Source: Chiloscyllium plagiosum (lineage: Eukaryota). From it: a stretch of 64,000 bases of DNA. The position numbers and the translations under genes are program-made. The stretch lies in NCBI RefSeq assembly GCF_004010195.1, contig NC_057718.1:51592373-51656372 (forward strand), in the 5' to 3' direction. How positions within the stretch are numbered: the stretch's first letter is position 1; each line of letters opens with the position of its first letter. The notes below the pieces were generated by a model that was not told the DNA's origin, made no database searches, and worked only from the letters and a program-made list of their open reading frames with translations. Positions 1 to 64,000 of the stretch are shown here, piece by piece.

Positions 1-11
1 GCTCTCTGCCT

Positions 12-143
12 TTATTCCTGATGAAGGGCTTTTGCCCGAAACGTCGATTTTGCCTGTCCTCGGATGCTGCCTGAATTGCTGTGCTCTTCCAGCACCACTA
101 ATCCAGAATCTGGTTTCCAGCATCTGCAGTCATTGTTTTTACC
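12..143 (+). mobile_element. Penelope-like element 3' end / pseudo-LTR fragment
   Basis: Same GATGCTGCCTG..TGCTGTGCT..TCCAGCA..CCAGCATC motif that terminates the GIY-YIG-bearing copy at 19200-19780. Confidence 0.75.
14..49 (+). ncRNA. Minimal hammerhead-ribozyme motif (Penelope-associated), intact core
   Basis: attc-CTGATGA-A-GGGC-TTTT-GCCC-GAAAC-GTC-gatt: all core nucleotides present, 4-bp helix II, palindromic ACGT in place of helix III. Activity untested. Confidence 0.7.
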
Positions 144-149
144 TGAATG

Positions 150-530
150 AACCAAAAATGCCTTATTCACCAAAGTGGATGTGAACAGTGGATTTTCGCA
201 ATCCTGACTTGATGAAGACTCCACCAATCAGGCATTACGGCTTTACTCAATTATCATTTTGAGTAGCATCCAAAGGAGACATTTTTCAATGAACGATATT
301 AAATAAATTGGAAGACACTGATGTGGTAATAGGGCACATGGACAACATATTAATATGATAAGCCACAGAAGAACATGACCAAAGAGTTAGAACAGTCAAG
401 AACATTCATCAGAATGAGGATCTAATGTTGTATGCAAAGTTTGTATAACCAAGATTAATTTCTCAGACACATAATCTAAATACTGGAATTACAATTGACC
501 CTTTGAAGGCTGTTGGAGAATTCCCATTAC
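150..530 (+). mobile_element. Decayed Ty3/Gypsy reverse transcriptase fragment
   Basis: Manual translation gives ALFTKVDVNSGFSQS*LDEDS ... VIGHMDNILI ... EEHDQRVRTV, resembling Gypsy RT FSKLDANSGFWQ / HMDDILI / EEHDxRL; stops and frameshifts. Confidence 0.6.
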
Positions 531-552
531 CAATATAATCAGCGAATCATGC

Positions 553-1458
553 AGTCATACGGCATAGAAACAGACCCTACTGTCCAACTGGTCCACATCG
601 ACCATGTTCTCAAACAACTAGTCCCACCTGCCTGCACTTGGCCAATATCCTTCCAAACCTTTCCTATTCATGTACTTAGTCAAATGTCTTTTAAATGTTG
701 CAACTGTACCTGCATCTATCACTTCCTCTTGTAGTTCATTCCACACATGAACCACTCTCTGTGTCAAAAAGTTTACCCCATTTCCTTTTTAAATCTTTCT
801 CCTCTCATCTTAAAAATATGCCCTCTAGTTTTGAACTCCCTACACTAGGGAAAAGACTCTTGTTATTCACCTTATCTATGCTCCTTATGATTTGATAAAC
901 CTCGAAAAGGTCATCCCTCGACATTCTCAGCTCCAGTGAAAAATGTCCCAGCCTATCCAACCTATTTTCATAACTCAAAACTCTCTCCATTCTTGGCAAC
1001 ATCCTGATAATTCTTTTTTGAACCTTCTCCAATGTAATAATATCCTTTCTACGGCCGGGCATAGAACTGCACAGAGTATTCCAGAAGAGGTGTCATCAAC
1101 GTCCTGTACAACTTCAACATGACGTCTCAACTCCTGGGCCTGAGCAATGAAGACAAACATGCTAAATGCCTTTTCAACTGCCTGGTTTTCCTGTGACATA
1201 AATTTCAAAGAATTATGTCCCTGAACCCCAATGTCTCTCTTTTCTACAACACTACCCAGGACTCTACCATTAATTGTATAAGTCCTGCCCTTGTTTGCTT
1301 TACCAAAATACAATACCTTGCATTTATCCTTTTGAAACTCAAACTGTTAATCCTCAGTCAATTGACCCAATTAATCAAGACCTTTATGTAATTTTAGATG
1401 ATCTTCCTCACGGTCCATTATACAACCAATTTTGGTATCATCTGCAAACTTACTAACA
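553..1458 (-). mobile_element. CR1 (HER1-like) LINE 3' fragment
   Basis: ORF pieces LEKVQKRIIRMLPRME..SYENRLDRLGHFSLE and MYFGKANKGRTYTINGRVLGSVVEKRDIGV, typical CR1 ORF2 C-terminus, plus 3' UTR. Confidence 0.9.
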
Positions 1459-2488
1459 ATGCAGGAATTTCTAGAAAGGTGGGGTGGAATCCATTCTTTA
1501 AGAACAGACAGCATCATCAACCATTACCTGCATAGTAGCTCGGACTTTCCCATTGATACTACTGAAGTAACGTGCATGGACAGCACAGTAAATAGTGCAC
1601 AGCACTGTGTGCCCTATGGATTAATATGGGTTGCTTAGCGATCTTTGAAATCTGAGCCAGTATGTGAACCATCTTTTCCTTCTTATTTAGCCGGGAGTCT
1701 AGTGACAATTTTAAAATGTTACAGATGCTATATGACTAGTTTGTGTAAAATAAAATAAACAGATCACAATTCTACTAGCCACGAGAGTTAACAGAAGTAC
1801 AAGAATGTGGTAACAGTTACCATATTCAGATCAGGGTGAATAAAGGCATTAAGAACAATATAAGCTGTAAGCTTGTGAACAATTTTCTGGAGGTGGAAGA
1901 ATTGACAGAAGAGATGACTTCTGACTTCTAATTTGCAACCATCATGTAACACTGTTTGTGTCTAATGATCAATTTCATATCCATTAAGAGGAAATTTCAA
2001 TATGATGGCAAAGCACTTTGAAATGGCAAAAAGTCACCTCTTATTTATAATTAAACTTAAAGTCAAATATTGATCAAATGAAAAATAATGTCACCACCAT
2101 TTGTTTTCTGAGCAGAATGCACAAATTGAAAACCATTAAATGTGCAATTGAAATGAATTGTGAAGGAAAGTAAAACAGCCCAGCATCAACCGAAAGGAGT
2201 TGTTTGGCACTTTTTGTTTGTGGCCATAACCAACAGTTTATCATTGAGTATCTCATTTTTAACACACATTTTTATATGTTTAAAACACTCTCTTGCATTT
2301 CACTAATGTCTCATAACTCCTGAATATATTTTTAACGGCTCACAACACATATGAAGCCCAGTTTCTGTATTATTCCCCAAAATAACAATTTGCCTTTTAT
2401 AACATTTCATAAACAGATTGCACTAGAATTGTATATATAATTGTGCTGCACATCTGTGTGTTAGGCAGCAATTTAGTAATGCAACCAT

Positions 2489-2780
2489 TGGTGCTATGGT
2501 AGCTCAGTTGCCTCACAGTGCCAGGGATCTGGGTTCAATCCCAGCCTTGGATGACTGTCTGTGGGAAGTTTGCACATTCTCCCCTGTCCTCCCACAGTCC
2601 AAAGATGTGCAGGTTAGGTAAATTGGATGAGCTAAATTGTCCAGGGATGTGTAGGTGAATTAGTCAGGGTAATGTAAAGTAGTAGGGTAACGGAATGGGC
2701 CTGGGTGGGTTACTCTTCGGAGGGTCGATGTGGACTTGTTGGGCCTAATGGCCTGTCCCCACACTGTAGGGATTCTATGA
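2489..2780 (+). mobile_element. HE1-type V-SINE (tRNA-derived), diverged
   Basis: GCCTCACAGTGCCAGGGATCTGGGTTCAATCC head, V-domain AGTTTGCACATTCTCCCC..TCCCACAGTCCAAAGATGTGCAGGTTAGG, CR1-derived tail. Confidence 0.85.
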
Positions 2781-3527
2781 TAATAATAGGTATATTTTGT
2801 AGTTCTATTCTCCATAGAGATGGCTACTCAGATTCCATCAAAGTACTCTCAACCTGTCTAATACTTTGATTGTTTGAGGAAATACCGAACCTCAATCTGT
2901 GAAGTTGATGAAATTTTGAAATACAATCTGGCAATGCAGCTGAGTAGTGAGGTGAAGCCTGAACACACAGTGCAATGTGAATCTCACCTCTGCAGCATTT
3001 TGTGGAGGACAAATATCTTCTCATGGAAACAAAACATATATAAGAGATAGCTATCATTAAATACTCTGTATGCTTTTAAGTAATTCAGGAACATAGGTTC
3101 ATGTTCCACTTGCTCTAGAGTTGTGTCATAACATTTCCAAACAGATTGATTAGAAAATACCATTCAGTGAAAAACTTACAGGCAGAGTCTAATAGCAAGT
3201 AATACATCTGCATTCTTGGTGCACAAGTGAAGAGAAAATCAGTAGAAAGATTAGAGAAAATATAACTGAATAATATAACTATATAATTTCAGACTTCTGA
3301 TTTTGTGTAACCTCAATGGGTGGCTTCACGTTTTAAAAATCCGCAGCCAAATCTGTCTCTATTAAATCACTCTGCAAGTTGGGGGAAAGGCCAAAGTCAG
3401 GTAAACTTTGCTAAGTATTTGACACTAGGATTTTCCTGACAGAACAATCTCAATTTTAATTTTAGCAAATGACATGTACAGTGGGAGGAAAATTCACAGA
3501 GAATCCTCAACATAATGTCCACCTTAC

Positions 3528-3631
3528 TTATATTAGTACACATATAATATATATATAGTGTTTGTATATACAGGTATATGTACAGTATATATGTTTTTTA
3601 TATATATATAATATATAAAATATATCCATAT
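3528..3631. repeat. Degenerate (TA)n microsatellite
   Basis: Interrupted TATATA runs. Confidence 0.7.
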
Positions 3632-4507
3632 AGCAGGTGGTGTGATTATTGTTCATGTAAAGTGGGAATGGAAGGCTAGCTTGGACATTGCTGAAAAGCT
3701 TGAATCTGAAGGTGATAAGTGTTTCAATAAGACATTCAGCAATTTGGGAAGAAGTCAAACACAGGTAATATTTTATGAATACCTAGGTATTATGGTAGAC
3801 AACACATGGGGCCTGAAGTTCAGCTCAAGTTCAAGCAGGACTTTGAAGCATAAAGAGCATTGGATTTGGAGTTAAAAGGGAAGCCAATGAGATAAAATAG
3901 GATACAATTAGCTGAGATATAGAAGCTGTGTGAGTGCTTCTGGATCATATCACTGACAGACGGAATACAAATGAACAAACAAGGGTCAACATTAAAGCTT
4001 GAGGTGCATGAGTGGTACTTTGCATGCGAGCAAAGATAAATCAATGCAGAAGATGTGGACAGTTCTGCCTAAGCAAACAAACAAAAAAAATCATTTAGTT
4101 CTTACAATCTGTGGAAAATCTTCATTGAAGTTGGACCATCAAACATTGAGTATCTATCACCTTAGATCACTTTTATTTCTAGCTATGTAAATAAATTTGT
4201 ATTCAAATACAATAGTGAAAGGTAATTATTTTTCCCTTAAATATTTCTGTTTCTGATCATGAAATATGACAGCAGCACTGGCATTTTCAAAGATCTTAAA
4301 GATGAAGAGGATGCTATAAATTTAGTTATCCATGGAAATTTAGCTATCTATTGAAAGTTCAATAGTCAGTTGTTAAAGCAAGATTTAAAAAAAAAAATTC
4401 AATTTCCAATTTTAATTCAAAAAGCACACTGTATCCCAACCTTCACCATGTGCAGGGCAAGCCTAGCTCAAATGGTGTTTGGATACTGTGCTCTTGCACT
4501 GGCTATC

Positions 4508-4737
4508 CAGTAAAATGAGGAGAAAGTGAGGTCTGCAGATGCTGGAGATCAGAGCTGAAAATGTGTTGCTGGAAAAGCGCAGCAGGTCAGGCAGCATCCA
4601 GGGAACAGGAGAATCAACGTTTCGGGCATAAGCCTGAAGAAGGGCTTATGCCCGAAACGTCGATTCTCCTGTTCCCTGGATGTTGCCTGACCTGCTGCGC
4701 TTTTCCAGCAACACATTTTCAGATTCAGTAAAATGAG
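4508..4737. mobile_element. Fold-back Penelope-derived insertion with hammerhead core and 12-bp TSD
   Basis: Arms 4555-4634 and 4643-4722 are near-perfect reverse complements; TSD CAGTAAAATGAG at 4508-4519 and 4726-4737; core CTGAAGA-A-GGGC-TTAT-GCCC-GAAAC-GTC at 4634-4661 (+). Confidence 0.9.
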
Positions 4738-7184
4738 CCAACTATGCTCCCCAGGAGTCCATGTTTCTGAGACAGCACACACTTTTGTAAAGGTTTTATT
4801 ATTCTGGAACTTTGGATAGTCTTGTTAGGAGCACAATGTTTTCTATCACGTGGCTAACCAGAAATCTTTCCTATTCTTCCTACCTGCCATTGCAGTTTGT
4901 TGGAAGAACTTACAAGTTGATACCCAAACCTTTTGGTTATGGTACAAATGTACCTTCCTAAACAAGCAAGTCTGTGAATGGACGTTGAAACTGGAGACTC
5001 TTGAGGAATCCCCACAACTACTGTGAAACAAAATCTCCCTACCTGAAGATTTAAGAGCTTATACGACAAAATAAAACTGCTGCATGTCCAGAAAGTATAT
5101 GGAATAAGCCATAGTTGATTTTCTGCTAAATATGATGACCAAACATCTAGAACAAAGTTGTAGAGTACAGGTATTGTTGTTTTACTGAATTATAAAGATT
5201 GGTTTTAAAGGATTTTTCTTAGTTCTATGAGGTAGCGGGAAGGGGAGTCAGAACTGGAGCAGCTGTGATTGCTGTGGGACTGCCTATTGATAGTACTTGC
5301 ATAACTAAGTTTATGCTTACTTTATGCTACTTTATATTTAGTTGAAGCCTGCATGTTAGATTCTTTGAAGTTACTATATTTGCACTGTTTACCCCATTGT
5401 AGGGCATCTCCACAAAATTCAATATAAAAATAAGTTTAATGCATGCTCATCAGACAAAATGTATATATAAATGTTCCCGTATAATTAATTTGACACGTTT
5501 ACTTCATTACGAGCAACAGATATTACCTTCAATTAATCTACTAGATAATCAAGTAAAACTATTTCCAACAAACATCTCGTGAACAGATGAAGTGAGCTAA
5601 TTACTGCTCTGACTGTGGATCAGTACAATTCAGGGAACAAAAATCACTGATAAATCTCCATTTACTCTGGTGTAAGCCAAATGTGATTAGTTGCAGCTAT
5701 GACCTGTAAACATAGCATCACCAAGCAGACAACTGACAATGCTTTGGAATATGTTAAACAGAAATCATTAATGTATTATATATCTCATGGTTTGGCTGCA
5801 TGCTACAATTTTTTTGGCATTTCACTTTCATTTGGAAAGCCAATATTAATCATTGTCTTTGGGAAAACAGATGATATTCTTTTTATTTTGCAAATGTAGG
5901 TCTTGTCTTCAGCAAATTGATTTAAAATGCACCATATTTTGCATATGATTTAGCTTTTGGAATTATTTCCATCAGATTCTCTTCAATGTCCCATTGTCTG
6001 GATAAGAAATGCTTCATTGCCAGCATAATTGGAGGATTGATGAAATTGGTTGCACACACGACTTGCCTGTTCTCCAATGCAGCATTCCAGATTACTGACC
6101 CAGTGGAAAATGCATGTTTTTCTGAAGCAGCTTTTAAATGGCAAAACACTTCAGATGCTATAAATCTGAAATTTAAATAAAAACCTGAACATTTCTGATC
6201 CAATCAATCAGCAAATTTGGCATCCTGCTTTTGTGAGCGCTGTCCCTTAAGTATTCATTTGCTGAGAGCTCACTTTAGTTAGATTAGCAATTTAAACATC
6301 ATTAGACACATCATCTAGCTGCACATGCAGGTTGTACAGCAACTTTTAGTTAATGTCAGCTATGGGTTATTTTGCTTATAAACAAGAAATGGATATATGA
6401 AAATGGACACATGATGTGCCCTCCAACTTGTGTTTGAAACTGTCTTTGTCAACACTGATGGGTTCCAATGGAAGGCAATCCCAGTGCAAGAGTCAGATTA
6501 TGACTCAGATTTGCAGCTTCTTTATTTCTTTAAATGAAATTGCTTCCTCCTGTATTTTAACTAAGGTGTGAACCAATATATTTCATATAAGAATATTAAA
6601 TATGGATATAACATGAAATAAAAATCTTAAATGATCAAAGTGCAACCACATTTTGATAAAGCCTAAACTAATTTAATGCCAAATTCCACATACAGTAAAT
6701 TGAAATATTGCTCTGTGTTGTGTATACTGAACTAAGGATAAAATCTTAATTTAAATGGAAGTGTTCATCTGATGTTTCCATTGAATTACTGCTCTGTTCT
6801 GGTGAGAAAATGTAAACATAGAATCCAAATGATGTGCATTCAAACATTGACTCCATTCACTGGGCACCAGCACCCACTAGCTTATGGAGGAAGGGACAGA
6901 ATCTCTCTTTGCCACTTGCAGTGAAATCGTGCATTTTTTTTCTTTTTAAACATTATACACTACGACAAATAGTATATAGGCAAATGCAAGATAAGCCAAT
7001 TATGAATAGTTGCATTGTTTCCCAAACCTACACAGCACTTGAGACAGAGCAAGTCCTTCGCTTCATAGCAAAAATTGTTTCAACATTTTCCAGCAAATTT
7101 CGTATCAAATACCATCAGAGGGTTATGTTGTATACTTGTATTTAACATTTAACTCCAAATTATTTGTGAACCTGGTGAACATGT

Positions 7185-7762
7185 CCATTGCTTGGGACAT
7201 CATGTTGTGACTGTAAAAAACATTGGTGAGATCACTTTTAGAATACTGGAAGGATGTTGTGAAACTAGAAAGGGCATGGAAAAAATTATAAGGACATTGA
7301 AGAGACGGGTGATTTGAGTTATAAGGGGAGACTGGACAGACTGGGACATTTTTTGTCTGGAACACTGGAGGATAAGAGGTGATCTTATTGAGGTTTATAA
7401 AATCATGATGGGCACAGATGAGGTGAATAGCCAAGGTTTTTTTTTCCCCTGACTTTGGACAAGTCCAAAACTAGAGGGCAGAGATTTAAAATGAAAGGGG
7501 AAAGATTTAAAATGGACCTGAGGAGCAACGTTTCCACTTAGATGGTGGTGCACGTATGGAATGAGCTGCCAGAGGAAGAACTAGATATGGGTACAATTGC
7601 AATATTTAAAAGACAGTTGGACACGTACTTGAACAGGAAGAGTTTAGAGGGATATGGATCAAATGTAGATCAATGGGACTAGTTCAGTTTGGGATACCTG
7701 GCTGGCAAGGTCGAGTTGAAAAGGAGGTTCTGTTTCCATGCTGTGTGATTCAATGATTCTAT
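7185..7762 (+). mobile_element. CR1 LINE 3' fragment
   Basis: GAGGTGATCTTATTGAGGTTTATAAAATCATG (RGDLIEVYKIM), TGGAATGAGCTGCCAGAG and CR1 3' UTR ending TGATTCAATGATTCTATG. Confidence 0.85.
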
Positions 7763-8401
7763 GGCTCTGTGCACAATGGACTCTGATCTACTAATTGTAG
7801 GTAAAGAGAAGAATTTGAAGGAGCTATGTCTAAGTGCTAAAGTGACAGTTCTGTAGAGATGGGTCTCAATTATTTTCTGACCTCCAAATAGTTTTTGCAG
7901 AATGATGGTGGTAGTTGCTGAAATTTGGAAACCAATGTGTTTATAAAATATGCTACACACATGTACTTTTATAAGAGCAGTATATTTTTGAAAACAACCC
8001 TGTTAACTCCTATTTTATGAACAAGAAAATAACATACTACAAGCAAGCAGAGTTTTAAAAGTATTATTTTGCAAATTTCCTGTAACATTTAACTGAACTT
8101 TGCAAGCAAGTAATGAAAAGTTAAATATTAGCCACAATGTCAAAAACTCTACTTGATTATCAACAATGAGGATGAAAAGCATGCACAATGATATAGATTA
8201 AATGAGTATACTGCCATCTGATGGTCATTGTTAATATTTCAGTGTTAAACTTGGGTTCTTAAAATCTGTTGTGCATGAAGGAATAAGGAAAAGACAGCTG
8301 GCATGTCATGATATTTACCCTTTAGGATTAGCATTTGGTGCTCTGCTTTACCTCATTTGCACATATATTATTTACAACTGTTTTTCATTTTTTTGTCACT
8401 G

Positions 8402-8601
8402 AATAGTACATGGCTAGAGACAAAAAAATCTGCAGCTGCTGAAATCTAAAATAGACAGTCAGGAGGCTGGAAGAACACAGCAAGCCAAACTGAGTCCTGA
8501 AGAAGGGTTACACCCAAAATGTTGACTTCTTCACTTCTTGATGCTGCCTGGCCTGCTGTGTTCTTCCAGCCTCCTGCCTGTTTATACAAAATAGTACATG
8601 G
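8402..8601. mobile_element. Fold-back Penelope-derived insertion (different subfamily) with decayed hammerhead and 12-bp TSD
   Basis: CAGGAGGCTGGAAGAACACAGCA / TGCTGTGTTCTTCCAGCCTCCTG inverted arms; TSD AATAGTACATGG at 8402-8413 and 8590-8601; CTGAAGA-A-GGGT-TAC-ACCC-AAAATGTT from 8497. Confidence 0.8.
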
Positions 8602-11532
8602 TATATATACCTAATTGCTGGTTACCGATCACACAGAATTCTAAACCTCAACAACAAATAAGACTGATGACAATCATGGTTATACTGGATACTAAGCACA
8701 TTTCCACCAGGACCAATCACTTCTCAAGGCTACTTCTCTGCACCCATAATCTCACCACTTAAATTATTAAAATGTGCAAATACGGTGAAAGGTAATTTTC
8801 TCAATAAGTTTACTGGATATTAACATAAGGAGAATAATATAAGATTTGAAAATTATTGACTAAATAAGCATGAAGACATTTTAAAAAAAAATTGCTACTC
8901 TTTGAAGTGACTTATGGAAGCCTAAACAAGAACTTCACCACAAAAAGCTTCCCCCTGATTGGAAACCAAGTATACCAACCTGGTCTACTACATGATCAAA
9001 TCCTGTTAAAAAAAATCCACATACTGTGAGAATTAAAATTGTGTAGAAGATGGGAAAATCCAGACTCCTACCCAACAAATTGACATGTCGTACTGGGTCC
9101 ATTCCTTTTCTCAGTAAATTAATGTCTCACTCACATTATTCACTTAGATCTGTCATAAATATTGAGTGAATGTGCGATTCTAAGATTATCACTTGTCACA
9201 ACTCATCATTCTTTCCCCCTGTGAGCTGTACAGCCTTCAGTTAGGTCTCTTCAGTGGGTCAGATAAAGTTTAACATTATCCTGTAGGAACTTGCCTGCAG
9301 TCTTTCATGGTAGCAGATTCTACTGAGCATTCTTTTAGCAAACCTGTAAATTTAGGCTTTAATTCTAAAGAATTTACTTTTCCAAAGAAGCAACAAATCT
9401 ATAAACATATGTATTTTTTATGCTTGCTTCAAATTATGTTTTATTCTCCTGGTTTTATCTAATCCATTTTGTTAAAAAAAACCTATATTTTCGCAGTCCA
9501 TTAATCAAATTTGTTTAAACACTCTAATTATCTTGCACCAAAGGTACCAAAGGCCCAGTAATTATTTATATCTTGCTCTACATAGTTACAATGTAGTTGC
9601 GTTTTTCCTGTAGGATCTACAATTAGGTTTCTTCTTCCAGAAGCAGCGAAATATAATGTGTTATATCTTCAGAGGTTGCAAGGCTTCAATGTCACACTTG
9701 ACATCTTTGTAGCTGTTAGTGTTTTGCAATGATCCTAAAAGTTGCAATTACATTCTCAAAATTACTTTCACTACATTATGCAGCACCAGGTTTGAAAAAA
9801 TAAGATTTAATGAGTATGAAATTCTAAGATAGATCTGTAATTTAATGACACTATTGCATAATTTGCATGTGGAGCTTTTTCTGAAAAGGTAGATATATAA
9901 CTTCATTTCAAAATTTTGAAGCAAGATCCCCAAGCTTGATTTATGCAACTATTTTTGATAATATTACAATCGACGTGTGTTACTTGAATACATTGTAATG
10001 GTCCTCTTTAATAATCTGCACAGTTATCATATTGGCTCATGTCTCATCCATATACATAAGAACTTCAGATGTACATGTTAAAGTGACAACGGCGTTTGAG
10101 GAATGTTGAACTTCACATTAGAAAATGTTGGAGGAGCAAAAAGAACATGAAAAGGCTTAAGAACTAAAGTTGTGGTTTTACCTCAGTGCACAAGATGAGT
10201 GGATGCAGGATGCATCAAGCTACATCGGAATTATGACCCCCTAGGATATTCCTGGGTTTTACATGCAGATTTCCAGGGCAGGATTTCCAGGAGGTCATGC
10301 CAGGCAATGGAAACTGAGCGACAGCCTTTGGCCTATCATACTTGGGGAAAGCTTGCCTTATTAAGTATCAGTCAAGAGTATACTAAGCCAGTGATAGACA
10401 TTCCCCCAATTGAAATGGTTTTGGGAACCAAAATCAGAGGCTCACCACTGGGGGAGCTATGGTAGTTGACAGTACTGTATCCACTACAACCCAGGAACAG
10501 TGAGGGACTGAGACCACAAGGGAATTAGAGTGGAACTGGGGATTCACAGTGGGAGACACTGGTTGGGAAGAAGGGGAGCAGGGATTGACTATCAGTGGGC
10601 CTCCCCTTCCTGATGTCAGGCCCCTTAAACATACACTGTACTCTTGATTAAGGGATCCCACTAGGGGTCCATAACCAAACTTGACAAGGTTTGCTTCTTG
10701 GGCTTTCTACATGACTGTCTTGCTCATTACTGATTGAGTAGTGGCAGCTATGGCACAGGTGTCATCAGGGCAGGAAGGATATCCTCAAACCTTCCTGTAA
10801 AAGTTACCCATTTGTGGCACAGGCAGGAAGATATCAACTGGTACTCTCCCACCCAATTAAATACCTTCACTGCCTGCATGCACACCTTAAGGGATGGGTA
10901 TTAAATTCTGTCCCTTTCTGTAATTAGCAACCAATTGTTTCTGGCAGAGTATTGACAGATTTTGGTAGCTGGCCAAATGCTACCCATGACTCAGGTAAAC
11001 TAATCAGCTGATAAAGCCCAGGGTGAACAAGCCTAAATTTTCTTTGCGGGCTTGGTGGAATATTTCGTGCTCTTCTGAGCCATACATGGAAGTTTTAAAA
11101 AAGTAAAATAAAGATGCATCCTTACTGACCTCCTCTGACTCTTTGGAGGTGACTCCTCTTCCCACTCATTGTTCTGTGACGGCACAACTATTTCCCTGCT
11201 CAGACTGGTCAGGCCTGAACAATATTGTTGGGACCCAATCTGCATGTTTAAAGAAGGTGTCTGCCACTTCCCAGCTCATGTTCAGCTTTCAACACAAAAT
11301 TGCAAGATAAAGTCTGTGGGATTGGGGCGGGATGGGAAGTGGGTAAGAGAATGCCTTCCACTGATGATTTTAACTTATTGCTTGATCTTGCTAGCATTTA
11401 AAGTTACAATTAGCCCTTGAGAGTTAAAAAAACAATCAGCATCTTCAAAGCCAAGTGTTTGGCTACATTCAGAATAAAAAGGGAACTGAGACAAAGACAT
11501 TTTGAAAACAATGCAATAATACAATGCCCTAG

Positions 11533-12380
11533 CATAGAACATAGAACGTAGAACATAGAACAATACAGCGCAGTACAGCCCCTTCGACCCTTGATGTTGT
11601 GCTGACCTGTGGAACCAATCTGAAGCCCGTCTAACCTACACTATTCCATTCTCATCTGTATGCCTATCCAATGACTATTTAAATGCCCTTAAAGTTGACA
11701 AGTCTACGACCCTATTGCTCTTTGAGTAACGAAACTACCTCTGACATCTGACCTATATCTATCAACCCTCAATTTAAAGCTATGTCCCCTCGAGCTAGCC
11801 ATCACCATCCAAGGAAAAAGGCTGTCATTGTCCAACCTATCTAACCCTGTGATTATCTTATATGTCTCACGTCGCCTCTCAACCTTCTTCTCTCTAATGA
11901 AAACAGCCTCAAGTCCCTCAGCCTTTCCTCATAAGACCTTCCATCCATACCAGGCAATATCCTAGTAAATCTCCTCTGAACCCTTTCCAAAGCTTCCACA
12001 TCCTTCCGATAATGTGGTAACCAGAACTGTAAGCAATATTCCAAATGTGGTCGCATCAGAGTTTTGTACAGCGGCAGCATGATCGCATGGTTCTGAAACT
12101 GAACCCCTCTACCAATAAAACACACCATATGCCTTCATAACAACCTTATCAACCTGGGTGGCAACGTTTAAGGATCTGGACACTGAGATCTCTCTGCTCA
12201 TCTACACGATCAAGAATCTTACCATTAGTCCAGTACTCTGCATTCCTGTTACTCCTTCCAGAGTGAATCACCTCACACTTTTCCACATTAAACTCTATTT
12301 GCCACTCTCAGCCCAGCTATACAGCTTATCTATGTCTCTGTAACCTATAACATTCTTCATCATTATCCACAACTCTACCT
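11533..12380 (-). mobile_element. CR1 LINE 3' fragment with (TTCTATG)n tail
   Basis: ORF LYKTLMRPHLEYCLQFWLPHYRKDVEALERVQRRFTRILPGM; (ATAGAAC)n at 11535-11560. Confidence 0.92.
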
Positions 12381-12850
12381 AGCAAGTCAGTATTTTTTAC
12401 TAGGCCCTACTTGACACATCAATCCTTCCTGTGCTAACTATGCTTCTTCCAATCACCACAGTCTCCCATTTAGCTAATCTTGCATTAAAATGTCACATAA
12501 ATATACAGTGAAACAACATCAAATCATGAAGGTACACTCAAACTCAGTGACCATTCAGAACCTTTAGAGAAATCTACTAGTCCATATATATTTTGCTTCT
12601 GGACAATTACACTCAGCAATATTTCTGCCAAGCACCATTCATAGCTTCACATGTAATGAAATTAGCAGCATGTTATATCTGTTTCAGCATTTCAGCTACA
12701 TTTCATAAACAACATCTTTATAAAATGATCTCACACTCGATGAGTTATTACACAAGCCCTTCGGCTTCATGCTGCATCATTACTTGTCATGTCAAAAGTC
12801 ATGCAATAATTTGGGAATCACAACGGTATGACACCTATTTGCGTACTTAC

Positions 12851-12970
12851 GGTCATTGCACAGGGTTCCTGTATAGGATGTCATACTACAGTCACAGCTG
12901 AAGCCATCCCACTGCTGGAGACAGACTCCTTGGTTTCCACAGGAATCCTCTTGGCAGGTTGTACTTGGTC
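12851..12970 (-). CDS. NRXN1: Alpha-neurexin exon E, 120 nt; third EGF-like domain
   Basis: [40 protein letters not shown] with six EGF cysteines; [16 protein letters not shown] is NRXN1-type. Acceptor TGTTCTAACTTAG|GA, donor GACC|GTAAGT; phase 1-1. Confidence 0.96.
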
Positions 12971-13919
12971 CTAAGTTAGAACAGACAAAAACTTGCATGT
13001 TGGCCTAGGTACATCATTGGTTGTACACTAATAAGTTTTGCATGCTTTCTGTCAACTGAAGACTGGACAAAGAAAAGAACATGGTTAGCTTGGATGTCAG
13101 AATGAAAACAAAATAACTTTACATTTCTAAAAAGGCTACTAAAGAAATCAGAATCCAAGGAAGAGTCTAAAACAAATGTGTTTAACATACTAAAATAACT
13201 GATATCGAAACATTCAAGACTGAAAGCCCGATGATAAGGCAAATCTTTCTTTCAAAATATTGATCTGATTCTGAAATTTGGATACAAATGCAATCGAGTT
13301 CCAAAGCAGATATATGCTGTTTGTATACATATTGCACAGACATGGATTTCAGTCTTGTTTTGTACAAACACACAGCTATCTACCTTGCAAGTCAGCTTTC
13401 ATCATTGCAACTTTGCCAGCAAAATAAAAGCAAAATATGTAAAAGGTTAGTAAGCAGTAGTGGCATGTTAGCAAACATCTGAAAAAATTTAGTGCAAACA
13501 TGCTGTTTAAAGGAGAGAAAGATGCAATACCAAACAAAAGATATGACAGCAGCCATTGATCATCTATAAGCAAGCCAGAAAGAATAGGTGGTTATATATA
13601 GCCATCAGAATGATATAGTCCACCATAATGCTGTTATAATTATAAACTATTCAAATAAAAACCAGCTAACTTGGTAAGGCAAGCTTGGCAAAGCTAAACA
13701 CAAGCAAGATTACTCACCTCTAGGTATAACATTTGAATATTTCTAAATTATGATTCACATAACATGGAAAATGTCTATTTAGTACCACATGGCATTCTCT
13801 TGCTGTGTCCTCTACAAAATGCTTCCCCGTGGTCATTTTTCTTTCATCAAAAGCTCAGTGATGACAATTATTGATTGATTAAGCTCTATTACTTATCAGG
13901 TTGGCAAAGTCAGTTGTCT

Positions 13920-14140
13920 TCATACCTCTGAATCAGAAGATTGTAAGTTCAAACCCCACAACAGGCCTTGGGCTCATAATTATGAATAGTATTTAGCTAT
14001 ATCATTGGGAGAACGTTGCATTATTGAAAGTGCTGTATTTTGGATAAGAACATTGAGACAGGTCCTGTGAAAGGCCCTATCATTCCAAACCATGCACAGA
14101 ACTCTCCTAGTTTCCTCCCTGAGCTCATTGTTAGTCTTAT
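13920..14140 (+). mobile_element. Old Deu-domain SINE (SacSINE1/AmnSINE1-like), highly diverged
   Basis: CCTCTGAATCAGAAGATTGTAAGTTCAAACCCCAC tRNA-like head, then GTTGCATTATTGAAAGTGCTGTATTTTGGATAAGA resembling the recalled Deu core GCTGCACTGTCGGAGGTGCCGTCTTTCGGATGAGA. Confidence 0.55.
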
Positions 14141-16249
14141 TTATTATTTATAGGATCTGGATAAATGGAACTATTATCAAATGCTTGTTCAATGGAAAAC
14201 ATCACAGACAGAGAAAATTGACTCGACTTGCGTTTGCACTGGTCGGTCATCAAGTTCAGACTGAATAAACAGAACTTGCCATTCTAAACAAAATGCTAAA
14301 TGATGTTGCCAAAATTGACTGTATTGGAATCCGAGTGGTCATGGTTAAGCTCCACTATACTGTCAGGATGGTAATTTAACTAAGCTCCTAAAGCTGTAGC
14401 AGCCCTTAAATCATGGACTGCAGCAGTTCAGAAGGAAGTACACCATTATCTTCTCAAGGGTAGTGCTGGATGGGTAGTGAGGTCCATCTTCAGTGAGCCA
14501 GTTTTGAAAATAAAAATCATAGAATGTTAGGACTAATTATTGAGGTGTATTGGACAAAACTTGCCATTAAGGAGATGAATATAATTTAGCATCTCCCCTA
14601 TTTCTCCAGGGGTAAATTTGCAGGCAGACAGAGGGCTTCAGTGCCATCAGGAAGGGGGTTTCATCATGGAGATCCCATTACCTTCCTTCCTCCCTCCAGC
14701 TAAACTCAGGCTAGGAATGCATGTGGGCAGCCAACCACTTGGAGGTCAAATGACACCTATACATCACCCTTAAAAAAGGACACATGAAGGCCCAGGAGAG
14801 TCAGGTTTACCAAGGACAGAGTTCTTGCTGTCAATTAGGAATTTCATTCTGTTGGGGCAACTAGAGATCAGGTTGGCAGAGGTTTGTAGGAAATGGATCC
14901 CTCTGATGCCCACATTAAATTCTGCTCAATATATTTCATATATGGCACATTAGCAAGAGAGTGGAGAGCTGCCAAGAAAGTCATGCCATTATTTCTTCAT
15001 CATTGCTGGGAGAAGTTCCTAGTGCCTCCTGCCCTCAAATATGAAGTGAGGTCAGTGGTAACATTATCACCTTTCATTCAGAAGTCAGATGTTTAAAATT
15101 GGTGTTTATCTTAGTTGTGTTGGTTGTGACATCCTTGGTTGTCACTTTTCTGAAGATAAGCAACTTGTAGTTGGGCCTTTCCTCAAATTAGCTCAAGTTT
15201 TAGGCTCACAAGATTGGGTAACTCTTGCATCTTGTCCCAGAGAATACTGGCAGGGATACTGAGCATTTATTACAACCAGAATCCAGGTAAGGCTCCCTAA
15301 TTCACTATGGTTCCAAATAGTATACTCAAAACTATTACACTCCTGCACGAGGAGGGGTGAAGTCATTCTTGTTCTTCATTTCAGCCAGCTCCTCTGTTGG
15401 TTGCAATGAGGTCGATTTAAAAATTAATCCTTTCCCTTGTGGATAATTTCTGCCCAGACCCAAATGAAATTATACTTCAGGAGCAGCAAACTGACCCAGC
15501 CTTTCTGTGAATTATTAAATGTGAGAAATAATGCGACATACACATTGATCAGAAATAAAAGATGCATAAAAGATAAAATTTATTTAAAAATCAGACATAG
15601 GAATCAGTCTTTAAATTATGTGCAAAGGCCCAATAGTTGAAGCTTGTGGTTATTGCAGTGGAGGCTACAGGTAGTGTAGGTGTTAGTGGTTAGGACAGTA
15701 AGTTTTGTTTTAACTTATCAATTGGCACATTGGATAATCCAGCGAAAATGATATACCTCAAATATCGCAAAGTTTATTCTGTCCAGTTATTATAGTTTTT
15801 AAAATTTATTCACCTCAATGTAAAAATACTTGCTGTTCAATCAAATGGCCACACAAAATATCAACAGCTGATTCAATTTCGAGTCAATTTCTCCTCAAAT
15901 ACAACCATGTTCAAGTAGACGGTTGAGATTGCGAATGATCATGCTGTCGGCCGGTAAGTTTTATTTAAGCCAAAGTTGCATTATTATTTAAGTGATTTAT
16001 GCTGTACGTAAAGTATAACAGTGATTTGTATAGCCCTTCCATTACATTTCTATTACTTAGTGTGTGTTTTTCCATTGATTATGTGCACCTTTTGATTGTC
16101 TGGAATATTTGGTCAACCAGCAAATTCCTGGTTTAACAGGTGCTGGTTAATAAAAGCTTTGCTGTAGTCCATTTCATGATCCTTAGATTTGAATACCAGT
16201 TGAGATTCTGTACTTCTTATTCCTTTTGCTTGTGATTGAATTCCAGTAT

Positions 16250-18560
16250 TTCTTCCATCGCTGTTTGGAAGACTTTCAATAGTTCTTGGGCCATATTACA
16301 AGCTCATGAAAGTCACTCTGAGAATGCTGCTACATCATCAAAAATGGAGTCTTCTGCTTTCTCTTCTCAAAAAACTCTCGTTGAGTAGTTTCAGAGGACT
16401 GCTACCTATAAACTAATTCAAACACAGTAAACCTGGTTGACCTATTAGGTGAGACTGTGGTGGTGAATGGAAAAAGGTCAAGTCTTTCATCCCAGTCATA
16501 GGGATTCTTATGGCAGTATGCCCTGATCATTGTTTTTAAGGTATGGTGGATCTGTTCTAGTGCCCACCCTTTCAATGCAGGTGATACGCTAAAGATTTCA
16601 GTTGGGTCACACCCAAGTTTTCAAGACTTATTGGAGTATTTTGGATGTAGAATTTGAGCCATGGTCTGTAAGGGTCTCAATAGGCAGACTGTCCAGGGTG
16701 AAACATTGGGTCATTTCTCTCAACACTGTTTGGCAGATATGAAGAACAGAACATGGAAAATGGATAGCCGTATCCATGATAAGAAGTATATATTAATAGT
16801 TCCCTCTCAGCAACATGGCTATGCATGTGTGTACAGCTGCTCCAATGTTCCATACACAGCAATCAGTATTGTCACACCGATTGTGGCGTTGACATCTAGT
16901 CCCAGAAGTCTTGGAGGTCCATGCAGTCAGGAAGAAAATTAGAGGGAATGCTGGCGGAAGCCTGCTCTTGTTTTGGCAGGGGTCTCACATAGTCCACTAA
17001 CAATTTTCTTAAAAGTTCCCCAAACATGGAAATCATAGTTGTAGGTCTTATTGCAGGTTGGGTTCTTCCCACAACCTGGCAGATGTGGCAGGTTCTGCAA
17101 AACCTGACTGCAAACTTGTGGAGCTATGGCCAGATAAAAACATGATCTGATGGGCCCTTTCTCTAGGTGGAAGGATCAATGACCAGAAACCATGGATTTA
17201 AAGTAATGGGCAGGAAGTTTAGAAGGATGGTGGGTATGTGGAAGTCACAGCCTGTAAAAGTTGCAGTGGCAGAAACACTCATAACATTGATGAAGTATTT
17301 AGATGTGCACTTGTGATACCAGGCATATAAGGCTATAGTGACCAAGGTCAAGTGCTGGAAAATGAGATGAGAATAGATGCTTGTTTATAATGGGGTGAAG
17401 GGCCTTTTTCTGTGCTGTAGACCAATATGATTCTATGACATGGGGTTGGATTTCATGTATACCGACATGTTCAGCGATCAGAATCTCACAAGCAATGCTG
17501 CACTATTTTCCTCTGTACCTAGTGGCACTATTATCTGGTGACCACTATCCACTCCTTCTTTGCAGATCTGTGAGGGACATCTCTGTTTCCTCATCAGCCA
17601 CTAATTTCTAATATAGTAGCATTGAGGGACTGCCTCTGATTCAGCTACAGTGTAGGCAGTCAAAGCTTGTGTTCTTAACAGTGGGTCAGCTTGTGGAGCT
17701 GGTACCAATGAAATTCTGCTGAGGCACTTTCTAGACCTCTGAAAAAGATACTTAATAGCCAGGCCCCAGGCACTCTTGAGTTTGCAGTGCCATCTCCACT
17801 GGCTGAGCTTATCTGGCCATAGACCACACAGTCAGGGAAAACACTGGGCATTTGTTTTACTGAAGGTGTTCAGACTTCTTAATCTCAGCTAGCTTTTCGG
17901 AGACCATTGGGGCAAGGATGAGTTTGATAAGATATCTGGTGGGCAAGGATGAGTTTGATTGAAAGGTCTGTTTCCATGCTGTACAACGCTACGACTCCCA
18001 GGGTTACTGGTTATATTCCAAATGAACCTAGTAAAGTGGAAATCTTTCGATTCTTTTTAAAAGCATCTTGGCACTTCTTGCACTCTCTGGTGGAAAGTGC
18101 ATGCCTTTTTCCCAGCAGTAGGGATTGCTTGTTCCCAGTGACTCTCACTTTCACGAGAAGTTTGTTCATTGCACTCTGGGGACATGTAACCACTCTTCAT
18201 TTAGATACAAAATCCCAGTAACTTTCAAACATTTGTTTAGCCTCATCCGCACTCTCTGGAGCAGTTTTCTAGCAATTCGGAGCTGCAGTCAATACCATAA
18301 TTTGGTCAGCTATATCCTCTGACTATATCCAATATTCTGTGAACATGATAAATCCAATTGGTTTTCCCGAAAGCCTCCAGTAGTTGGACCAGACATGTCT
18401 TACCCGTCGGCAGCTAAAACACGCATCTTTCCTGGCAGCACCTTTCATCTCAGGACCTGCCTTTGTCTCCTGAGGCAGGGTCCCACATCTTTCTTTCCTC
18501 CAGGACCAATGCACAGTTGTCATAATTGTTTTTAACATGTTAAAGTGTACGATTCTCATT
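16250..18560 (-). mobile_element. Decayed Ty3/Gypsy LTR-retrotransposon internal region (gag/pol relic)
   Basis: Degenerate zinc knuckle ACFSCRRVRHVWSNYWRL..GKP (18323-18559) and PSVFPDCVV near 17820-17850, resembling the fish/shark Gypsy FPxCVVTR motif. Boundaries uncertain. Confidence 0.5.
17162..17440 (+). mobile_element. CR1 LINE 3' fragment nested in the Gypsy relic
   Basis: GTGGCAGAAACACTCATAACATTGATGAAGTATTTAGATG and tail GGGCCTTTTTCTGTGCTGTAGACCAATATGATTCTATGA. Confidence 0.7.
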
Positions 18561-19199
18561 TTTTAAACATTTTTCTGTACTGCACTCAGATAGGCCGGCT
18601 GATTTTGAATTTGAATAACAAATTGTCTTGGCAATAGCTTTCTTAACAGGAAATTATGCTATTAGCTCACCTGGTTATCACTACATTGAGTAGCATTGAT
18701 TTTTTAAAAAATTGTGCAGTAAACAATAATGAAGATGGTATTAAGGAGAAAAAAAAATCTACCACCTAGAGAATGTGAATGCTGTGTCAGTCAGAATTTG
18801 CCTGCATTGTGAAATGTGTATGTGGCAAACTTGGCAAACAATGAGATGATCAATGCCATGTAAATAATTAAAGTTTGATACACAGGAAACATAGAGTGGC
18901 TGGTGTCATTATTCATAAGCCTTTGAGGAATACTTCCAGCTGTGGTTCTATGGCTGATTAGAAAAATATCAACCAGTTCACAGACAGTTCTAAGTGAGGA
19001 ACTGCTGTAAGTGACAATTGACCAATCCAGCACAAACTGGAAACTCACTGTGAAAGGTCATATTTCAGGGATGTTCCAATGAGTGCAAGTAGGGGTTCTC
19101 ACTGCTGATAGTGATGACTACTTTGTGGACAACAGTCTCAATCCTTTCAGAAAGGAAACTTCATTAACCAAGCAATGTAAGTAAAATTAAAGATATATC

Positions 19200-19780
19200 C
19201 TACTCGCAGAGCACTTCAGAGAACATCTCCGGGATACTCACACCAATCAACCCCATTATCCCGTGGCTGAACACTTTAATTCCCCCTCCCACTCTGCCGA
19301 GGACATGCAGGTCCTGGGCCTCTTCCATCGCCACTCCCTTACCACCCAACACCTTAAGGAAGAATGCCTTATCTTCCACCTCAGGACCCTTCAATCCCAT
19401 GGCATCAATGTAGATTTCACCACTTTCCTCATTTCCCCTCCCCCAACCTTACCCCAGTTCCAACTTTCCAGCTCAGCACCGTCCGCATGACCCATTCCAT
19501 CTGTCCATCTTCCTTACCACCTATCCGTTCCACCTTCCCCTCCGACCTATCACCTTTAACCCCACCACCATTCACCTATTGCGCTCTCAACTACCTTTCC
19601 CCAGCTCCACCCCCTCCCATTTATCTCTCCACCCCTGAGGCTCCAAGCCTCATTCCCGATGAAGGATTTTGCCCGAAATGTCAATTTTTCTGCTCCTTGG
19701 ATGCTGCCTGACCTGCTGTGCTTTTCCAGCAACACACTCTTGACTCTAATCTCCAGCATCACAGTACTCACTTTCGCCTT
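19200..19780 (+). mobile_element. Penelope-like element 3' part: GIY-YIG endonuclease C-terminus, C-rich 3' UTR, decayed hammerhead
   Basis: EHFREHLRDT..PVAEHFNSPSHSAEDMQVLGL..KEECLIFHLRTLQSHGINVDF; CCGATGAAGGATTTTGCCCGAAATGTC at about 19656-19682. Confidence 0.88.
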
Positions 19781-20454
19781 TTGATTAATTATACCTGCTT
19801 AGGTGTCTCTTAAAAGGTACTTAATTGAGATCTTAAGAATTTCAAATCTTTCATACTGCCCCTGAAAGTAGGTATCCTTTTTCGGGATAAAGACAAAGAT
19901 ATAGGCTTATCCTCCAAACATTCGTCTGAAGTACTTATTCATACTTATTAAATCTTTAAATGTTTTTCTTTATTTGTGAATTTTCAGGTTAACTCGAAAT
20001 ATCATAATTTGTTCATCAATACTAATTGCTTTTGTAAAGGTAATGGTGAGCCACTCTTTCAAATCCATGCACAGTGAATGGTGGAGGCAGGGAGTTCTAA
20101 AATTTTGACAACTTCAGTGAAGGAGCAGGAATACAGATTTAGAATATACAATTCTGTTGTTTCTTTTTGCTGGCACTCATGCAATGTCATGTTGATGTGA
20201 AAAGAGATTGTAAATTGATCTTAAAATTATGTTTATTTGCTTCATTTTAAAATGGACTTCAGTGGATTAAAATGGCTGCTGTAGATCACATGATTCACAA
20301 GTTATCTACAGTTCCAGAATTTTCCTGTGGACCAAGTTAAAATTTCGCACCTATAAATGCATGAACACTGTAAGTGTCACAAAACAATGACGGCACAAAC
20401 TTTTTGTCTCCAAACTTGAATTGATAACAAAGGAGACATATCAAAAGTAATAAA

Positions 20455-21630
20455 ATAAACAAAAAAAGCTGCAAATGCTGGAAATTGACGAAACAAAATC
20501 GGAAATTTCTGGAAAAACTCAACAGGTCTTGCAGTAACTGTCGAGAGAAAGCAGAGTTAATATTTTGGCAAATAATCCTATGGCAGTGAATGTTGGTGGG
20601 ATGGTAGGTGAAGACCAGTGGGACTGCTGTGGGAGGGAAGAGAGAAGTTGAGTACTGAAGTGCAGGAGATGGGTCAGACACGGCTGAGGGCCCTGTCAAC
20701 AATGGTGCTGGGGAGTCCTCGGTTGAGGAAGAAGGTGGGCATTTCAAAGGCCCCTTTGTTGAAGTTGGCATCATCAGAACCCAATACAATGGAGACAGAG
20801 GAACGGAGAGTTTGGAACAGAGTCTTTACAGGAAGTAGAATATGAGGTAACTGTGGGAGTCGGCAAGCTTGTAATGAATATCAGTGGCCCCAGAAATGGA
20901 AATAGACATGTCGAAGAAGGGAAGGGAGGAGTTGGAGTTTGACCAGGGGAAGATGAGAGCAGAGTAGAAATTGAAAGCAAAATTGATAATTTTTTTCCCA
21001 ATTCTGGATGAGAGAGGGAAGCAGCACCAATAATGTCATCAATGTACCAGAGGAAGAGTTGTGGGTGGGGGCTGGAGTAGGATTGAAACAAGGAGTGTTC
21101 CACAAACAGACATGCGGATACCATGGCCACTTTGACCTGAAGAAAATGAGAGTCGTTAAAGGAGAAGTCATTCAAAGTGAGGACAAGCTCATCCTGGTAG
21201 AGAAGAGTTGGGAGATAATGTTTTGGGAGATAGTGAGCTTCCACTGCAGGAGTCGGTAGAGAAGGGTGATGCAGGATGGAGATGACTCAAGCCTTTCTTG
21301 CAGGAAGAAGCAGAATTCACAGAGATCCCAAAGGGTGAATGGACGTGTAAAGATTTTGCATGTCCATGGTGAGGAGGAGGCAGCTCGAGCCCATAAACTG
21401 GAAAATTTGAAAATGACATAAAGATTCAGAAGAATTTCAGATGTAAGTGGGAAGGAACTGGACAAGGAGAGAGAAAATCGAGTCAAGGTAGGAAGAAATA
21501 AGCTCTGTGGAACAGGCAGAAACAATGAGTCTGTCTTAGTAGGCTTGTTTGTGGATTCTGGGAAAGGAGTAGAAGCGGGTTCTGTGGGATTGGGGGACTA
21601 TGAGCTTGGAGGCTGTGTGGGGATCACCAG
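20455..21630 (-). mobile_element. Penelope-like element reverse transcriptase fragment plus 3'-end piece
   Basis: ORF ELVLTLNDFSFNDSHFLQVKVAM..SACLFVEHSLFQSYSSPHPQLFLWYIDDIIGAAS (YIDD); VPLVFTYHP; internal deletions and frameshifts; pLTR-type piece at 20455-20562. Confidence 0.85.
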
Positions 21631-23924
21631 ATGAAATGACATTTGTTATTCTGTTTACCAAAGGAATGTTCAATGGATTTTAACCAGAGAAATAGATGCT
21701 AACATGTTGACCTAATTAGTTAGTGACTGACTCGTCCATGGACAACAGCACATGAGCGAATCTCATCTGGTCTTTGAAAAGTTTAATTACTTACTTATGC
21801 ATGAAGTTGTGAAGAATATCTTGGATTTTAATGTGAATCAGTAATACTCTTTGTTTAAACAAATTCAGCTGACTCTCCCTCTGTCTGTAACAACAGCTTG
21901 AAAAATAACAATGATTGTAGAAATCTGAATGACATGACACAGTACACCTGTCTACTAAAATAAATATTTTGAATAAAATAAGTTATTTTTGGAATGTATC
22001 TTCCCTTCCAACTACATCTCTGAACCTTGTCCATTTTTTTTATTCTTCTCACATTTCTCAGCTCAGGGAATAGCATGAGATAAAGGTCTCTCTGGCCCTG
22101 CTATTTTAACTTTCTAAATTATGATATGAATCATAAGGTATTGGATGACAGAAAAAAAAAGCCATTTGACCAACTGTGCTGTGTTGGTTCTTTAGATGAG
22201 CTATCAATTACTGTGATCCACTCTCTTAATCCTTTCCAATAAGCTCTGTTTTCTGTTCACACACGTGGATATCCAATAACCATTTGAAAGCCATTACTGG
22301 ATCTGTTTTCAATCTGCCTTTATGGCATTGTATTCCAAATCCATTGCTTTTAGTGATAAGAAAATCTGAGCAGAGTATAAAACAGGTTGTATTTGGCTCT
22401 GTTTGCCTGAACAAATTTCAACTCTGGATGTGTGGCAGGATTTTTTTGCACAGATCTTTAAAAAAATGTTTTCCATCCCAAATTCTTACTGTCTGAAGAA
22501 ATAGTGAGAGTCCAACAAAGCCAGCCCCACTGCAGGAGTAGGTATCTATTAGTATCCAGCAAATATTGTGGAGCCAGGTCTGTGACTTCTGGTTGACAGC
22601 ATCATAAATTATTCATGGGTGACTGTCTAGATATAGAAACGTTTTGCAACATATCTTCAAATGATTCACCTCATACGTCCCTTGACACCCATGCAACTAC
22701 CCGTCCCACTGACACTTTATTCCCAATGACTCCTTATTCTCTCCAGGTCACTCACCTCAATTGCGCCTATGCCACCTTATGCCTTTTCACTCACCAGCAA
22801 TAGCCCTTCCTACCCTCCATGCCAAATCATAGCATTTCTGTTTACTCAGCATGCATATTTACCCAGCCTACACTCTGCCGAGAACTAATGAACCCTATAG
22901 TAATAATGACGTGTGGAACTGCTTATTAAAGCCATTCACAACTTTGATTCAAAAGTAAACATAGGTTACTTCAATTCTATAACAGTGTCAATTAACCAGT
23001 CATTTAAAGTATCAATAGAAAATATAAACACTCAGCTCCTCTTTCTATCATGTAAAAAAACATTGAGTCATTTACTGTAGATCTAAGGAGAGAAAAAAGT
23101 CAATGAAGAATTGCCCTCTTTTTTGGTTAGCTGTTTCAACAAACTAATGGAAGTCTGGGCTTGTGGACAAGTCTCATTATTAATAGAGAGATCTGGGTTA
23201 GCACCAAGGTGTAAGGGGCTTTTAGGGGTATGTGGTGGGGCATAATTTCACATGCAATGCATGAGGAGCCTTTGAGAGTGGGTGAGGAGCTTGAGTTGGC
23301 ATGAATGGGGCGTAAGGCCTGGGTGAAGGAGTGAAGGGCTGTGCGTATAAGAATATCTAATGGGATCTGAATTAGAGTTTAGATAACTCCTATTCTAGTG
23401 AAGCACCTGTGCCCTGCTTTATTGATAGCTTTGGCTGTCTGATCTCTGCTATCAACTTCACAAAGGTTAATTATGTAAGGTAAACGTTTCAAATGCTTTT
23501 TAGTTTCAATTATTGAAACTTTAAAGGTCTGGATGATTGAGCACTTTTATTGTGCTACAGCAAGGAGTTTCTTCACTGTCATGAAAAATGTTGTTTATGT
23601 ATCCAATTGTTGTTTTCTTTTACAATATATAATGGGTTAGTGAACATGGAAAACTTAGCATGGGAGTCAGCAATTGCCACAGGTGCTGTTTTGGATCATA
23701 ATGTACAATGGAGGGCATGAAGGATCAAGAGAGATGGGTTAAGTTGGGCATAGACTGGCAAGGATAGGACGGGGGAGAGTGTGGAGGGAAAAGAGGGTGG
23801 GAAAGATGGTGAGCCTTCCTGTTTTTATTGTTACCAGGATGAAGTCCTCGTGCACCACATCGTGCAGTCCCTGCAATTGTCTTTGAACACTTTCTGCAGT
23901 CAGCTGGCCTGATCTCTACCCTAG

Positions 23925-24053
23925 ATAAAAACAAGGACTGCAATGCTGGAAACCAGAGTCTGGTTAGAGTGGTGCTGGAAAAGCACAGCAGGTCAGGCAG
24001 CATCCGAGGAGCAGGGAAATCGACGTTTCGGGCAAAAGCCTTTCATCAGGAAT
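23925..24053 (-). mobile_element. Penelope-like 3'-end (pLTR) fragment starting at a hammerhead motif
   Basis: Minus strand ATTC-CTGATGA-A-AGGC-TTTT-GCCC-GAAAC-GTC-GATT (core 24049-24022), then the pLTR body. Confidence 0.8.
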
Positions 24054-26299
24054 GGCAATGAAGATCCTGTCCTTATGAGCAGTCTCTCCTCAAAGGCTGA
24101 AGTGGGAATTTTCCCAGCTCCCACTATTTGCTATGAGACTGAAAATCCATATTTTCGAAGTCAACTTATTGGTCTAGCCCATGAAATGAGATTTCACCCC
24201 AGTACATCATTTACTGAGATAAATGGAAAAACACTGAAATTGAAAAATCAGAATGATGACAGAAGATTGAAAATTTATAAAATGTATTAAAAGAAGAATC
24301 CTCACTCTGAAGAGGAGTAAATACTTAGAATAATAATGCACAATTTCTCTTTAAGGAATGGACAGGCATTTTAAATATTGTCAGCATTTTGTAATTTCAT
24401 CGAGACTTTAAGTGTTTGAAGATTTTGCATTTATGTGCTTATTTGATAGGTCTCACCAAATTTACATAATGTGCATTTGTGATTCTTGAAATTATATTAA
24501 TCCTCACAACCTGGTCCTGGAGAAGCATTTATATAGTCAGTGCAACATTTGAAGAGTTATCTTCTTTGAAGGCTCAGGAACTATTTTTCTCATTGTAGAT
24601 CAGATTGGAATAAAAGAAAAACTCTTCCGCACTTATTTAAATAAACAGTGCTAATAAATATATGCAAAAGTTAGTTATCTCACTGCATACCTTCCCAAAC
24701 ACGATGGGAAGATAAAAGAACCAAAGATGACCACAGAGGAACACAGGAAGAAAAACCACACGGTACAAACTGCGAATGTTTTAACAGGTGATCTTCCAAA
24801 CAGTTTAGCCATGATATGTGAAAGATAATAATATAGCCACTCAACTGAATTGTTATTTTTATGTTAATCCTGGCAACAAAGATTATTCTAATTTTACAAC
24901 CTTCAGATTTTGCTTATGTATATGCATTTTGAAAAACTGGATTTCCTAAACCTGTCACTTAACATCTTTCTTTGACATTGCAGCAAAAGAAAACAAGAGG
25001 TAAAGAATGCATTTCTACATCCAGCCAGTAACGTTCAATTTTCAGGCTTCTTCTCTGTATTGAATTTTCATGCTTTATATATGCCCACATGCACCTAATT
25101 GTGTTCTTGTTTGAAGGCACAACAATCACTGAGAAAAACCTTCTCCTCAGATTTCTGTTATGCTATTCCATCACATTACCATGAATTGAATTCTGATTCA
25201 ATTCTGATTTATGAACTGATTGTGAAAGTAGTTCTGGCCTTTAATGAGCAATTGTTCTTTGTGAGTGAGCAGTGCTATAGAACAGAATTAGTAACTGGAC
25301 ATATATACCAACTTCATCTTTATGTATTTGTTTATGTGGGAATTAATTTCGTGGACAATGAATGAAGCCCTGCAAATAAAAAGAACTGTGGGCTTGAGCA
25401 AAGGAAGAAAACAAGCAGCAACTAAAAGGTAGGCACAAACATCACGAGGTACAAGGATGAAGGAGAGGAATGTGTAGAATGAACAAATGGTTTTGGTTGA
25501 GGCAGGTAGAGGAGTATGAGGGAAAGTGATGGTACAGCAGATATATCAGTAAACTATCAACTGTTTTCCTCTCAGGCTATTATTTTGCAATCTGGCTATT
25601 TTTCAGAGGAAAATTAGGGCTGGAGTCCAAACCAGAAGCAATTAGAAAGCTTGAAAATGATTCACAGATATCCACTGATATGTCCATATTTAAACATGCA
25701 AAATTTATCTGCATTATTAAAATTTATGTAGATGTCCCATACATGTATATTTCCACATAAATATAAAATATATGGATGAATAAGCATGTTTAAGCATACA
25801 AATAAAAATGGTATCTGTACAATAAACCCTTAACTTGAATTCCATAACAATGGATTTATTCTTTGAAAGGATTCAAGCTGATTATTGATCCTTTTCTTCC
25901 CCATAGTTTCAGAAACTACAGTCAATCAAATTTGCAATTTGCAGACTGACTTTATCATTTGCAATCCGATTATAAGGTTTTGTGGAGATGTGTGAAAATG
26001 TCAAGGACACATTGTTGTACGTCGAGAGATAGTCTCACGCTCTTCCACTGACTTTGCCAACAAGCACATCCTATTGGGTGGGCTGCTGACCACTCACAGA
26101 CTCAAGGGCTCCTCCTAACACTCCAATTGACACAATCTATGTGGCATCTCTACTCGCATAGCAAATGCCAAGTCAGCCTATTAATTTGCCTCCAGAAGAA
26201 CAGCGCAGGCTAGTGGGCCTCAGATACAATCTTGGCTGAGACTCAAAAATTGTCTTTAAATGCAATTTAGACCATCGTTTTTGATAATTCAAGAGAATA

Positions 26300-26725
26300 T
26301 TGGCATTGCTGGTCAAGCCAGCATTTACTACACATCCATAATTGCTCTGGACAAGAAGGTGGTCAATGGTTGAGTTTGTGGGTAAGGAAGGTGCTGTCTA
26401 AGGAGCTTTGGTGAATTTCTGCAGTGTATTTTGTAGATGGCATACACAGCTGCTGCTGAGTGTCCGTGGTGGATGTTAATGGATGTGGTGCTGATCAAGT
26501 AGGCTGCTGTGCACCAGAAGATATCAAGCTTCTTGAGTGTTGTTGGAACTGCACATATCCAGGCAAGTGGGAGGTATTCCATTATACTCCTGACTTATAT
26601 GTGGTACAGGCATTAAGGGGGCAAGAGGTTTGTTATTTGCTGCTCGATTCCTAGCTCCTGACCTGCCATTGCAATCACAGCATTTATATGCTGGGCCAGT
26701 TCAGTTTCTGGTCAATAGTAATCTC
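26300..26725 (-). mobile_element. CR1/L2-group LINE 3' fragment
   Basis: ORF MEYLPLAWICAVPTTLKKLDI..AAAVYAIYKIHCRNSPKLLRQHLP and tail TAAATGCTGGCTTGACCAGCAATGCC. Confidence 0.75.
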
Positions 26726-27059
26726 TGGATGTTAACTCTATTTCTTTTGATTCCACATGCAGCCAGACCACTTGAGTATTTCCAGCATTTTATCTTTTTA
26801 TTAGTTGTTGTGTAGAATTGGTTCATGCTTTTCTATGGTCTCAGGCACAAGTTAAGATTACTTTTCAAAATATGAGACGTTCCATTTGTTAGACAGAGTT
26901 CACTACAGGTTATTGCAAATATCTATAAAATATTAAGAGTCTCTACACGGACTGAACCAACATAAGCATTACATTTGATATCTGTGATGTTAAAAAGAGT
27001 TTGAAATATTGCCCTGAAGAGCAAGTCTTTGAAATGAAGAGAAACATTCACACCTGATT

Positions 27060-28115
27060 GAGAGTCATAAAGTCACGCAGCACGGAAACAGACCATTCGG
27101 TCTAACATGTCCGTGCTGACTAGACATCCCAACCTAATCTAGTCCCATTTGTCAGCATTTGTCTTATATTCCTCCAAACCCTTCCTATTCTTATACTCAT
27201 CCAGATGCCTTTTAAATGTTGCAATTGTGCCCGTCTCTACCACTCCCTCTGGCAGGTCTTCCATATACACACCACCCTCTGCGTGAAAAGGTTACCCCTC
27301 AGGTCCTTTTTTAAATCTTTCTCCCCACACCTTAAACTTACATTCTCCAGTTTTGGACTTCTCTACCCTGGAAGAAAAGACCTTGCCTATTTACACTATC
27401 CACGCTCCTCATGATCTTATAAACCTCCACCTTGCAGTCACCGATGCTCCAAGAAAAGAAAACCTACCCTCTTCACACTCTCCCTATAGCTCAAACCCTC
27501 CAGTCCCAGCAACATCCTTACAAATCTTTTTTGCTCCCTCTCAAGTTTAACAACATCCTTCCTATAGCAGGGTGATGAAAATTGTACACACTATTCCAAA
27601 AGTGGACTAATTAGTGTCCTGTAAAGTTACAACATGACCTCCCAACTTCTATACTCAATGAAGGCAAGCATGCCAAATGCCTCCTTCACCATCCTGTCTA
27701 CCTGTAACGCCACTTTCAAAGAAGTATGAACCTGCACCCCAAGGTCCCTTGGCTCGGCGACACTCCCCAGGGCCCTACCATTAACTGTGTAAGTCCTGCC
27801 CTGATTTACCATACCAAAATGCAACACCTCACATTTACCTAAATTAAACTCTATCTGCCACTCCTCAAGGCCCATTGGCCCATCTGATCAAGGTCCTGAT
27901 GTATTCTGAGATAATCTCCTTCACTCTCAATTGCACCACAATTTTGGTGTCATCTGCAAACTCACTAACCACACCTCCGTTATTTACATCCAAGTCATCA
28001 ATATAAATGAGGAAAAGCAGTGGACCCAGCACTGATCCTTAGTCTCCAGGCTGAAAAGTAACCCTTTACCACCACCCTCTGTCTTCTACCGTCAAGCCAA
28101 TTTTGTATCCAAATG
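27060..28115 (-). mobile_element. CR1 (HER1-like) LINE 3' fragment
   Basis: ORF EEWQIEFNLGKCEVLHFGMVNQGRTYTVNGRALGSVAEPRDLGVQVH; FADDTK codons near 27943-27960. Confidence 0.92.
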
Positions 28116-28404
28116 AGTTGAGGTTTCTAAAAGGTAAGACAGAGAGGACAAAAACACATTCCCCCCAAAAATCCTGCCATTAAATAATTTTAAATGTGGG
28201 ATTAAATCCACAAATTTGGTGATTTGCTTTTAAATGGTGAATAGTCATAAGATTTCAAATATGCTATTTCAATGGGCCAGATTTATTACCTCTGCACTGC
28301 GTCTAGAATTGGGCATCTTCAGCTTCAACTAATGCTCCTGACCCAGGAGCTCAAAGCCCAGATTAACTACCAATCAGGCACTGAGGCACGAGTGAGCATT
28401 CACT

Positions 28405-31328
28405 GAAGGTGGAAGTCAGAAACAGGAAAGGAGCAGTCACTTTATTCAACAGACCCCCAGTAGCAACAGAGACACAGAGGAGCAGATTGGGAGGCAGCTT
28501 TCGGAAAGGTGCAGAAGTAACAGGGTTGTTGTCATGGGTGACTTCAACTTCCCTACTATTTATTGGAATCTCCTTAGTTCAAATAGTTTGGATGAAGCAT
28601 ATTTTGTCAGGTGTGTGTCCAGGAAGGATTCCTGCCTCAATATGTAGAAAGGCTGACTAGATGGGAGGCCATATTGGATCTGGTGGTTGGCAACCAACCA
28701 GATCAGGTGTCAGATCTCTCAGTGGGAGAGCATTTCAGTGATAGTGATCACAACTCCCTGACTTTTACTATAGTCATGGAGAGGGATAGGAGCAGATTTT
28801 TTTGAATTAGATTTTTAGATTATTTACTGTGTGAAAACAGGCCCTTCGGCCCAACAAGTCCACACCGACCCGCCGAAGCGCAACCCACCCATACCCCTAC
28901 ATTTACTCCTTACCTAACACTACGGGCAATTTAGCAAGGCCAATTCACCTGACCTGCATAGCTTTGGACTGTGGGAGGAAACCGGAGCACCCGGAGGAAA
29001 CCCACGCAGACACGGGGAGAACGTGCAAACTCCACACAGTCAGTCGCCTGAGGCGGGAAATGAACCCGGGTCTCTGGCGCTGTGAGGCAGCAGTGCTAAC
29101 TACTGTGCCACCGTGCCGCCCAGATGGTGTAGGAAATTGTGAGATGGGCAATTACAATGCTATTAGGCAAAAACTGTGGAACAAATTGGGAACAGACATT
29201 CTCATGGAAATCCAAAACAGAAATGTGGAGGTTGTTCCGGGAATGCATACTGTGTGCTGGATAGGTTTGTCCCACTGAGGCAAGGAAGGGATGGTAGGGT
29301 GAAGGAACCTTGGATGACAAGAGATGCCTAACATCTAGTCAAGAGAAAGAAGGAAGCTTACTTAAGATTGAGGAAGTAATGATCAGACAGGGCTCTACAG
29401 GGTTACAAGATAGCCAGGAAGGAACTGAAGAATGGACTTGGAAGAGCTAGAAAGGGGCATTAAAATGCCTTTGTGGAGAGGATTAAGGAAAAGAAAACCT
29501 AAAGCATTCTGCACTTACATGAGGAACAAGAGGATGGCCAGAGTGAGGGTAGGGCTGATCATGGATAGTGAAGAGAACTCGTGCCTGGGAGGAAGAGATA
29601 GGGGAGGTCCCTAATAAATACTTTGCTTCAGTATTCACCAGTGAGACGGACCTTGTCATTTGGGAGGACAGTGTTAAACAGGCTGACACGCTTGAACAAG
29701 TTGATGTTAAGAAGGAGGATGTGGTGGAAAGTTTGAAAACATGAGGATAGATAAGCCCCGTAGCCCAGACAGGATATACGCAATGTTACTACGGAAGGCG
29801 AGGGAAGAGATTGCTGTGCCTTTGGCAATGATCTTTGCATCCTCACTATCCATTGGAGTAGTACCAGATGAGTGGAGGGTGGCAAAAGTTATTCCCTTGT
29901 TAAAGAAAGGATATAGAGATAATCCTGGGAATTACACAACAATCAGTCTTACTTTGGTGGTGGGCAAATTATTGGAAGGGCTTTTGAAAGACAGGATTTA
30001 TGATTATTTGGAACAGTGTAGCTTGATTAGAGATAGTCAACATGGCTCTATGAGGGACAAATCATGTCCATAAGCCTTATTGAAATCTTTGAGGATGTGA
30101 CAAAACACATTGATGAAGGTCGAGCAGTAGATGTGGTGTATATGGATTTTAGCAAGGTGTTTGATAAGGTTCACCATGGTAGGCTTATTCAGAAAGTAAG
30201 GAGGCATGGGGTAGAGGGAATTTTGGCTGTTAGGATACAGAATTGGCTGGCCTATAGAAGACAGAGAGTGGTAGCAGATGGAAAGTATTTAGCCTGGAGC
30301 TCGGTGATTAGTGGTGTTCTGCAGGGATCTGTTCTGAGGCCTCTGTTCTTTGTGATTTTTAAAAATGTCTTGTTTGAGGAAGTGGAAGGGTGGGTTAGTA
30401 AGATTATCAATGACATGAAGGTTGGCGGAGTTGTGGATAGGGTGGAGGGCTGTTGTAGGTTGCATCGGGACATTGACAAGATGCAGAGCTGGGCTAAGAA
30501 GTGGCAGATGGAGTTCAATCTGGAAAGGTGTAAAGTGATTCATTTTGGAAGTTCAAATTTGAATGCAGATTTTTGCAGGATTAAAGTCAGTGCAGAGGAA
30601 CAGAGGGATTTTCGGGCCCACATCCATAGATCCCACAAAGCTGCCACGCAAGTTGATAAGGTTGTTAAGGAGGAGTATGGTGTGTTGGCGGTCATCAGCA
30701 GGGGAATGAGTTTAAGAGCCACAAGGTTTTGCTGCAGCTTTATAAAGCCTTCGTTATACTTCACATGGAATGTTATATTCAGTTCTGGTCACCTCATTAT
30801 AGCAAAGATATAGAATCTTCAGAGAGTGTGCAGATGGGATTTACCAGGATGCTGCCTGGACTGGAGGGCAGGTCTTGTAAAGAATGATTGAGGGAGCTAT
30901 GGCTTTTCTCATTGGACCAAAGAAGGATGAGAGGTGACTTGATAGAGGTGTACAAGATGATGAGAGGCACAGACAGAGTGGATAACCAGAGACTTTTTCC
31001 CAGGGCAGAAATGGCTATCATGAGGGGGCATACTTTTAAGATGTTTGGAGGAAGGTTTAGGGGAGGTAGGTTCTTTCTACAGAGAATGGTGGGCGCATGG
31101 AATGGACTGCCAGCAGTGTTAGTAGAGTCAGAGATATTAGTGACATTTAAGCGACTCTTGGATAGGCACATGGATGATAGGAAAATAAAGGATATGTAGG
31201 TTAGTTTGATCTTAGAGTAGGATAAAAAGTCAGTACAACATCAAGGGTCAAAGGGCTTGTACTGTGCTGTACTGTTCTACATTCTATGTTCTATGTTCTG
31301 CATTCTGTGTTCTATGACCTATGTTCTG
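28405..31328 (+). mobile_element. Long 5'-truncated CR1 LINE (APE C-terminus, RT, 3' UTR), inactivated and interrupted by a SINE
   Basis: GDFNFP, ILDLVVGN..SDHNSL, VVPDEWRVAKVIPLLKKG, VDVVYMDFSKVFDKVHH, GVLQGSVLRP; catalytic FADD reads IIND; several frameshifts; (TTCTATG)n tail 31274-31328. Confidence 0.95.
28798..29120 (-). mobile_element. Young full-length HE1-type V-SINE inserted into CR1
   Basis: GGCGGCACGGTGGCACAGTAGTTAGCACTGCTGCCTCACAGCGCC head, CpG-rich V-domain, AATCT-type tail; CAGAT on both flanks (28793-28797, 29121-29125). Confidence 0.93.
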
Positions 31329-33959
31329 TGTAAGCCTGCTGAGCAGGATTACCTGGTTCTTCGCCATTCAAGTCCCATATCGCCTGAAGGCACAGGCCAA
31401 TCAGATACTAAATGCCACGGGGGTGGAGTAAACAGAATCTCTGGAGGGTCAAGCTGTTCAACCATGAAGAGTTGCACCAGTGAGAAAGTGCTTTTCTTTA
31501 GGTGGGGGGAGAGTATCAAGTCACAACATGGGGAAAGGGGGAGGGGCAATGAAAGGGAATGGCTTTCTGCAGTCCCTATCTTTGTTTCTCACTTGTGTCC
31601 TCAACTGTCCTAAGGTAGGGTAAACGGAGACCACCCAATGCCTGAAAACTGCCCTGCATTCCCTGGCAGGATAGCAGGCATTTTTTTGGGGAAGGTAAAT
31701 AATTGCCCTGATAGCTGGTTAAAGACCTTAGGTGGCTGTTAATTTACCATTCTCGGACCTACATTAGTAACAAGTTGGGAAGGATACTTGTGCATCATCT
31801 TACTAAGAACTTGGTTGCTGATGTAGTGAGAAGGGAGCAGGTATCCCAGCAGAGCCAACCCAATCCTATTAGTCACCCTTCCTGTTAACTGCCTCGCTAC
31901 CTGTAGGGAGTGGTAAATCCAGCCAATATCCGAGAGTGTGACGTTGCATATGTTGTTTCTAACCGGACAGGCCCACACTGTATCCCAGTAATAATCAGAT
32001 CATTCCTTCTAAAGAAAATCATGATTGCCATCACTGTATGAATAGTTAATCACACTGAAGTGAGACAATTGATTAAGATTGATATTTAAACACACACCAG
32101 TAGCTTAGAATAGATAAATGTATTTGTGAGCACTTTTTGGAAGTATGGTAGGGAATGGAGCCAACACTAGAGAAATGATAGGATATGTTTCTACTCCTGT
32201 GGGAGTCTAGCTGAGAATTTCATTTCTAACAATCATCTATTGTTATACAGACGATGGAGATAAGAGAAAGCTGAAGGTTGAGTTGCTATAGAAACCAGCA
32301 GACCCAAGGCTGACAGTAAGAGTGGAGCCCTGCAATAAGCTGAAAATTAAAGATGTGCTGAAACATTGGTACTTTGGGAGAAGCTATCCTGGATAAACAG
32401 AAAAGGCTTTATCTAGCAAATCTTGAATAAATCTCTGCTTGCTGAACCGAAGTGATTGTTTTGAACATTCACAACAGGGCAAATCAATCTGTGTCAGAAT
32501 CTGAGCCATCCCTTATTAATGACATTAAACAGATAAATGTCAATGGTCTCTTCAGATCTTCCTCCTCTGAAGTCTTGACATGTACACTCAAAGAATAAAT
32601 TAAGATCCTTAACACCTCAATATCCGTGCATTAGGAGAATCACCCACCACTCCATAAAATATTATTTTGAACTTCTCCCAAAATGATCACTTCTTGAGCA
32701 GCCCCTGCTTTCTCCTCAATGTCTGCAGATTCCTTCCTTGTTTTCTGCACATCCAATCTCTCCTCTTTGCAGCTTAATCTCTCCCTTCTCTGTTCTCCTG
32801 TACCGTTTACAGCGCTTCCCCTCTGCATTGGGTGCAGCTATCTCATCTATCTTCTAATCCATTTGCCATGAACATTGGCACTGGTCTCAAATCACTAAAG
32901 TACATCGATGGTATGGTCATAGCCACATACACAATGAAGCAAATTACTATGGATGACGTAACTGTTCATAACTGGGACCGCTACCTCTGTGAGGACGGAA
33001 TGTAGGAGAGAGTTAAAGCTGTGACAGAGTACTCTAAAATGCATAATTGAATTGTACAGGTCATAGTAATTATTTCATCTGATGGACTTTATTAGATATG
33101 AACAGGCATGTGTATGATTCATGATGCAGGTTATACATGAAAATTAGTGCTGGAATTTTGACAGAAACTAGGTTGTGTGATTAAGACTAGATAGTGTATC
33201 GTAGTTGCTATCACTGAGGCAAAATTATTTCATATGTCTCACTTGGACATGCTTAAAGGATCTGGAATTCATCAACAAATACACTGGGAGGGAAGCAAGA
33301 ATCCTATCTTTCACATCCACTGCATCATTAATCAATTTAACAGGACTAGTCAATTCCGAAGCCTTTGAACAGTGCAAACCAAATATATATACTTTTAAAA
33401 TTCGAACTGCTCTTATTGTTGCTATTCTATAGCTACTATTTGATGTAATTATCCCTGAGCCCTCTGCCTCTTATGAAAAATATACTGATTTGTCCACTAG
33501 TTTTAAAATGCTCACCATGTTGGGAGATGTGTGATTTGCTGCATTACAATGCATTCTGTTGTGCATCTTAATGAAGAGGAAAAGACAGCTGTTGGAAATG
33601 CAGTTCAATAATGCCATCACATCTCAGGATAAGATATCTTAAAATTCCATAACTGTCATATTTTAAATTGCTGTAACTCTTTCTATGTCTGTATTATTTT
33701 TACTAGAGCCATAATTAGAAAAGCACTGAAACCACAATCTCTATTCCTGTATTGTGTATTCATTATAATAACTGCATGAATACAAGGAATAACTGTAACA
33801 AACTTTTATTAAGTGATCAAATTTGTGGTAATGTGTAACTTTAAATGCAGATGTTTCCATTTATTAAAATTACAGCTAATGTTTAGCTAACAGTAACCAA
33901 AGACTGAGAGATTACACTGACACATTACTGGATCTATTTGTTCTAGTAGAGAAGACTAA

Positions 33960-34268
33960 GGGTGGTGTGGTGGCTTAGTGGTTAGCACTGCTGCCTCACA
34001 GTGCCAGGGACCTGGGTTCAATTTCATCCTTGGGCAACTGTCTCTATGGATTTTGCACATTCTCTGCTTGGGTTTGCTCCAGTTTCCTCCCGCAATCCAA
34101 AGATGTGCAGGTTAAGATGGATTGGCCATCCTAGATTGCCCATAGTGTTCAGGGATGTGTTAGTTAGGGGAATGGGTTTGGGTGGGATACTCTTCAGTGG
34201 GTTGGTGTGGACTTATTGGGACAAAGGGCCTGTTTTCACACTGTATGGATTCTAGGGATTCTTCTATG
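33960..34268 (+). mobile_element. HE1-type V-SINE, diverged
   Basis: GGTGGCTTAGTGGTTAGCACTGCTGCCTCACAGTGCCAGGGACCTGGGTTCAA head, V-domain and tail. Confidence 0.88.
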
Positions 34269-34934
34269 AGGGGTGACAGGGTAAGTGTCTTCAAGATTAT
34301 GAATGGATTTGATTGATTAAATGTAAAGATTATATATCCATTTGTGGGTGATGCCAGAACTAAGGGGCAAACATAAACATAAGACAGTCACTAATGAATC
34401 CATTAATGATTTGGAGGAATGTTCCTTACCCAGAAAGAGGTTAGAAGGACTGCCGTGTCAGAAGGGGTCGTTGAGGCAAATGGCATTGACCCATTCAAGG
34501 GGAGGCGAAGAGGGAAAAGGACCAGAAGGATGTTCTGAAAGGTTGAGATGAAAAAGCAAAGGGAGGAGACAAATGTGCAGAACAAGAACATTTGTGTGGC
34601 CCTTCTGGGCCAAATAGCCTATTTTTAGGTTGCAAGTACAAATCTTGGAATATCTATCTTTGTTTCTAACGGGGCGAGAAGGGCTTGAAGCCTAAGCATG
34701 CTATGAAATAGAATGTAGGAAGTGTAATTATCCTTCAATCCTTCATAAAGCAGGAATAGAGTTCCCCCATGTGCTATCAGAAGTGTGATAACACACCCAT
34801 TTATAACTGAATAGAGCACCAAGGAAACCTTCCTCAACAGTGCACGAACTAATTTGTCAAGTATACAGAGCTGCAGCTACAGGGCTCCTGACTATCATAA
34901 AAAACAGTGAAAGGTACCCACATAAACCTCATGG

Positions 34935-35335
34935 AGAAAATGTGGACTGCAGATGCTGGACATCAGAGTTGAAAAGTGTGGTGCTGGCAAAGCATAGCAG
35001 GTCAGGTAACATCCAGGGAGCAGAAGAGTTGATGTTTCAGGCATAAGGCCTTCATCAGGAATGTGTGTGGTTTGGTTGGGGGGGGGGTTGTTAATGGGAA
35101 AGGGGCTGAGAGATAATTAGGAGGGGATGGGGCTGGGAGGAAGGTAGCTTGGAAGGCGAAAGGTAGATGCAGGTGGAGGATGATGAGATAGGTCAGAGAG
35201 GAGGGTGGAGTGGATAGGTGGGAAGGAAAATGGACAAGTGGAACAGTTCAAGAGGGCAGTACCAAGTTGAATAGTTGGATCTGGGATGAGATGGAGGGGA
35301 GGGGAGATGAGGAAACTGGTGAAATTGCCTTTGAT
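34935..35335 (-). mobile_element. Penelope-like element 3' part with hammerhead motif
   Basis: Reverse complement of the 19410-19780 region; minus-strand CTGATGA-AGGC-CTTAT-GCCT-GAAAC-ATC at 35058-35031. Confidence 0.85.
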
Positions 35336-38300
35336 AGGAGGATGTGGTTGGAAGGAGCACAAAACTCATGATGACCACAATAGGGCTGTTAACAAAACAT
35401 CAGGAGAAGGCTTTCCAGCTGCCTGCTGAGCCAAATATGAAATGTGAAATAGATAAAAGATTAATTGATATCAAATGTGCAAACTGCTTGACTTATTATT
35501 CATTCTTATTTGTCATAAATGATGAAAGTGAGTCAATGAAGTTGCAATTGGAAAGAAGTCCAAAAGGAATATTGGTACTAGTATAAATTCTGACCAAAGG
35601 TTACCTAAGTTACTTGCACTTACAACTACAGTTCAACATAATTCATTGATGGTTTGGTTGTTGCCCTACTAATTATTATTGCTTCAGTCCCAAAATGGCA
35701 ATCTACTGTTCCTTATTGAAAGCAGATCCTGTTAGGTTATTTTTTCCCCCCAGTAACAATGCTTCTCATTGATGATTCAAATTTAACAAATTTAATTATT
35801 TGTGAATGAATTAATTGTCAGTTATAAATATTGAAGATTGAGATTTCATCTTTCAATGTGTGGGAAAGATGAATGAAAGAAATGAGGCATTACAAATTAC
35901 ATTGATTCGACTTTCCTGTTTCTGCTGACAGACCCAAGCATTTTGTGTTACTGCATTAAATAAAATTGATAAGATATCCAGTCCAACTGTTTTGTGCAGC
36001 TTTAAATTCGGTTGGCTATAACTCTCCAGAAATGGCTGGATACAGAAATGCATTTTGGAACAATTTTGCTTCAGAAGGTTCAATCTTAATAAAGAATACT
36101 GGAAATGAGGATGTTTGAGAAAGTATAAATAAAGGAGAAGATGAAAAATAAACTGAACAAAAAAGAATGGACAACAAAAGTCATAAATGTAATGCTTTAT
36201 GAATCTGTAAATTTTTCAAGAAGCAAAATAATAATATTACAAAATAAGGTTTACAATGAAGACAACAGCATTTAACCTTTAGCCTGTGATATATCATAGA
36301 TTGAAATTAATATATTTAAGATCATACATGATTAGTTGAGCTTCTGCCTTCGCTCTATGAAGAAATTGGTTCATTTATGCACGCATACTTTAAACACAGA
36401 ATCCAATGTTTCATACTCATGTTTATATCTTTTCAGTTTAATTTATATTCAAACATCATGCTAAATAACTGATTTACTGATATTTTCCCAAGTTTCTTCT
36501 GCTCATGTCTGTACCTTAGACTCTATCAAACTTCCCAGGGTTAAGGAAACGTAAATCATCAGTCGAATGACAGTGCAAGGCCGGGGGTATGAATCACTGG
36601 GGTACTGGATGGAGAGGCCAGACTTTGTGACATTTTGCCACAGTGAAAGTAAATTGAGGAATGTCGGTTATGTAGCCTGGCGAACACTAGCTTTGTGTTC
36701 CAGCATTTTTCAGTCAAAACGTGTCAAATTTTAACAAAATCTTTAGTTTTGATAAGGTGGTGTGATGCTGAGACTTGTATGCCCGTATAGTTTCCTCATT
36801 ACTATATTATCATTACACATTGACTATGATTGTGTATGCAACTGCATTCAACTCATCCAGAAATATTGATAGGTTGGAAAAGAGATAGGTGCCTTACATA
36901 ATCAAGCCCTGCCCCTAACTTCAGTCTTGCCTATCCCAACCTAATTTGAAGAGAAATGTAACCTCCCATTAGGAGGATAACAACATGCTGTGATGAATCT
37001 TTCTGTCTGCAAGTATTCTTTGTGCTGCAGAAATATGAAAATGTAATATTCAAGTCATAGTTTGCTCTAAGGGTCGTAAGATTTGGCTATTCCAAAATAT
37101 CAGTAGCATTCCTAGAAATAAGGGCACGGCTACATAAAAGGTTTCAATAAGGCATTAAGACCAGTTCAAGGGTCACTGAGGAGGAATTCAAAGGTGACAA
37201 GCAGCAAGTCTGGAAATCATTACGTTTGTGTGGGTGAGAGAAAGAGAAAAAGAGAAGTATACTTTAAGGAGGTCCTATAAACTGAATAGTAAAGTGCAAC
37301 TGAGAATGTGGGTTGCGTGCTGCGTGGGAGTATTTGCTTGTTGTAACTGAGCAAGATGGGAGTTCAGAGAAAAACTCAGGGGTAGTTCTAGCATAGTACA
37401 ACCAGCTGATGGTGAAAAATGGGAATTGAGCTCATGAGTAAGTACAGGAGTATAGTTTCCAGAGTCTTGAGGAGCACAGACCCCCAGAAAGGAGATGATC
37501 CATCAGAATGAAAGAAGTAATTAAAGAATTTCACAAGGGAATTGTTCTTGAGAGGGACTTTCAGGGCTACATTGGCAAAAGTGATGAATTGTAATTCCTT
37601 GTGAAATTCAATGGGATTTGTAAACCTACCGCGTCATTCATGTCTGGTGGGGATTTGCTGAGAAACCTATAGGATCTGTCTTGACTGCATTTGCTTTTGG
37701 ATGCACCCTTTATCACAGTCCATTACCCATATCTAGCACATTAATTCTGGGTATCAGAATGTAAGTATACTTGGATTGCATTATTGCTCTAACATTGCAT
37801 AGTTAAATTTATTGCTATTTGTTCAAAATCCGGAACCTTATGGCTTTATTCTCTTAAATCCCCTGGATTTTACACTTCAGCCGTATTAAGTTACTGGCCC
37901 CTAGTTAGCTTGTCAAATAAATTTGGTCAGTAAGGTTTGGGATTTTAAAAATATTTCAGTAAATTACAGAAATATGCTGCTTTTATATTTTTGTGAACAA
38001 CAAAAGTAAATACGTTAAAAGAAGTTTTATAGAACTTTTCATTTTATGATTAATGTATCAGCGTTAAAATTACTTTTGGACTATATTGTTCTCAGTTATG
38101 ATTGGAAGTTTGAAAAATACTGTATGCAACACACTTGGATGATGATTTAATGAAATCATGTTAAATTCTCTTTCAGTGCTAATTAATAGAAGCATTAACT
38201 GATTTATTCTAAATGAGCGCATACGTCAATTAATAGGAAGTAACACCTCTTGGTAATTTCTAATACATAATGATTTATACATTCTGAAAACATGGTGTTG

Positions 38301-38599
38301 AGGCAGTGAAAATGCCAAGGAGAACAAAATAAAATCAAACCCTGTCTACAAAACCGATCCATTATTTTCTGTCACCTAATGTTTAAATAGTTTCAGTGAC
38401 TTGATTTTAGCTGAAAAGTATTCAGTGAGCCGAGGCATTCCTGTGGGAAAATATCAGCACTCTCAAGATTAAACGTAACAGGATAATATGGAAAAATAAA
38501 ACAACGTTGCAAAAGATATTGAAATAATAAGAAATATGCTGGATTCTTTATAGAATGATGGTGATTGATTTTGCTCTCGAGGGAGAGAATGAGGGATAC

Positions 38600-38773
38600 C
38601 TTCACAGTCCCGCTCAATCTGGCCATTGCAGTACAAAGCATCAGAAATTAGGTCTGGTAGTCTTCCATTCAGGTCCACTGAAGCCAAACAGCCTTGAAAT
38701 CCCTCCCTCGACGCCACCAGCTTCGGTAAGGTTTTGTACATGTCTTTGGCAATTCCTCCAATATACAAGTCTC
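38600..38773 (-). CDS. NRXN1: Alpha-neurexin exon D, 174 nt; end of LNS5
   Basis: [65 protein letters not shown](F/Y)CNGQIER is NRXN1-type. Acceptor TTTTTTCTAATCCATAG|GA, donor GAAG|GTATCC; phase 1-1. Confidence 0.96.
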
Positions 38774-39659
38774 CTATGGATTAGAAAAAATATAAACTGA
38801 ATTAACACAGTCTTAAAACTTATTGATTTAATGTGTTCACCACACTCTGGAAATGAGAAAAGAATCTACATAGAGTAAAAGGAAGCTTTGATTTTGTGAT
38901 TACACAAAATAAATTTTAATGAAAACTTGAAGCATTCTGATCAATGCAATTTCAAGCATAGTTTGGTCACAATTTTCTGATTGCATCCAAAAATGAAAAA
39001 TCTACCCATAAAAAAAATCAGGCTTAATATAACTTTGACTGTTATTCTAGAATCTCCCATTTCACACAGATTTCACAATGTTTTCAACACTTTTAGTTTT
39101 TAATTGTACTATAAACAATGTTATCTACTTTCATTTTGCTTTCAGTCATTGTACTATACTTTCATAATTAATGTTATAAAGGAGGTTAAGGCAAGAGCAA
39201 GAATTCATTCACTTTATAAGGACTACTTCCCACAATGGAAATCCTTTGTGGTTTACACACTGAGTGACATTTAATGAACATGATAAAACAGTACTTTCCA
39301 GTCACTCAACAGCAGTCACTTCAAACTTCAGCATGTTACTTGCTTGTGATTATTATATGACTCATTGTACTTCAATAATCCAGAATGACACTACACTTCC
39401 ACATTGTCTTATTCAATTGTTGTCTAGTTCCAGCAATCTACACAAATGTTCTTGCCAAATGTTCATCACTTTTGACATTAAGTACTTCCAGCACTTGACT
39501 TCGTCAAGCTGCTTATTTAAAACAATGACAATAATAGTAAACTCTGAATTAATTAGTGGAGTCTGGTATGAGCAATGCACAGGGACAATCCTGTTATCTC
39601 AACTTTCCACAGATTTTTAATAAGATGCTAATATTTACAGCAGATAGTGAGAGGTGAGC

Positions 39660-39932
39660 AAGGTGAGAGGTGAAAAATTTAAGGGGGATACATGCGGCAA
39701 GTACTTTACGCAGAGGGTGACAGGTGCCTGAAACGCATTGCCAGCAGAGGTAGGAGAGGCAGACATGGTAGATTCATTTAAGATGCGTCTGGACAGATGC
39801 ACGAGTAGGTAGGGAGCAGAGGGATACAGATGCTTACAAATTGGGTGACAGGTTTAGACAGTGGATTTGGATCGGCTCAGGCTTGGAGGGCCGAAGGGCC
39901 TGTTCCTCGATTGTAAATTTCCTTTGTTCTTT
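39660..39932 (+). mobile_element. CR1 LINE 3' end
   Basis: TTTACGCAGAGGGTGACAGGTGCCTGAAACGCATTGCCAGCAGAGG..GGAGGGCCGAAGGGCCTGTTCC, tail TTTGTTCTTTG. Confidence 0.8.
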
Positions 39933-40589
39933 GCTCTTTACAGTGAAAATTATGTTATCGCCCTGTTATATGTGTCTTTCTGCTGTAATTAACGGTGTCT
40001 CAAAAGGTACTGTGCAGCTATGTTACTCTGGATCTGCCTCGAAGCGGATGAAGCTATTGCTCCTGCTACTGACCCCATTTAAAAATACAATTTTGCAAGC
40101 TGCAGCAAAAACTTGCACTCCTGTGACAAACATGAACCCACTGGCAAGAGATTTTGGGAATTGTGGTAAAAATGTGATTGAAGTAAATCATGATGATGTA
40201 ACTAATTTCCACATGATTTTGTCATCAGTAAGTGAGAAGACACCAAAGCAGAAAAAAAGTGACAATATAAATGTCTTATATTGCTAGAGTGTTGTACTGT
40301 GTGCAGATGGAAGCAAAGGAGTGATTTAGTACACAAGGGGGTGGAGAGGCTTATTCAGACATCAGGAATAAGTAACCTATGGAGCAGTGTAGTGCAGACA
40401 CCCACAGCTCAGAGATACTTCAGACTAGCATCACAAGAAGCAGATGCCAGTATTTGTTGAAAGCACAAGAGAAAACATGAAGGGAGCAAAGGTAAGAACA
40501 TCTAAAGCCAGGACAGGACAAGGTTTGAGAGTGTTAAAATAGGCTCAAGGTCCCAAGTGAACAGGGAAGACTCTGAAGGCAGACCAAGA

Positions 40590-40819
40590 CCTTATAAAAT
40601 TTGAGCTGAAAATGTGCTGCTGGAAAAGCGCAGCAGGTCAGGCAGCATCCAAGGAGCAGGAGAATCGAGGTTTCGGGCATGAGCCCTTCTTCAGGATTCC
40701 GAAACATCGATTCTCCTGCTCCTTGGATGCTGCCTGACCTGCTGCGCTTTTCCAGCAACACATTTTCAGCTCTGATCTCCAGCATCTGCAGTCCTCACTT
40801 TCTCCTTATAAAATTTGAG
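40590..40819. mobile_element. Fold-back Penelope-derived insertion with minus-strand hammerhead and 16-bp TSD
   Basis: TSD CCTTATAAAATTTGAG at 40590-40605 and 40804-40819; arms about 40603-40675 and 40699-40772 are reverse complements; minus strand GAATC-CTGAAGA-A-GGGC-TCAT-GCCC-GAAAC-CTC-GATTC (40699-40662). Confidence 0.9.
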
Positions 40820-40877
40820 TCAAAAAATAAGCTGGAGAAAAAAGAAACTCCGAAGGCTGAAAAAAAAAAGGAAGATT

Positions 40878-41050
40878 TCATAGAACATAGAACGTTACAG
40901 CATAGTACAGGCCCTTCAGCCCTTGATGTTGCGCCGACCTGTGAAATTAATCTAATGCCCATCTGACCTACAACGTTCCATTATTATCCATATGTATGTC
41001 CAAAGCCCATTTAAATGCCCTTAATGTCAGCAAGTCTACCACTGTTGCAC
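40878..41050 (-). mobile_element. CR1 LINE 3' tail
   Basis: CATAGAACATAGAAC..CAGGCCCTTCAGCCCTTGATGTTGCGCCGACC; same family as 11533. Confidence 0.8.
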
Positions 41051-42574
41051 TTCAATTGCAGGGCTACAGAGCGGGAACTCTTTGAAGGCCAGCCACAAAT
41101 CTGTCATGACCTGGAGAGCTAAAGTACAGGATGAGAACCCAAATACTAAATCAGATCAAACACAGAAGCACTGTACTTTAACCTCAAAATAAATAGTGCA
41201 ATCATACAGGCAGTGTACAGTTGGTGATCCAAGAATCAATTGTAATGGATTGATATCATCAAGCAGGGTGTTGCTAGGTTGAAGGATGCATTGAGGCTGT
41301 ATAGAATTGATGTGAGGAATGAGAAGTATCAGACTTTCCTCAAACCAAGGAGGGTTTAATGAGAAACTCCAATTCATTAAGCAGCCAGAAATTAGAGCCC
41401 CAAACTATTCAATGATGCAAGGATAAATCAGGGATTCTTCAGACATATTTTGGATGGGTAGGCCACAAGATGGTATTGCCATGCTCACAAACACACAGCA
41501 AAATACTAAAAGAGTATTATCAACATTATCAGCCACATTAGATTGTATGAGATTGGGTCAAAACTGAACGACATTCACAACGAATGACGAGCAGGGGGAT
41601 CCGAGTGCCATAAGTGTGGACAGTTACAACATCGAGAATATTTTCTAATAAGAGAACCGTCAAAAGCATTGCAAAAGGAAAACATCCCAAGAAACAGAAA
41701 TTATGCAACAAGGAAGAGTTTCAAGAAGTTAAAGTCACAGAACGAGAGGTGAAGACAATTTTTACGGGTGAGATGAAAGAGAGTCTAAACAGGCTTGGGA
41801 TTATCACCTTGAAAGTACAAGTGTTTGAAAACAGAATTTAGATTCAACCCAGGAGCAGCTGCCTCAATGCTGGCAGACGGCTTGCTATGTTGAAGAGTGT
41901 CAACTGACCAAGAGTCAGACCAGCTAACATACAATTCCAAAATCCACAACGCACTGATCTTAGGCTGCATGGGCAAATGATCACAAAGCTGAGTCACAGA
42001 GGACAAAATATCAGACATTTCATAGACTGAGAACTCAGAAAGCTTCACAGATGGGAAGAAATGCAAATATTTGTCAATGTGTTTTTAATGGAGTGGAGGT
42101 ACCTGAAATGGAAACCAAACGTATTTTGAGGTTGAAGCAAACTGGTTCAGCAAAATCACATTTCTCTACAAGGAGATGTTAAACCCACCTTTTCGCACAC
42201 CCTCAGGAAAATTCCTTATCCTTTGCCTCTCTGCATCATGTCCTGCTCAGTCCTAATCTTTGTGTTTGTTGATCCATATTAATCCAATCTATCAACATCT
42301 CAACTTAAAATGTTTCAACTTTGTTTTTAAATTCTTCTTTGGTCTGTGCCGTGCCTACATCTGTAATTGCCTCTAGTTTTACAACTTTCTGAAATACCTG
42401 AACTCCTCTAACTCTGGCCTCTTCTGTATCTTAATTTTCATCACTTGGACAAGTTGGCCATATATTTGGCTGCCTGGGCCCTATGTTCTTGAATTACCTC
42501 TCTCCAGCTCTCTATAACTCCATCTTTCACTGCTCTTTTACGGCTGTGTACTCAGCCCTTTACTATAAACTGAT

Positions 42575-42830
42575 AGATTCATATGCCATGGAAACAGACC
42601 CTTTGGTCCAACCACTGCACAGTGGCTGTGTTGCCAGACTAAACTAAGTCACACCTGCCTGCATTTGGCCCATATCCCTCCAAACCTTTCCCATTCATGA
42701 ACTTACCCAAATGTCTTTTAAACATTGTAACTATACCCATAAACTACTCTCTATGTAAAAATGTTGCACCTCATGTCCTTCTTAAATCTTTCTCCTCTCA
42801 CTTTACACTGCCTAGTTTTGAACTTCCTCA
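42575..42830 (-). mobile_element. CR1 LINE 3' tail
   Basis: GGAAACAGACCCTTTGGTCCAAC..CCATATCCCTCCAAACCTTTCC; same family as 553. Confidence 0.75.
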
Positions 42831-42924
42831 TACATTCAAGACTGTACGACCAAATTCAACTCTAGCTCCATTTACAAATTTGCTCTTGACACCACCGTAA
42901 TGGGTCAGACCTCAAGCAAACGAT

Positions 42925-43310
42925 GGGACAGAGTACAGGAAAGAGATAGAGAATTTAGTGGCATGGTGGAAAGACAACAATCTCTCCCTCGATGTCAGCA
43001 AAACGAAGGAACTGGTCATCGACTTCAGGAAGTGGAGTGGAGGGCACAGCCCTGACTATATCAATGGTGTTGAGGTGGAGGTGATTGAAGGTTTCAAATT
43101 CCTAGGAGTAAATATCACCAACAATTTGATCTGGTCCATCCATGTTGACATTATAATCAAGAAAGCACACCGATGCCTCAACTTCCTCAGCAGGCTAAGG
43201 AAATTCGACATGTCCACAATGACTCTAACCAATTTTTAAGAGATGCAACATAGAAAGCATTCTATCCGGATGCATGATAGCTTGCTTTGGTGACTGTTCT
43301 GTTCCAGTTC
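42925..43310 (+). mobile_element. Rex1/Babar-clade non-LTR retrotransposon RT C-terminal fragment
   Basis: ORF WWKDNNLSLDVSKTKELVIDFRK..INGVEVEVIEGFKFLGVNITNNLIWS..KKAHRCLNFLSRLRKF. Confidence 0.8.
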
Positions 43311-43614
43311 CATAGCTCAATTGTCATCCTCATGGGCAAAGCAAGAACACCCATCAGTCAAATCTAGCCTATGATATAAAACACCAGTGCAGGTTAAAAT
43401 AATTTTTTGGACATTCTACCTGAATTTGAAAACACAAAATAGCCAGAGCAAATCCTGTGAGGCAGTGATTGGTCTGAAGAGATCTGATAAGTCCAAGACT
43501 CAGTACAGGGTAAGAATATTAGAAGATAATTCTTAAGGAGTACCCCATCATTCTGTTTGTTTTGAAAAGATGCAGAAATTCTGCTGTATTGGAGAATAGG
43601 TCACAGTCCCTTAC

Positions 43615-43805
43615 CTTTCAGATCGAGATTTCTGGCTCCGACTGTGTTTTGCGTGATGAGTTTGGAGTTAATCTTCACAGTGTGCAAGTTGTTCATGTCC
43701 CGCGAAATCAGCACATTGTGCCATTTATTGTCATTCAGTGGTTTGTCAGAGTTCCCTTTAATGAGGGAAGGGCCAGTACCTAAATCGAATACATAGTGTA
43801 AGTAC
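43615..43805 (-). CDS. NRXN1: Alpha-neurexin exon C, 191 nt; LNS5
   Basis: [74 protein letters not shown] and GARNLDLK are NRXN1-type. Acceptor TTCTTCCCTCCACAG|G, donor AAAG|GTAAGG; phase 2-1. Confidence 0.96.
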
Positions 43806-44360
43806 CTGTGGAGGGAAGAAATAAGGAAGTCAGTTATTATCAAAGATGCTGGGGTAGAATCATGTTGGTTTACTTTACAATAAAAATCTCCAAAAGAAGT
43901 TTGGTTTGTTGGGGGTTTTGGGTGGGGGGGGGGAAAAGAGGGCAGAACAGGAAAGTTTTTAATCAGACAGGAGAGCAGTGGACGAAGGTATTGCCAGCTT
44001 CTCATCTCCACCCTGATTAATTCTGGAGAAGAGAGGCTCTTGGGTGACCTTCCATCCCCACTGTCAAATAAGGCCCTGAAGTAGGTAATTATTACCCACT
44101 TAAAGGCCTCATATACCCTTACTGCTGATATTCACCAGCAGCAGATGGAGTATTTGCCATGTGGGAAACCTTAAAACCTTAAAACTTCCAGTGTGCCCAC
44201 TTACTCAAAGGTGCTATGTTCCTAACCTAGCAATGGAAAGGAAGTGTCTGCTAAGAGGCAGCTCCTCCCCTTCTGGTCGACCCAAGTCCCTTGCAAACTC
44301 CACCCCAACATTATTTACGTGTTCCCTGGATCCTTCAAGGATTCTAAGCCTCAGGTGGAC

Positions 44361-44586
44361 ACACTGCTAGTAGCAGGAGAAAGTGAGGACGCAGATGCTG
44401 GAGATCATAGTCGAAAAGTGTGGTGCTGGAAAAACACAGCCGGTCAGGCAGAATCCGAGGAGCAGGAGAGTCGACGTTTTGAGCATAACCTCTTCATTAG
44501 GTTATGCTCGACTCTCCTGCTCCTCAGATGCTGCCTGGCCGGCTGTGCCTTTCCAGCACCACGTTTTTCGACACTGCTAGTAGCAG
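44361..44586. mobile_element. Fold-back Penelope-derived insertion with decayed hammerhead and 16-bp TSD
   Basis: TSD ACACTGCTAGTAGCAG at 44361-44376 and 44571-44586; inverted arms; minus strand CTAATGA-A-GAGG-TTAT-GCTC-AAAAC-GTC. Confidence 0.88.
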
Positions 44587-45087
44587 TCACCTGTCTTGCT
44601 GGCACTGTTGGCCTCTGATTGTTTGCCAGCTCTCAGGAGTTAGGATCTCCATCTGCTGGATCTCAGGGGAGGACTGCAGCTTCCCAGAGAAATGCCAAGT
44701 TGGACATTAACTCAGTGGGCTTGTCAACAGGGAGATGCAGAGTTCTTCCTGGCTCTTCATCCAGTGGGAGATACCTTCGTCAATCCAATTAAATACCACT
44801 CATTCTGTCCTCCAGTTCATGCATCTTAAATGCAAAATGATTCGTACCACAGTGTAATTCTCAGCTACCTAATTATGCAAGAATCTATACATAGGTCAGT
44901 TGTTTTCCTACACACTTCCAGCAGATAAAGTTCTGGATATAGATGCAAATTTTGCTAAATATTAGTATTGGGAAACATAATTATGATGAAAACTATATTG
45001 ACAATAATGTATGCAAACATAACTCCCAAACGTAATTTCAGATTTTGCACATATGCTGTACTTGAAATGTAATCAGTCCAACCATAC

Positions 45088-45469
45088 CCTTTAACAAGTT
45101 CAATCACAATGAAATCATTGCCATCTCCACTGTTGAACAGTATCAGTCCATCAGCTGATGTTGTCTTGAATTGGAAGAACAGATGCATGGAGGTGTAGGC
45201 TTGCAATGTGGACAGTGCTACATAGCTGGATTTTGTCTTGAAGGTCACAGGATCAGCAATAATATTTTTTAAACCAAATCTAGCATTGAGCTCACAGTAG
45301 TCAATATCACCATTTTTGCACAAGTCAATGTAAGGCATGCCATTGAACATAAGACTCTGTAAATGGCCAATGAAATTTGAAGGGATGTTTGACATGTATC
45401 GTCTCTCCGTCACTATGCCTGTTTCAATGTTGTGGAATTCTAGACGAGTATGATCTCCTGTCATTTGAT
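45088..45469 (-). CDS. NRXN1: Alpha-neurexin exon B, 382 nt; end of LNS4 and start of LNS5
   Basis: [24 protein letters not shown]...[18 protein letters not shown]...[15 protein letters not shown]...[15 protein letters not shown]. Acceptor TTTCCTGTTTCAG|AT, donor AAAGG|GTATGG; phase 1-2, in frame with neighbouring exons. Confidence 0.97.
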
Positions 45470-46909
45470 CTGAAACAGGAAAGAAACAATAGGATATATA
45501 AAAACCACTTCATATTCAAAAGTACACAGGAACAAATGCAATACATGTTCATGAAGAAGCTTACCACTATTTATTGTCTAAATTCCATTTAACTCACCTC
45601 ATTCTAAATACCTGCACCCATTAATTATAAAACAATTTGTTTTAAGTTACATTGGACAATGTTCAATAATTTTCCCAAAAGGACTCCAGTCCTTTACTAG
45701 ATTTAACAATGATAATACAAGATTTTTTCCATAACATGCACTTATTAATTATTTGTTGCTGCAAATTGTTATGCTATCCAGCAGATGGCGGCATTTACAC
45801 ACTAATGATTTTGACCAAATGAACAAACCCTTTCTATCATCAGACAGAAGAAGAAAACAATTTATAATCTATCATAATGAAATACATAGGCACAAGCATT
45901 CACCAGCACCTAATGTTTACAAAAACGTTACTATCAGCAGAGAGGAATAACAAAATATCTCACTGTTACTGCATTTTGCTTATTACTTATATCTTGCAGT
46001 ATTTTTTTTGTAAAACCTCTATTTCATTCCATCAAAGTGATAAATATTTTCAATAAATGAAAAGTAAACTAAGTACATATTTTCATTCATCAGCAATCAT
46101 TCTATTAGGAATAAAGAAAATACATTGGTTAAAGGAATTAACTTTTTTACAGGAACATGATAACAAACTGAAGGTGGTTCAAACATTATCTTTAAAAAGT
46201 GCATAAATCAGATGTCACAATCATAAAATATATCTTCGCACAGGCTAGAATCTTGAAATGTCTTTTTTTGTAATGCATGTCTCAGTTTCATATTGACAAA
46301 TACTGAGATTGCTTTAATGAAATGTATTTTGAGAACTAAGTATTTAAATTGTGCTAAATTGCACTCCAATACTTCAGAGAGTGGCAGAGGTACTGCAATG
46401 TCAATCGAGATCAAAATTATAAGGTTAGTGCTTGAGAACACACTAACTGTGGGGCTAATTGATCTCACAACTGTCAAAATGTGTTACAGCAGAAGTGAGA
46501 AAGACAGGGCGATATCAGTCCCTGGATTCTGGGTAAATGCTGACACTTTAGTGAGCAATAAAAATCAATTTAACCTTGTGGTACCTTCTGGAGCTTTTGT
46601 AATTGAGCAGTGACTGTAAGTATTTTCACTCAGACTTCTTCTATCCTTGAATAGTAACTCAAAACCATGAATATATCCATGACAGGTACTAATGTTTCTT
46701 TAACTAAATTCATCCTGAGTGTGAGGCTTGTTTATTTTTGAGTAATAATTTTATATCTCTGGGGCTCAGTTAGCTCAGTTGGCTGAGGGACTAGACTGTT
46801 GTGCAGAATAAAGTTATGTATGGGCTATGGTAGTTGATAGAGGTCTGCTCTCACTGCTCGCCCCACACTTGTGGAATAGATCCCCTCAAGTTATATATAT
46901 CATGAAATG

Positions 46910-47181
46910 ATTAGATTAGATTACTTACATTGTTGAAACAGGCCCTTTCTGCCCCACAAGTCCACAACGACCCTCTGAAGAGTAACCCACCCAGACCCAT
47001 TCCCCTACATTTACCCCTTCATCTAACACTATGGGCGATTTAGCACAGCCAATTCACCTAACCTGTACATTTTTGGACTGTGGGAGGAAACCAGAGCACC
47101 CAGAGGAAACCCACGCAGACACGGGAAGAATGTGCAAACTTCACACAGACAGTTGCCTGAGTGCTAACCACTGTGCCACCA
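46910..47181 (-). mobile_element. HE1-type V-SINE with internal deletion in the head
   Basis: V-domain (ORF LDCGRKPEHPEETHADTGRMCKLH) and (AATCT)n tail. Confidence 0.88.
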
Positions 47182-49029
47182 TTCACCTCTGGTCCTTTAT
47201 TGATGCTGGTTCCTTACAAACTTACATTTTTGCCTCTGTTAAACAGTGAAGGATGCCACTTTTGACCTCAGAATGAGGATTAAGCATAACCAAAAGATTC
47301 TCATTTCCCATCTCATGTTGTTGCTTTAATTACAATGTCAGTGAATCACCCTGTGCTGTATTCCACCAGTTGCCCTTTGCCTTGACATTGACTGCCCAAC
47401 ATAAATGCAGCTCTTGGAGTATGGTGGGGGCAGGATGAGTGGGGTATATTTTAAACTCTGGTTGGCAGTATTATAAATCTGTCATATGACATGCAGTTAG
47501 TGGCCTGGCCCAAAGCTGCAAAGTTACAGCTGGGTCTGCCTCTGGTGATCCAGCAGCTGTGGTTATACTTTACGTGACTCGGGCAATTAGTGACCTGAAG
47601 ATGTGGTTCTGCCCCTCTGAGGCGGGGGCTGGCAACTGCAAGCTGTATTAGTGGACGAGACGGTGAGATGGAAGAGAGTGAACTCCATCCCAGAACACCC
47701 TTCCCGGCCAATCCAGCTGTTGAATAAGGTGAAATTTGTGCCCTCTATGTGGGTTCCCAACCCACATCTATGTGAAAGAGTTGGTTACTTGACCAATAGC
47801 TTTGCAATCGAGGCATAGAGCAGGAGGGCAATGTCGCACAAGTAGCCAGTGTCTGTGATATTAAAGGGGCAGCTGGTAACATCCTGCATGCATTGGTCAA
47901 CATCATACATTTGACAAGGAGAAAAAGAGGACTATGTATCGTGGAGGGAAGCTGTGTATCTCACTGGAGGAGAGTCCTAAATATATTTTTCCACCTGAAG
48001 AGAGTAACTAGCAAGGTTTCTTATCAAAGGTAAAGGGATTATTCAGCAAGGAAGGTATCACGTTATCAGGCCAAACTAACTCATGACAGGACAAGGAGGC
48101 CCACATGCAACTCATGGCCGAGGAGAGCTCATGTTGGTGAGGGCACTGCCCACTCGCCCATGCAGCTGCCAGAGACAAAGAAATGGAGTTGGCATCTGGG
48201 ATGGCAGTTAAAGGATTGAAGGTCTAGATGCTGAATCCCAGTGGGTATGATGAGTCCCTGGAGTATCTATAAGGACAAATATCCAGCAGGACCTGCTTGG
48301 AGATGTGGCTGGGTTATGAGAGGATTTGTGTGCAATGGCAAGGATTTCAGAAGTGACCATCTGGAATATTGCATTGATCCAGTCGTCAGAGTGCTCTGTC
48401 TCTGCTGTGGTGAGGCTGGTGACTGTCTTGGAGAGCCAGATCCAACTGATTATAGGAGCACTGAGGGGTGCCATGACCTGTAGCCCATCACCCTGGCTGG
48501 ATTCTCAGGAGGTGGAACCAGGGCCACAGGGGCACTAGGATTCTGGACACATGACTTTGTCTCTCTCAGGTACCATGGAGGTACCATCAGCAGGTGGTGC
48601 CACCTGGAGGTTCCTCTCAAGGTGCTTCAGATGAAGTCATATTTCCCTGCATTAATCTGCAATTGACCCAATCACAGTTTGTTTCTGCAGAGGCAGGAGA
48701 TATCTGAGCTTGAGCAGTATCCAAGGCTGGTCCTTCATGGTCAAAGCAGATTAGAGAACAGCATGCAAATCTATCCAGCACAGGACATGAAAGCAAATCT
48801 AAACAGCACCATCAATAATCACAAGTTGGTGTTTTGTTGTTCTTCAATCGTCCCAAACTGTGAGGGGAGTTCTGTCCGGGAAATGTTTGTTTTATTCACA
48901 TCAGATGTATATTCATAGCTTTATTAATGCTTGAAGATGGAGAATAAATATGAAATTATTAGTAGCAGATAATTCAAGATGTTAAAATGGATGTTGGATG
49001 AATTTGGGTAAAGTGTGGCTATTGTGAAT

Positions 49030-49520
49030 TATAATGTGAATATTCTTTCTTTAGAAGGTGACGTGGTGACAGTGCAGTTAGACTGCAGGCTGTCCAGATC
49101 GGTACAATGTGTCTTCTCCTGAAACATTTGCACTACTAATACATCATGTGTCTCACGGCTATCAAGGTCCTTGCAGGGCCCTTCATCTCTCCTGTGGTGG
49201 TCTGTCAATGCCCTTGGGGAGTTAATCAGAGGATTCAATGTCATTTTGTGGTTTCTCTTCCTCCATGGTATCCCCTCTGTGCAAGGCACAGATGTATCCC
49301 TATCCCTCAGCAGCTCAATTTCCAAAGCATCGTGCCCATTGATCCAGCCTAGCACCTCATGGTTCTTCAACATCCATGGGTCATGACAGCAGCCTGAATA
49401 CCTGGCACATACTTGCAGCATTTGGAATTGATGGTCACACACTAATTGGACATTCACAGAATGAAAAGCTTTCCTGTTGGTGAATGCTCAGGGCTAGCCT
49501 GCTGCTGGTTTCTTTGATTA
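49030..49520 (-). mobile_element. PIF/Harbinger transposase (HARBI1-type DDE) relic
   Basis: Minus-strand translation AFTNRKAFHSVNVQLVCDHQFQMLQVCARYSGCCHDPWML matches Harbinger NRKGFHSxNVQxVCD..ARxPGSxHD. Flanking GC-richer 47800-51250 may belong to the same element. Confidence 0.8.
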
Positions 49521-49724
49521 TGTGATAGCCAGTCTACGAAAGTTCTTGTGAAGCTTGTAATCACAAAGAAAAACTCCTCCAGCTGTTTCAGACAGGCTAT
49601 TGTGGTTCATTGTGAATTCACTAAATTGTTCAGCACATCTGGCTGTTTAAGCCACAGCAAGTGTAGTTCTGGAATCGACGTTATAGAGGGACCTGATAAC
49701 ACAGGAGAGGATGCAGAGGAGTTT

Positions 49725-50040
49725 TACTAGGATGTTGCCTGAGTTACAGAGTTTTAGTTATTAAGACAGAATGGACAGACTGGGTTTGTTTACCTTGAAG
49801 CAGAGGAGACTCAGGGAGGAACATGATTGAGATGTATGAAATCATGCGAGACATGAATAAAGTAGACAGGAAGGAACTTTTCTTGTTGGTAGAGGTATAA
49901 ATGATCAGGGGCATAGACTTAAACTAGGGGCAGGAGGTTTAGAGGAAACATGTGGAAAAATATTTCACTGATGGTGGAAATCCAAAATTAACTGTGGGTA
50001 GGAGAGGCAGAAACCCTGATAATTTTGAAGAAATTGCTAG
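49725..50040 (+). mobile_element. CR1 LINE 3' fragment
   Basis: TTTACTAGGATGTTGCCTGAG (FTRMLP), GAACATGATTGAGATGTATGAAATCATG. Confidence 0.7.
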
Positions 50041-51357
50041 AGGTAAAAAGAGATCATACAGGAGCTCTGGAGAGTATCCATCTTGCTTGGCACTTGGAAA
50101 TTTGCAACCAATTCATTTAATTTTTGTAAATTTAGTTGGCTACACAACGCCTCTCGCACACCTTTGAGGGACCATCAGCCTATCCTCTGTTGACCCTTCA
50201 CCCTGTACATTGAGGGCAACATTGACCCCTTCAGGTCAATACAACAGCTGTGCTTCTCTCCTTCTCATTTGCCCGCTCCTTTTTACTGAGGTTTGGTCTC
50301 CTGTATGTAAAAATACTTCTATCCCACTTCTGGAATACCTCACAGAATGAAGTACTAACGAGACAACAACTATGAAGAGAAAGTAGCTGCAGGTTTCAAG
50401 TATCCTATACTCACACTAACAAGAAAAAACAGATTTTCAGCTAAACTTCCATTCAGAAGTGCTGAAGTCGACCAGCTGGCTAAACTGCTGAAGTGTGCCA
50501 TTGCTTCCAGCAGCTGCTTTTCAATCTGCCCTGACAAGGAAAGTGATTACAAGTAAAGTACCCAGCCAGGCTCCATCACACCCAGAGACCACATTGTAGC
50601 TGACTGCATATTTCTTTGCAGAAGATTGGCATCTTAATGAGCTGAAAAACTCCACTATTTTCAACATTTTGAGAGTGAGTTCCTGATTTCCTGGGCTGCT
50701 TGTCTGCTGTAATCCAGCCTTCCCATGTGACATTGCCAGGAATTCCCAGGTCGAGAAAATGTCCTCCAGAAGCTTCCTGAATGAGCAGCCAGACCACCAG
50801 AGTTGTGAATCTGTCAATCCGCATATCACATTGTAAATCAAATAACGCAGAAGATAAGTCACACTCTGTTCTTAAAGCACAAGATGTCATATTTGAATAA
50901 GTGTTCACTATCAGATTGGAAAGTTCAGAGGCATTTAATCAGACAGAGAAAGTTTATCTGTGTGTGTGTATGAGAATGGCTGAGTGAATAGTGAGTGGGA
51001 AGGATGTGAGAGGGAAGAGGATTGTTTTAGTCAGTAAGATGTTAAAAGCAAGTGAAGTAGGATAGAAGTGGTTGAGTGTGAGGGTTGCAGCTGGCTGTGG
51101 TAGCAGGCAGATGATCTGGGTAGTCAGGCCAGGAGGGATTATCAGGTTGGGGTGAGAGTCAGAGAGTTGAGGAACTGAATGGTGTTGATGAGTCAGCCAT
51201 AGTCGAGAGGTGGGTCAGGTCACATCTGCTTGGGAAGTCAGCACTGATGGGGTGTCAGGTGATCAGAGAGGGGCATTGTGGTTCTATAGTTACTGAGGAT
51301 TAAATTATGATTTTTCCATTGAACATTCCCAGGTTAACTGTTCAACTTTGTCAAAAA

Positions 51358-51520
51358 AAGAGAAAAAACTGTGGATGTTGAACATCTGAAACAAAAACAG
51401 AAATTGCTGGAGAAACTCAGCAGCATCAAACTGAAGGGTCACTGGACCCACAATGTTAACTCTGCTTTCTCTCCACAGATGCTGCCAGACTTGCTGCATT
51501 TCTCCAGCAATTTTGTTATT
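51358..51520. mobile_element. Older fold-back Penelope-derived insertion
   Basis: AAATTGCTGGAGAAACTCAGCA / TGCTGCATTTCTCCAGCAATTT inverted arms with decayed CTGAAGGGTCACTGGACCCACAATGTT between. Confidence 0.7.
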
Positions 51521-52124
51521 GATGGAGGAGAGTAAGTCAGAGCAGTTCACGATCCTCGACTCTAACTCAAAGCCAAAGGTACCTTCATAGGGGCTGTGGG
51601 GCAGAGCAGTTGCTGTTGGAATTTCCCCTCGAAATTCCCATGAAGTCAGTTCATTGGGACTTCCATGGATGTCTGGTGCCCATCTTGGATCAGATGTCTG
51701 GTCCAAAACTGGAAGATCTGGATTAGTTGTTTTAAGTTATTTTTAAAAGTAATAAAAGCATAGGAAGCTTTAGCGATGATATGTATGATGTAATGGCCAG
51801 TGAAATCAAAGCACCAGTCCACATGCTTTAAATTGTATTCATTAGAAATCAATGACTTGAACTCCCTGGATATTCAATACCTCAGAATTAAGCTGCTTGT
51901 CGGAAATTAACAGAAGAAATTTGCACAATGAAGAGGCAATTACATGAGAGTTACTAGTGAGTTTTTTTTGCATAACAATTTGAATAATCACTTGTATAAA
52001 TCCAATTGAAAACGTGTGCAACGAGCTAGAACTGCATGGAAATTGCAAATACAGCCATTAAAAAGACAATCCTGTCTGAACACCTCAGAATGAGACTGAG
52101 ATACAAAATGATATGGAAGAATAA

Positions 52125-52290
52125 AACAAAATTAACGATGGATGCTAAAGATCTGTAAGAAAAGCAGAAATTGCTGGAGGAACTCAGCAGGTCTGGCACC
52201 ATATGTGCAAAGAAAACAGGATTAATATCTTGACTCCAGAAGAAAGGTCACTGGACTCAAAACGTTAACACTGCTTTTTCCACACTGATG
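52125..52290. mobile_element. Older fold-back Penelope-derived insertion
   Basis: Antisense arm GAAATTGCTGGAGGAACTCAGCAGGTCTGGC, then decayed core CCAGAAGAAAGGTCACTGGACTCAAAACGTT and a short sense arm. Confidence 0.65.
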
Positions 52291-52354
52291 AAATGGAGGA
52301 TGAAGTGTTTGTGGTCTTCATTTAACTTTCGGATTACTTCATTGCTTAGTGAAA

Positions 52355-52635
52355 GGTGGCTCAGTTGTTAGCATTGCTGCCTCACGGTCCCAGGTTCGAT
52401 TCTGGCCTTGGGTGACTGTCTGTGTGGAGTTTGCACATTCTCCCTGTGTCTGCGTGGGTTTCCTCCGGGTGCTCCAGTTTCCTCCCACAATCCAAAGATG
52501 TGCAGGTTAGGTGAATTGGCCATGCTAAATTATCCATAGTGTTAGGTGGGTCTGGGTGGGTTACTCTTCGGAGGGTCAGTGTGGACTTGTTGGGCCGAAG
52601 GGCCTGCTTCCACACTGTAGGGAATCTAATCTAAC
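52355..52635 (+). mobile_element. HE1-type V-SINE
   Basis: GGTGGCTCAGTTGTTAGCATTGCTGCCTCAC head, V-domain, AATCTAATCT tail. Confidence 0.9.
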
Positions 52636-53794
52636 CTTATTTGCGCCATCTTTTCATCAGACTTTTGAAGAATTACGAGTGTAAACCAACAATTATTTAT
52701 CTTTTAATGCAGTAAACACTTTTGAAATTATATAACTGTTTATTTATGTTATATTAATGCGTATAAGTTGGTTGTGGCCTGGCACTGAGATTTTGCTTCA
52801 CTGTAACAATCTGGAATATCGGAGCTGAAAGAAATACCCTGACAGAAGACATGTGCATAAGTGGGTTTGAGGATGCAAAACAGGATGGTCAATTTAGTCA
52901 AGAAACAGCCTTGCCAATACTAGCAAGGTGTACAAACCAAAATAAATTGTACAGGAGAGTTGTCCTCAAACAGAGATAATAGACATTTTTGTGCTTGGAA
53001 CAGTAATCATGCCTCCATTAACCGTAGCTCTTGTGATTGATTACAATGTTAGAGATAATGAAGCATAGACAAACAGCCTGCATTTGTTAAAATGTGGTTT
53101 AGGGAAGCAAATAGAGGCTTCAGGATAGTAGTCATCTGGCAGAGGTGCTGGACAGGACATGACGGAATTAGCAAAACACAATTCAATGGACAAAGCCAAT
53201 TGTGACTTTAAACGACACAGGGCAATATCAAGAAATGGTAGAAAAGAAGTCAGTCTTTGCAGCTGCGGTAAGTTGGGTGATCTGGCCAGTGACTTTGAAG
53301 CCGCATAAGTAAAGCCCCAACAATGGAAACAAAGTCCAACATGCAGGGCTGCTCAGCAACTGGCATCTTCACAATACACTATTGTTTGTAGGTTTAATAA
53401 TATCTATCATCTATAATGAAACAATATCCAAGTTGCTGTGGATTGTTAATAGCCAGAGGAAAGGCTTTAGATAAGTTGATAGTCATATATAGGTGTAATA
53501 AAACAAAGCGATCAGGTACAGTAATAGCACATGGCTGAAGTGTTCAAATCTCAGTCTTCCTGAAGGGAACTGATAATCAAGAGACACAGATTCCTCAGTG
53601 CCTGTGCCAGTCAGTTGTCTGGGAGTATCCCTCATGTCACCTTCTGATAGGTTTTAATCCATGTCATCCCAGTCAACCCTAGGAATGCACAGCAGTGTTG
53701 AACAATTCTTCAGGCAAGGCAAAGTAAATGTTGGACATTCTAACTTTTCTACTTTGCTTAACATGAGATACATTGTCCTCTATTTTTTACAAAA

Positions 53795-54125
53795 TTCACT
53801 CATAGCATAAGGGCATCTCTTGCTAGAACAGTATTTATTGCCCATCCAAGAGGGCAGTTAAGATTCAACCACATTGCGGTGGGTCTGGAGTCACATGTAG
53901 ACCAGACCAAGGAAAGATGGCGGTTTCCTTCCCAAAAGGACATTAGGGGAACCAGATAGGTTTTTCCAACAATCAACAATGGATTCATGGTCATCATTAG
54001 ACTCTTAACTCCAGATTTTTATTCAATTCAAATCCCATCATCTGCCACCGACCAAGCTCCCCACAACATTACCTGGGTGTCTGGATTAATAGCCTAACAA
54101 TCATACCACTAGGCCATCACCTCCC
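53795..54125 (-). mobile_element. Dispersed retroposon copy (LINE-tail/SINE-like), left arm of a local inverted pair
   Basis: 53795-54012 is the near-exact reverse complement of 55582-55799; its tail is shared with 26300, 55140-55218 and 57955-58030. Confidence 0.75.
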
Positions 54126-54239
54126 CAGTGTAACACCAGAATGAATCTGCAAGGGGATCTTATGGCAGTTAAGAGGTTGAGAACAGGGACAAAAAGGCCT
54201 AACTATGTTCCTTGGCTTTGACCAGTGTACTATAACATC

Positions 54240-54322
54240 CAGAATCGAGTGTGGTGCTGGAAAAGCACAGCAGATCAGGCAGCATCCAAGGAGCAGGAGA
54301 ATCGACATTTTGGGCAAAAGCC
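54240..54322 (-). mobile_element. Penelope-like 3'-end fragment truncated within hammerhead helix II
   Basis: Minus strand GGCTTTTGCCCAAAATGTCGATTCTCCTGCTCCTTGGATGCTGCC. Confidence 0.75.
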
Positions 54323-54429
54323 TACAACAACATCCACAGCAAACAAACTGTTGCTTGGCATCATGGGGATCGCAACACTTGAATATCGGCCGATTTCTCA
54401 AGATCCAGGAGCTCACCACTAATTAAATA

Positions 54430-54892
54430 AGACCATTAAGCCACAAGACATAGCAGCAGGAATTAGGCCATTCGGCCTGAATCTGCTCCACCATTCAAAC
54501 ATGGCTGATAGGCCTTTCAACCTCATTTTCTCCCTTTCTCCCCATAAACTTTGGTCCCTTGGCAATCAAAACTTATTGTTTTAAATATACTTAATGACTT
54601 GGCCTCCACAGCCTTCTGTGGCAATGAATTCCACAGAATCACCACTCTCTGGCAAAAGACATTTCTCCTTATCTCCATCTAATGGGCCTTCTCTTTACTC
54701 TAAGGCTGTGCCCTTGGGTCCTAGTCTCTCCTACCAATGGAAACATCTTCCCAATGTCCACCCTGTCCAGCCTATTCAGCTTTCTGTAAGTTTCAGTCAG
54801 ACCTCCACCTCATCCTTCTAAACTCCACCATGTATGGTCCCAGAGTCCTCGAATGCTCCTGCTATATTAAGCCTTTCATTATTGGGATCATT
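54430..54892 (-). mobile_element. CR1 LINE 3' fragment
   Basis: CAAGACATAGCAGCAGGAATTAGGCCATTCGGCC tail; GAATTCCACAGAATCACCACTCTCTG. Confidence 0.8.
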
Positions 54893-55581
54893 TTGCTCTG
54901 TGGTTATTAAAAAAAAACTAGTCAGGAATAGGGCAATCAAGACAATTTCTTAATTTCAGGGCTGGGGTGACAAGCTATCCACAGTGCAGCAGCTACAGTG
55001 AACACTTCTTGGTGAGAAGCCTTCCTGCAGGTGGGTTAATCCACTTAAGGGCCTCAACTGGCTGCAGGGTGGGAAGGTCAACCACAGATTTTCCTACCAG
55101 TGCTTAATCCTAATGGAGCTGGGGTGGCAGCAGCAATGTGGTTGACGCTTAACTGCCCTCTGGAATGGACAATAAATGCTGTTGTAGCCAGAGATGCCCT
55201 CATCCTGTGAATGAATACCAAATTCACTATTTCAGTGCCATTTCACTTTCAACATGGAGGAGCAAGACGTTCAGCCTTATATGTGTGTTTGCTAATGGCA
55301 TTTAAAAGGAATATAACACGCTCCTAATTGAAAAGGATGTCAGATTAATAGTCCATTAAAAGTAATGGACTCCCATATCTGCTGTAATAAAGAGTAACTG
55401 TTGACTTTATTCACTTTCCAGGAACTTAGAAAAATGTGAAATAAGAAGTCATAAACTATACCCATTGAAGTACAGTATACGTTTAAATGTTCTTTACATT
55501 ATCATATTATGATTTACTTAAAATATAAAATTTATGCAACAGCACCCACAAAGAAAGCCTTGAACAGTTTGTGCCTGCTTA

Positions 55582-55799
55582 GGAATTAAGAGTCTAATGA
55601 TGACCATGAATCCATTGTTGATTGTTGGAAAAACCTATCTGGTTCCTCTAATGTCCTTTTGGGAAGGAAACTGTCATTTTTCCTTGGTCTGGTCTACATG
55701 TGAGTCCAGACCCACCGCAATGTGGTTGAATCTTAACTGCCCTCTGTGATTGGCAATAAATGCTCTTCTAGCAAGAGATGCCCTTATGCTATGAATGAA
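55582..55799 (+). mobile_element. Dispersed retroposon copy, right arm of the local inverted pair
   Basis: Reverse complement of 53795-54012. Confidence 0.75.
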
Positions 55800-55800
55800 C

Positions 55801-56050
55801 AGGCAACTGACTGTGTGGAGTTTGCACATTCTCCCCGTGTCTGCATGGGTTTCCTCCGGGTGCTCTGGTTTCCTCCCACAGTCCAAAAATGTGCAGGTTA
55901 GGTGAATTGACGATGCTAAATTGCCTGTAGTGTTAGGGGCAAAGGTGAATGCAGGGGAATGGGTGGGTTGCACTTCGGCGGGTCGGTGTGGACTTGTTGG
56001 GCCGAAGGGCATGTTTCCACACTGTAAGTAATCTAATCTAATCTAATCTA
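55801..56050 (+). mobile_element. 5'-truncated HE1-type V-SINE
   Basis: V-domain and (AATCT)4 tail; tRNA head missing. Confidence 0.88.
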
Positions 56051-56814
56051 AAGATATCACGTTACACAACTACTCATCTTACATTAAAACAACTCTCTTC
56101 AGAATGAAGAGAATAAATAATTATTTTTTAAACATTCAAGCCATCTCTAATACCTCTTTTGAATTAGATATAACAGTTTGCAAACTGTTAAGACTTTGGT
56201 AGCATGAAGCAACATTAATTTTAAAGTGTTTTAGAACTTTATTTCGAAATATTAATTGTAAGTATTTACCACAACACTTTATTTTACCTACACAGGCACA
56301 TGGAGAGTAATAATACTTCTAAGTGTTTGCTCCCAGCAGGAGTTAAAATAATTTCCTGTTGTGGTATTTTGAGTGATTACTAATTAACATGTTTTTAGAC
56401 GTGCCTTGGTTTGGAGCAAAATATAAAAGCAAATTTTCTCTCTTGCCTTCAGAGCTAAAGGTTATACATAGTGGAGCAAATAACTTTAATGAATTATATG
56501 CACTGTGATTTGCCCCTAAAGGGTTGAATCAATTAATAGCATTTTGATTTTGCCATATCAATAAGGTAATTTCTCATCATAGAAACAGCATCTAAAGGAG
56601 TAAATAGTTGGCACATTGGTGAAAGATCAATTGAACCAAGGTGAATTTGGCAATGAATCAACCACAAATTATTGGTTGCTTAGAAACAGCATGATATCTT
56701 GCAGAGTTTCTAAGTCTAACAAAACATTTTAAGAAAAAGACCAACAATTCGTATGTGTTATGAGAAATATTGGAGTCCATCTGAGGGTTACAAATCAACC
56801 AGAAATGTTATTAC

Positions 56815-56937
56815 CTTCAATAGGCTGTAGTTCATCCACTATTAGCTTCAGGGATTTTCCTCGACGACTTACACGAACAGTGTGCCACTCATTGTCATTG
56901 AGATTTTGTCCAGCAAAAAGCATTTCTGGACCCTTGC
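56815..56937 (-). CDS. NRXN1: Alpha-neurexin (NRXN1-like) internal coding exon A, 123 nt; LNS4 segment immediately after alternative splice site 3
   Basis: Translates (G/S)[40 protein letters not shown], matching neurexin [31 protein letters not shown]. Acceptor TTCTTACGCAG|GC at 56938/56937, donor GAAG|GTAATA at 56815/56814; phase 1-1. Confidence 0.95.
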
Positions 56938-57595
56938 CTGCGTAAGAATATGGCAATGGATGATTAGGTTGTGAATTCAATTCTAAACTTATTACATTTC
57001 CTTAGACTTGAACCCCAGTGAATGATAAACAGTACTTGAGAAAGGAAAGCAATATTAAAATCCATAACAAAACTATGCTTTACATCATTATTCTAGGTCA
57101 AGTCAAGAAAAAGAAACATATTATGAAATCATGCATATCAATGCACACTTAAAATACCAGTACAATTGTCTGTCACGAATAGGCACAAGTGTCTCCTTCA
57201 TTACAGGAAATCCGTTTTTTAGCACTCAACTTATTATTTCCTTGGCAATTGTTTAATTGAATTTGGAACAATTTCATGCTTTGGGTATAACAATGTCCAA
57301 CAATCATGAAGCATACACATTGCTGAACTATCCTTTCCAACTGTGCAACAGAATCCTGTTAAATTTTATTTACCTTCTACCAATCTACTCTCGTTTTCCA
57401 TTCAAGTACAAAATGCAAGGACAGTGTAATGAGTTTCATGCATTATCCTATCAATTTCCATCTACTTCAGACATCTGTCTTCCTTGCCTCCATTGTATTA
57501 TTGCTGACAAAGCTATCAACTCTCTTGAAGTATCTTCCTTGATCCCTTTTCCCTTGCCAAATCTTTCCCTACTTTCAATGATCTTCGCAGAAACT

Positions 57596-57784
57596 ACCCT
57601 TTTAACAGAAATAAAATAAAAGACTGTGGATGCTGGAAATCTGAAACAAAACATAAGCTGCTGTCGAAGCTCAGCAGGTCTGGCAGCATCGGTGGAGAGA
57701 AAGCAAAGTTAACATTTCTCCCCACAGATGCTGCCTAAGTTGTTGAGTTTCTCCAACAATTTCTGTTTTTGTCACCCTTTTGAC
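57596..57784. mobile_element. Older fold-back Penelope-derived insertion with 11-bp imperfect TSD
   Basis: CTCAGCAGGTCTGGCAGCATCGGTGGAGAGAAA / TTTCTCCCCACAGATGCTGCCTAAGTTGTTGAG arms; ACCCTTTTAAC 57596-57606 versus ACCCTTTTGAC 57774-57784. Confidence 0.7.
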
Positions 57785-59000
57785 TATATCTGTGCCATTT
57801 TCCTGAAATCCTCTCTGTCTCCTCCTCAGTGTCAAATTACACATTTGAGGTATTTGAGGTGTTATTGAAAAGCAAGTTATTGTAACAGTGTGATGCACGA
57901 ATTAATGTAAAAATTACTTCTCTGTAAAGTCTGACATTGCATCCTCTGGATGTGGACATAACTGGGAAGACCAGCATTTATTGCCATCCTTTAGTTCCAG
58001 AGAAAGTGTCAGGCACACTTCTTGAATTGTTGGTAATGGTTTGATGCAATTTATTGCTGCGATATAAGCTTGCATGATTACTTCAGAAGATTATGAAAGG
58101 TTAAACATGTTGATGGGGAAGATTGGAATCAAATCCAGATCAGAGTGGGTAAAGTCAGTACATTTCTTCTCCAAAAGGACATTAATACACTATCTTTTTG
58201 AAAACGATAATGTTAGAAGAATTGTCAGTTTTATTCAGACCAGGTTCCTATTTTCCTTTTTTTAAAACAAAAATCAAACATACCTAACAAGATATGTTAT
58301 TGTAACATTTGAATAAATATTCTCCACACAATCATACATATACTACGAAAGGGGAAGTAAACAAAAAAAAACTCTATGAACATTGACAATAGCCTACGGT
58401 GTAATTGTCTGATCAAGCCTTCTCAATCATTCGCAATGTCAATTACGAACAGAGCCAAATAGCAACAGAGTGAGAGAAATGTTGTGTTTTAGAAAAAAAG
58501 GAATCAAGGATCAATGTCCCAGAGTTTAAGTCAATAAAGTAAGCTTCTGGGGATGAAAAAGAAATTTAGATATAATATTTCAGTCATGTTGGGAGATTTC
58601 AGTCTTTGCAAAGTGCATTTGCAAGCAAAAAAGCTGCCGCAATGGATAAAACAACACAATAATTAAACTCCATCTTAAATATATGGTGAAATGGAAAAAA
58701 AAGAGCGCAACACATGGTGACAGTCTGCCTCCACTTTCTGTGGAGGAGTAGCCTCATAATTGAGCTTGAAAACATAGCCCTTATAGGCCTTCACCAATGT
58801 ACTTTGACACACAACATAGCCCTTAGCATTACTTTACATGAATGGTGTATGCCTCAATGCTCATTCTATGCAAGCTGCAGGATATCTCAACATCTAAAAT
58901 TGGAGTTACATTCAAATATTACAAATACAAAAATAGCAGACACCCATCAAATCACTTGTAAATTGAAGTGGAAAATTAAATGAGGTGCTGAATGGAGAAC

Positions 59001-59121
59001 TGCACAGAAGTGTTTTTAAGAAGGGCCATCAAACCCAAAATGTTAACTCTGATTTCCCTCCACAAATGCTGCCAGACCAGCTGAGTTTTTCCAACAATTT
59101 ATGTTTTGTTGCACGGCAGTG
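59001..59121 (+). mobile_element. Single-arm Penelope-derived insertion starting at a decayed hammerhead
   Basis: TTAAGAAGGGCCATCAAACCCAAAATGTTAAC.. flanked by TGCACAGAAGTG (59001-59012) and TGCACGGCAGTG (59110-59121). Confidence 0.65.
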
Positions 59122-62100
59122 CTGATTTTTATTCAAATTGGAATTGATTCAAGTGCTTGATTAGTTAGGCCACCTTCAGCTTTTTATTGTACAAAATTAG
59201 TAAGAAAAATTAGCTTAATTATTGTGGGCATGCTCAGACCTGGTATTTAATTTCTTCCAAACAAGCAGCAAGTTCAATACCTTCTGTTTACTCAATGAGG
59301 TCAGTCATACTCATATAGGATTAAATTTATGGGCACAGTAGGAAATGGTATTATTCACACAATCCAAAGGTAAAATAAGTTTTAAGGTACATTCTATTAA
59401 TTTAATCTTTTAATGTATGAATCTAAAAATTCCCAGTTTGTAACCTATGAAATGTATGATCTAATCAATTCTGAGTCTGGATTTTCATGTCAGAATAGGG
59501 GCAGATAGTACTTCAAAACAGTGGAACATAATTCTTGGATTTCTGCCTTCACCCTCATTATTTGCTTATTTTTGCTGGAGAGTTATAAAGGTGCTGCTAG
59601 TGAGCCTGCATGCTGCAGTCTTGAACTTGATTCATAGCAGCGATGAATGGTTTATACATCCTGCAATTTTGACAGAGTCGGACAGCGTTTTGGAGATGTG
59701 GTTCACTGCTCTTAAGTTTAAAGGTAGTTTACATTTCTGTTTTTATGTTCTTAATTGTGTTTTTAAGGTTTTTGTAAAGCTTTTATATTTTTAAGCAGTA
59801 TTGGACGATGGAATTCCTTATTTAAAAATAGAGAAACCATGCAACTGACGAGCATCGTGTAAGGGTTCAAATGCATTTGTGTCCTTTCTAAAATGGGTAA
59901 TGTTTTACTCTGCATTCTATAATATGGAAAATCAGAACCTCAATGTATATAGGGAACACTGTCGCTTAGACAAAAGGAATGTGTTGACTGCCATAAAATG
60001 CTCTCACTATGCATGTGCAAAAAGTGCATGCACAATACCCATGTCAGTACTGCCAGTAATGCATTTCATTCTGTTCACTCATATTTATTGTACTTACTTG
60101 GGCACCACCATATTTTAGATTGGCAGCGTTTTCACAACTTGTGCTTGCATAGAACTTTCCTCATGAGCAGTGTGAAACTTCGTTTCATATCTTGACATTT
60201 GCTGAACCTTTGAAACATTCTTCCCATATCCTCCGGATACAGAGCCGATACTTTATAATAATTCTGTCATGCTTTTTCTTAAATGCTCAAGAAATAAACA
60301 CTTTCTTGTTTATTTTTAATATTTTTTTGGACTAAAGCTTGCTCACCACCAATCATACATAAAATTGACAAATATTTCTGGAATGTTCCAATCAGCAATT
60401 ACTAGGATAGGCTCAGACACAGTCATCCTAGAATGTCATGCTCTTAGACTATGGGAACCTTGCAGTCAACAGACACAAATGAACAGTTAACATCTACGAC
60501 TCTATAAGAGTGAGAACAAAAAGGTGCTAAAAAAAACTTGTTGAGCCTGAATGAGCACCGTTAGCTCAAAATATTTCCCATACAATGATCAATAGGTTTT
60601 GACCAGAACCACAGAAAGTTACCCTATTCATTCATGTGGAATTGCTAATACTTCCATTTATTTCCCCCACTCTGGGCCAGAGGGAAATAAACCAACTGTT
60701 AAATTGAAACTGACACTTTAATGGACATATCACGTGACTAAAACTCTTTGATTCATAGAAATCAGTTTCAATTATACATTTCTGAACACTTGCCTCAGTC
60801 TTGTGAAAATCTAGTTAACAGTTAAGATTCTAACTGGTGACATCACAACAAGACCCAGAGCCACAGAATATAGCAGCAAGAGTTGGCCATTCAGCCCTCT
60901 GAGCCCGCTCCACCAATCAAAATGACCACGGCTGACCATCTAACATAGTGCCATGTACCCACTTTCTTCCCTTACCCTTTGATCCTTTTAACCCTAAAAC
61001 TGCCTCTAATCTATAATTCCTTTGTAACCTAGTCCCAGAAGAAACTTTGTTTTCACCTGAAAAGGGAAAAACACATCTGTGCACCAACATTAGGCCCCTA
61101 GGAAATCATCAACTGAAAAACAATTCTGAAAATTTATCCTACTGCATCCATCTGAATTATAGCTTTTCTGGAAATGAAGCCTTTAGGACACTGACTTTCT
61201 GGCCACAAGTTTTAAAAATTGCGTGAATTAATGTCCAGCTCTTTATTTCATTTTATCAATATTCATAAGTGTAAATGTCTTTCCTTCCTTCCACCTTGTA
61301 TACGTCTGTGTGTGAATATATTTTGCAACAATTATCTGCAGGGTTTGAATGCATGAATGAACCATTCTTTTCATTTCTCTCAAAAGAGAGTTTGTTGGGG
61401 ATCATTTAAAAATTGGACTTCACAAGCAAAGCATTTGGGGAATTCACAAGGGAATATTTCAAAAGGGAAGAAATTAAGAAAAATATTTGAAAAGGACCTC
61501 TGCTTAGAGACTGAAGAGATGAAACAATAAAAAAAAAACTATTTCATAGCAGGTTACAATGCACATAAATTCCTTATAAAGATACGTTAGTGTTCTGAAG
61601 TGGTGACAAAACCTCCTTAAACAGTACATGAAACAAATGGCTTTATGAGCAAAGATAGTTTCAGAATTACACACTACCATCAGTTCTAATGAAAAATGAA
61701 CGCTAAGCATTATCTTTGACTAGAAGAAACTTCCAAGATGTAGTAGCTTATCTTAAAATAACTATGGATTTGCATATTGGTAGTGTACAGATCAGTCTGA
61801 TATGCTTTGAAGTCCTTCTAGATTGCAATTAGCTATGGTCAAATATGACTGACCAGCTAAAAGGAATACATTTTCTAGGAATTAACTGGAAACACTTGTG
61901 TCCCTACATTAGTGGCTACAGAATCCCAAATTATTGCTAACTTTTACAAATTTGCTGCACTCTGTTCAGATCTCACTAGCTGCAAGATGCATTCATACTG
62001 CTCTGCTGAGGTAACGAGGCCATCTAGCATCTTCTCAGGCCAGATTAAGTATCCTGATCTAATTTAACATTCTTATGGATTCTTTTAAAAAAATTCTACA

Positions 62101-64000
62101 CATGTTCACCAGTTTTAAGAAATTGGTCATATGTCATTACCCAAAGTGTATGGAAAATAACAGTATTGCAATCAGTGACATTCTTTTGATCTGTCATTTT
62201 ATAATTAAACATTACTTTTGTATTTTCTATATGTTTGTGCCCACTCTTGACTTACCACATAATTTCAGAAACCTTAAAAGAAATTAGAATAATAAAAGCT
62301 AGATTGAAACAGGAATCATTTCATACATTGATATAACTAACACAGAATAAGACACGGAAAATCATTTTATTTAATACTGTACTGGTGTAGTAATATATCC
62401 ACACTATATCAAATAGATTTTCACCACAAAAACAAATTTCTGAGCATGCCAATGTCCTTTATCTTATGTTTGGGATGTAAACATAGAAATTAAGACTGGA
62501 TTGTGACTTCATAATCAAAAATTTAAGTTATATCTTGCAGAAATTTGAGACGATGTTCGGTTGATGTTCGAGCTACATATTGATAGGAGAGAATATTATG
62601 AGAAAGGCATTGCATAAATATCTTATTAGTCATATTTGCTATAATAAACTATGTTTAGTACTGACTATGCAACATTTAGAAGTGAGTTTTGAGTATCAGT
62701 CACAGCACAACAGTGCATTGAAAACTGAAATGCCCTATAGTTATTTCTGAGAGAATTAAATTTGCTAACAATCCGATTCCTCATCTTTTGACAGGGAAAT
62801 GTATTTGCTTCCACAAAATGAAAACTCGACAATCAAATCTTGCGTCTGCCTCAGTACATGATGGAAGAATTAGTTGTGCAACTCTTCAGTTGTATATTTA
62901 GAAATAAAAGTATAAATATTAATGCTTTGTTTGATCAATTGATCAGAACTTGACATATCTTTTTTGAAATATTAATTTGCCTTCTAGAATATAATGGATA
63001 TAATATCACCAAATGTACCAATATTGAACAAAGCTAAATTTGATAATTTCACATTTGTATTGCAGATATTGTTTGACACAGGTTTTTGTTTTCATAGTAT
63101 TGTAATCTAAAATAATTACATGATACTGCAACTGCATATAGCTCAGTGCATATGTAATGTTCTTCAGCAGAATATTGCAAAACAATATACCGCCTTGCTG
63201 GATTTGCACTAACTTTAAAAAAGCATGTAACTCGTACAAAAGAACATTGGGTTATGTCCAAGAGTGTCTCATTGCTAAAGTTAATAATAAAGTCTTGATA
63301 TTTACAAGGTTGTATCAGCATTCGCCACGGAAAAGCAAAATATCTCCACTTTTATAATATCTCATTGCAGATGTAACATATGTAAGACACTACAGCTGCT
63401 GCAAGACAGAAATATTTTTTTTTAAATACTGAACATATTCAACAAGTCAGGTCAGTGGAGACAGAAACGGAGGTAGTGTTTCTGATTTGGCTGTGTTTGC
63501 ATCAATATAAAGCCAAACCCTTATTTCAGTGATGTGTAATATGCAAGATTAGGGTGTATATGGCTACACCTATGCATCTGGCATAGATTTTGCCAGGCAT
63601 TTGTACTTCAAAAAAAAAGCTGTGTAAGTATACCCTCTTCTTTCATATTATTCACTTCTTTCCTTTTCTTGTCTGGTTGGCATAGCTGATTTTCTGGTCA
63701 AAATATGCATACCTACTCATGTTTTTATGCAAAGGAGATGGCAGGGCAGAGGGGGTATGGGCTAATATCACTGGTTTGACATATTTCTCCACAGCTGGAA
63801 CAGCAGCCATTAGTCGCACATCCACAACTTTCTTTTGCTTTATTCAAGGGCTCAGGGTGGCCGCCATTGGGGAAGATGAATGCATTCCATTTCCTCTGGG
63901 AACTCAACAATGTATTGAAAGGATCAAATTGATATAGGCTGTAAATAAACATATTTTCTATGGTTCTGAAGAAAGTTCATTGACCTGAAACACTACCTCC

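Follow-up and report, generated by a model that had tools for sequence, protein, structure and literature searches.

A fold-back insertion in the shark Chiloscyllium plagiosum as a probable record of Penelope-like element insertion

The fold-back at positions 4508-4737 of the window (the whole stretch analysed, 64,000 nt of Chiloscyllium plagiosum contig NC_057718.1) is almost certainly an insertion product of a Penelope-like element (PLE). A stereotyped Penelope insertion product was one of two options in an earlier sequence-only reading, and it is borne out by the layout, the target-site duplication (TSD), a one-sided tail and a parent that encodes a reverse transcriptase (RT) and a GIY-YIG endonuclease. 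The insertion would have been made in one event by the element's protein, priming from both strands of a staggered cut. The hairpin itself is probably neither a new mobile element nor an RNA switch, but an ordinary retrotransposon stub that has been inert since it inserted; the population of such stubs is likely to be a record of how PLEs insert.

The insertion and its parent element

Self-comparison of the window places the two arms at 4555-4634 and 4643-4722, each 80 nt long and 98% complementary to the other, in keeping with the near-perfect inverted repeat of about 80 bp that had been noticed from the sequence. The RNA fold of 4508-4737 has a predicted energy of -175.4 kcal/mol (z = -25), and 0 of 200 shuffled sequences was equally stable. 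The 12-bp TSD of the earlier reading is exact (4508-4519 and 4726-4737), and is more likely a 15-bp TSD with one substitution (4505-4519 and 4723-4737), which agrees with the median of 15 bp in the family. Between the target ends lies a 206-bp insertion that consists of two head-to-head end pieces without coding sequence. The 38 nt at 4517-4554, which the sequence-only reading had not described, are part of it; they are unmatched on the right side and form a one-sided tail, the end of which shares its final three bases with the left target end. A search for the empty site in the contigs of four runs found no piece that crosses the insertion.

Positions within the element are given on a ruler in which +1 is the A three bases before window position 4633 in the parent, hammerhead cleavage falls after +32 and the tail runs from +94 to +131. 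The left arm (4555-4634, minus strand) is an inverted, 5'-truncated copy of the pseudo-LTR (pLTR) that covers +14 to +93, lacks the CUGAAGA core and carries a private CpG-type change at 4616; the tail (4517-4554, minus strand) belongs to this arm only, and the distal RT start site probably lies at its outer end. The right arm (4633-4722, plus strand) is a direct, tail-less pLTR copy that covers +4 to +93, starts 3 nt after the putative RNA 5' end and has a private change at 4683. The arms meet at a 2-nt microhomology common to both (4633-4634), which is the commonest junction class, and a minimal type I hammerhead core of the PLE type lies across the loop and right arm (4634-4661, plus strand), with cleavage predicted after 4661 and a helix I of 1 bp.

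Genome-wide, a search with two 14-mers no more than 60 nt apart found at least 11,382 fold-backs in the 3.56-Gb genome; a 33-mer from the arm had 76,312 exact matches and a 50-mer over the ribozyme 8,074, with 0 matches for the reversed-pattern controls. Longer copies extend upstream through ~230 non-coding bases into a GIY-YIG frame, which in locus L045 matches PF01541 (E 6.5e-5) and is colinear with the arm, and other copies continue downstream from the tail into the N-terminus of an ORF, whose first in-frame ATG lies near +167 in most. The arm thus follows the GIY-YIG frame and also precedes the start of the ORF, which identifies it as the pLTR. One copy (L263) encodes an RT (PF00078, E 4e-9), a Cys-rich linker and GIY-YIG in that order, and a C-x-x-x-C-x-x-C stretch precedes GIY-YIG in L259, L260 and L263. 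In the available text of PMC8557442, a Cys-rich, zinc-finger-like linker between RT and endonuclease marks Neptune or Nematis; judged by its sequence, the parent is a PLE with a Neptune-type linker, a trait it has in common with Nematis. As regards the insertion bias of Neptune for microsatellites, the fold-back TSDs, judged by eye only, are mostly complex sequence. The 12 long copies that were fetched are all broken by assembly gaps and include no unbroken full ORF; four of the long insertions (L254, L256, L259 and L262) have the same ends, one tailed and one tail-less, flanking coding sequence and a gap. Short upstream reading frames in L271 and L287 start at +19 and +51, ahead of the main frame near +167, and the +19 start lies inside hammerhead loop II, where it is kept in all three common loop variants.

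An EN+ PLE insertion unit, as described in the parts of PMC8557442 and PMC3846280 that were available, consists of a pLTR, an adjoining inverted 5'-truncated copy, a tail of 30-40 bp at one end and a TSD. The present family has an RT with a C-terminal GIY-YIG domain, a hammerhead-bearing pLTR at both ends of the ORF, an inverted 5'-truncated copy, a tail of that size at one end and a TSD. The likeness to published units thus extends from the head-to-head inverted copy, the 38-nt one-sided tail and the TSD round the whole unit to the parent and to long copies of similar build. Unlike them, the present units (at least 11,382) comprise two end pieces only and no coding sequence, and the clustering of inner ends at one point with an extra G, described below, is not reported in the available text of either paper.

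Arm ends, junctions and the base before +1

All samples were drawn from the first 3-32 Mb of one contig. Arm ends were scored at 100 listed places of the arm 33-mer, together with two partner arms, in the first 3 Mb of contig C1. The outer ends are bimodal, with 58 of 102 at +89 to +101 and 44 at +124 to +130. Inner ends were counted in 96 arms, six that abut assembly gaps having been left out: 31 lie at 0 to +2 and 38 at -2 to +4, compared with 34 at +5 to +56 and 24 upstream of -2, which gives a density of 5.4 per nt at -2 to +4 versus 0.65 downstream and 0.17 upstream. A few long arms scored short through indels or nearby gaps, which leaves the peak unaffected. The inner end falls at the cleavage site (+33) in 1 of the 96 arms. 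Inner ends that lie before the ribozyme and rarely at its cleavage site indicate that the RNA template was mostly uncleaved, as is reported in vitro in the accessible part of PMC11167929.

Complete fold-backs were taken from all 50 listed places in the first 13 Mb of C1, picked by inner sequence only. Exactly one tail is present in 49 of the 50 (p 5e-14 versus independent choice); 48 pair one tailed with one tail-less arm and none lacks a tail. The exceptions are L165, with one tail and an internal duplication, and L071, with tails on both arms. The TSD measures 11-19 bp in 45 of 48 fold-backs (median 15), and two copies that run into the ORF start (L271 and L287) likewise start from +1 and have an inverted junction of the same type. 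In L088, L118, L121, L130 and L314 the inverted arm is little more than the tail, and these copies link single-arm copies to full fold-backs.

Junctions among 48 fold-backs fall into 29 classes, of which the commonest (6/48) is that of the copy studied here; 30 of the junctions have 1-3 nt of microhomology, 16 have fillers and 2 are blunt. In 42 of 48 fold-backs one arm or both extend to +4 or beyond, and the further-reaching arm is the tailed one in 21 and the tail-less one in 26. In 22 of 48, this copy's class included, the inner sequence of the tail-less arm is missing from the tailed arm. Each arm can have sequence that the other lacks, which indicates that neither is a snap-back copy of the other. 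The microhomologies correspond to self-complementary sequence within the first 15 nt of the RNA. Genome-wide, the junction of this copy was counted 1,001 times in its own polarity, in which the shorter arm has the tail, and 189 times in the reverse one, with a few copies tailed on both arms. It is found on two haplotypes in the sample, on visibly more in the genome-wide listing, and on several subfamily backgrounds whose variants are mirrored in both arms. Such a variety of classes, subfamilies and polarities argues for recurrent joining at the self-complementary first 15 nt and against a single propagating hairpin. The 5:1 polarity bias of this junction, where other junctions are about even, leaves room for a mechanistic asymmetry or for some re-propagation. 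The sequence-only reading had proposed to decide between a self-propagating element and independent inversions by whether junctions are shared or unique; the junctions give an answer that neither alternative foresaw, in that the same ones recur across several subfamilies, in both polarities, at hot spots of microhomology. Many fillers consist of additional short stretches copied from the first 5-20 bases of the RNA, in one orientation or the other (L079, L082, L128, L146, L154, L159, L170 and L306), which suggests repeated template jumps before joining.

The two arms of a pair are nearly identical, with 62 differences in 2,816 positions, and subfamily variants are common to both in 46 of the 59 cases that are informative (by permutation, a mean of 0.13 and a maximum of 0.33), which indicates that both arms usually come from the same source; shared variants would also be expected if one arm had been copied from the other or if gene conversion had followed. 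At two non-CpG diagnostic sites the arms are discordant in 9 of 96 comparisons versus about 1.4 expected, which suggests two templates at least sometimes. A C-to-T change shared by the right arms of the best DNA hits was considered as inheritance from a master hairpin and proved to reflect query selection, 1 of 47 informative unselected copies carrying the change.

Genome-wide, the base before +1 is G in 4,403 copies versus A plus T in 2,884, a G share of 60% against the 22-29% (about 25%) expected at 36-45% GC. The parent has C at this position, in a context around +1 that we take to fit the initiator consensus. Among 8,756 matches that diverge from the parent sequence upstream, a hand count of the first 100 gave C 41, G 37, A 11 and T 11, including two rows that look duplicated and were kept. 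In that count 41 of 100 arms that reach +1 have the parent's own C before it, and 21 of these also have the next parent base; together with the 24 of 96 arms that extend beyond -2, this indicates that the RNA end is not a single one. One base later, the same kind of hand count (first 100 of 4,069) gave G 18, C 24 and T 58 (Fisher p 2e-8). A preference of the target end as the source of the extra G is not supported, given that there is no G excess one base later.

Among 40 of 100 listed G loci, classed by script with the labels checked by eye, a lone G stands between the TSD end and +1 in 4 (L293, L294, L298 and L317); at the others it is the last base of a filler (14), is common to the other arm (15) or to the target site (4), or is unclassified (2). 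A G-bearing subfamily was rejected as its source, the parent-type variant being found at 1 of 40 loci only (L302). The G can be read as part of the other arm or the target site at 19 of 40 loci; such sharing would be expected of an extra base that aids annealing, but is alone no proof. In addition, G plus +1 to +4 equals the first five bases of the hammerhead 3' cleavage product (+33 to +37), and a switch onto cleaved RNA could be an alternative source of the extra base. An untemplated 5' G in L1 insertions has been read as reverse transcription of the cap (PMC9341517, in the part available). From the comparable G here we infer that +1 is a capped transcription start, as far as genomic copies can tell. 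Single-cell poly(A) reads of one sample cover both strands and run into unrelated flanks with no start pile, the read type being unable to show a start site; a second run gave no matching reads.

Insertion mechanism and rival explanations

In L1 twin priming, a second nick primes a second cDNA and the two cDNAs join by microhomology, and in retroviruses the minus-strand strong-stop DNA runs off the capped 5' end of its template after a short distance. For the present family we propose a mechanism with elements of both, which we consider probable. Transcription from the pLTR promoter would begin at +1 and give a capped RNA headed by the hammerhead, and the endonuclease would nick both strands about 15 bp apart. 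Priming at +131 from one 3'-OH would be coupled to priming at +93 from the other, probably through an asymmetric dimer. These sites also lie near the RNA 5' end, and the cDNAs would run off after only 93-131 nt, as strong-stop DNA does, copying the cap as an extra base. Annealing of the two cDNA ends by microhomology, followed by fill-in, would give the fold-back with its one-sided tail and TSD. The same steps, primed at the 3' pLTR of a read-through RNA, would give the long copies with inverted ends. The proposal differs from L1 twin priming in that both cDNAs copy the same stretch from two fixed internal starts, whereas those of L1 copy different parts of the RNA.

This mechanism joins the counts of tails, inner ends and G to in vitro results for PAc, the Poseidon element of the green anole. 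According to the available part of PMC11167929, the PAc protein cuts and extends both strands, two RT start sites bound the tail, uncleaved RNA is the template and a dimer is predicted. The present family likewise has two apparent RT start sites bounding the tail and a hammerhead shortly upstream. It differs in its Neptune-type linker and in the strict pairing of tailed and tail-less arms in genomic copies, which the PAc assay, in the same text, does not address; that assay saw no difference in start site between the two strands, which by itself leaves one tail per insertion unexplained.

A different origin of the arms has been published for head-to-head palindromes in rotifer Penelopes (PMC3846280, in the part available), namely self-priming, and would here mean that the inverted arm of the stub arose by snap-back on an antisense RNA or a first cDNA, the endonuclease setting the outer ends later. 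The near identity of the arms (62/2,816), the variants they share in 46 of 59 cases and the self-complementarity of the junction microhomologies within the first 15 nt of the RNA would suit it, but we consider it unlikely: snap-back of one cDNA cannot yield the 22 of 48 cases with sequence private to each arm, an antisense template offers no reason for an extra G at +1, and the excess of discordant diagnostic sites (9/96 versus about 1.4) points to two templates at times. Somewhat less likely again is twin priming with a +1 that marks RNA processing or an RT stop, in which case the G would be added by terminal-transferase activity or picked up when the RT jumps onto cleaved RNA. The five-base identity of G and +1 to +4 with +33 to +37 and the spread of ends from -3 to +4 are compatible with such an uncapped end, whereas the lack of a G excess one base later, the initiator-like parent sequence around +1, the start of full-length copies at the same base and the rarity of arms ending at the cleavage site (1/96) argue for a capped one.

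The other option of the sequence-only reading, a self-propagating, non-autonomous retrozyme-like hairpin that is transcribed whole and re-inserted, with the antisense arm gating the ribozyme, is very improbable and, as the main source of the copies, largely refuted. About 1,000 copies with this exact junction in this polarity speak for it; against it stand the 29 junction classes in 48 copies, the recurrence of the same junction on several subfamily backgrounds and 189 times in the opposite polarity, arm ends that lie off the cleavage site, the lack of tandem head-to-tail units, a helix I 5' strand that is full in only 10 of 48 fold-backs and a host-gene strand without the core. Editing scars (A-to-G or T-to-C), taken as a mark of re-inserted hairpin RNA, were found in 0 of 463 distinct arm alignments. 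Non-LTR retrozymes, in the available text of bioRxiv 10.64898/2026.07.22.740005, are head-to-tail tandem units that each contain a hammerhead; like them, the fold-back is short, non-coding, PLE-derived and hammerhead-bearing, but it is head-to-head and single, has one complete core and does not end at cleavage sites. A DNA transposon of the MITE type, with terminal inverted repeats, would also be short, non-coding, palindromic, TSD-flanked and very abundant, but its probability is close to nil, as the inverted repeat is not terminal (a 38-nt one-sided tail lies outside it), the TSDs are long and of variable length, the centre is not constant, and an RT-encoding element has this very sequence as its pLTR.

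Whether twin priming from a capped start reaches beyond this family is evenly balanced in our view; the stubs would then be a genomic record of PLE insertion by an asymmetric dimer, with a 15-bp staggered cut, two start sites, an uncleaved capped RNA and head-to-head joining. If so, inverted pLTRs, one-sided tails and TSDs would have one and the same origin throughout the PLEs, antisense self-priming would be superseded, and the hammerhead would stand at the very start of the transcript, where its cleavage would uncap the RNA. The origin of the tandem and inverted ends of PLEs is called unresolved in the available part of PMC8557442, and the young stubs, which number in the tens of thousands, make the question testable by counts. 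The inverted truncated copy, the one-sided tail and the TSD were already known; what the stubs add is the one-tail pairing, the pile-up of inner ends and the extra G, which lead to specific predictions for the in vitro system and for 5'-end sequencing. In the open literature, our searches on PLEs and on shark PLEs returned no description of one-tail coupling, twin priming, strong-stop cDNA or a cap-derived or non-templated base; subscription papers, repeat databases (Repbase, Dfam) and supplements may contain such descriptions. For annotation, the stubs are of concern in that they mimic MITEs and miRNA hairpins, with about 76,000 exact arm copies in the genome.

Ribozyme, host gene and other copies in the window

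The core nucleotides of the hammerhead are as the sequence-only reading described them, namely CUGAAGA (4634-4640), an extra A (4641), stem II (4642-4653; 4 bp with a tetraloop), GAAAC (4654-4658) and GUC (4659-4661). The word intact, however, does not extend to the helices: the 5' strand of helix I has been cut away in this copy, leaving one possible pair compared with 3 of 4 at the parent 5' end, and helix III has no loop, which implies that a dimer is needed. Only one arm of the fold-back holds the full core. Across the loci examined, all of which have the core by virtue of the search pattern, variation is found in loop II and at position 7, and stem II is mostly paired; the full 5' strand of helix I is kept in only 10 of 48 fold-backs. 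Minimal PLE hammerheads have an unpaired base between positions 9 and 10.1, a G10.1-C11.1 pair and a palindromic, loop-less helix III, and pairs of them on opposite strands, 100-700 bp apart, had already been noted (PMC4209133, in the part available). The present motif shares the core, the unpaired base before stem II, the G10.1-C11.1 pair and the loop-less helix III with these metazoan hammerheads and differs in a helix I truncated to 1 bp and in a full core on one arm only. The extra A, which had been likened to that of the CChMVd viroid, is conserved in PLE minimal hammerheads according to the same text, making the viroid comparison needless. The proposed Infernal check, with the Rfam hammerhead models, gave no match in 3500-6000 at E <= 10, a search that is uninformative for so minimal a motif; what it did return below threshold were weak matches to miRNA hairpins only. 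Loci L014, L069 and L133 belong to another family of minimal hammerheads, in which the unpaired base is U and stem II is longer.

Folding of the full hairpin predicts a pair probability of 0 for stem II and a cost of 26.6 kcal/mol to free it. In the construct 4625-4722, stem II is still masked by antisense bases (10.9 kcal/mol), and it forms in 4633-4722 and in the parent 5' end. The masking that had been suggested as a built-in off switch is therefore predicted, but any head-to-head arrangement would produce it; there is no sign that a switch has been selected for, and such a function of the hairpin is, on these folding models, unsupported.

The frame at 44955-45509 (minus strand) matches structures of neurexin-1-alpha (E 3e-87). 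Three further minus-strand frames, at 43601-44131, 38472-38780 and 12795-13004, are presumably exons of neurexin-alpha as well, and the hairpin, which follows the located exons, would lie in an intron of this gene. No CUGANGA core was found on the minus strand of the hairpin; the host pre-mRNA would therefore carry a long hairpin without a ribozyme.

Two further fold-backs of the same family lie in the window at 40603-40809 and 44375-44567, with long TSDs and different junctions, the second being older. Single-arm stubs of older related subfamilies occur at 14-129, 8496-8570, 19655-19779, 23934-24050, 34933-35059 and 54250-54323, and in most of these, too, the start lies immediately ahead of the hammerhead. 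At 20337-21286 (minus strand) are decayed coding remnants, assigned to a PLE-like RT and linker by their likeness to L263. The window also contains what we take to be a LINE-like RT fragment at 30037-30813 (plus strand) and a Harbinger-like transposase fragment at 49029-49487 (minus strand).

Follow-up and report, generated by a model that had tools for sequence, protein, structure and literature searches.

Fold-back hairpins in neurexin introns as miniature insertions of a Penelope-like element

In vitro work on the integration of a Penelope-like element (PLE) ends at first-strand initiation (PMC11167929). The window analysed here (the whole stretch of DNA, 64 kb) bears on the later steps through seven short fold-back hairpins, all sited in neurexin introns and each built from two head-to-head copies of a PLE terminal module, a pLTR with a minimal hammerhead. 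Being ORF-less, such hairpins would be the simplest complete products of insertion, so that counts of how they end and where they turn can tell two-nick priming apart from snap-back. In the features below, arm A is the tail-bearing arm, the sign after each arm gives the strand on which it reads in sense, and TSD stands for target-site duplication.

4508..4737, fold-back 1: arm A 4520-4634 (-), arm B 4633-4724 (+); TSD 4508-4519 / 4726-4737; hammerhead core at 4634 in arm B; junction overlap 2 nt
8402..8601, fold-back 2: arm A ~8414-8489 (-), arm B ~8492-8589 (+); TSD 8402-8413 / 8590-8601; arm B holds the whole hammerhead, core at 8497; filler of 3-4 nt
40590..40819, fold-back 3, opposite orientation: arm B 40603-40700 (-), arm A 40699-40806 (+); TSD 40590-40605 / 40804-40819; core at 40694 in arm B; predicted fold that of a type I minimal hammerhead
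44361..44586, fold-back 4: arm A 44377-44501 (-), up to a decayed core, arm B 44499-44572 (+), with an 8-nt deletion; TSD 44361-44376 / 44571-44586; overlap 3 nt; arms nested
51355..51521, fold-back 5 (51358), family 2, decayed, no TSD: arm A ~51355-51430 (-), arm B ~51431-51521 (+), which starts at the core of the hammerhead and ends at site B
52108..52297, fold-back 6 (52125), partial, family 2: arm A 52121-52239 (-), arm B 52236-52290 (+), truncated
57596..57784, fold-back 7, family 2: arm A 57607-57717 (-), arm B 57714-57775 (+); TSD 57596-57606 / 57774-57784 with 1 mismatch; overlap 4 nt; turn downstream of the core; arms nested

All seven fold-backs listed in a first-pass annotation are real, six of them clearly and that at 52125 in part. 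The inverted arms match over 80 nt at 98% identity in 4555-4722, 74 nt at 97% in 40603-40772, 65 nt at 89% in 44410-44572 and 52 nt at 81% in 8451-8585, which leaves the arms of the two youngest copies 97-98% alike, and at 51358 and 57596 they are decayed yet clear. The copy at 52125 has a short arm that breaks off after ~55 nt and scores 50 on self-alignment, barely more than the 46 of a stretch that is not a fold-back; its halves match the family profile in opposite orientations (E 1e-28 and 6e-8), a match that shows orientation and is no independent test, since both halves are seeds of that profile. Between TSDs the fold-backs measure ~170-205 nt, each half being a stump of ~55-125 nt with no ORF between the halves, and the arms overlap on the template by ~35-80 nt. 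Taking the other fold-backs as reference, the element at 40590 is on the minus strand. Their density, seven per 64 kb or one per 9 kb, had been given correctly for this window, and the arms do fall into different subfamilies as claimed: over the shared core, arms taken from different fold-backs have 60-95% identity, and 51358, 52125 and 57596 form a second family with an alignment of its own. An assembly artefact was rejected, as the arms differ at 2-25% of sites and TSDs are present. Self-alignment revealed no fold-back in 26500-26830, and weak profile matches at or below the reversed-sequence control of ~10 bits (26504-26555, 6142-6224, 63384-63476 and 49727-49749) were dropped ahead of the counts. 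Pattern scans for further copies gave one match in a viral contig, taken as chance, and none in metagenome contigs or prokaryote genomes.

Of the five TSDs of 11-16 bp reported earlier, four are strong and one is moderate. The strong ones, with scores matched in only 1-2 of 600 random spans, are those at 4508 (12 nt exact, or 15 nt with one mismatch), 8402 (12 nt exact), 40590 and 44361 (16 nt each, of which 2-3 nt in both are possibly element-end sequence). The TSD at 57596 (11 nt, one mismatch) was equalled in 4 of the 600 spans and is moderate, the 10-nt repeat with one mismatch at 52125 is not clearly beyond chance (15/600), and 51358 has no TSD, its score being reached in 318/600; a looser search agreed with these TSD calls.

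The Penelope-like origin proposed earlier stands, since the module also follows remnants of GIY-YIG and RT at other places in the window, which are among the eight single copies below.

1..146 (+): family 1 copy, truncated where the window begins; terminus at site A
19191..19781 (+): 5'-truncated copy with the C-terminal part of GIY-YIG (19203-19427), a pyrimidine-rich 3' region and the hammerhead; ends at site A
20453..21650 (-): broken PLE RT remnant (RT 21649-21008 and 20784-20680) joined directly to a family 2 module (20453-20569); ends at site A
23928..24054 (-): short copy that starts 5 nt before the core and ends at site A
26728..26802 (+): decayed family 2 copy; ends near site B
34924..35370 (-): copy that extends at least ~270 nt beyond the hammerhead on its upstream side; terminus at site A; a wide search gave a possible TSD of 10 nt, 1 mismatch
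54232..54336 (-): short copy (54250); ends at site B; TSD-like 10 nt with 1 mismatch, equalled in 15/600 random spans
59018..59113 (+): short family 2 copy that starts at the hammerhead core and ends at site B

The copy at 19191..19781 ties family 1 to a PLE ORF: 19203-19421 aligns with residues 738-810 of P0095 (RVT_1 + GIY-YIG) at 47% (E 6e-13), with the family 1 module directly downstream. Likewise, 21622-21008 matches the RT of P0095 (E 1e-21) upstream of the family 2 module. Pfam matched none of five decayed window fragments and gave no hit for the GIY-YIG fragment alone; identity came via relatives. These nearest proteins carry a Neptune/Nematis-type linker motif, CX2-5CxxC being present in P0003, P0024 and P0095, while the window remnants do not extend over the linker. 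Judged by its sequence, the source is an EN+ PLE, as a GIY-YIG ORF, a PLE-type RT, a hammerhead, a tail and an inverted pLTR are all found.

The outer ends of the fold-backs fall at two fixed sites. Long arms end at site A in 7/7 and short arms at site B in 6/7, the seventh being truncated, and site B lies ~36 nt before site A in both families, so that ~36 nt stay unpaired at one end of every assessable fold-back. Single copies use both sites, five ending at A and three at B, and the six assessable fold-backs all pair A with B, with no A+A or B+B among the profile hits (P = 0.011-0.016 under independent choice).

The canonical EN+ PLE unit consists of a pLTR and an adjacent inverted, 5'-truncated pLTR, with an optional tail of 30-40 nt at one end and a TSD of 8-10 bp (Arkhipova et al. 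2013, PMC3846280; Craig et al. 2021, PMC8557442). The fold-backs share with the unit described there the head-to-head inverted pLTRs, the tail at one end, the variable TSD and an inverted junction with a short overlap or palindrome, and differ in being ORF-less stumps, at seven per 64 kb, with TSDs of up to 16 bp. The asymmetry of long and short arms had been put forward as a recurrent architecture; it is present, but as tail, inverted pLTR and TSD it had already been described (PMC3846280, PMC8557442), and the unpaired end is the published tail. The hairpins are a stump-sized form of a known PLE insertion pattern and are not new as a kind of element. The fixed asymmetry hints at how the second end of a PLE insertion is made.

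Earlier wording had called the hairpins MITE-like, a resemblance that holds in shape only. TSD length is fixed in MITEs and varies across these fold-backs between ~8 and 16 nt. Short, non-coding, hairpin-shaped, TSD-flanked and numerous they are (for the definition of MITEs, see PMC8969392), but they share no interior, derive from a retroelement and, with the tail unpaired, do not terminate in matched TIRs. A MITE family was rejected on the unpaired end, the variable TSDs and the junctions, which differ in 7/7. A wider reading, in which a non-autonomous mobile family (MITE-like or SINE-like) is copied whole from a few masters by PLE proteins or a DNA transposase, would account for the similar size, high density, common A and B termini and TSDs. 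It is improbable in view of the same variable TSDs, the single-arm copies, which have the same ends and are as common (eight versus seven), and the seven different junctions in seven copies, including those of the closest relatives, 4508 and 40590, which are 93-95% alike. The differing loop junctions had been reported before, and they uphold the claim that each hairpin is made anew at insertion and not from one master.

Slightly less probable still are two separate short insertions, the second into the first, since PLEs may cut their own pLTR, or a gene conversion that made the two arms similar afterwards. In favour, there are many short single copies, a pLTR-junction target was cleaved in vitro (PMC11167929), and 51358 and 52125 have no convincing TSD. 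However, a single TSD surrounds both arms in 5/7 and no internal duplication is present at the junctions, the orientation is always head-to-head, and partner arms have subfamily-specific bases in common, the partner being the closest or joint-closest sequence in all four family 1 fold-backs.

The turn of the hairpin had been placed at or near the hammerhead, and inner ends do cluster there non-uniformly, although the pivot itself is at the hammerhead's 5' edge, ~30 nt upstream of the cleavage site. The further-reaching arm, which is arm B in 5/7, stops at this edge within a zone of 7-8 nt in 6/7 (P<=5e-4 under each of eight nulls, four of them uniform and four geometric, for a 7-nt zone picked post hoc, after the data were seen); the family 1 values, obtained automatically, are -1, -4, -5 and -8, and those of family 2 were read by eye. 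At 8402, arm A stops ~55 nt downstream of the core. Junctions show overlaps of 2-4 nt in 5/7 and filler in 2/7; microhomologies of 2 nt are expected by chance. In 5/7 each arm holds template sequence missing from its partner, which a simple snap-back cannot yield. It is these two-sided unique arms, the stop at the hammerhead edge and the A+B pairing that are the less ordinary features of the hairpins.

The putative ribozyme was recognised by its motif, with five element matches and one unrelated match in the scan, and by its predicted fold, which for the arm at 40590 is a type I hammerhead with a z of only -1.0. Helix II is 86% paired, with two pairs changed on both sides (covariation reached in 7/500 shuffles). 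Cores have decayed in several copies, and Rfam hammerhead families gave no match at E<=1. The module also holds a quasi-palindrome across the hammerhead core, used at 4508 and 44361. Minimal hammerheads of metazoan PLEs include scattered solo copies, and in Schistosoma dual motifs on opposite strands, 100-700 bp apart (Cervera and De la Pena 2014, PMC4209133); the core motif, the extra base before helix II, the palindromic helix III and the solo copies are alike here, while TSD-bounded hairpins and their junctions are not described in the results and discussion of that paper. That hammerhead self-cleavage sets the template end, and hence the turn, is very improbable and was rejected on the inner-end positions. 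All inner ends of the fold-backs do lie within ~60 nt around the ribozyme, but 0/22 mapped inner ends fall at the predicted cut after +28 from the core, so cleavage does not set the turn, and eight of the 22 fall at -8 to +4, with the core kept intact. In anole Poseidon (PAc), moreover, ribozyme mutants were without effect on insertion, no reads ended at the cut site and the main substrate was unprocessed RNA (Frangieh et al. 2024, PMC11167929).

Based on these ends and centres, each hairpin is probably one dead-on-arrival insertion of an endonuclease-bearing PLE, made in a single event by priming at both nicks and run-off. The GIY-YIG endonuclease would cut the target with a stagger of 8-16 nt, as the TSDs suggest, and both target 3' ends would prime the RT, one at site A (the tail end) and the other at site B ~36 nt upstream. 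A boundary lying 1-8 nt upstream of the core would block the cDNAs, its simplest explanation being the RNA 5' end after initiation on the 5' pLTR, and the cDNA 3' ends might then be joined via 2-4 nt of microhomology or short filler, as the junctions indicate. The outcome would be a head-to-head inverted repeat with the tail on one side and a new centre each time. This two-nick priming fits 7/7 fold-backs, in seven events from one window. Against it count the two fold-backs without a TSD beyond chance, the two that fit snap-back equally (44361 and 57596), and an AT content of the TSDs that is barely enriched (66% versus 61% for the window), whereas an AT preference at targets is reported for other PLEs.

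The first-pass annotation had offered twin priming or fold-back synthesis; priming at two nicks fares well, but a plain target-primed fold-back fails in 5/7 unless a deletion is added. In L1 twin priming, reportedly set out by Ostertag and Kazazian in 2001, both target nicks are said to prime cDNA, microhomology to join the 3' ends within one TSD, and the product to be an inversion without inverted repeat, with a variable internal priming site. Among the fold-backs, one TSD encloses both segments in 5/7, and the junctions have overlaps of 2-4 nt in 5/7 and filler in 2/7; their arms overlap on the template, so that the inverted segment repeats the non-inverted one, and both start sites are fixed.

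Alternatively, and rather unlikely, cDNA reaching the RNA 5' end could fold on itself and be copied into a near-perfect palindrome, which the endonuclease resolves at site B and whose unstable centre is then asymmetrically deleted, with part of one arm lost. Palindromes are known to undergo centre deletion. Snap-back yields A+B pairing and identical arms without extra assumptions, and in its favour are also the nested arms with 3-4 nt overlaps at 44361 and 57596, which it predicts, the quasi-palindrome built into the module, and the small deletions flanked by short repeats that 44361 and 51358 carry close to their centres. A similar self-priming idea (PMC3846280) and 'EN-mediated resolution' of the tail (PMC8557442) have been published. 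On the other hand, a second event is needed in 5/7, always with loss from arm A, even in the two youngest copies, and the B-ending single copies (54250, 59018 and 26728) suggest that B is a primary start site and not a hairpin cut.

For priming at both nicks, the closest experimental parallel is PAc, in which two RT start sites flank the tail downstream of the hammerhead, both target strands are cleaved and extended in vitro, and a dimer is predicted (PMC11167929). Sites A and B resemble these start sites, their use here being deduced from copy ends, and the tail bracketed by them, the unused ribozyme cleavage and the extension of both strands are common to the two systems. PAc, however, is probably of another clade, as the nearest proteins here carry the Neptune/Nematis linker, and inverted products and A+B pairing are absent from the main text of that study, which goes no further than first-strand initiation. 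As extension of each strand began at either site in the anole element, strict A+B pairing is not predicted by that alone. Perhaps, though this is doubtful, one PLE particle primes both nicks on one RNA molecule, at A and at B. The B-primed enzyme would lead as far as the 5' end of the RNA, at the hammerhead's front edge, and run off there, and the A-primed enzyme would trail, displace the first cDNA and usually halt earlier. If true, A+B pairing would be obligatory and the further reach of arm B in 5/7 explained, and a single step would account for the tail and inverted pLTR of PLEs and for the joining of the second end.

No description of miniature hairpins of this kind was found in the literature searched, most subscription papers and the Repbase and Dfam entries lying outside its scope. 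At one such fossil every 9 kb, a genome would offer a very large readout of the mechanism. The hairpins add many ~80-bp stems to introns and are prone to mis-annotation as MITEs or microRNA precursors, the only Rfam matches on the fold-backs being sub-threshold miRNA models that reflect the hairpin shape.

The fold-backs are real, recurrent and PLE-derived (PLE, Penelope-like element), and represent a miniature variant of an insertion architecture that has already been described. Two profiles made from window copies, with four weak matches at or under the reversed-sequence control left out, gave 22 copies of the PLE terminal module (a pLTR with a minimal hammerhead), namely 14 arms in seven head-to-head pairs and eight single copies; these and all other counts cover the 64-kb window alone. 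Mapped PLE-derived DNA amounts to ~4.0 kb, or 6.3% of the window. An inverted-repeat scan directly recovered four of the seven sites, with arms of 80, 74, 65 and 52 nt that are 98, 97, 89 and 81% complementary, respectively. BLAST, profile searches and self-alignments showed 51358 and 57596 (named, like all fold-backs, by window start) to be decayed fold-backs and 52125 to be a partial fold-back, its short arm ending after ~55 nt, so that six of the seven fold-backs reported in the first-pass annotation are clear and 52125 stands only in part. TSDs, of which five were reported there, were scored for all seven sites against 600 random spans: those of 4508, 8402, 40590 and 44361 are strong (equalled by 1-2 spans), that of 57596 is moderate (4/600 as good), that of 52125 is doubtful (15/600), and 51358 showed no TSD in this scoring.

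A Penelope origin is upheld by the position of the module behind GIY-YIG and RT remnants. At 19191-19781 it is directly preceded by the closing part of a GIY-YIG endonuclease frame with 395 relatives at E<=0.001, and at 20453-21650 it adjoins a reverse transcriptase remnant. Because the related proteins P0003, P0024 and P0095 carry a cysteine linker, a trait of the Neptune and Nematis clades in PMC8557442, these relatives suggest a Neptune/Nematis placement for the window PLEs. The module starts with a minimal type I hammerhead, of the motif type described in PMC4209133. In the predicted fold of the 40590 arm, helices I and II surround an unpaired core; helix II is paired to 86% across 11 copies, with two pairs altered on both sides, a covariation matched by 7/500 shuffles and lying above all slid controls. 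Pairing counts for helix I are blurred by alignment rows that contain the other arm as well, and an Rfam search of the window gave no hammerhead match. In several copies, an ATG near +47 opens a short frame through the tail (e.g. 23725-24042 (-) and 40610-40966 (+)). The PLE ORF may begin here, given that in other PLEs its first residues are encoded by pLTR and tail.

Positions are counted with the first base of the hammerhead core as origin. On this scale the outer end of a copy is either A (~+126) or B (~+90). A is the end point of every long arm (7/7) and of five single copies; B is that of six of the seven short arms, the remaining one being truncated, and of three single copies. The intervening ~36 nt correspond to the PLE tail, which extends one insertion end by 30-40 nt (PMC3846280, PMC8557442) and was shown to be located between two RT start sites (PMC11167929), and the long and short arms are therefore inverted pLTRs with and without tail. 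This explains the arm asymmetry recorded at first pass. PMC3846280 describes exactly such inverted pLTRs with and without tail, around full ORFs, which the window hairpins lack; the published units have 8-10 bp TSDs and, where the inverted copies join, palindromes and an overlap of 15 bp. A literature search of partial coverage, excluding Repbase and Dfam entries, listed no paper with ORF-less vertebrate PLE hairpins as its subject. Neither A+A nor B+B occurs in the window, and pairing is A+B in 6/6 assessable fold-backs (P = 0.011-0.016 assuming independent choice by the arms). In predicted folds of the copies at 4, 34933 and 40699, the tail pairs with eight nucleotides at about +46 to +53, which would close a long stem holding site B, with folding z-scores of just -0.5 to -1.0; such a stem is a candidate RT recognition structure.

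Inner ends of module copies (arm A, long and tail-bearing; arm B, short; single copies named by window position)
4508, family 1 fold-back: arm A +10; arm B -1
8402, family 1 fold-back: arm A ~+55; arm B -5 to -8
40590, family 1 fold-back: arm A +19; arm B -4 to -6
44361, family 1 fold-back: arm A -1 to -5; arm B +8
51358, family 2 fold-back: arm A ~+46; arm B ~-1
52125, family 2 fold-back: arm A ~+15; arm B -1
57596, family 2 fold-back: arm A +21; arm B +38
23934, single copy: -5
59018, single copy: near +4
54250, single copy: near +10
26728, single copy: near +22
34935 and 19655, single copies: extend ~270 and ~470 nt upstream
20453, single copy: switches at ~+19 into RT sequence
One further single copy: cut by the window edge

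Inner ends lie at or downstream of -8 in 18/22 copies, and none of the 22 falls between about -10 and -250. The further-reaching arm ends within a 7-8 nt zone in six of seven fold-backs (P<=5e-4 against simulated uniform and geometric truncation, for a zone picked after seeing the data). Uniform breakpoints, named at first pass as the refuting case, are not seen in this window. Turns do cluster at the hammerhead as first proposed, but it is the ribozyme's 5' edge that forms the boundary, a position compatible with an RNA start, a stall or a splice junction; for the last there is an intron end mapped to helix I in Drosophila virilis (PMC4209133). Ribozyme cleavage as the driver is rejected, as 0/22 inner ends lie at the predicted cut site after +28. 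The boundary agrees with the dispensability of cleavage in vitro (PMC11167929). The joint at 20453-21650 (-), where PLE RT sequence meets the module and the endonuclease part is absent, is a template jump or deletion, once more landing in the ribozyme.

Over the shared core of family 1, partner arms are closest to each other (96.6, 98.3, 88.1 (one tie) and 93.5%), and different elements are 60-95% alike, in line with the different subfamilies noted at first pass. The loop junctions differ as well: centres are unlike in 7/7 fold-backs, including the closest pair, 4508 and 40590. Close partners therefore argue against two separate insertions per hairpin, and unlike centres against a master hairpin. 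The earlier MITE-like reading gives way to a miniature PLE insertion architecture, since no two centres are alike and there is no MITE family; MITE TSDs have a fixed length.

In five elements (4508, 8402, 40590, 51358 and 52125), arm A has a tail absent from arm B, and arm B has 10-60 nt of ribozyme absent from arm A. Because each arm has sequence missing in the other, a single-nick cDNA folded back cannot yield both. Palindromes can lose their centre by deletion, and the main rival account, snap-back to a near-perfect palindrome with subsequent lopsided centre loss, would easily account for A+B pairing and fits the nested arms of 44361 and 57596, which are compatible with either route; it requires, however, a second event five times, on arm A every time, and appears unlikely. 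Priming at both nicks is the account we favour, with some reservation. Two cDNAs would be primed, one from each target nick, and would meet at the junction with a 2-4 nt overlap or short filler; junctions have such overlaps in five fold-backs and filler in two. L1 twin priming is a known process. The anole enzyme cuts and extends both strands and is a predicted dimer (PMC11167929). Perhaps both primers used one RNA, with the B-primed strand ahead and the A-primed one coming behind and displacing it, a tentative version that predicts the A+B rule and the further reach of arm B in 5/7 fold-backs, seven events being too few to establish it. The fold-backs are useful as countable evidence on this open step of PLE integration.

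The DNA of the window is intronic and belongs to a minus-strand neurexin gene; 45090-45461 matches Neurexin-1-alpha at E 6e-85.

Other features of the window
38469-38780 (-): putative neurexin exon
43601-44131 (-): putative neurexin exon
44955-45509 (-): neurexin exon, with the protein match given above
53795-54012 and 55582-55799: arms of 218 nt each, 94% complementary, 1569 nt apart
~55133-55216: third, older copy of this arm sequence
544-1457, 7248-7760, 11774-12375, 27061-27969, 30037-31059, 42579-42828: old repeats with ~70% mutual likeness and RT-like frames
2500-2777, 28795-29112, 33969-34254, 46909-47161, 52355-52640, 55800-56058: repeat family of 250-300 nt, at least six copies

The short introns that separate these exons contain fold-backs 40590 and 44361, the latter ~230 nt from an exon. 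The 218-nt arms look like facing ends of another retroelement family or an inverted duplication, and the single PLE stump 54250 sits between them. We take the old repeats to be, probably, CR1/L2-type LINE remnants, and the 250-300 nt family is presumably a tRNA-derived SINE.
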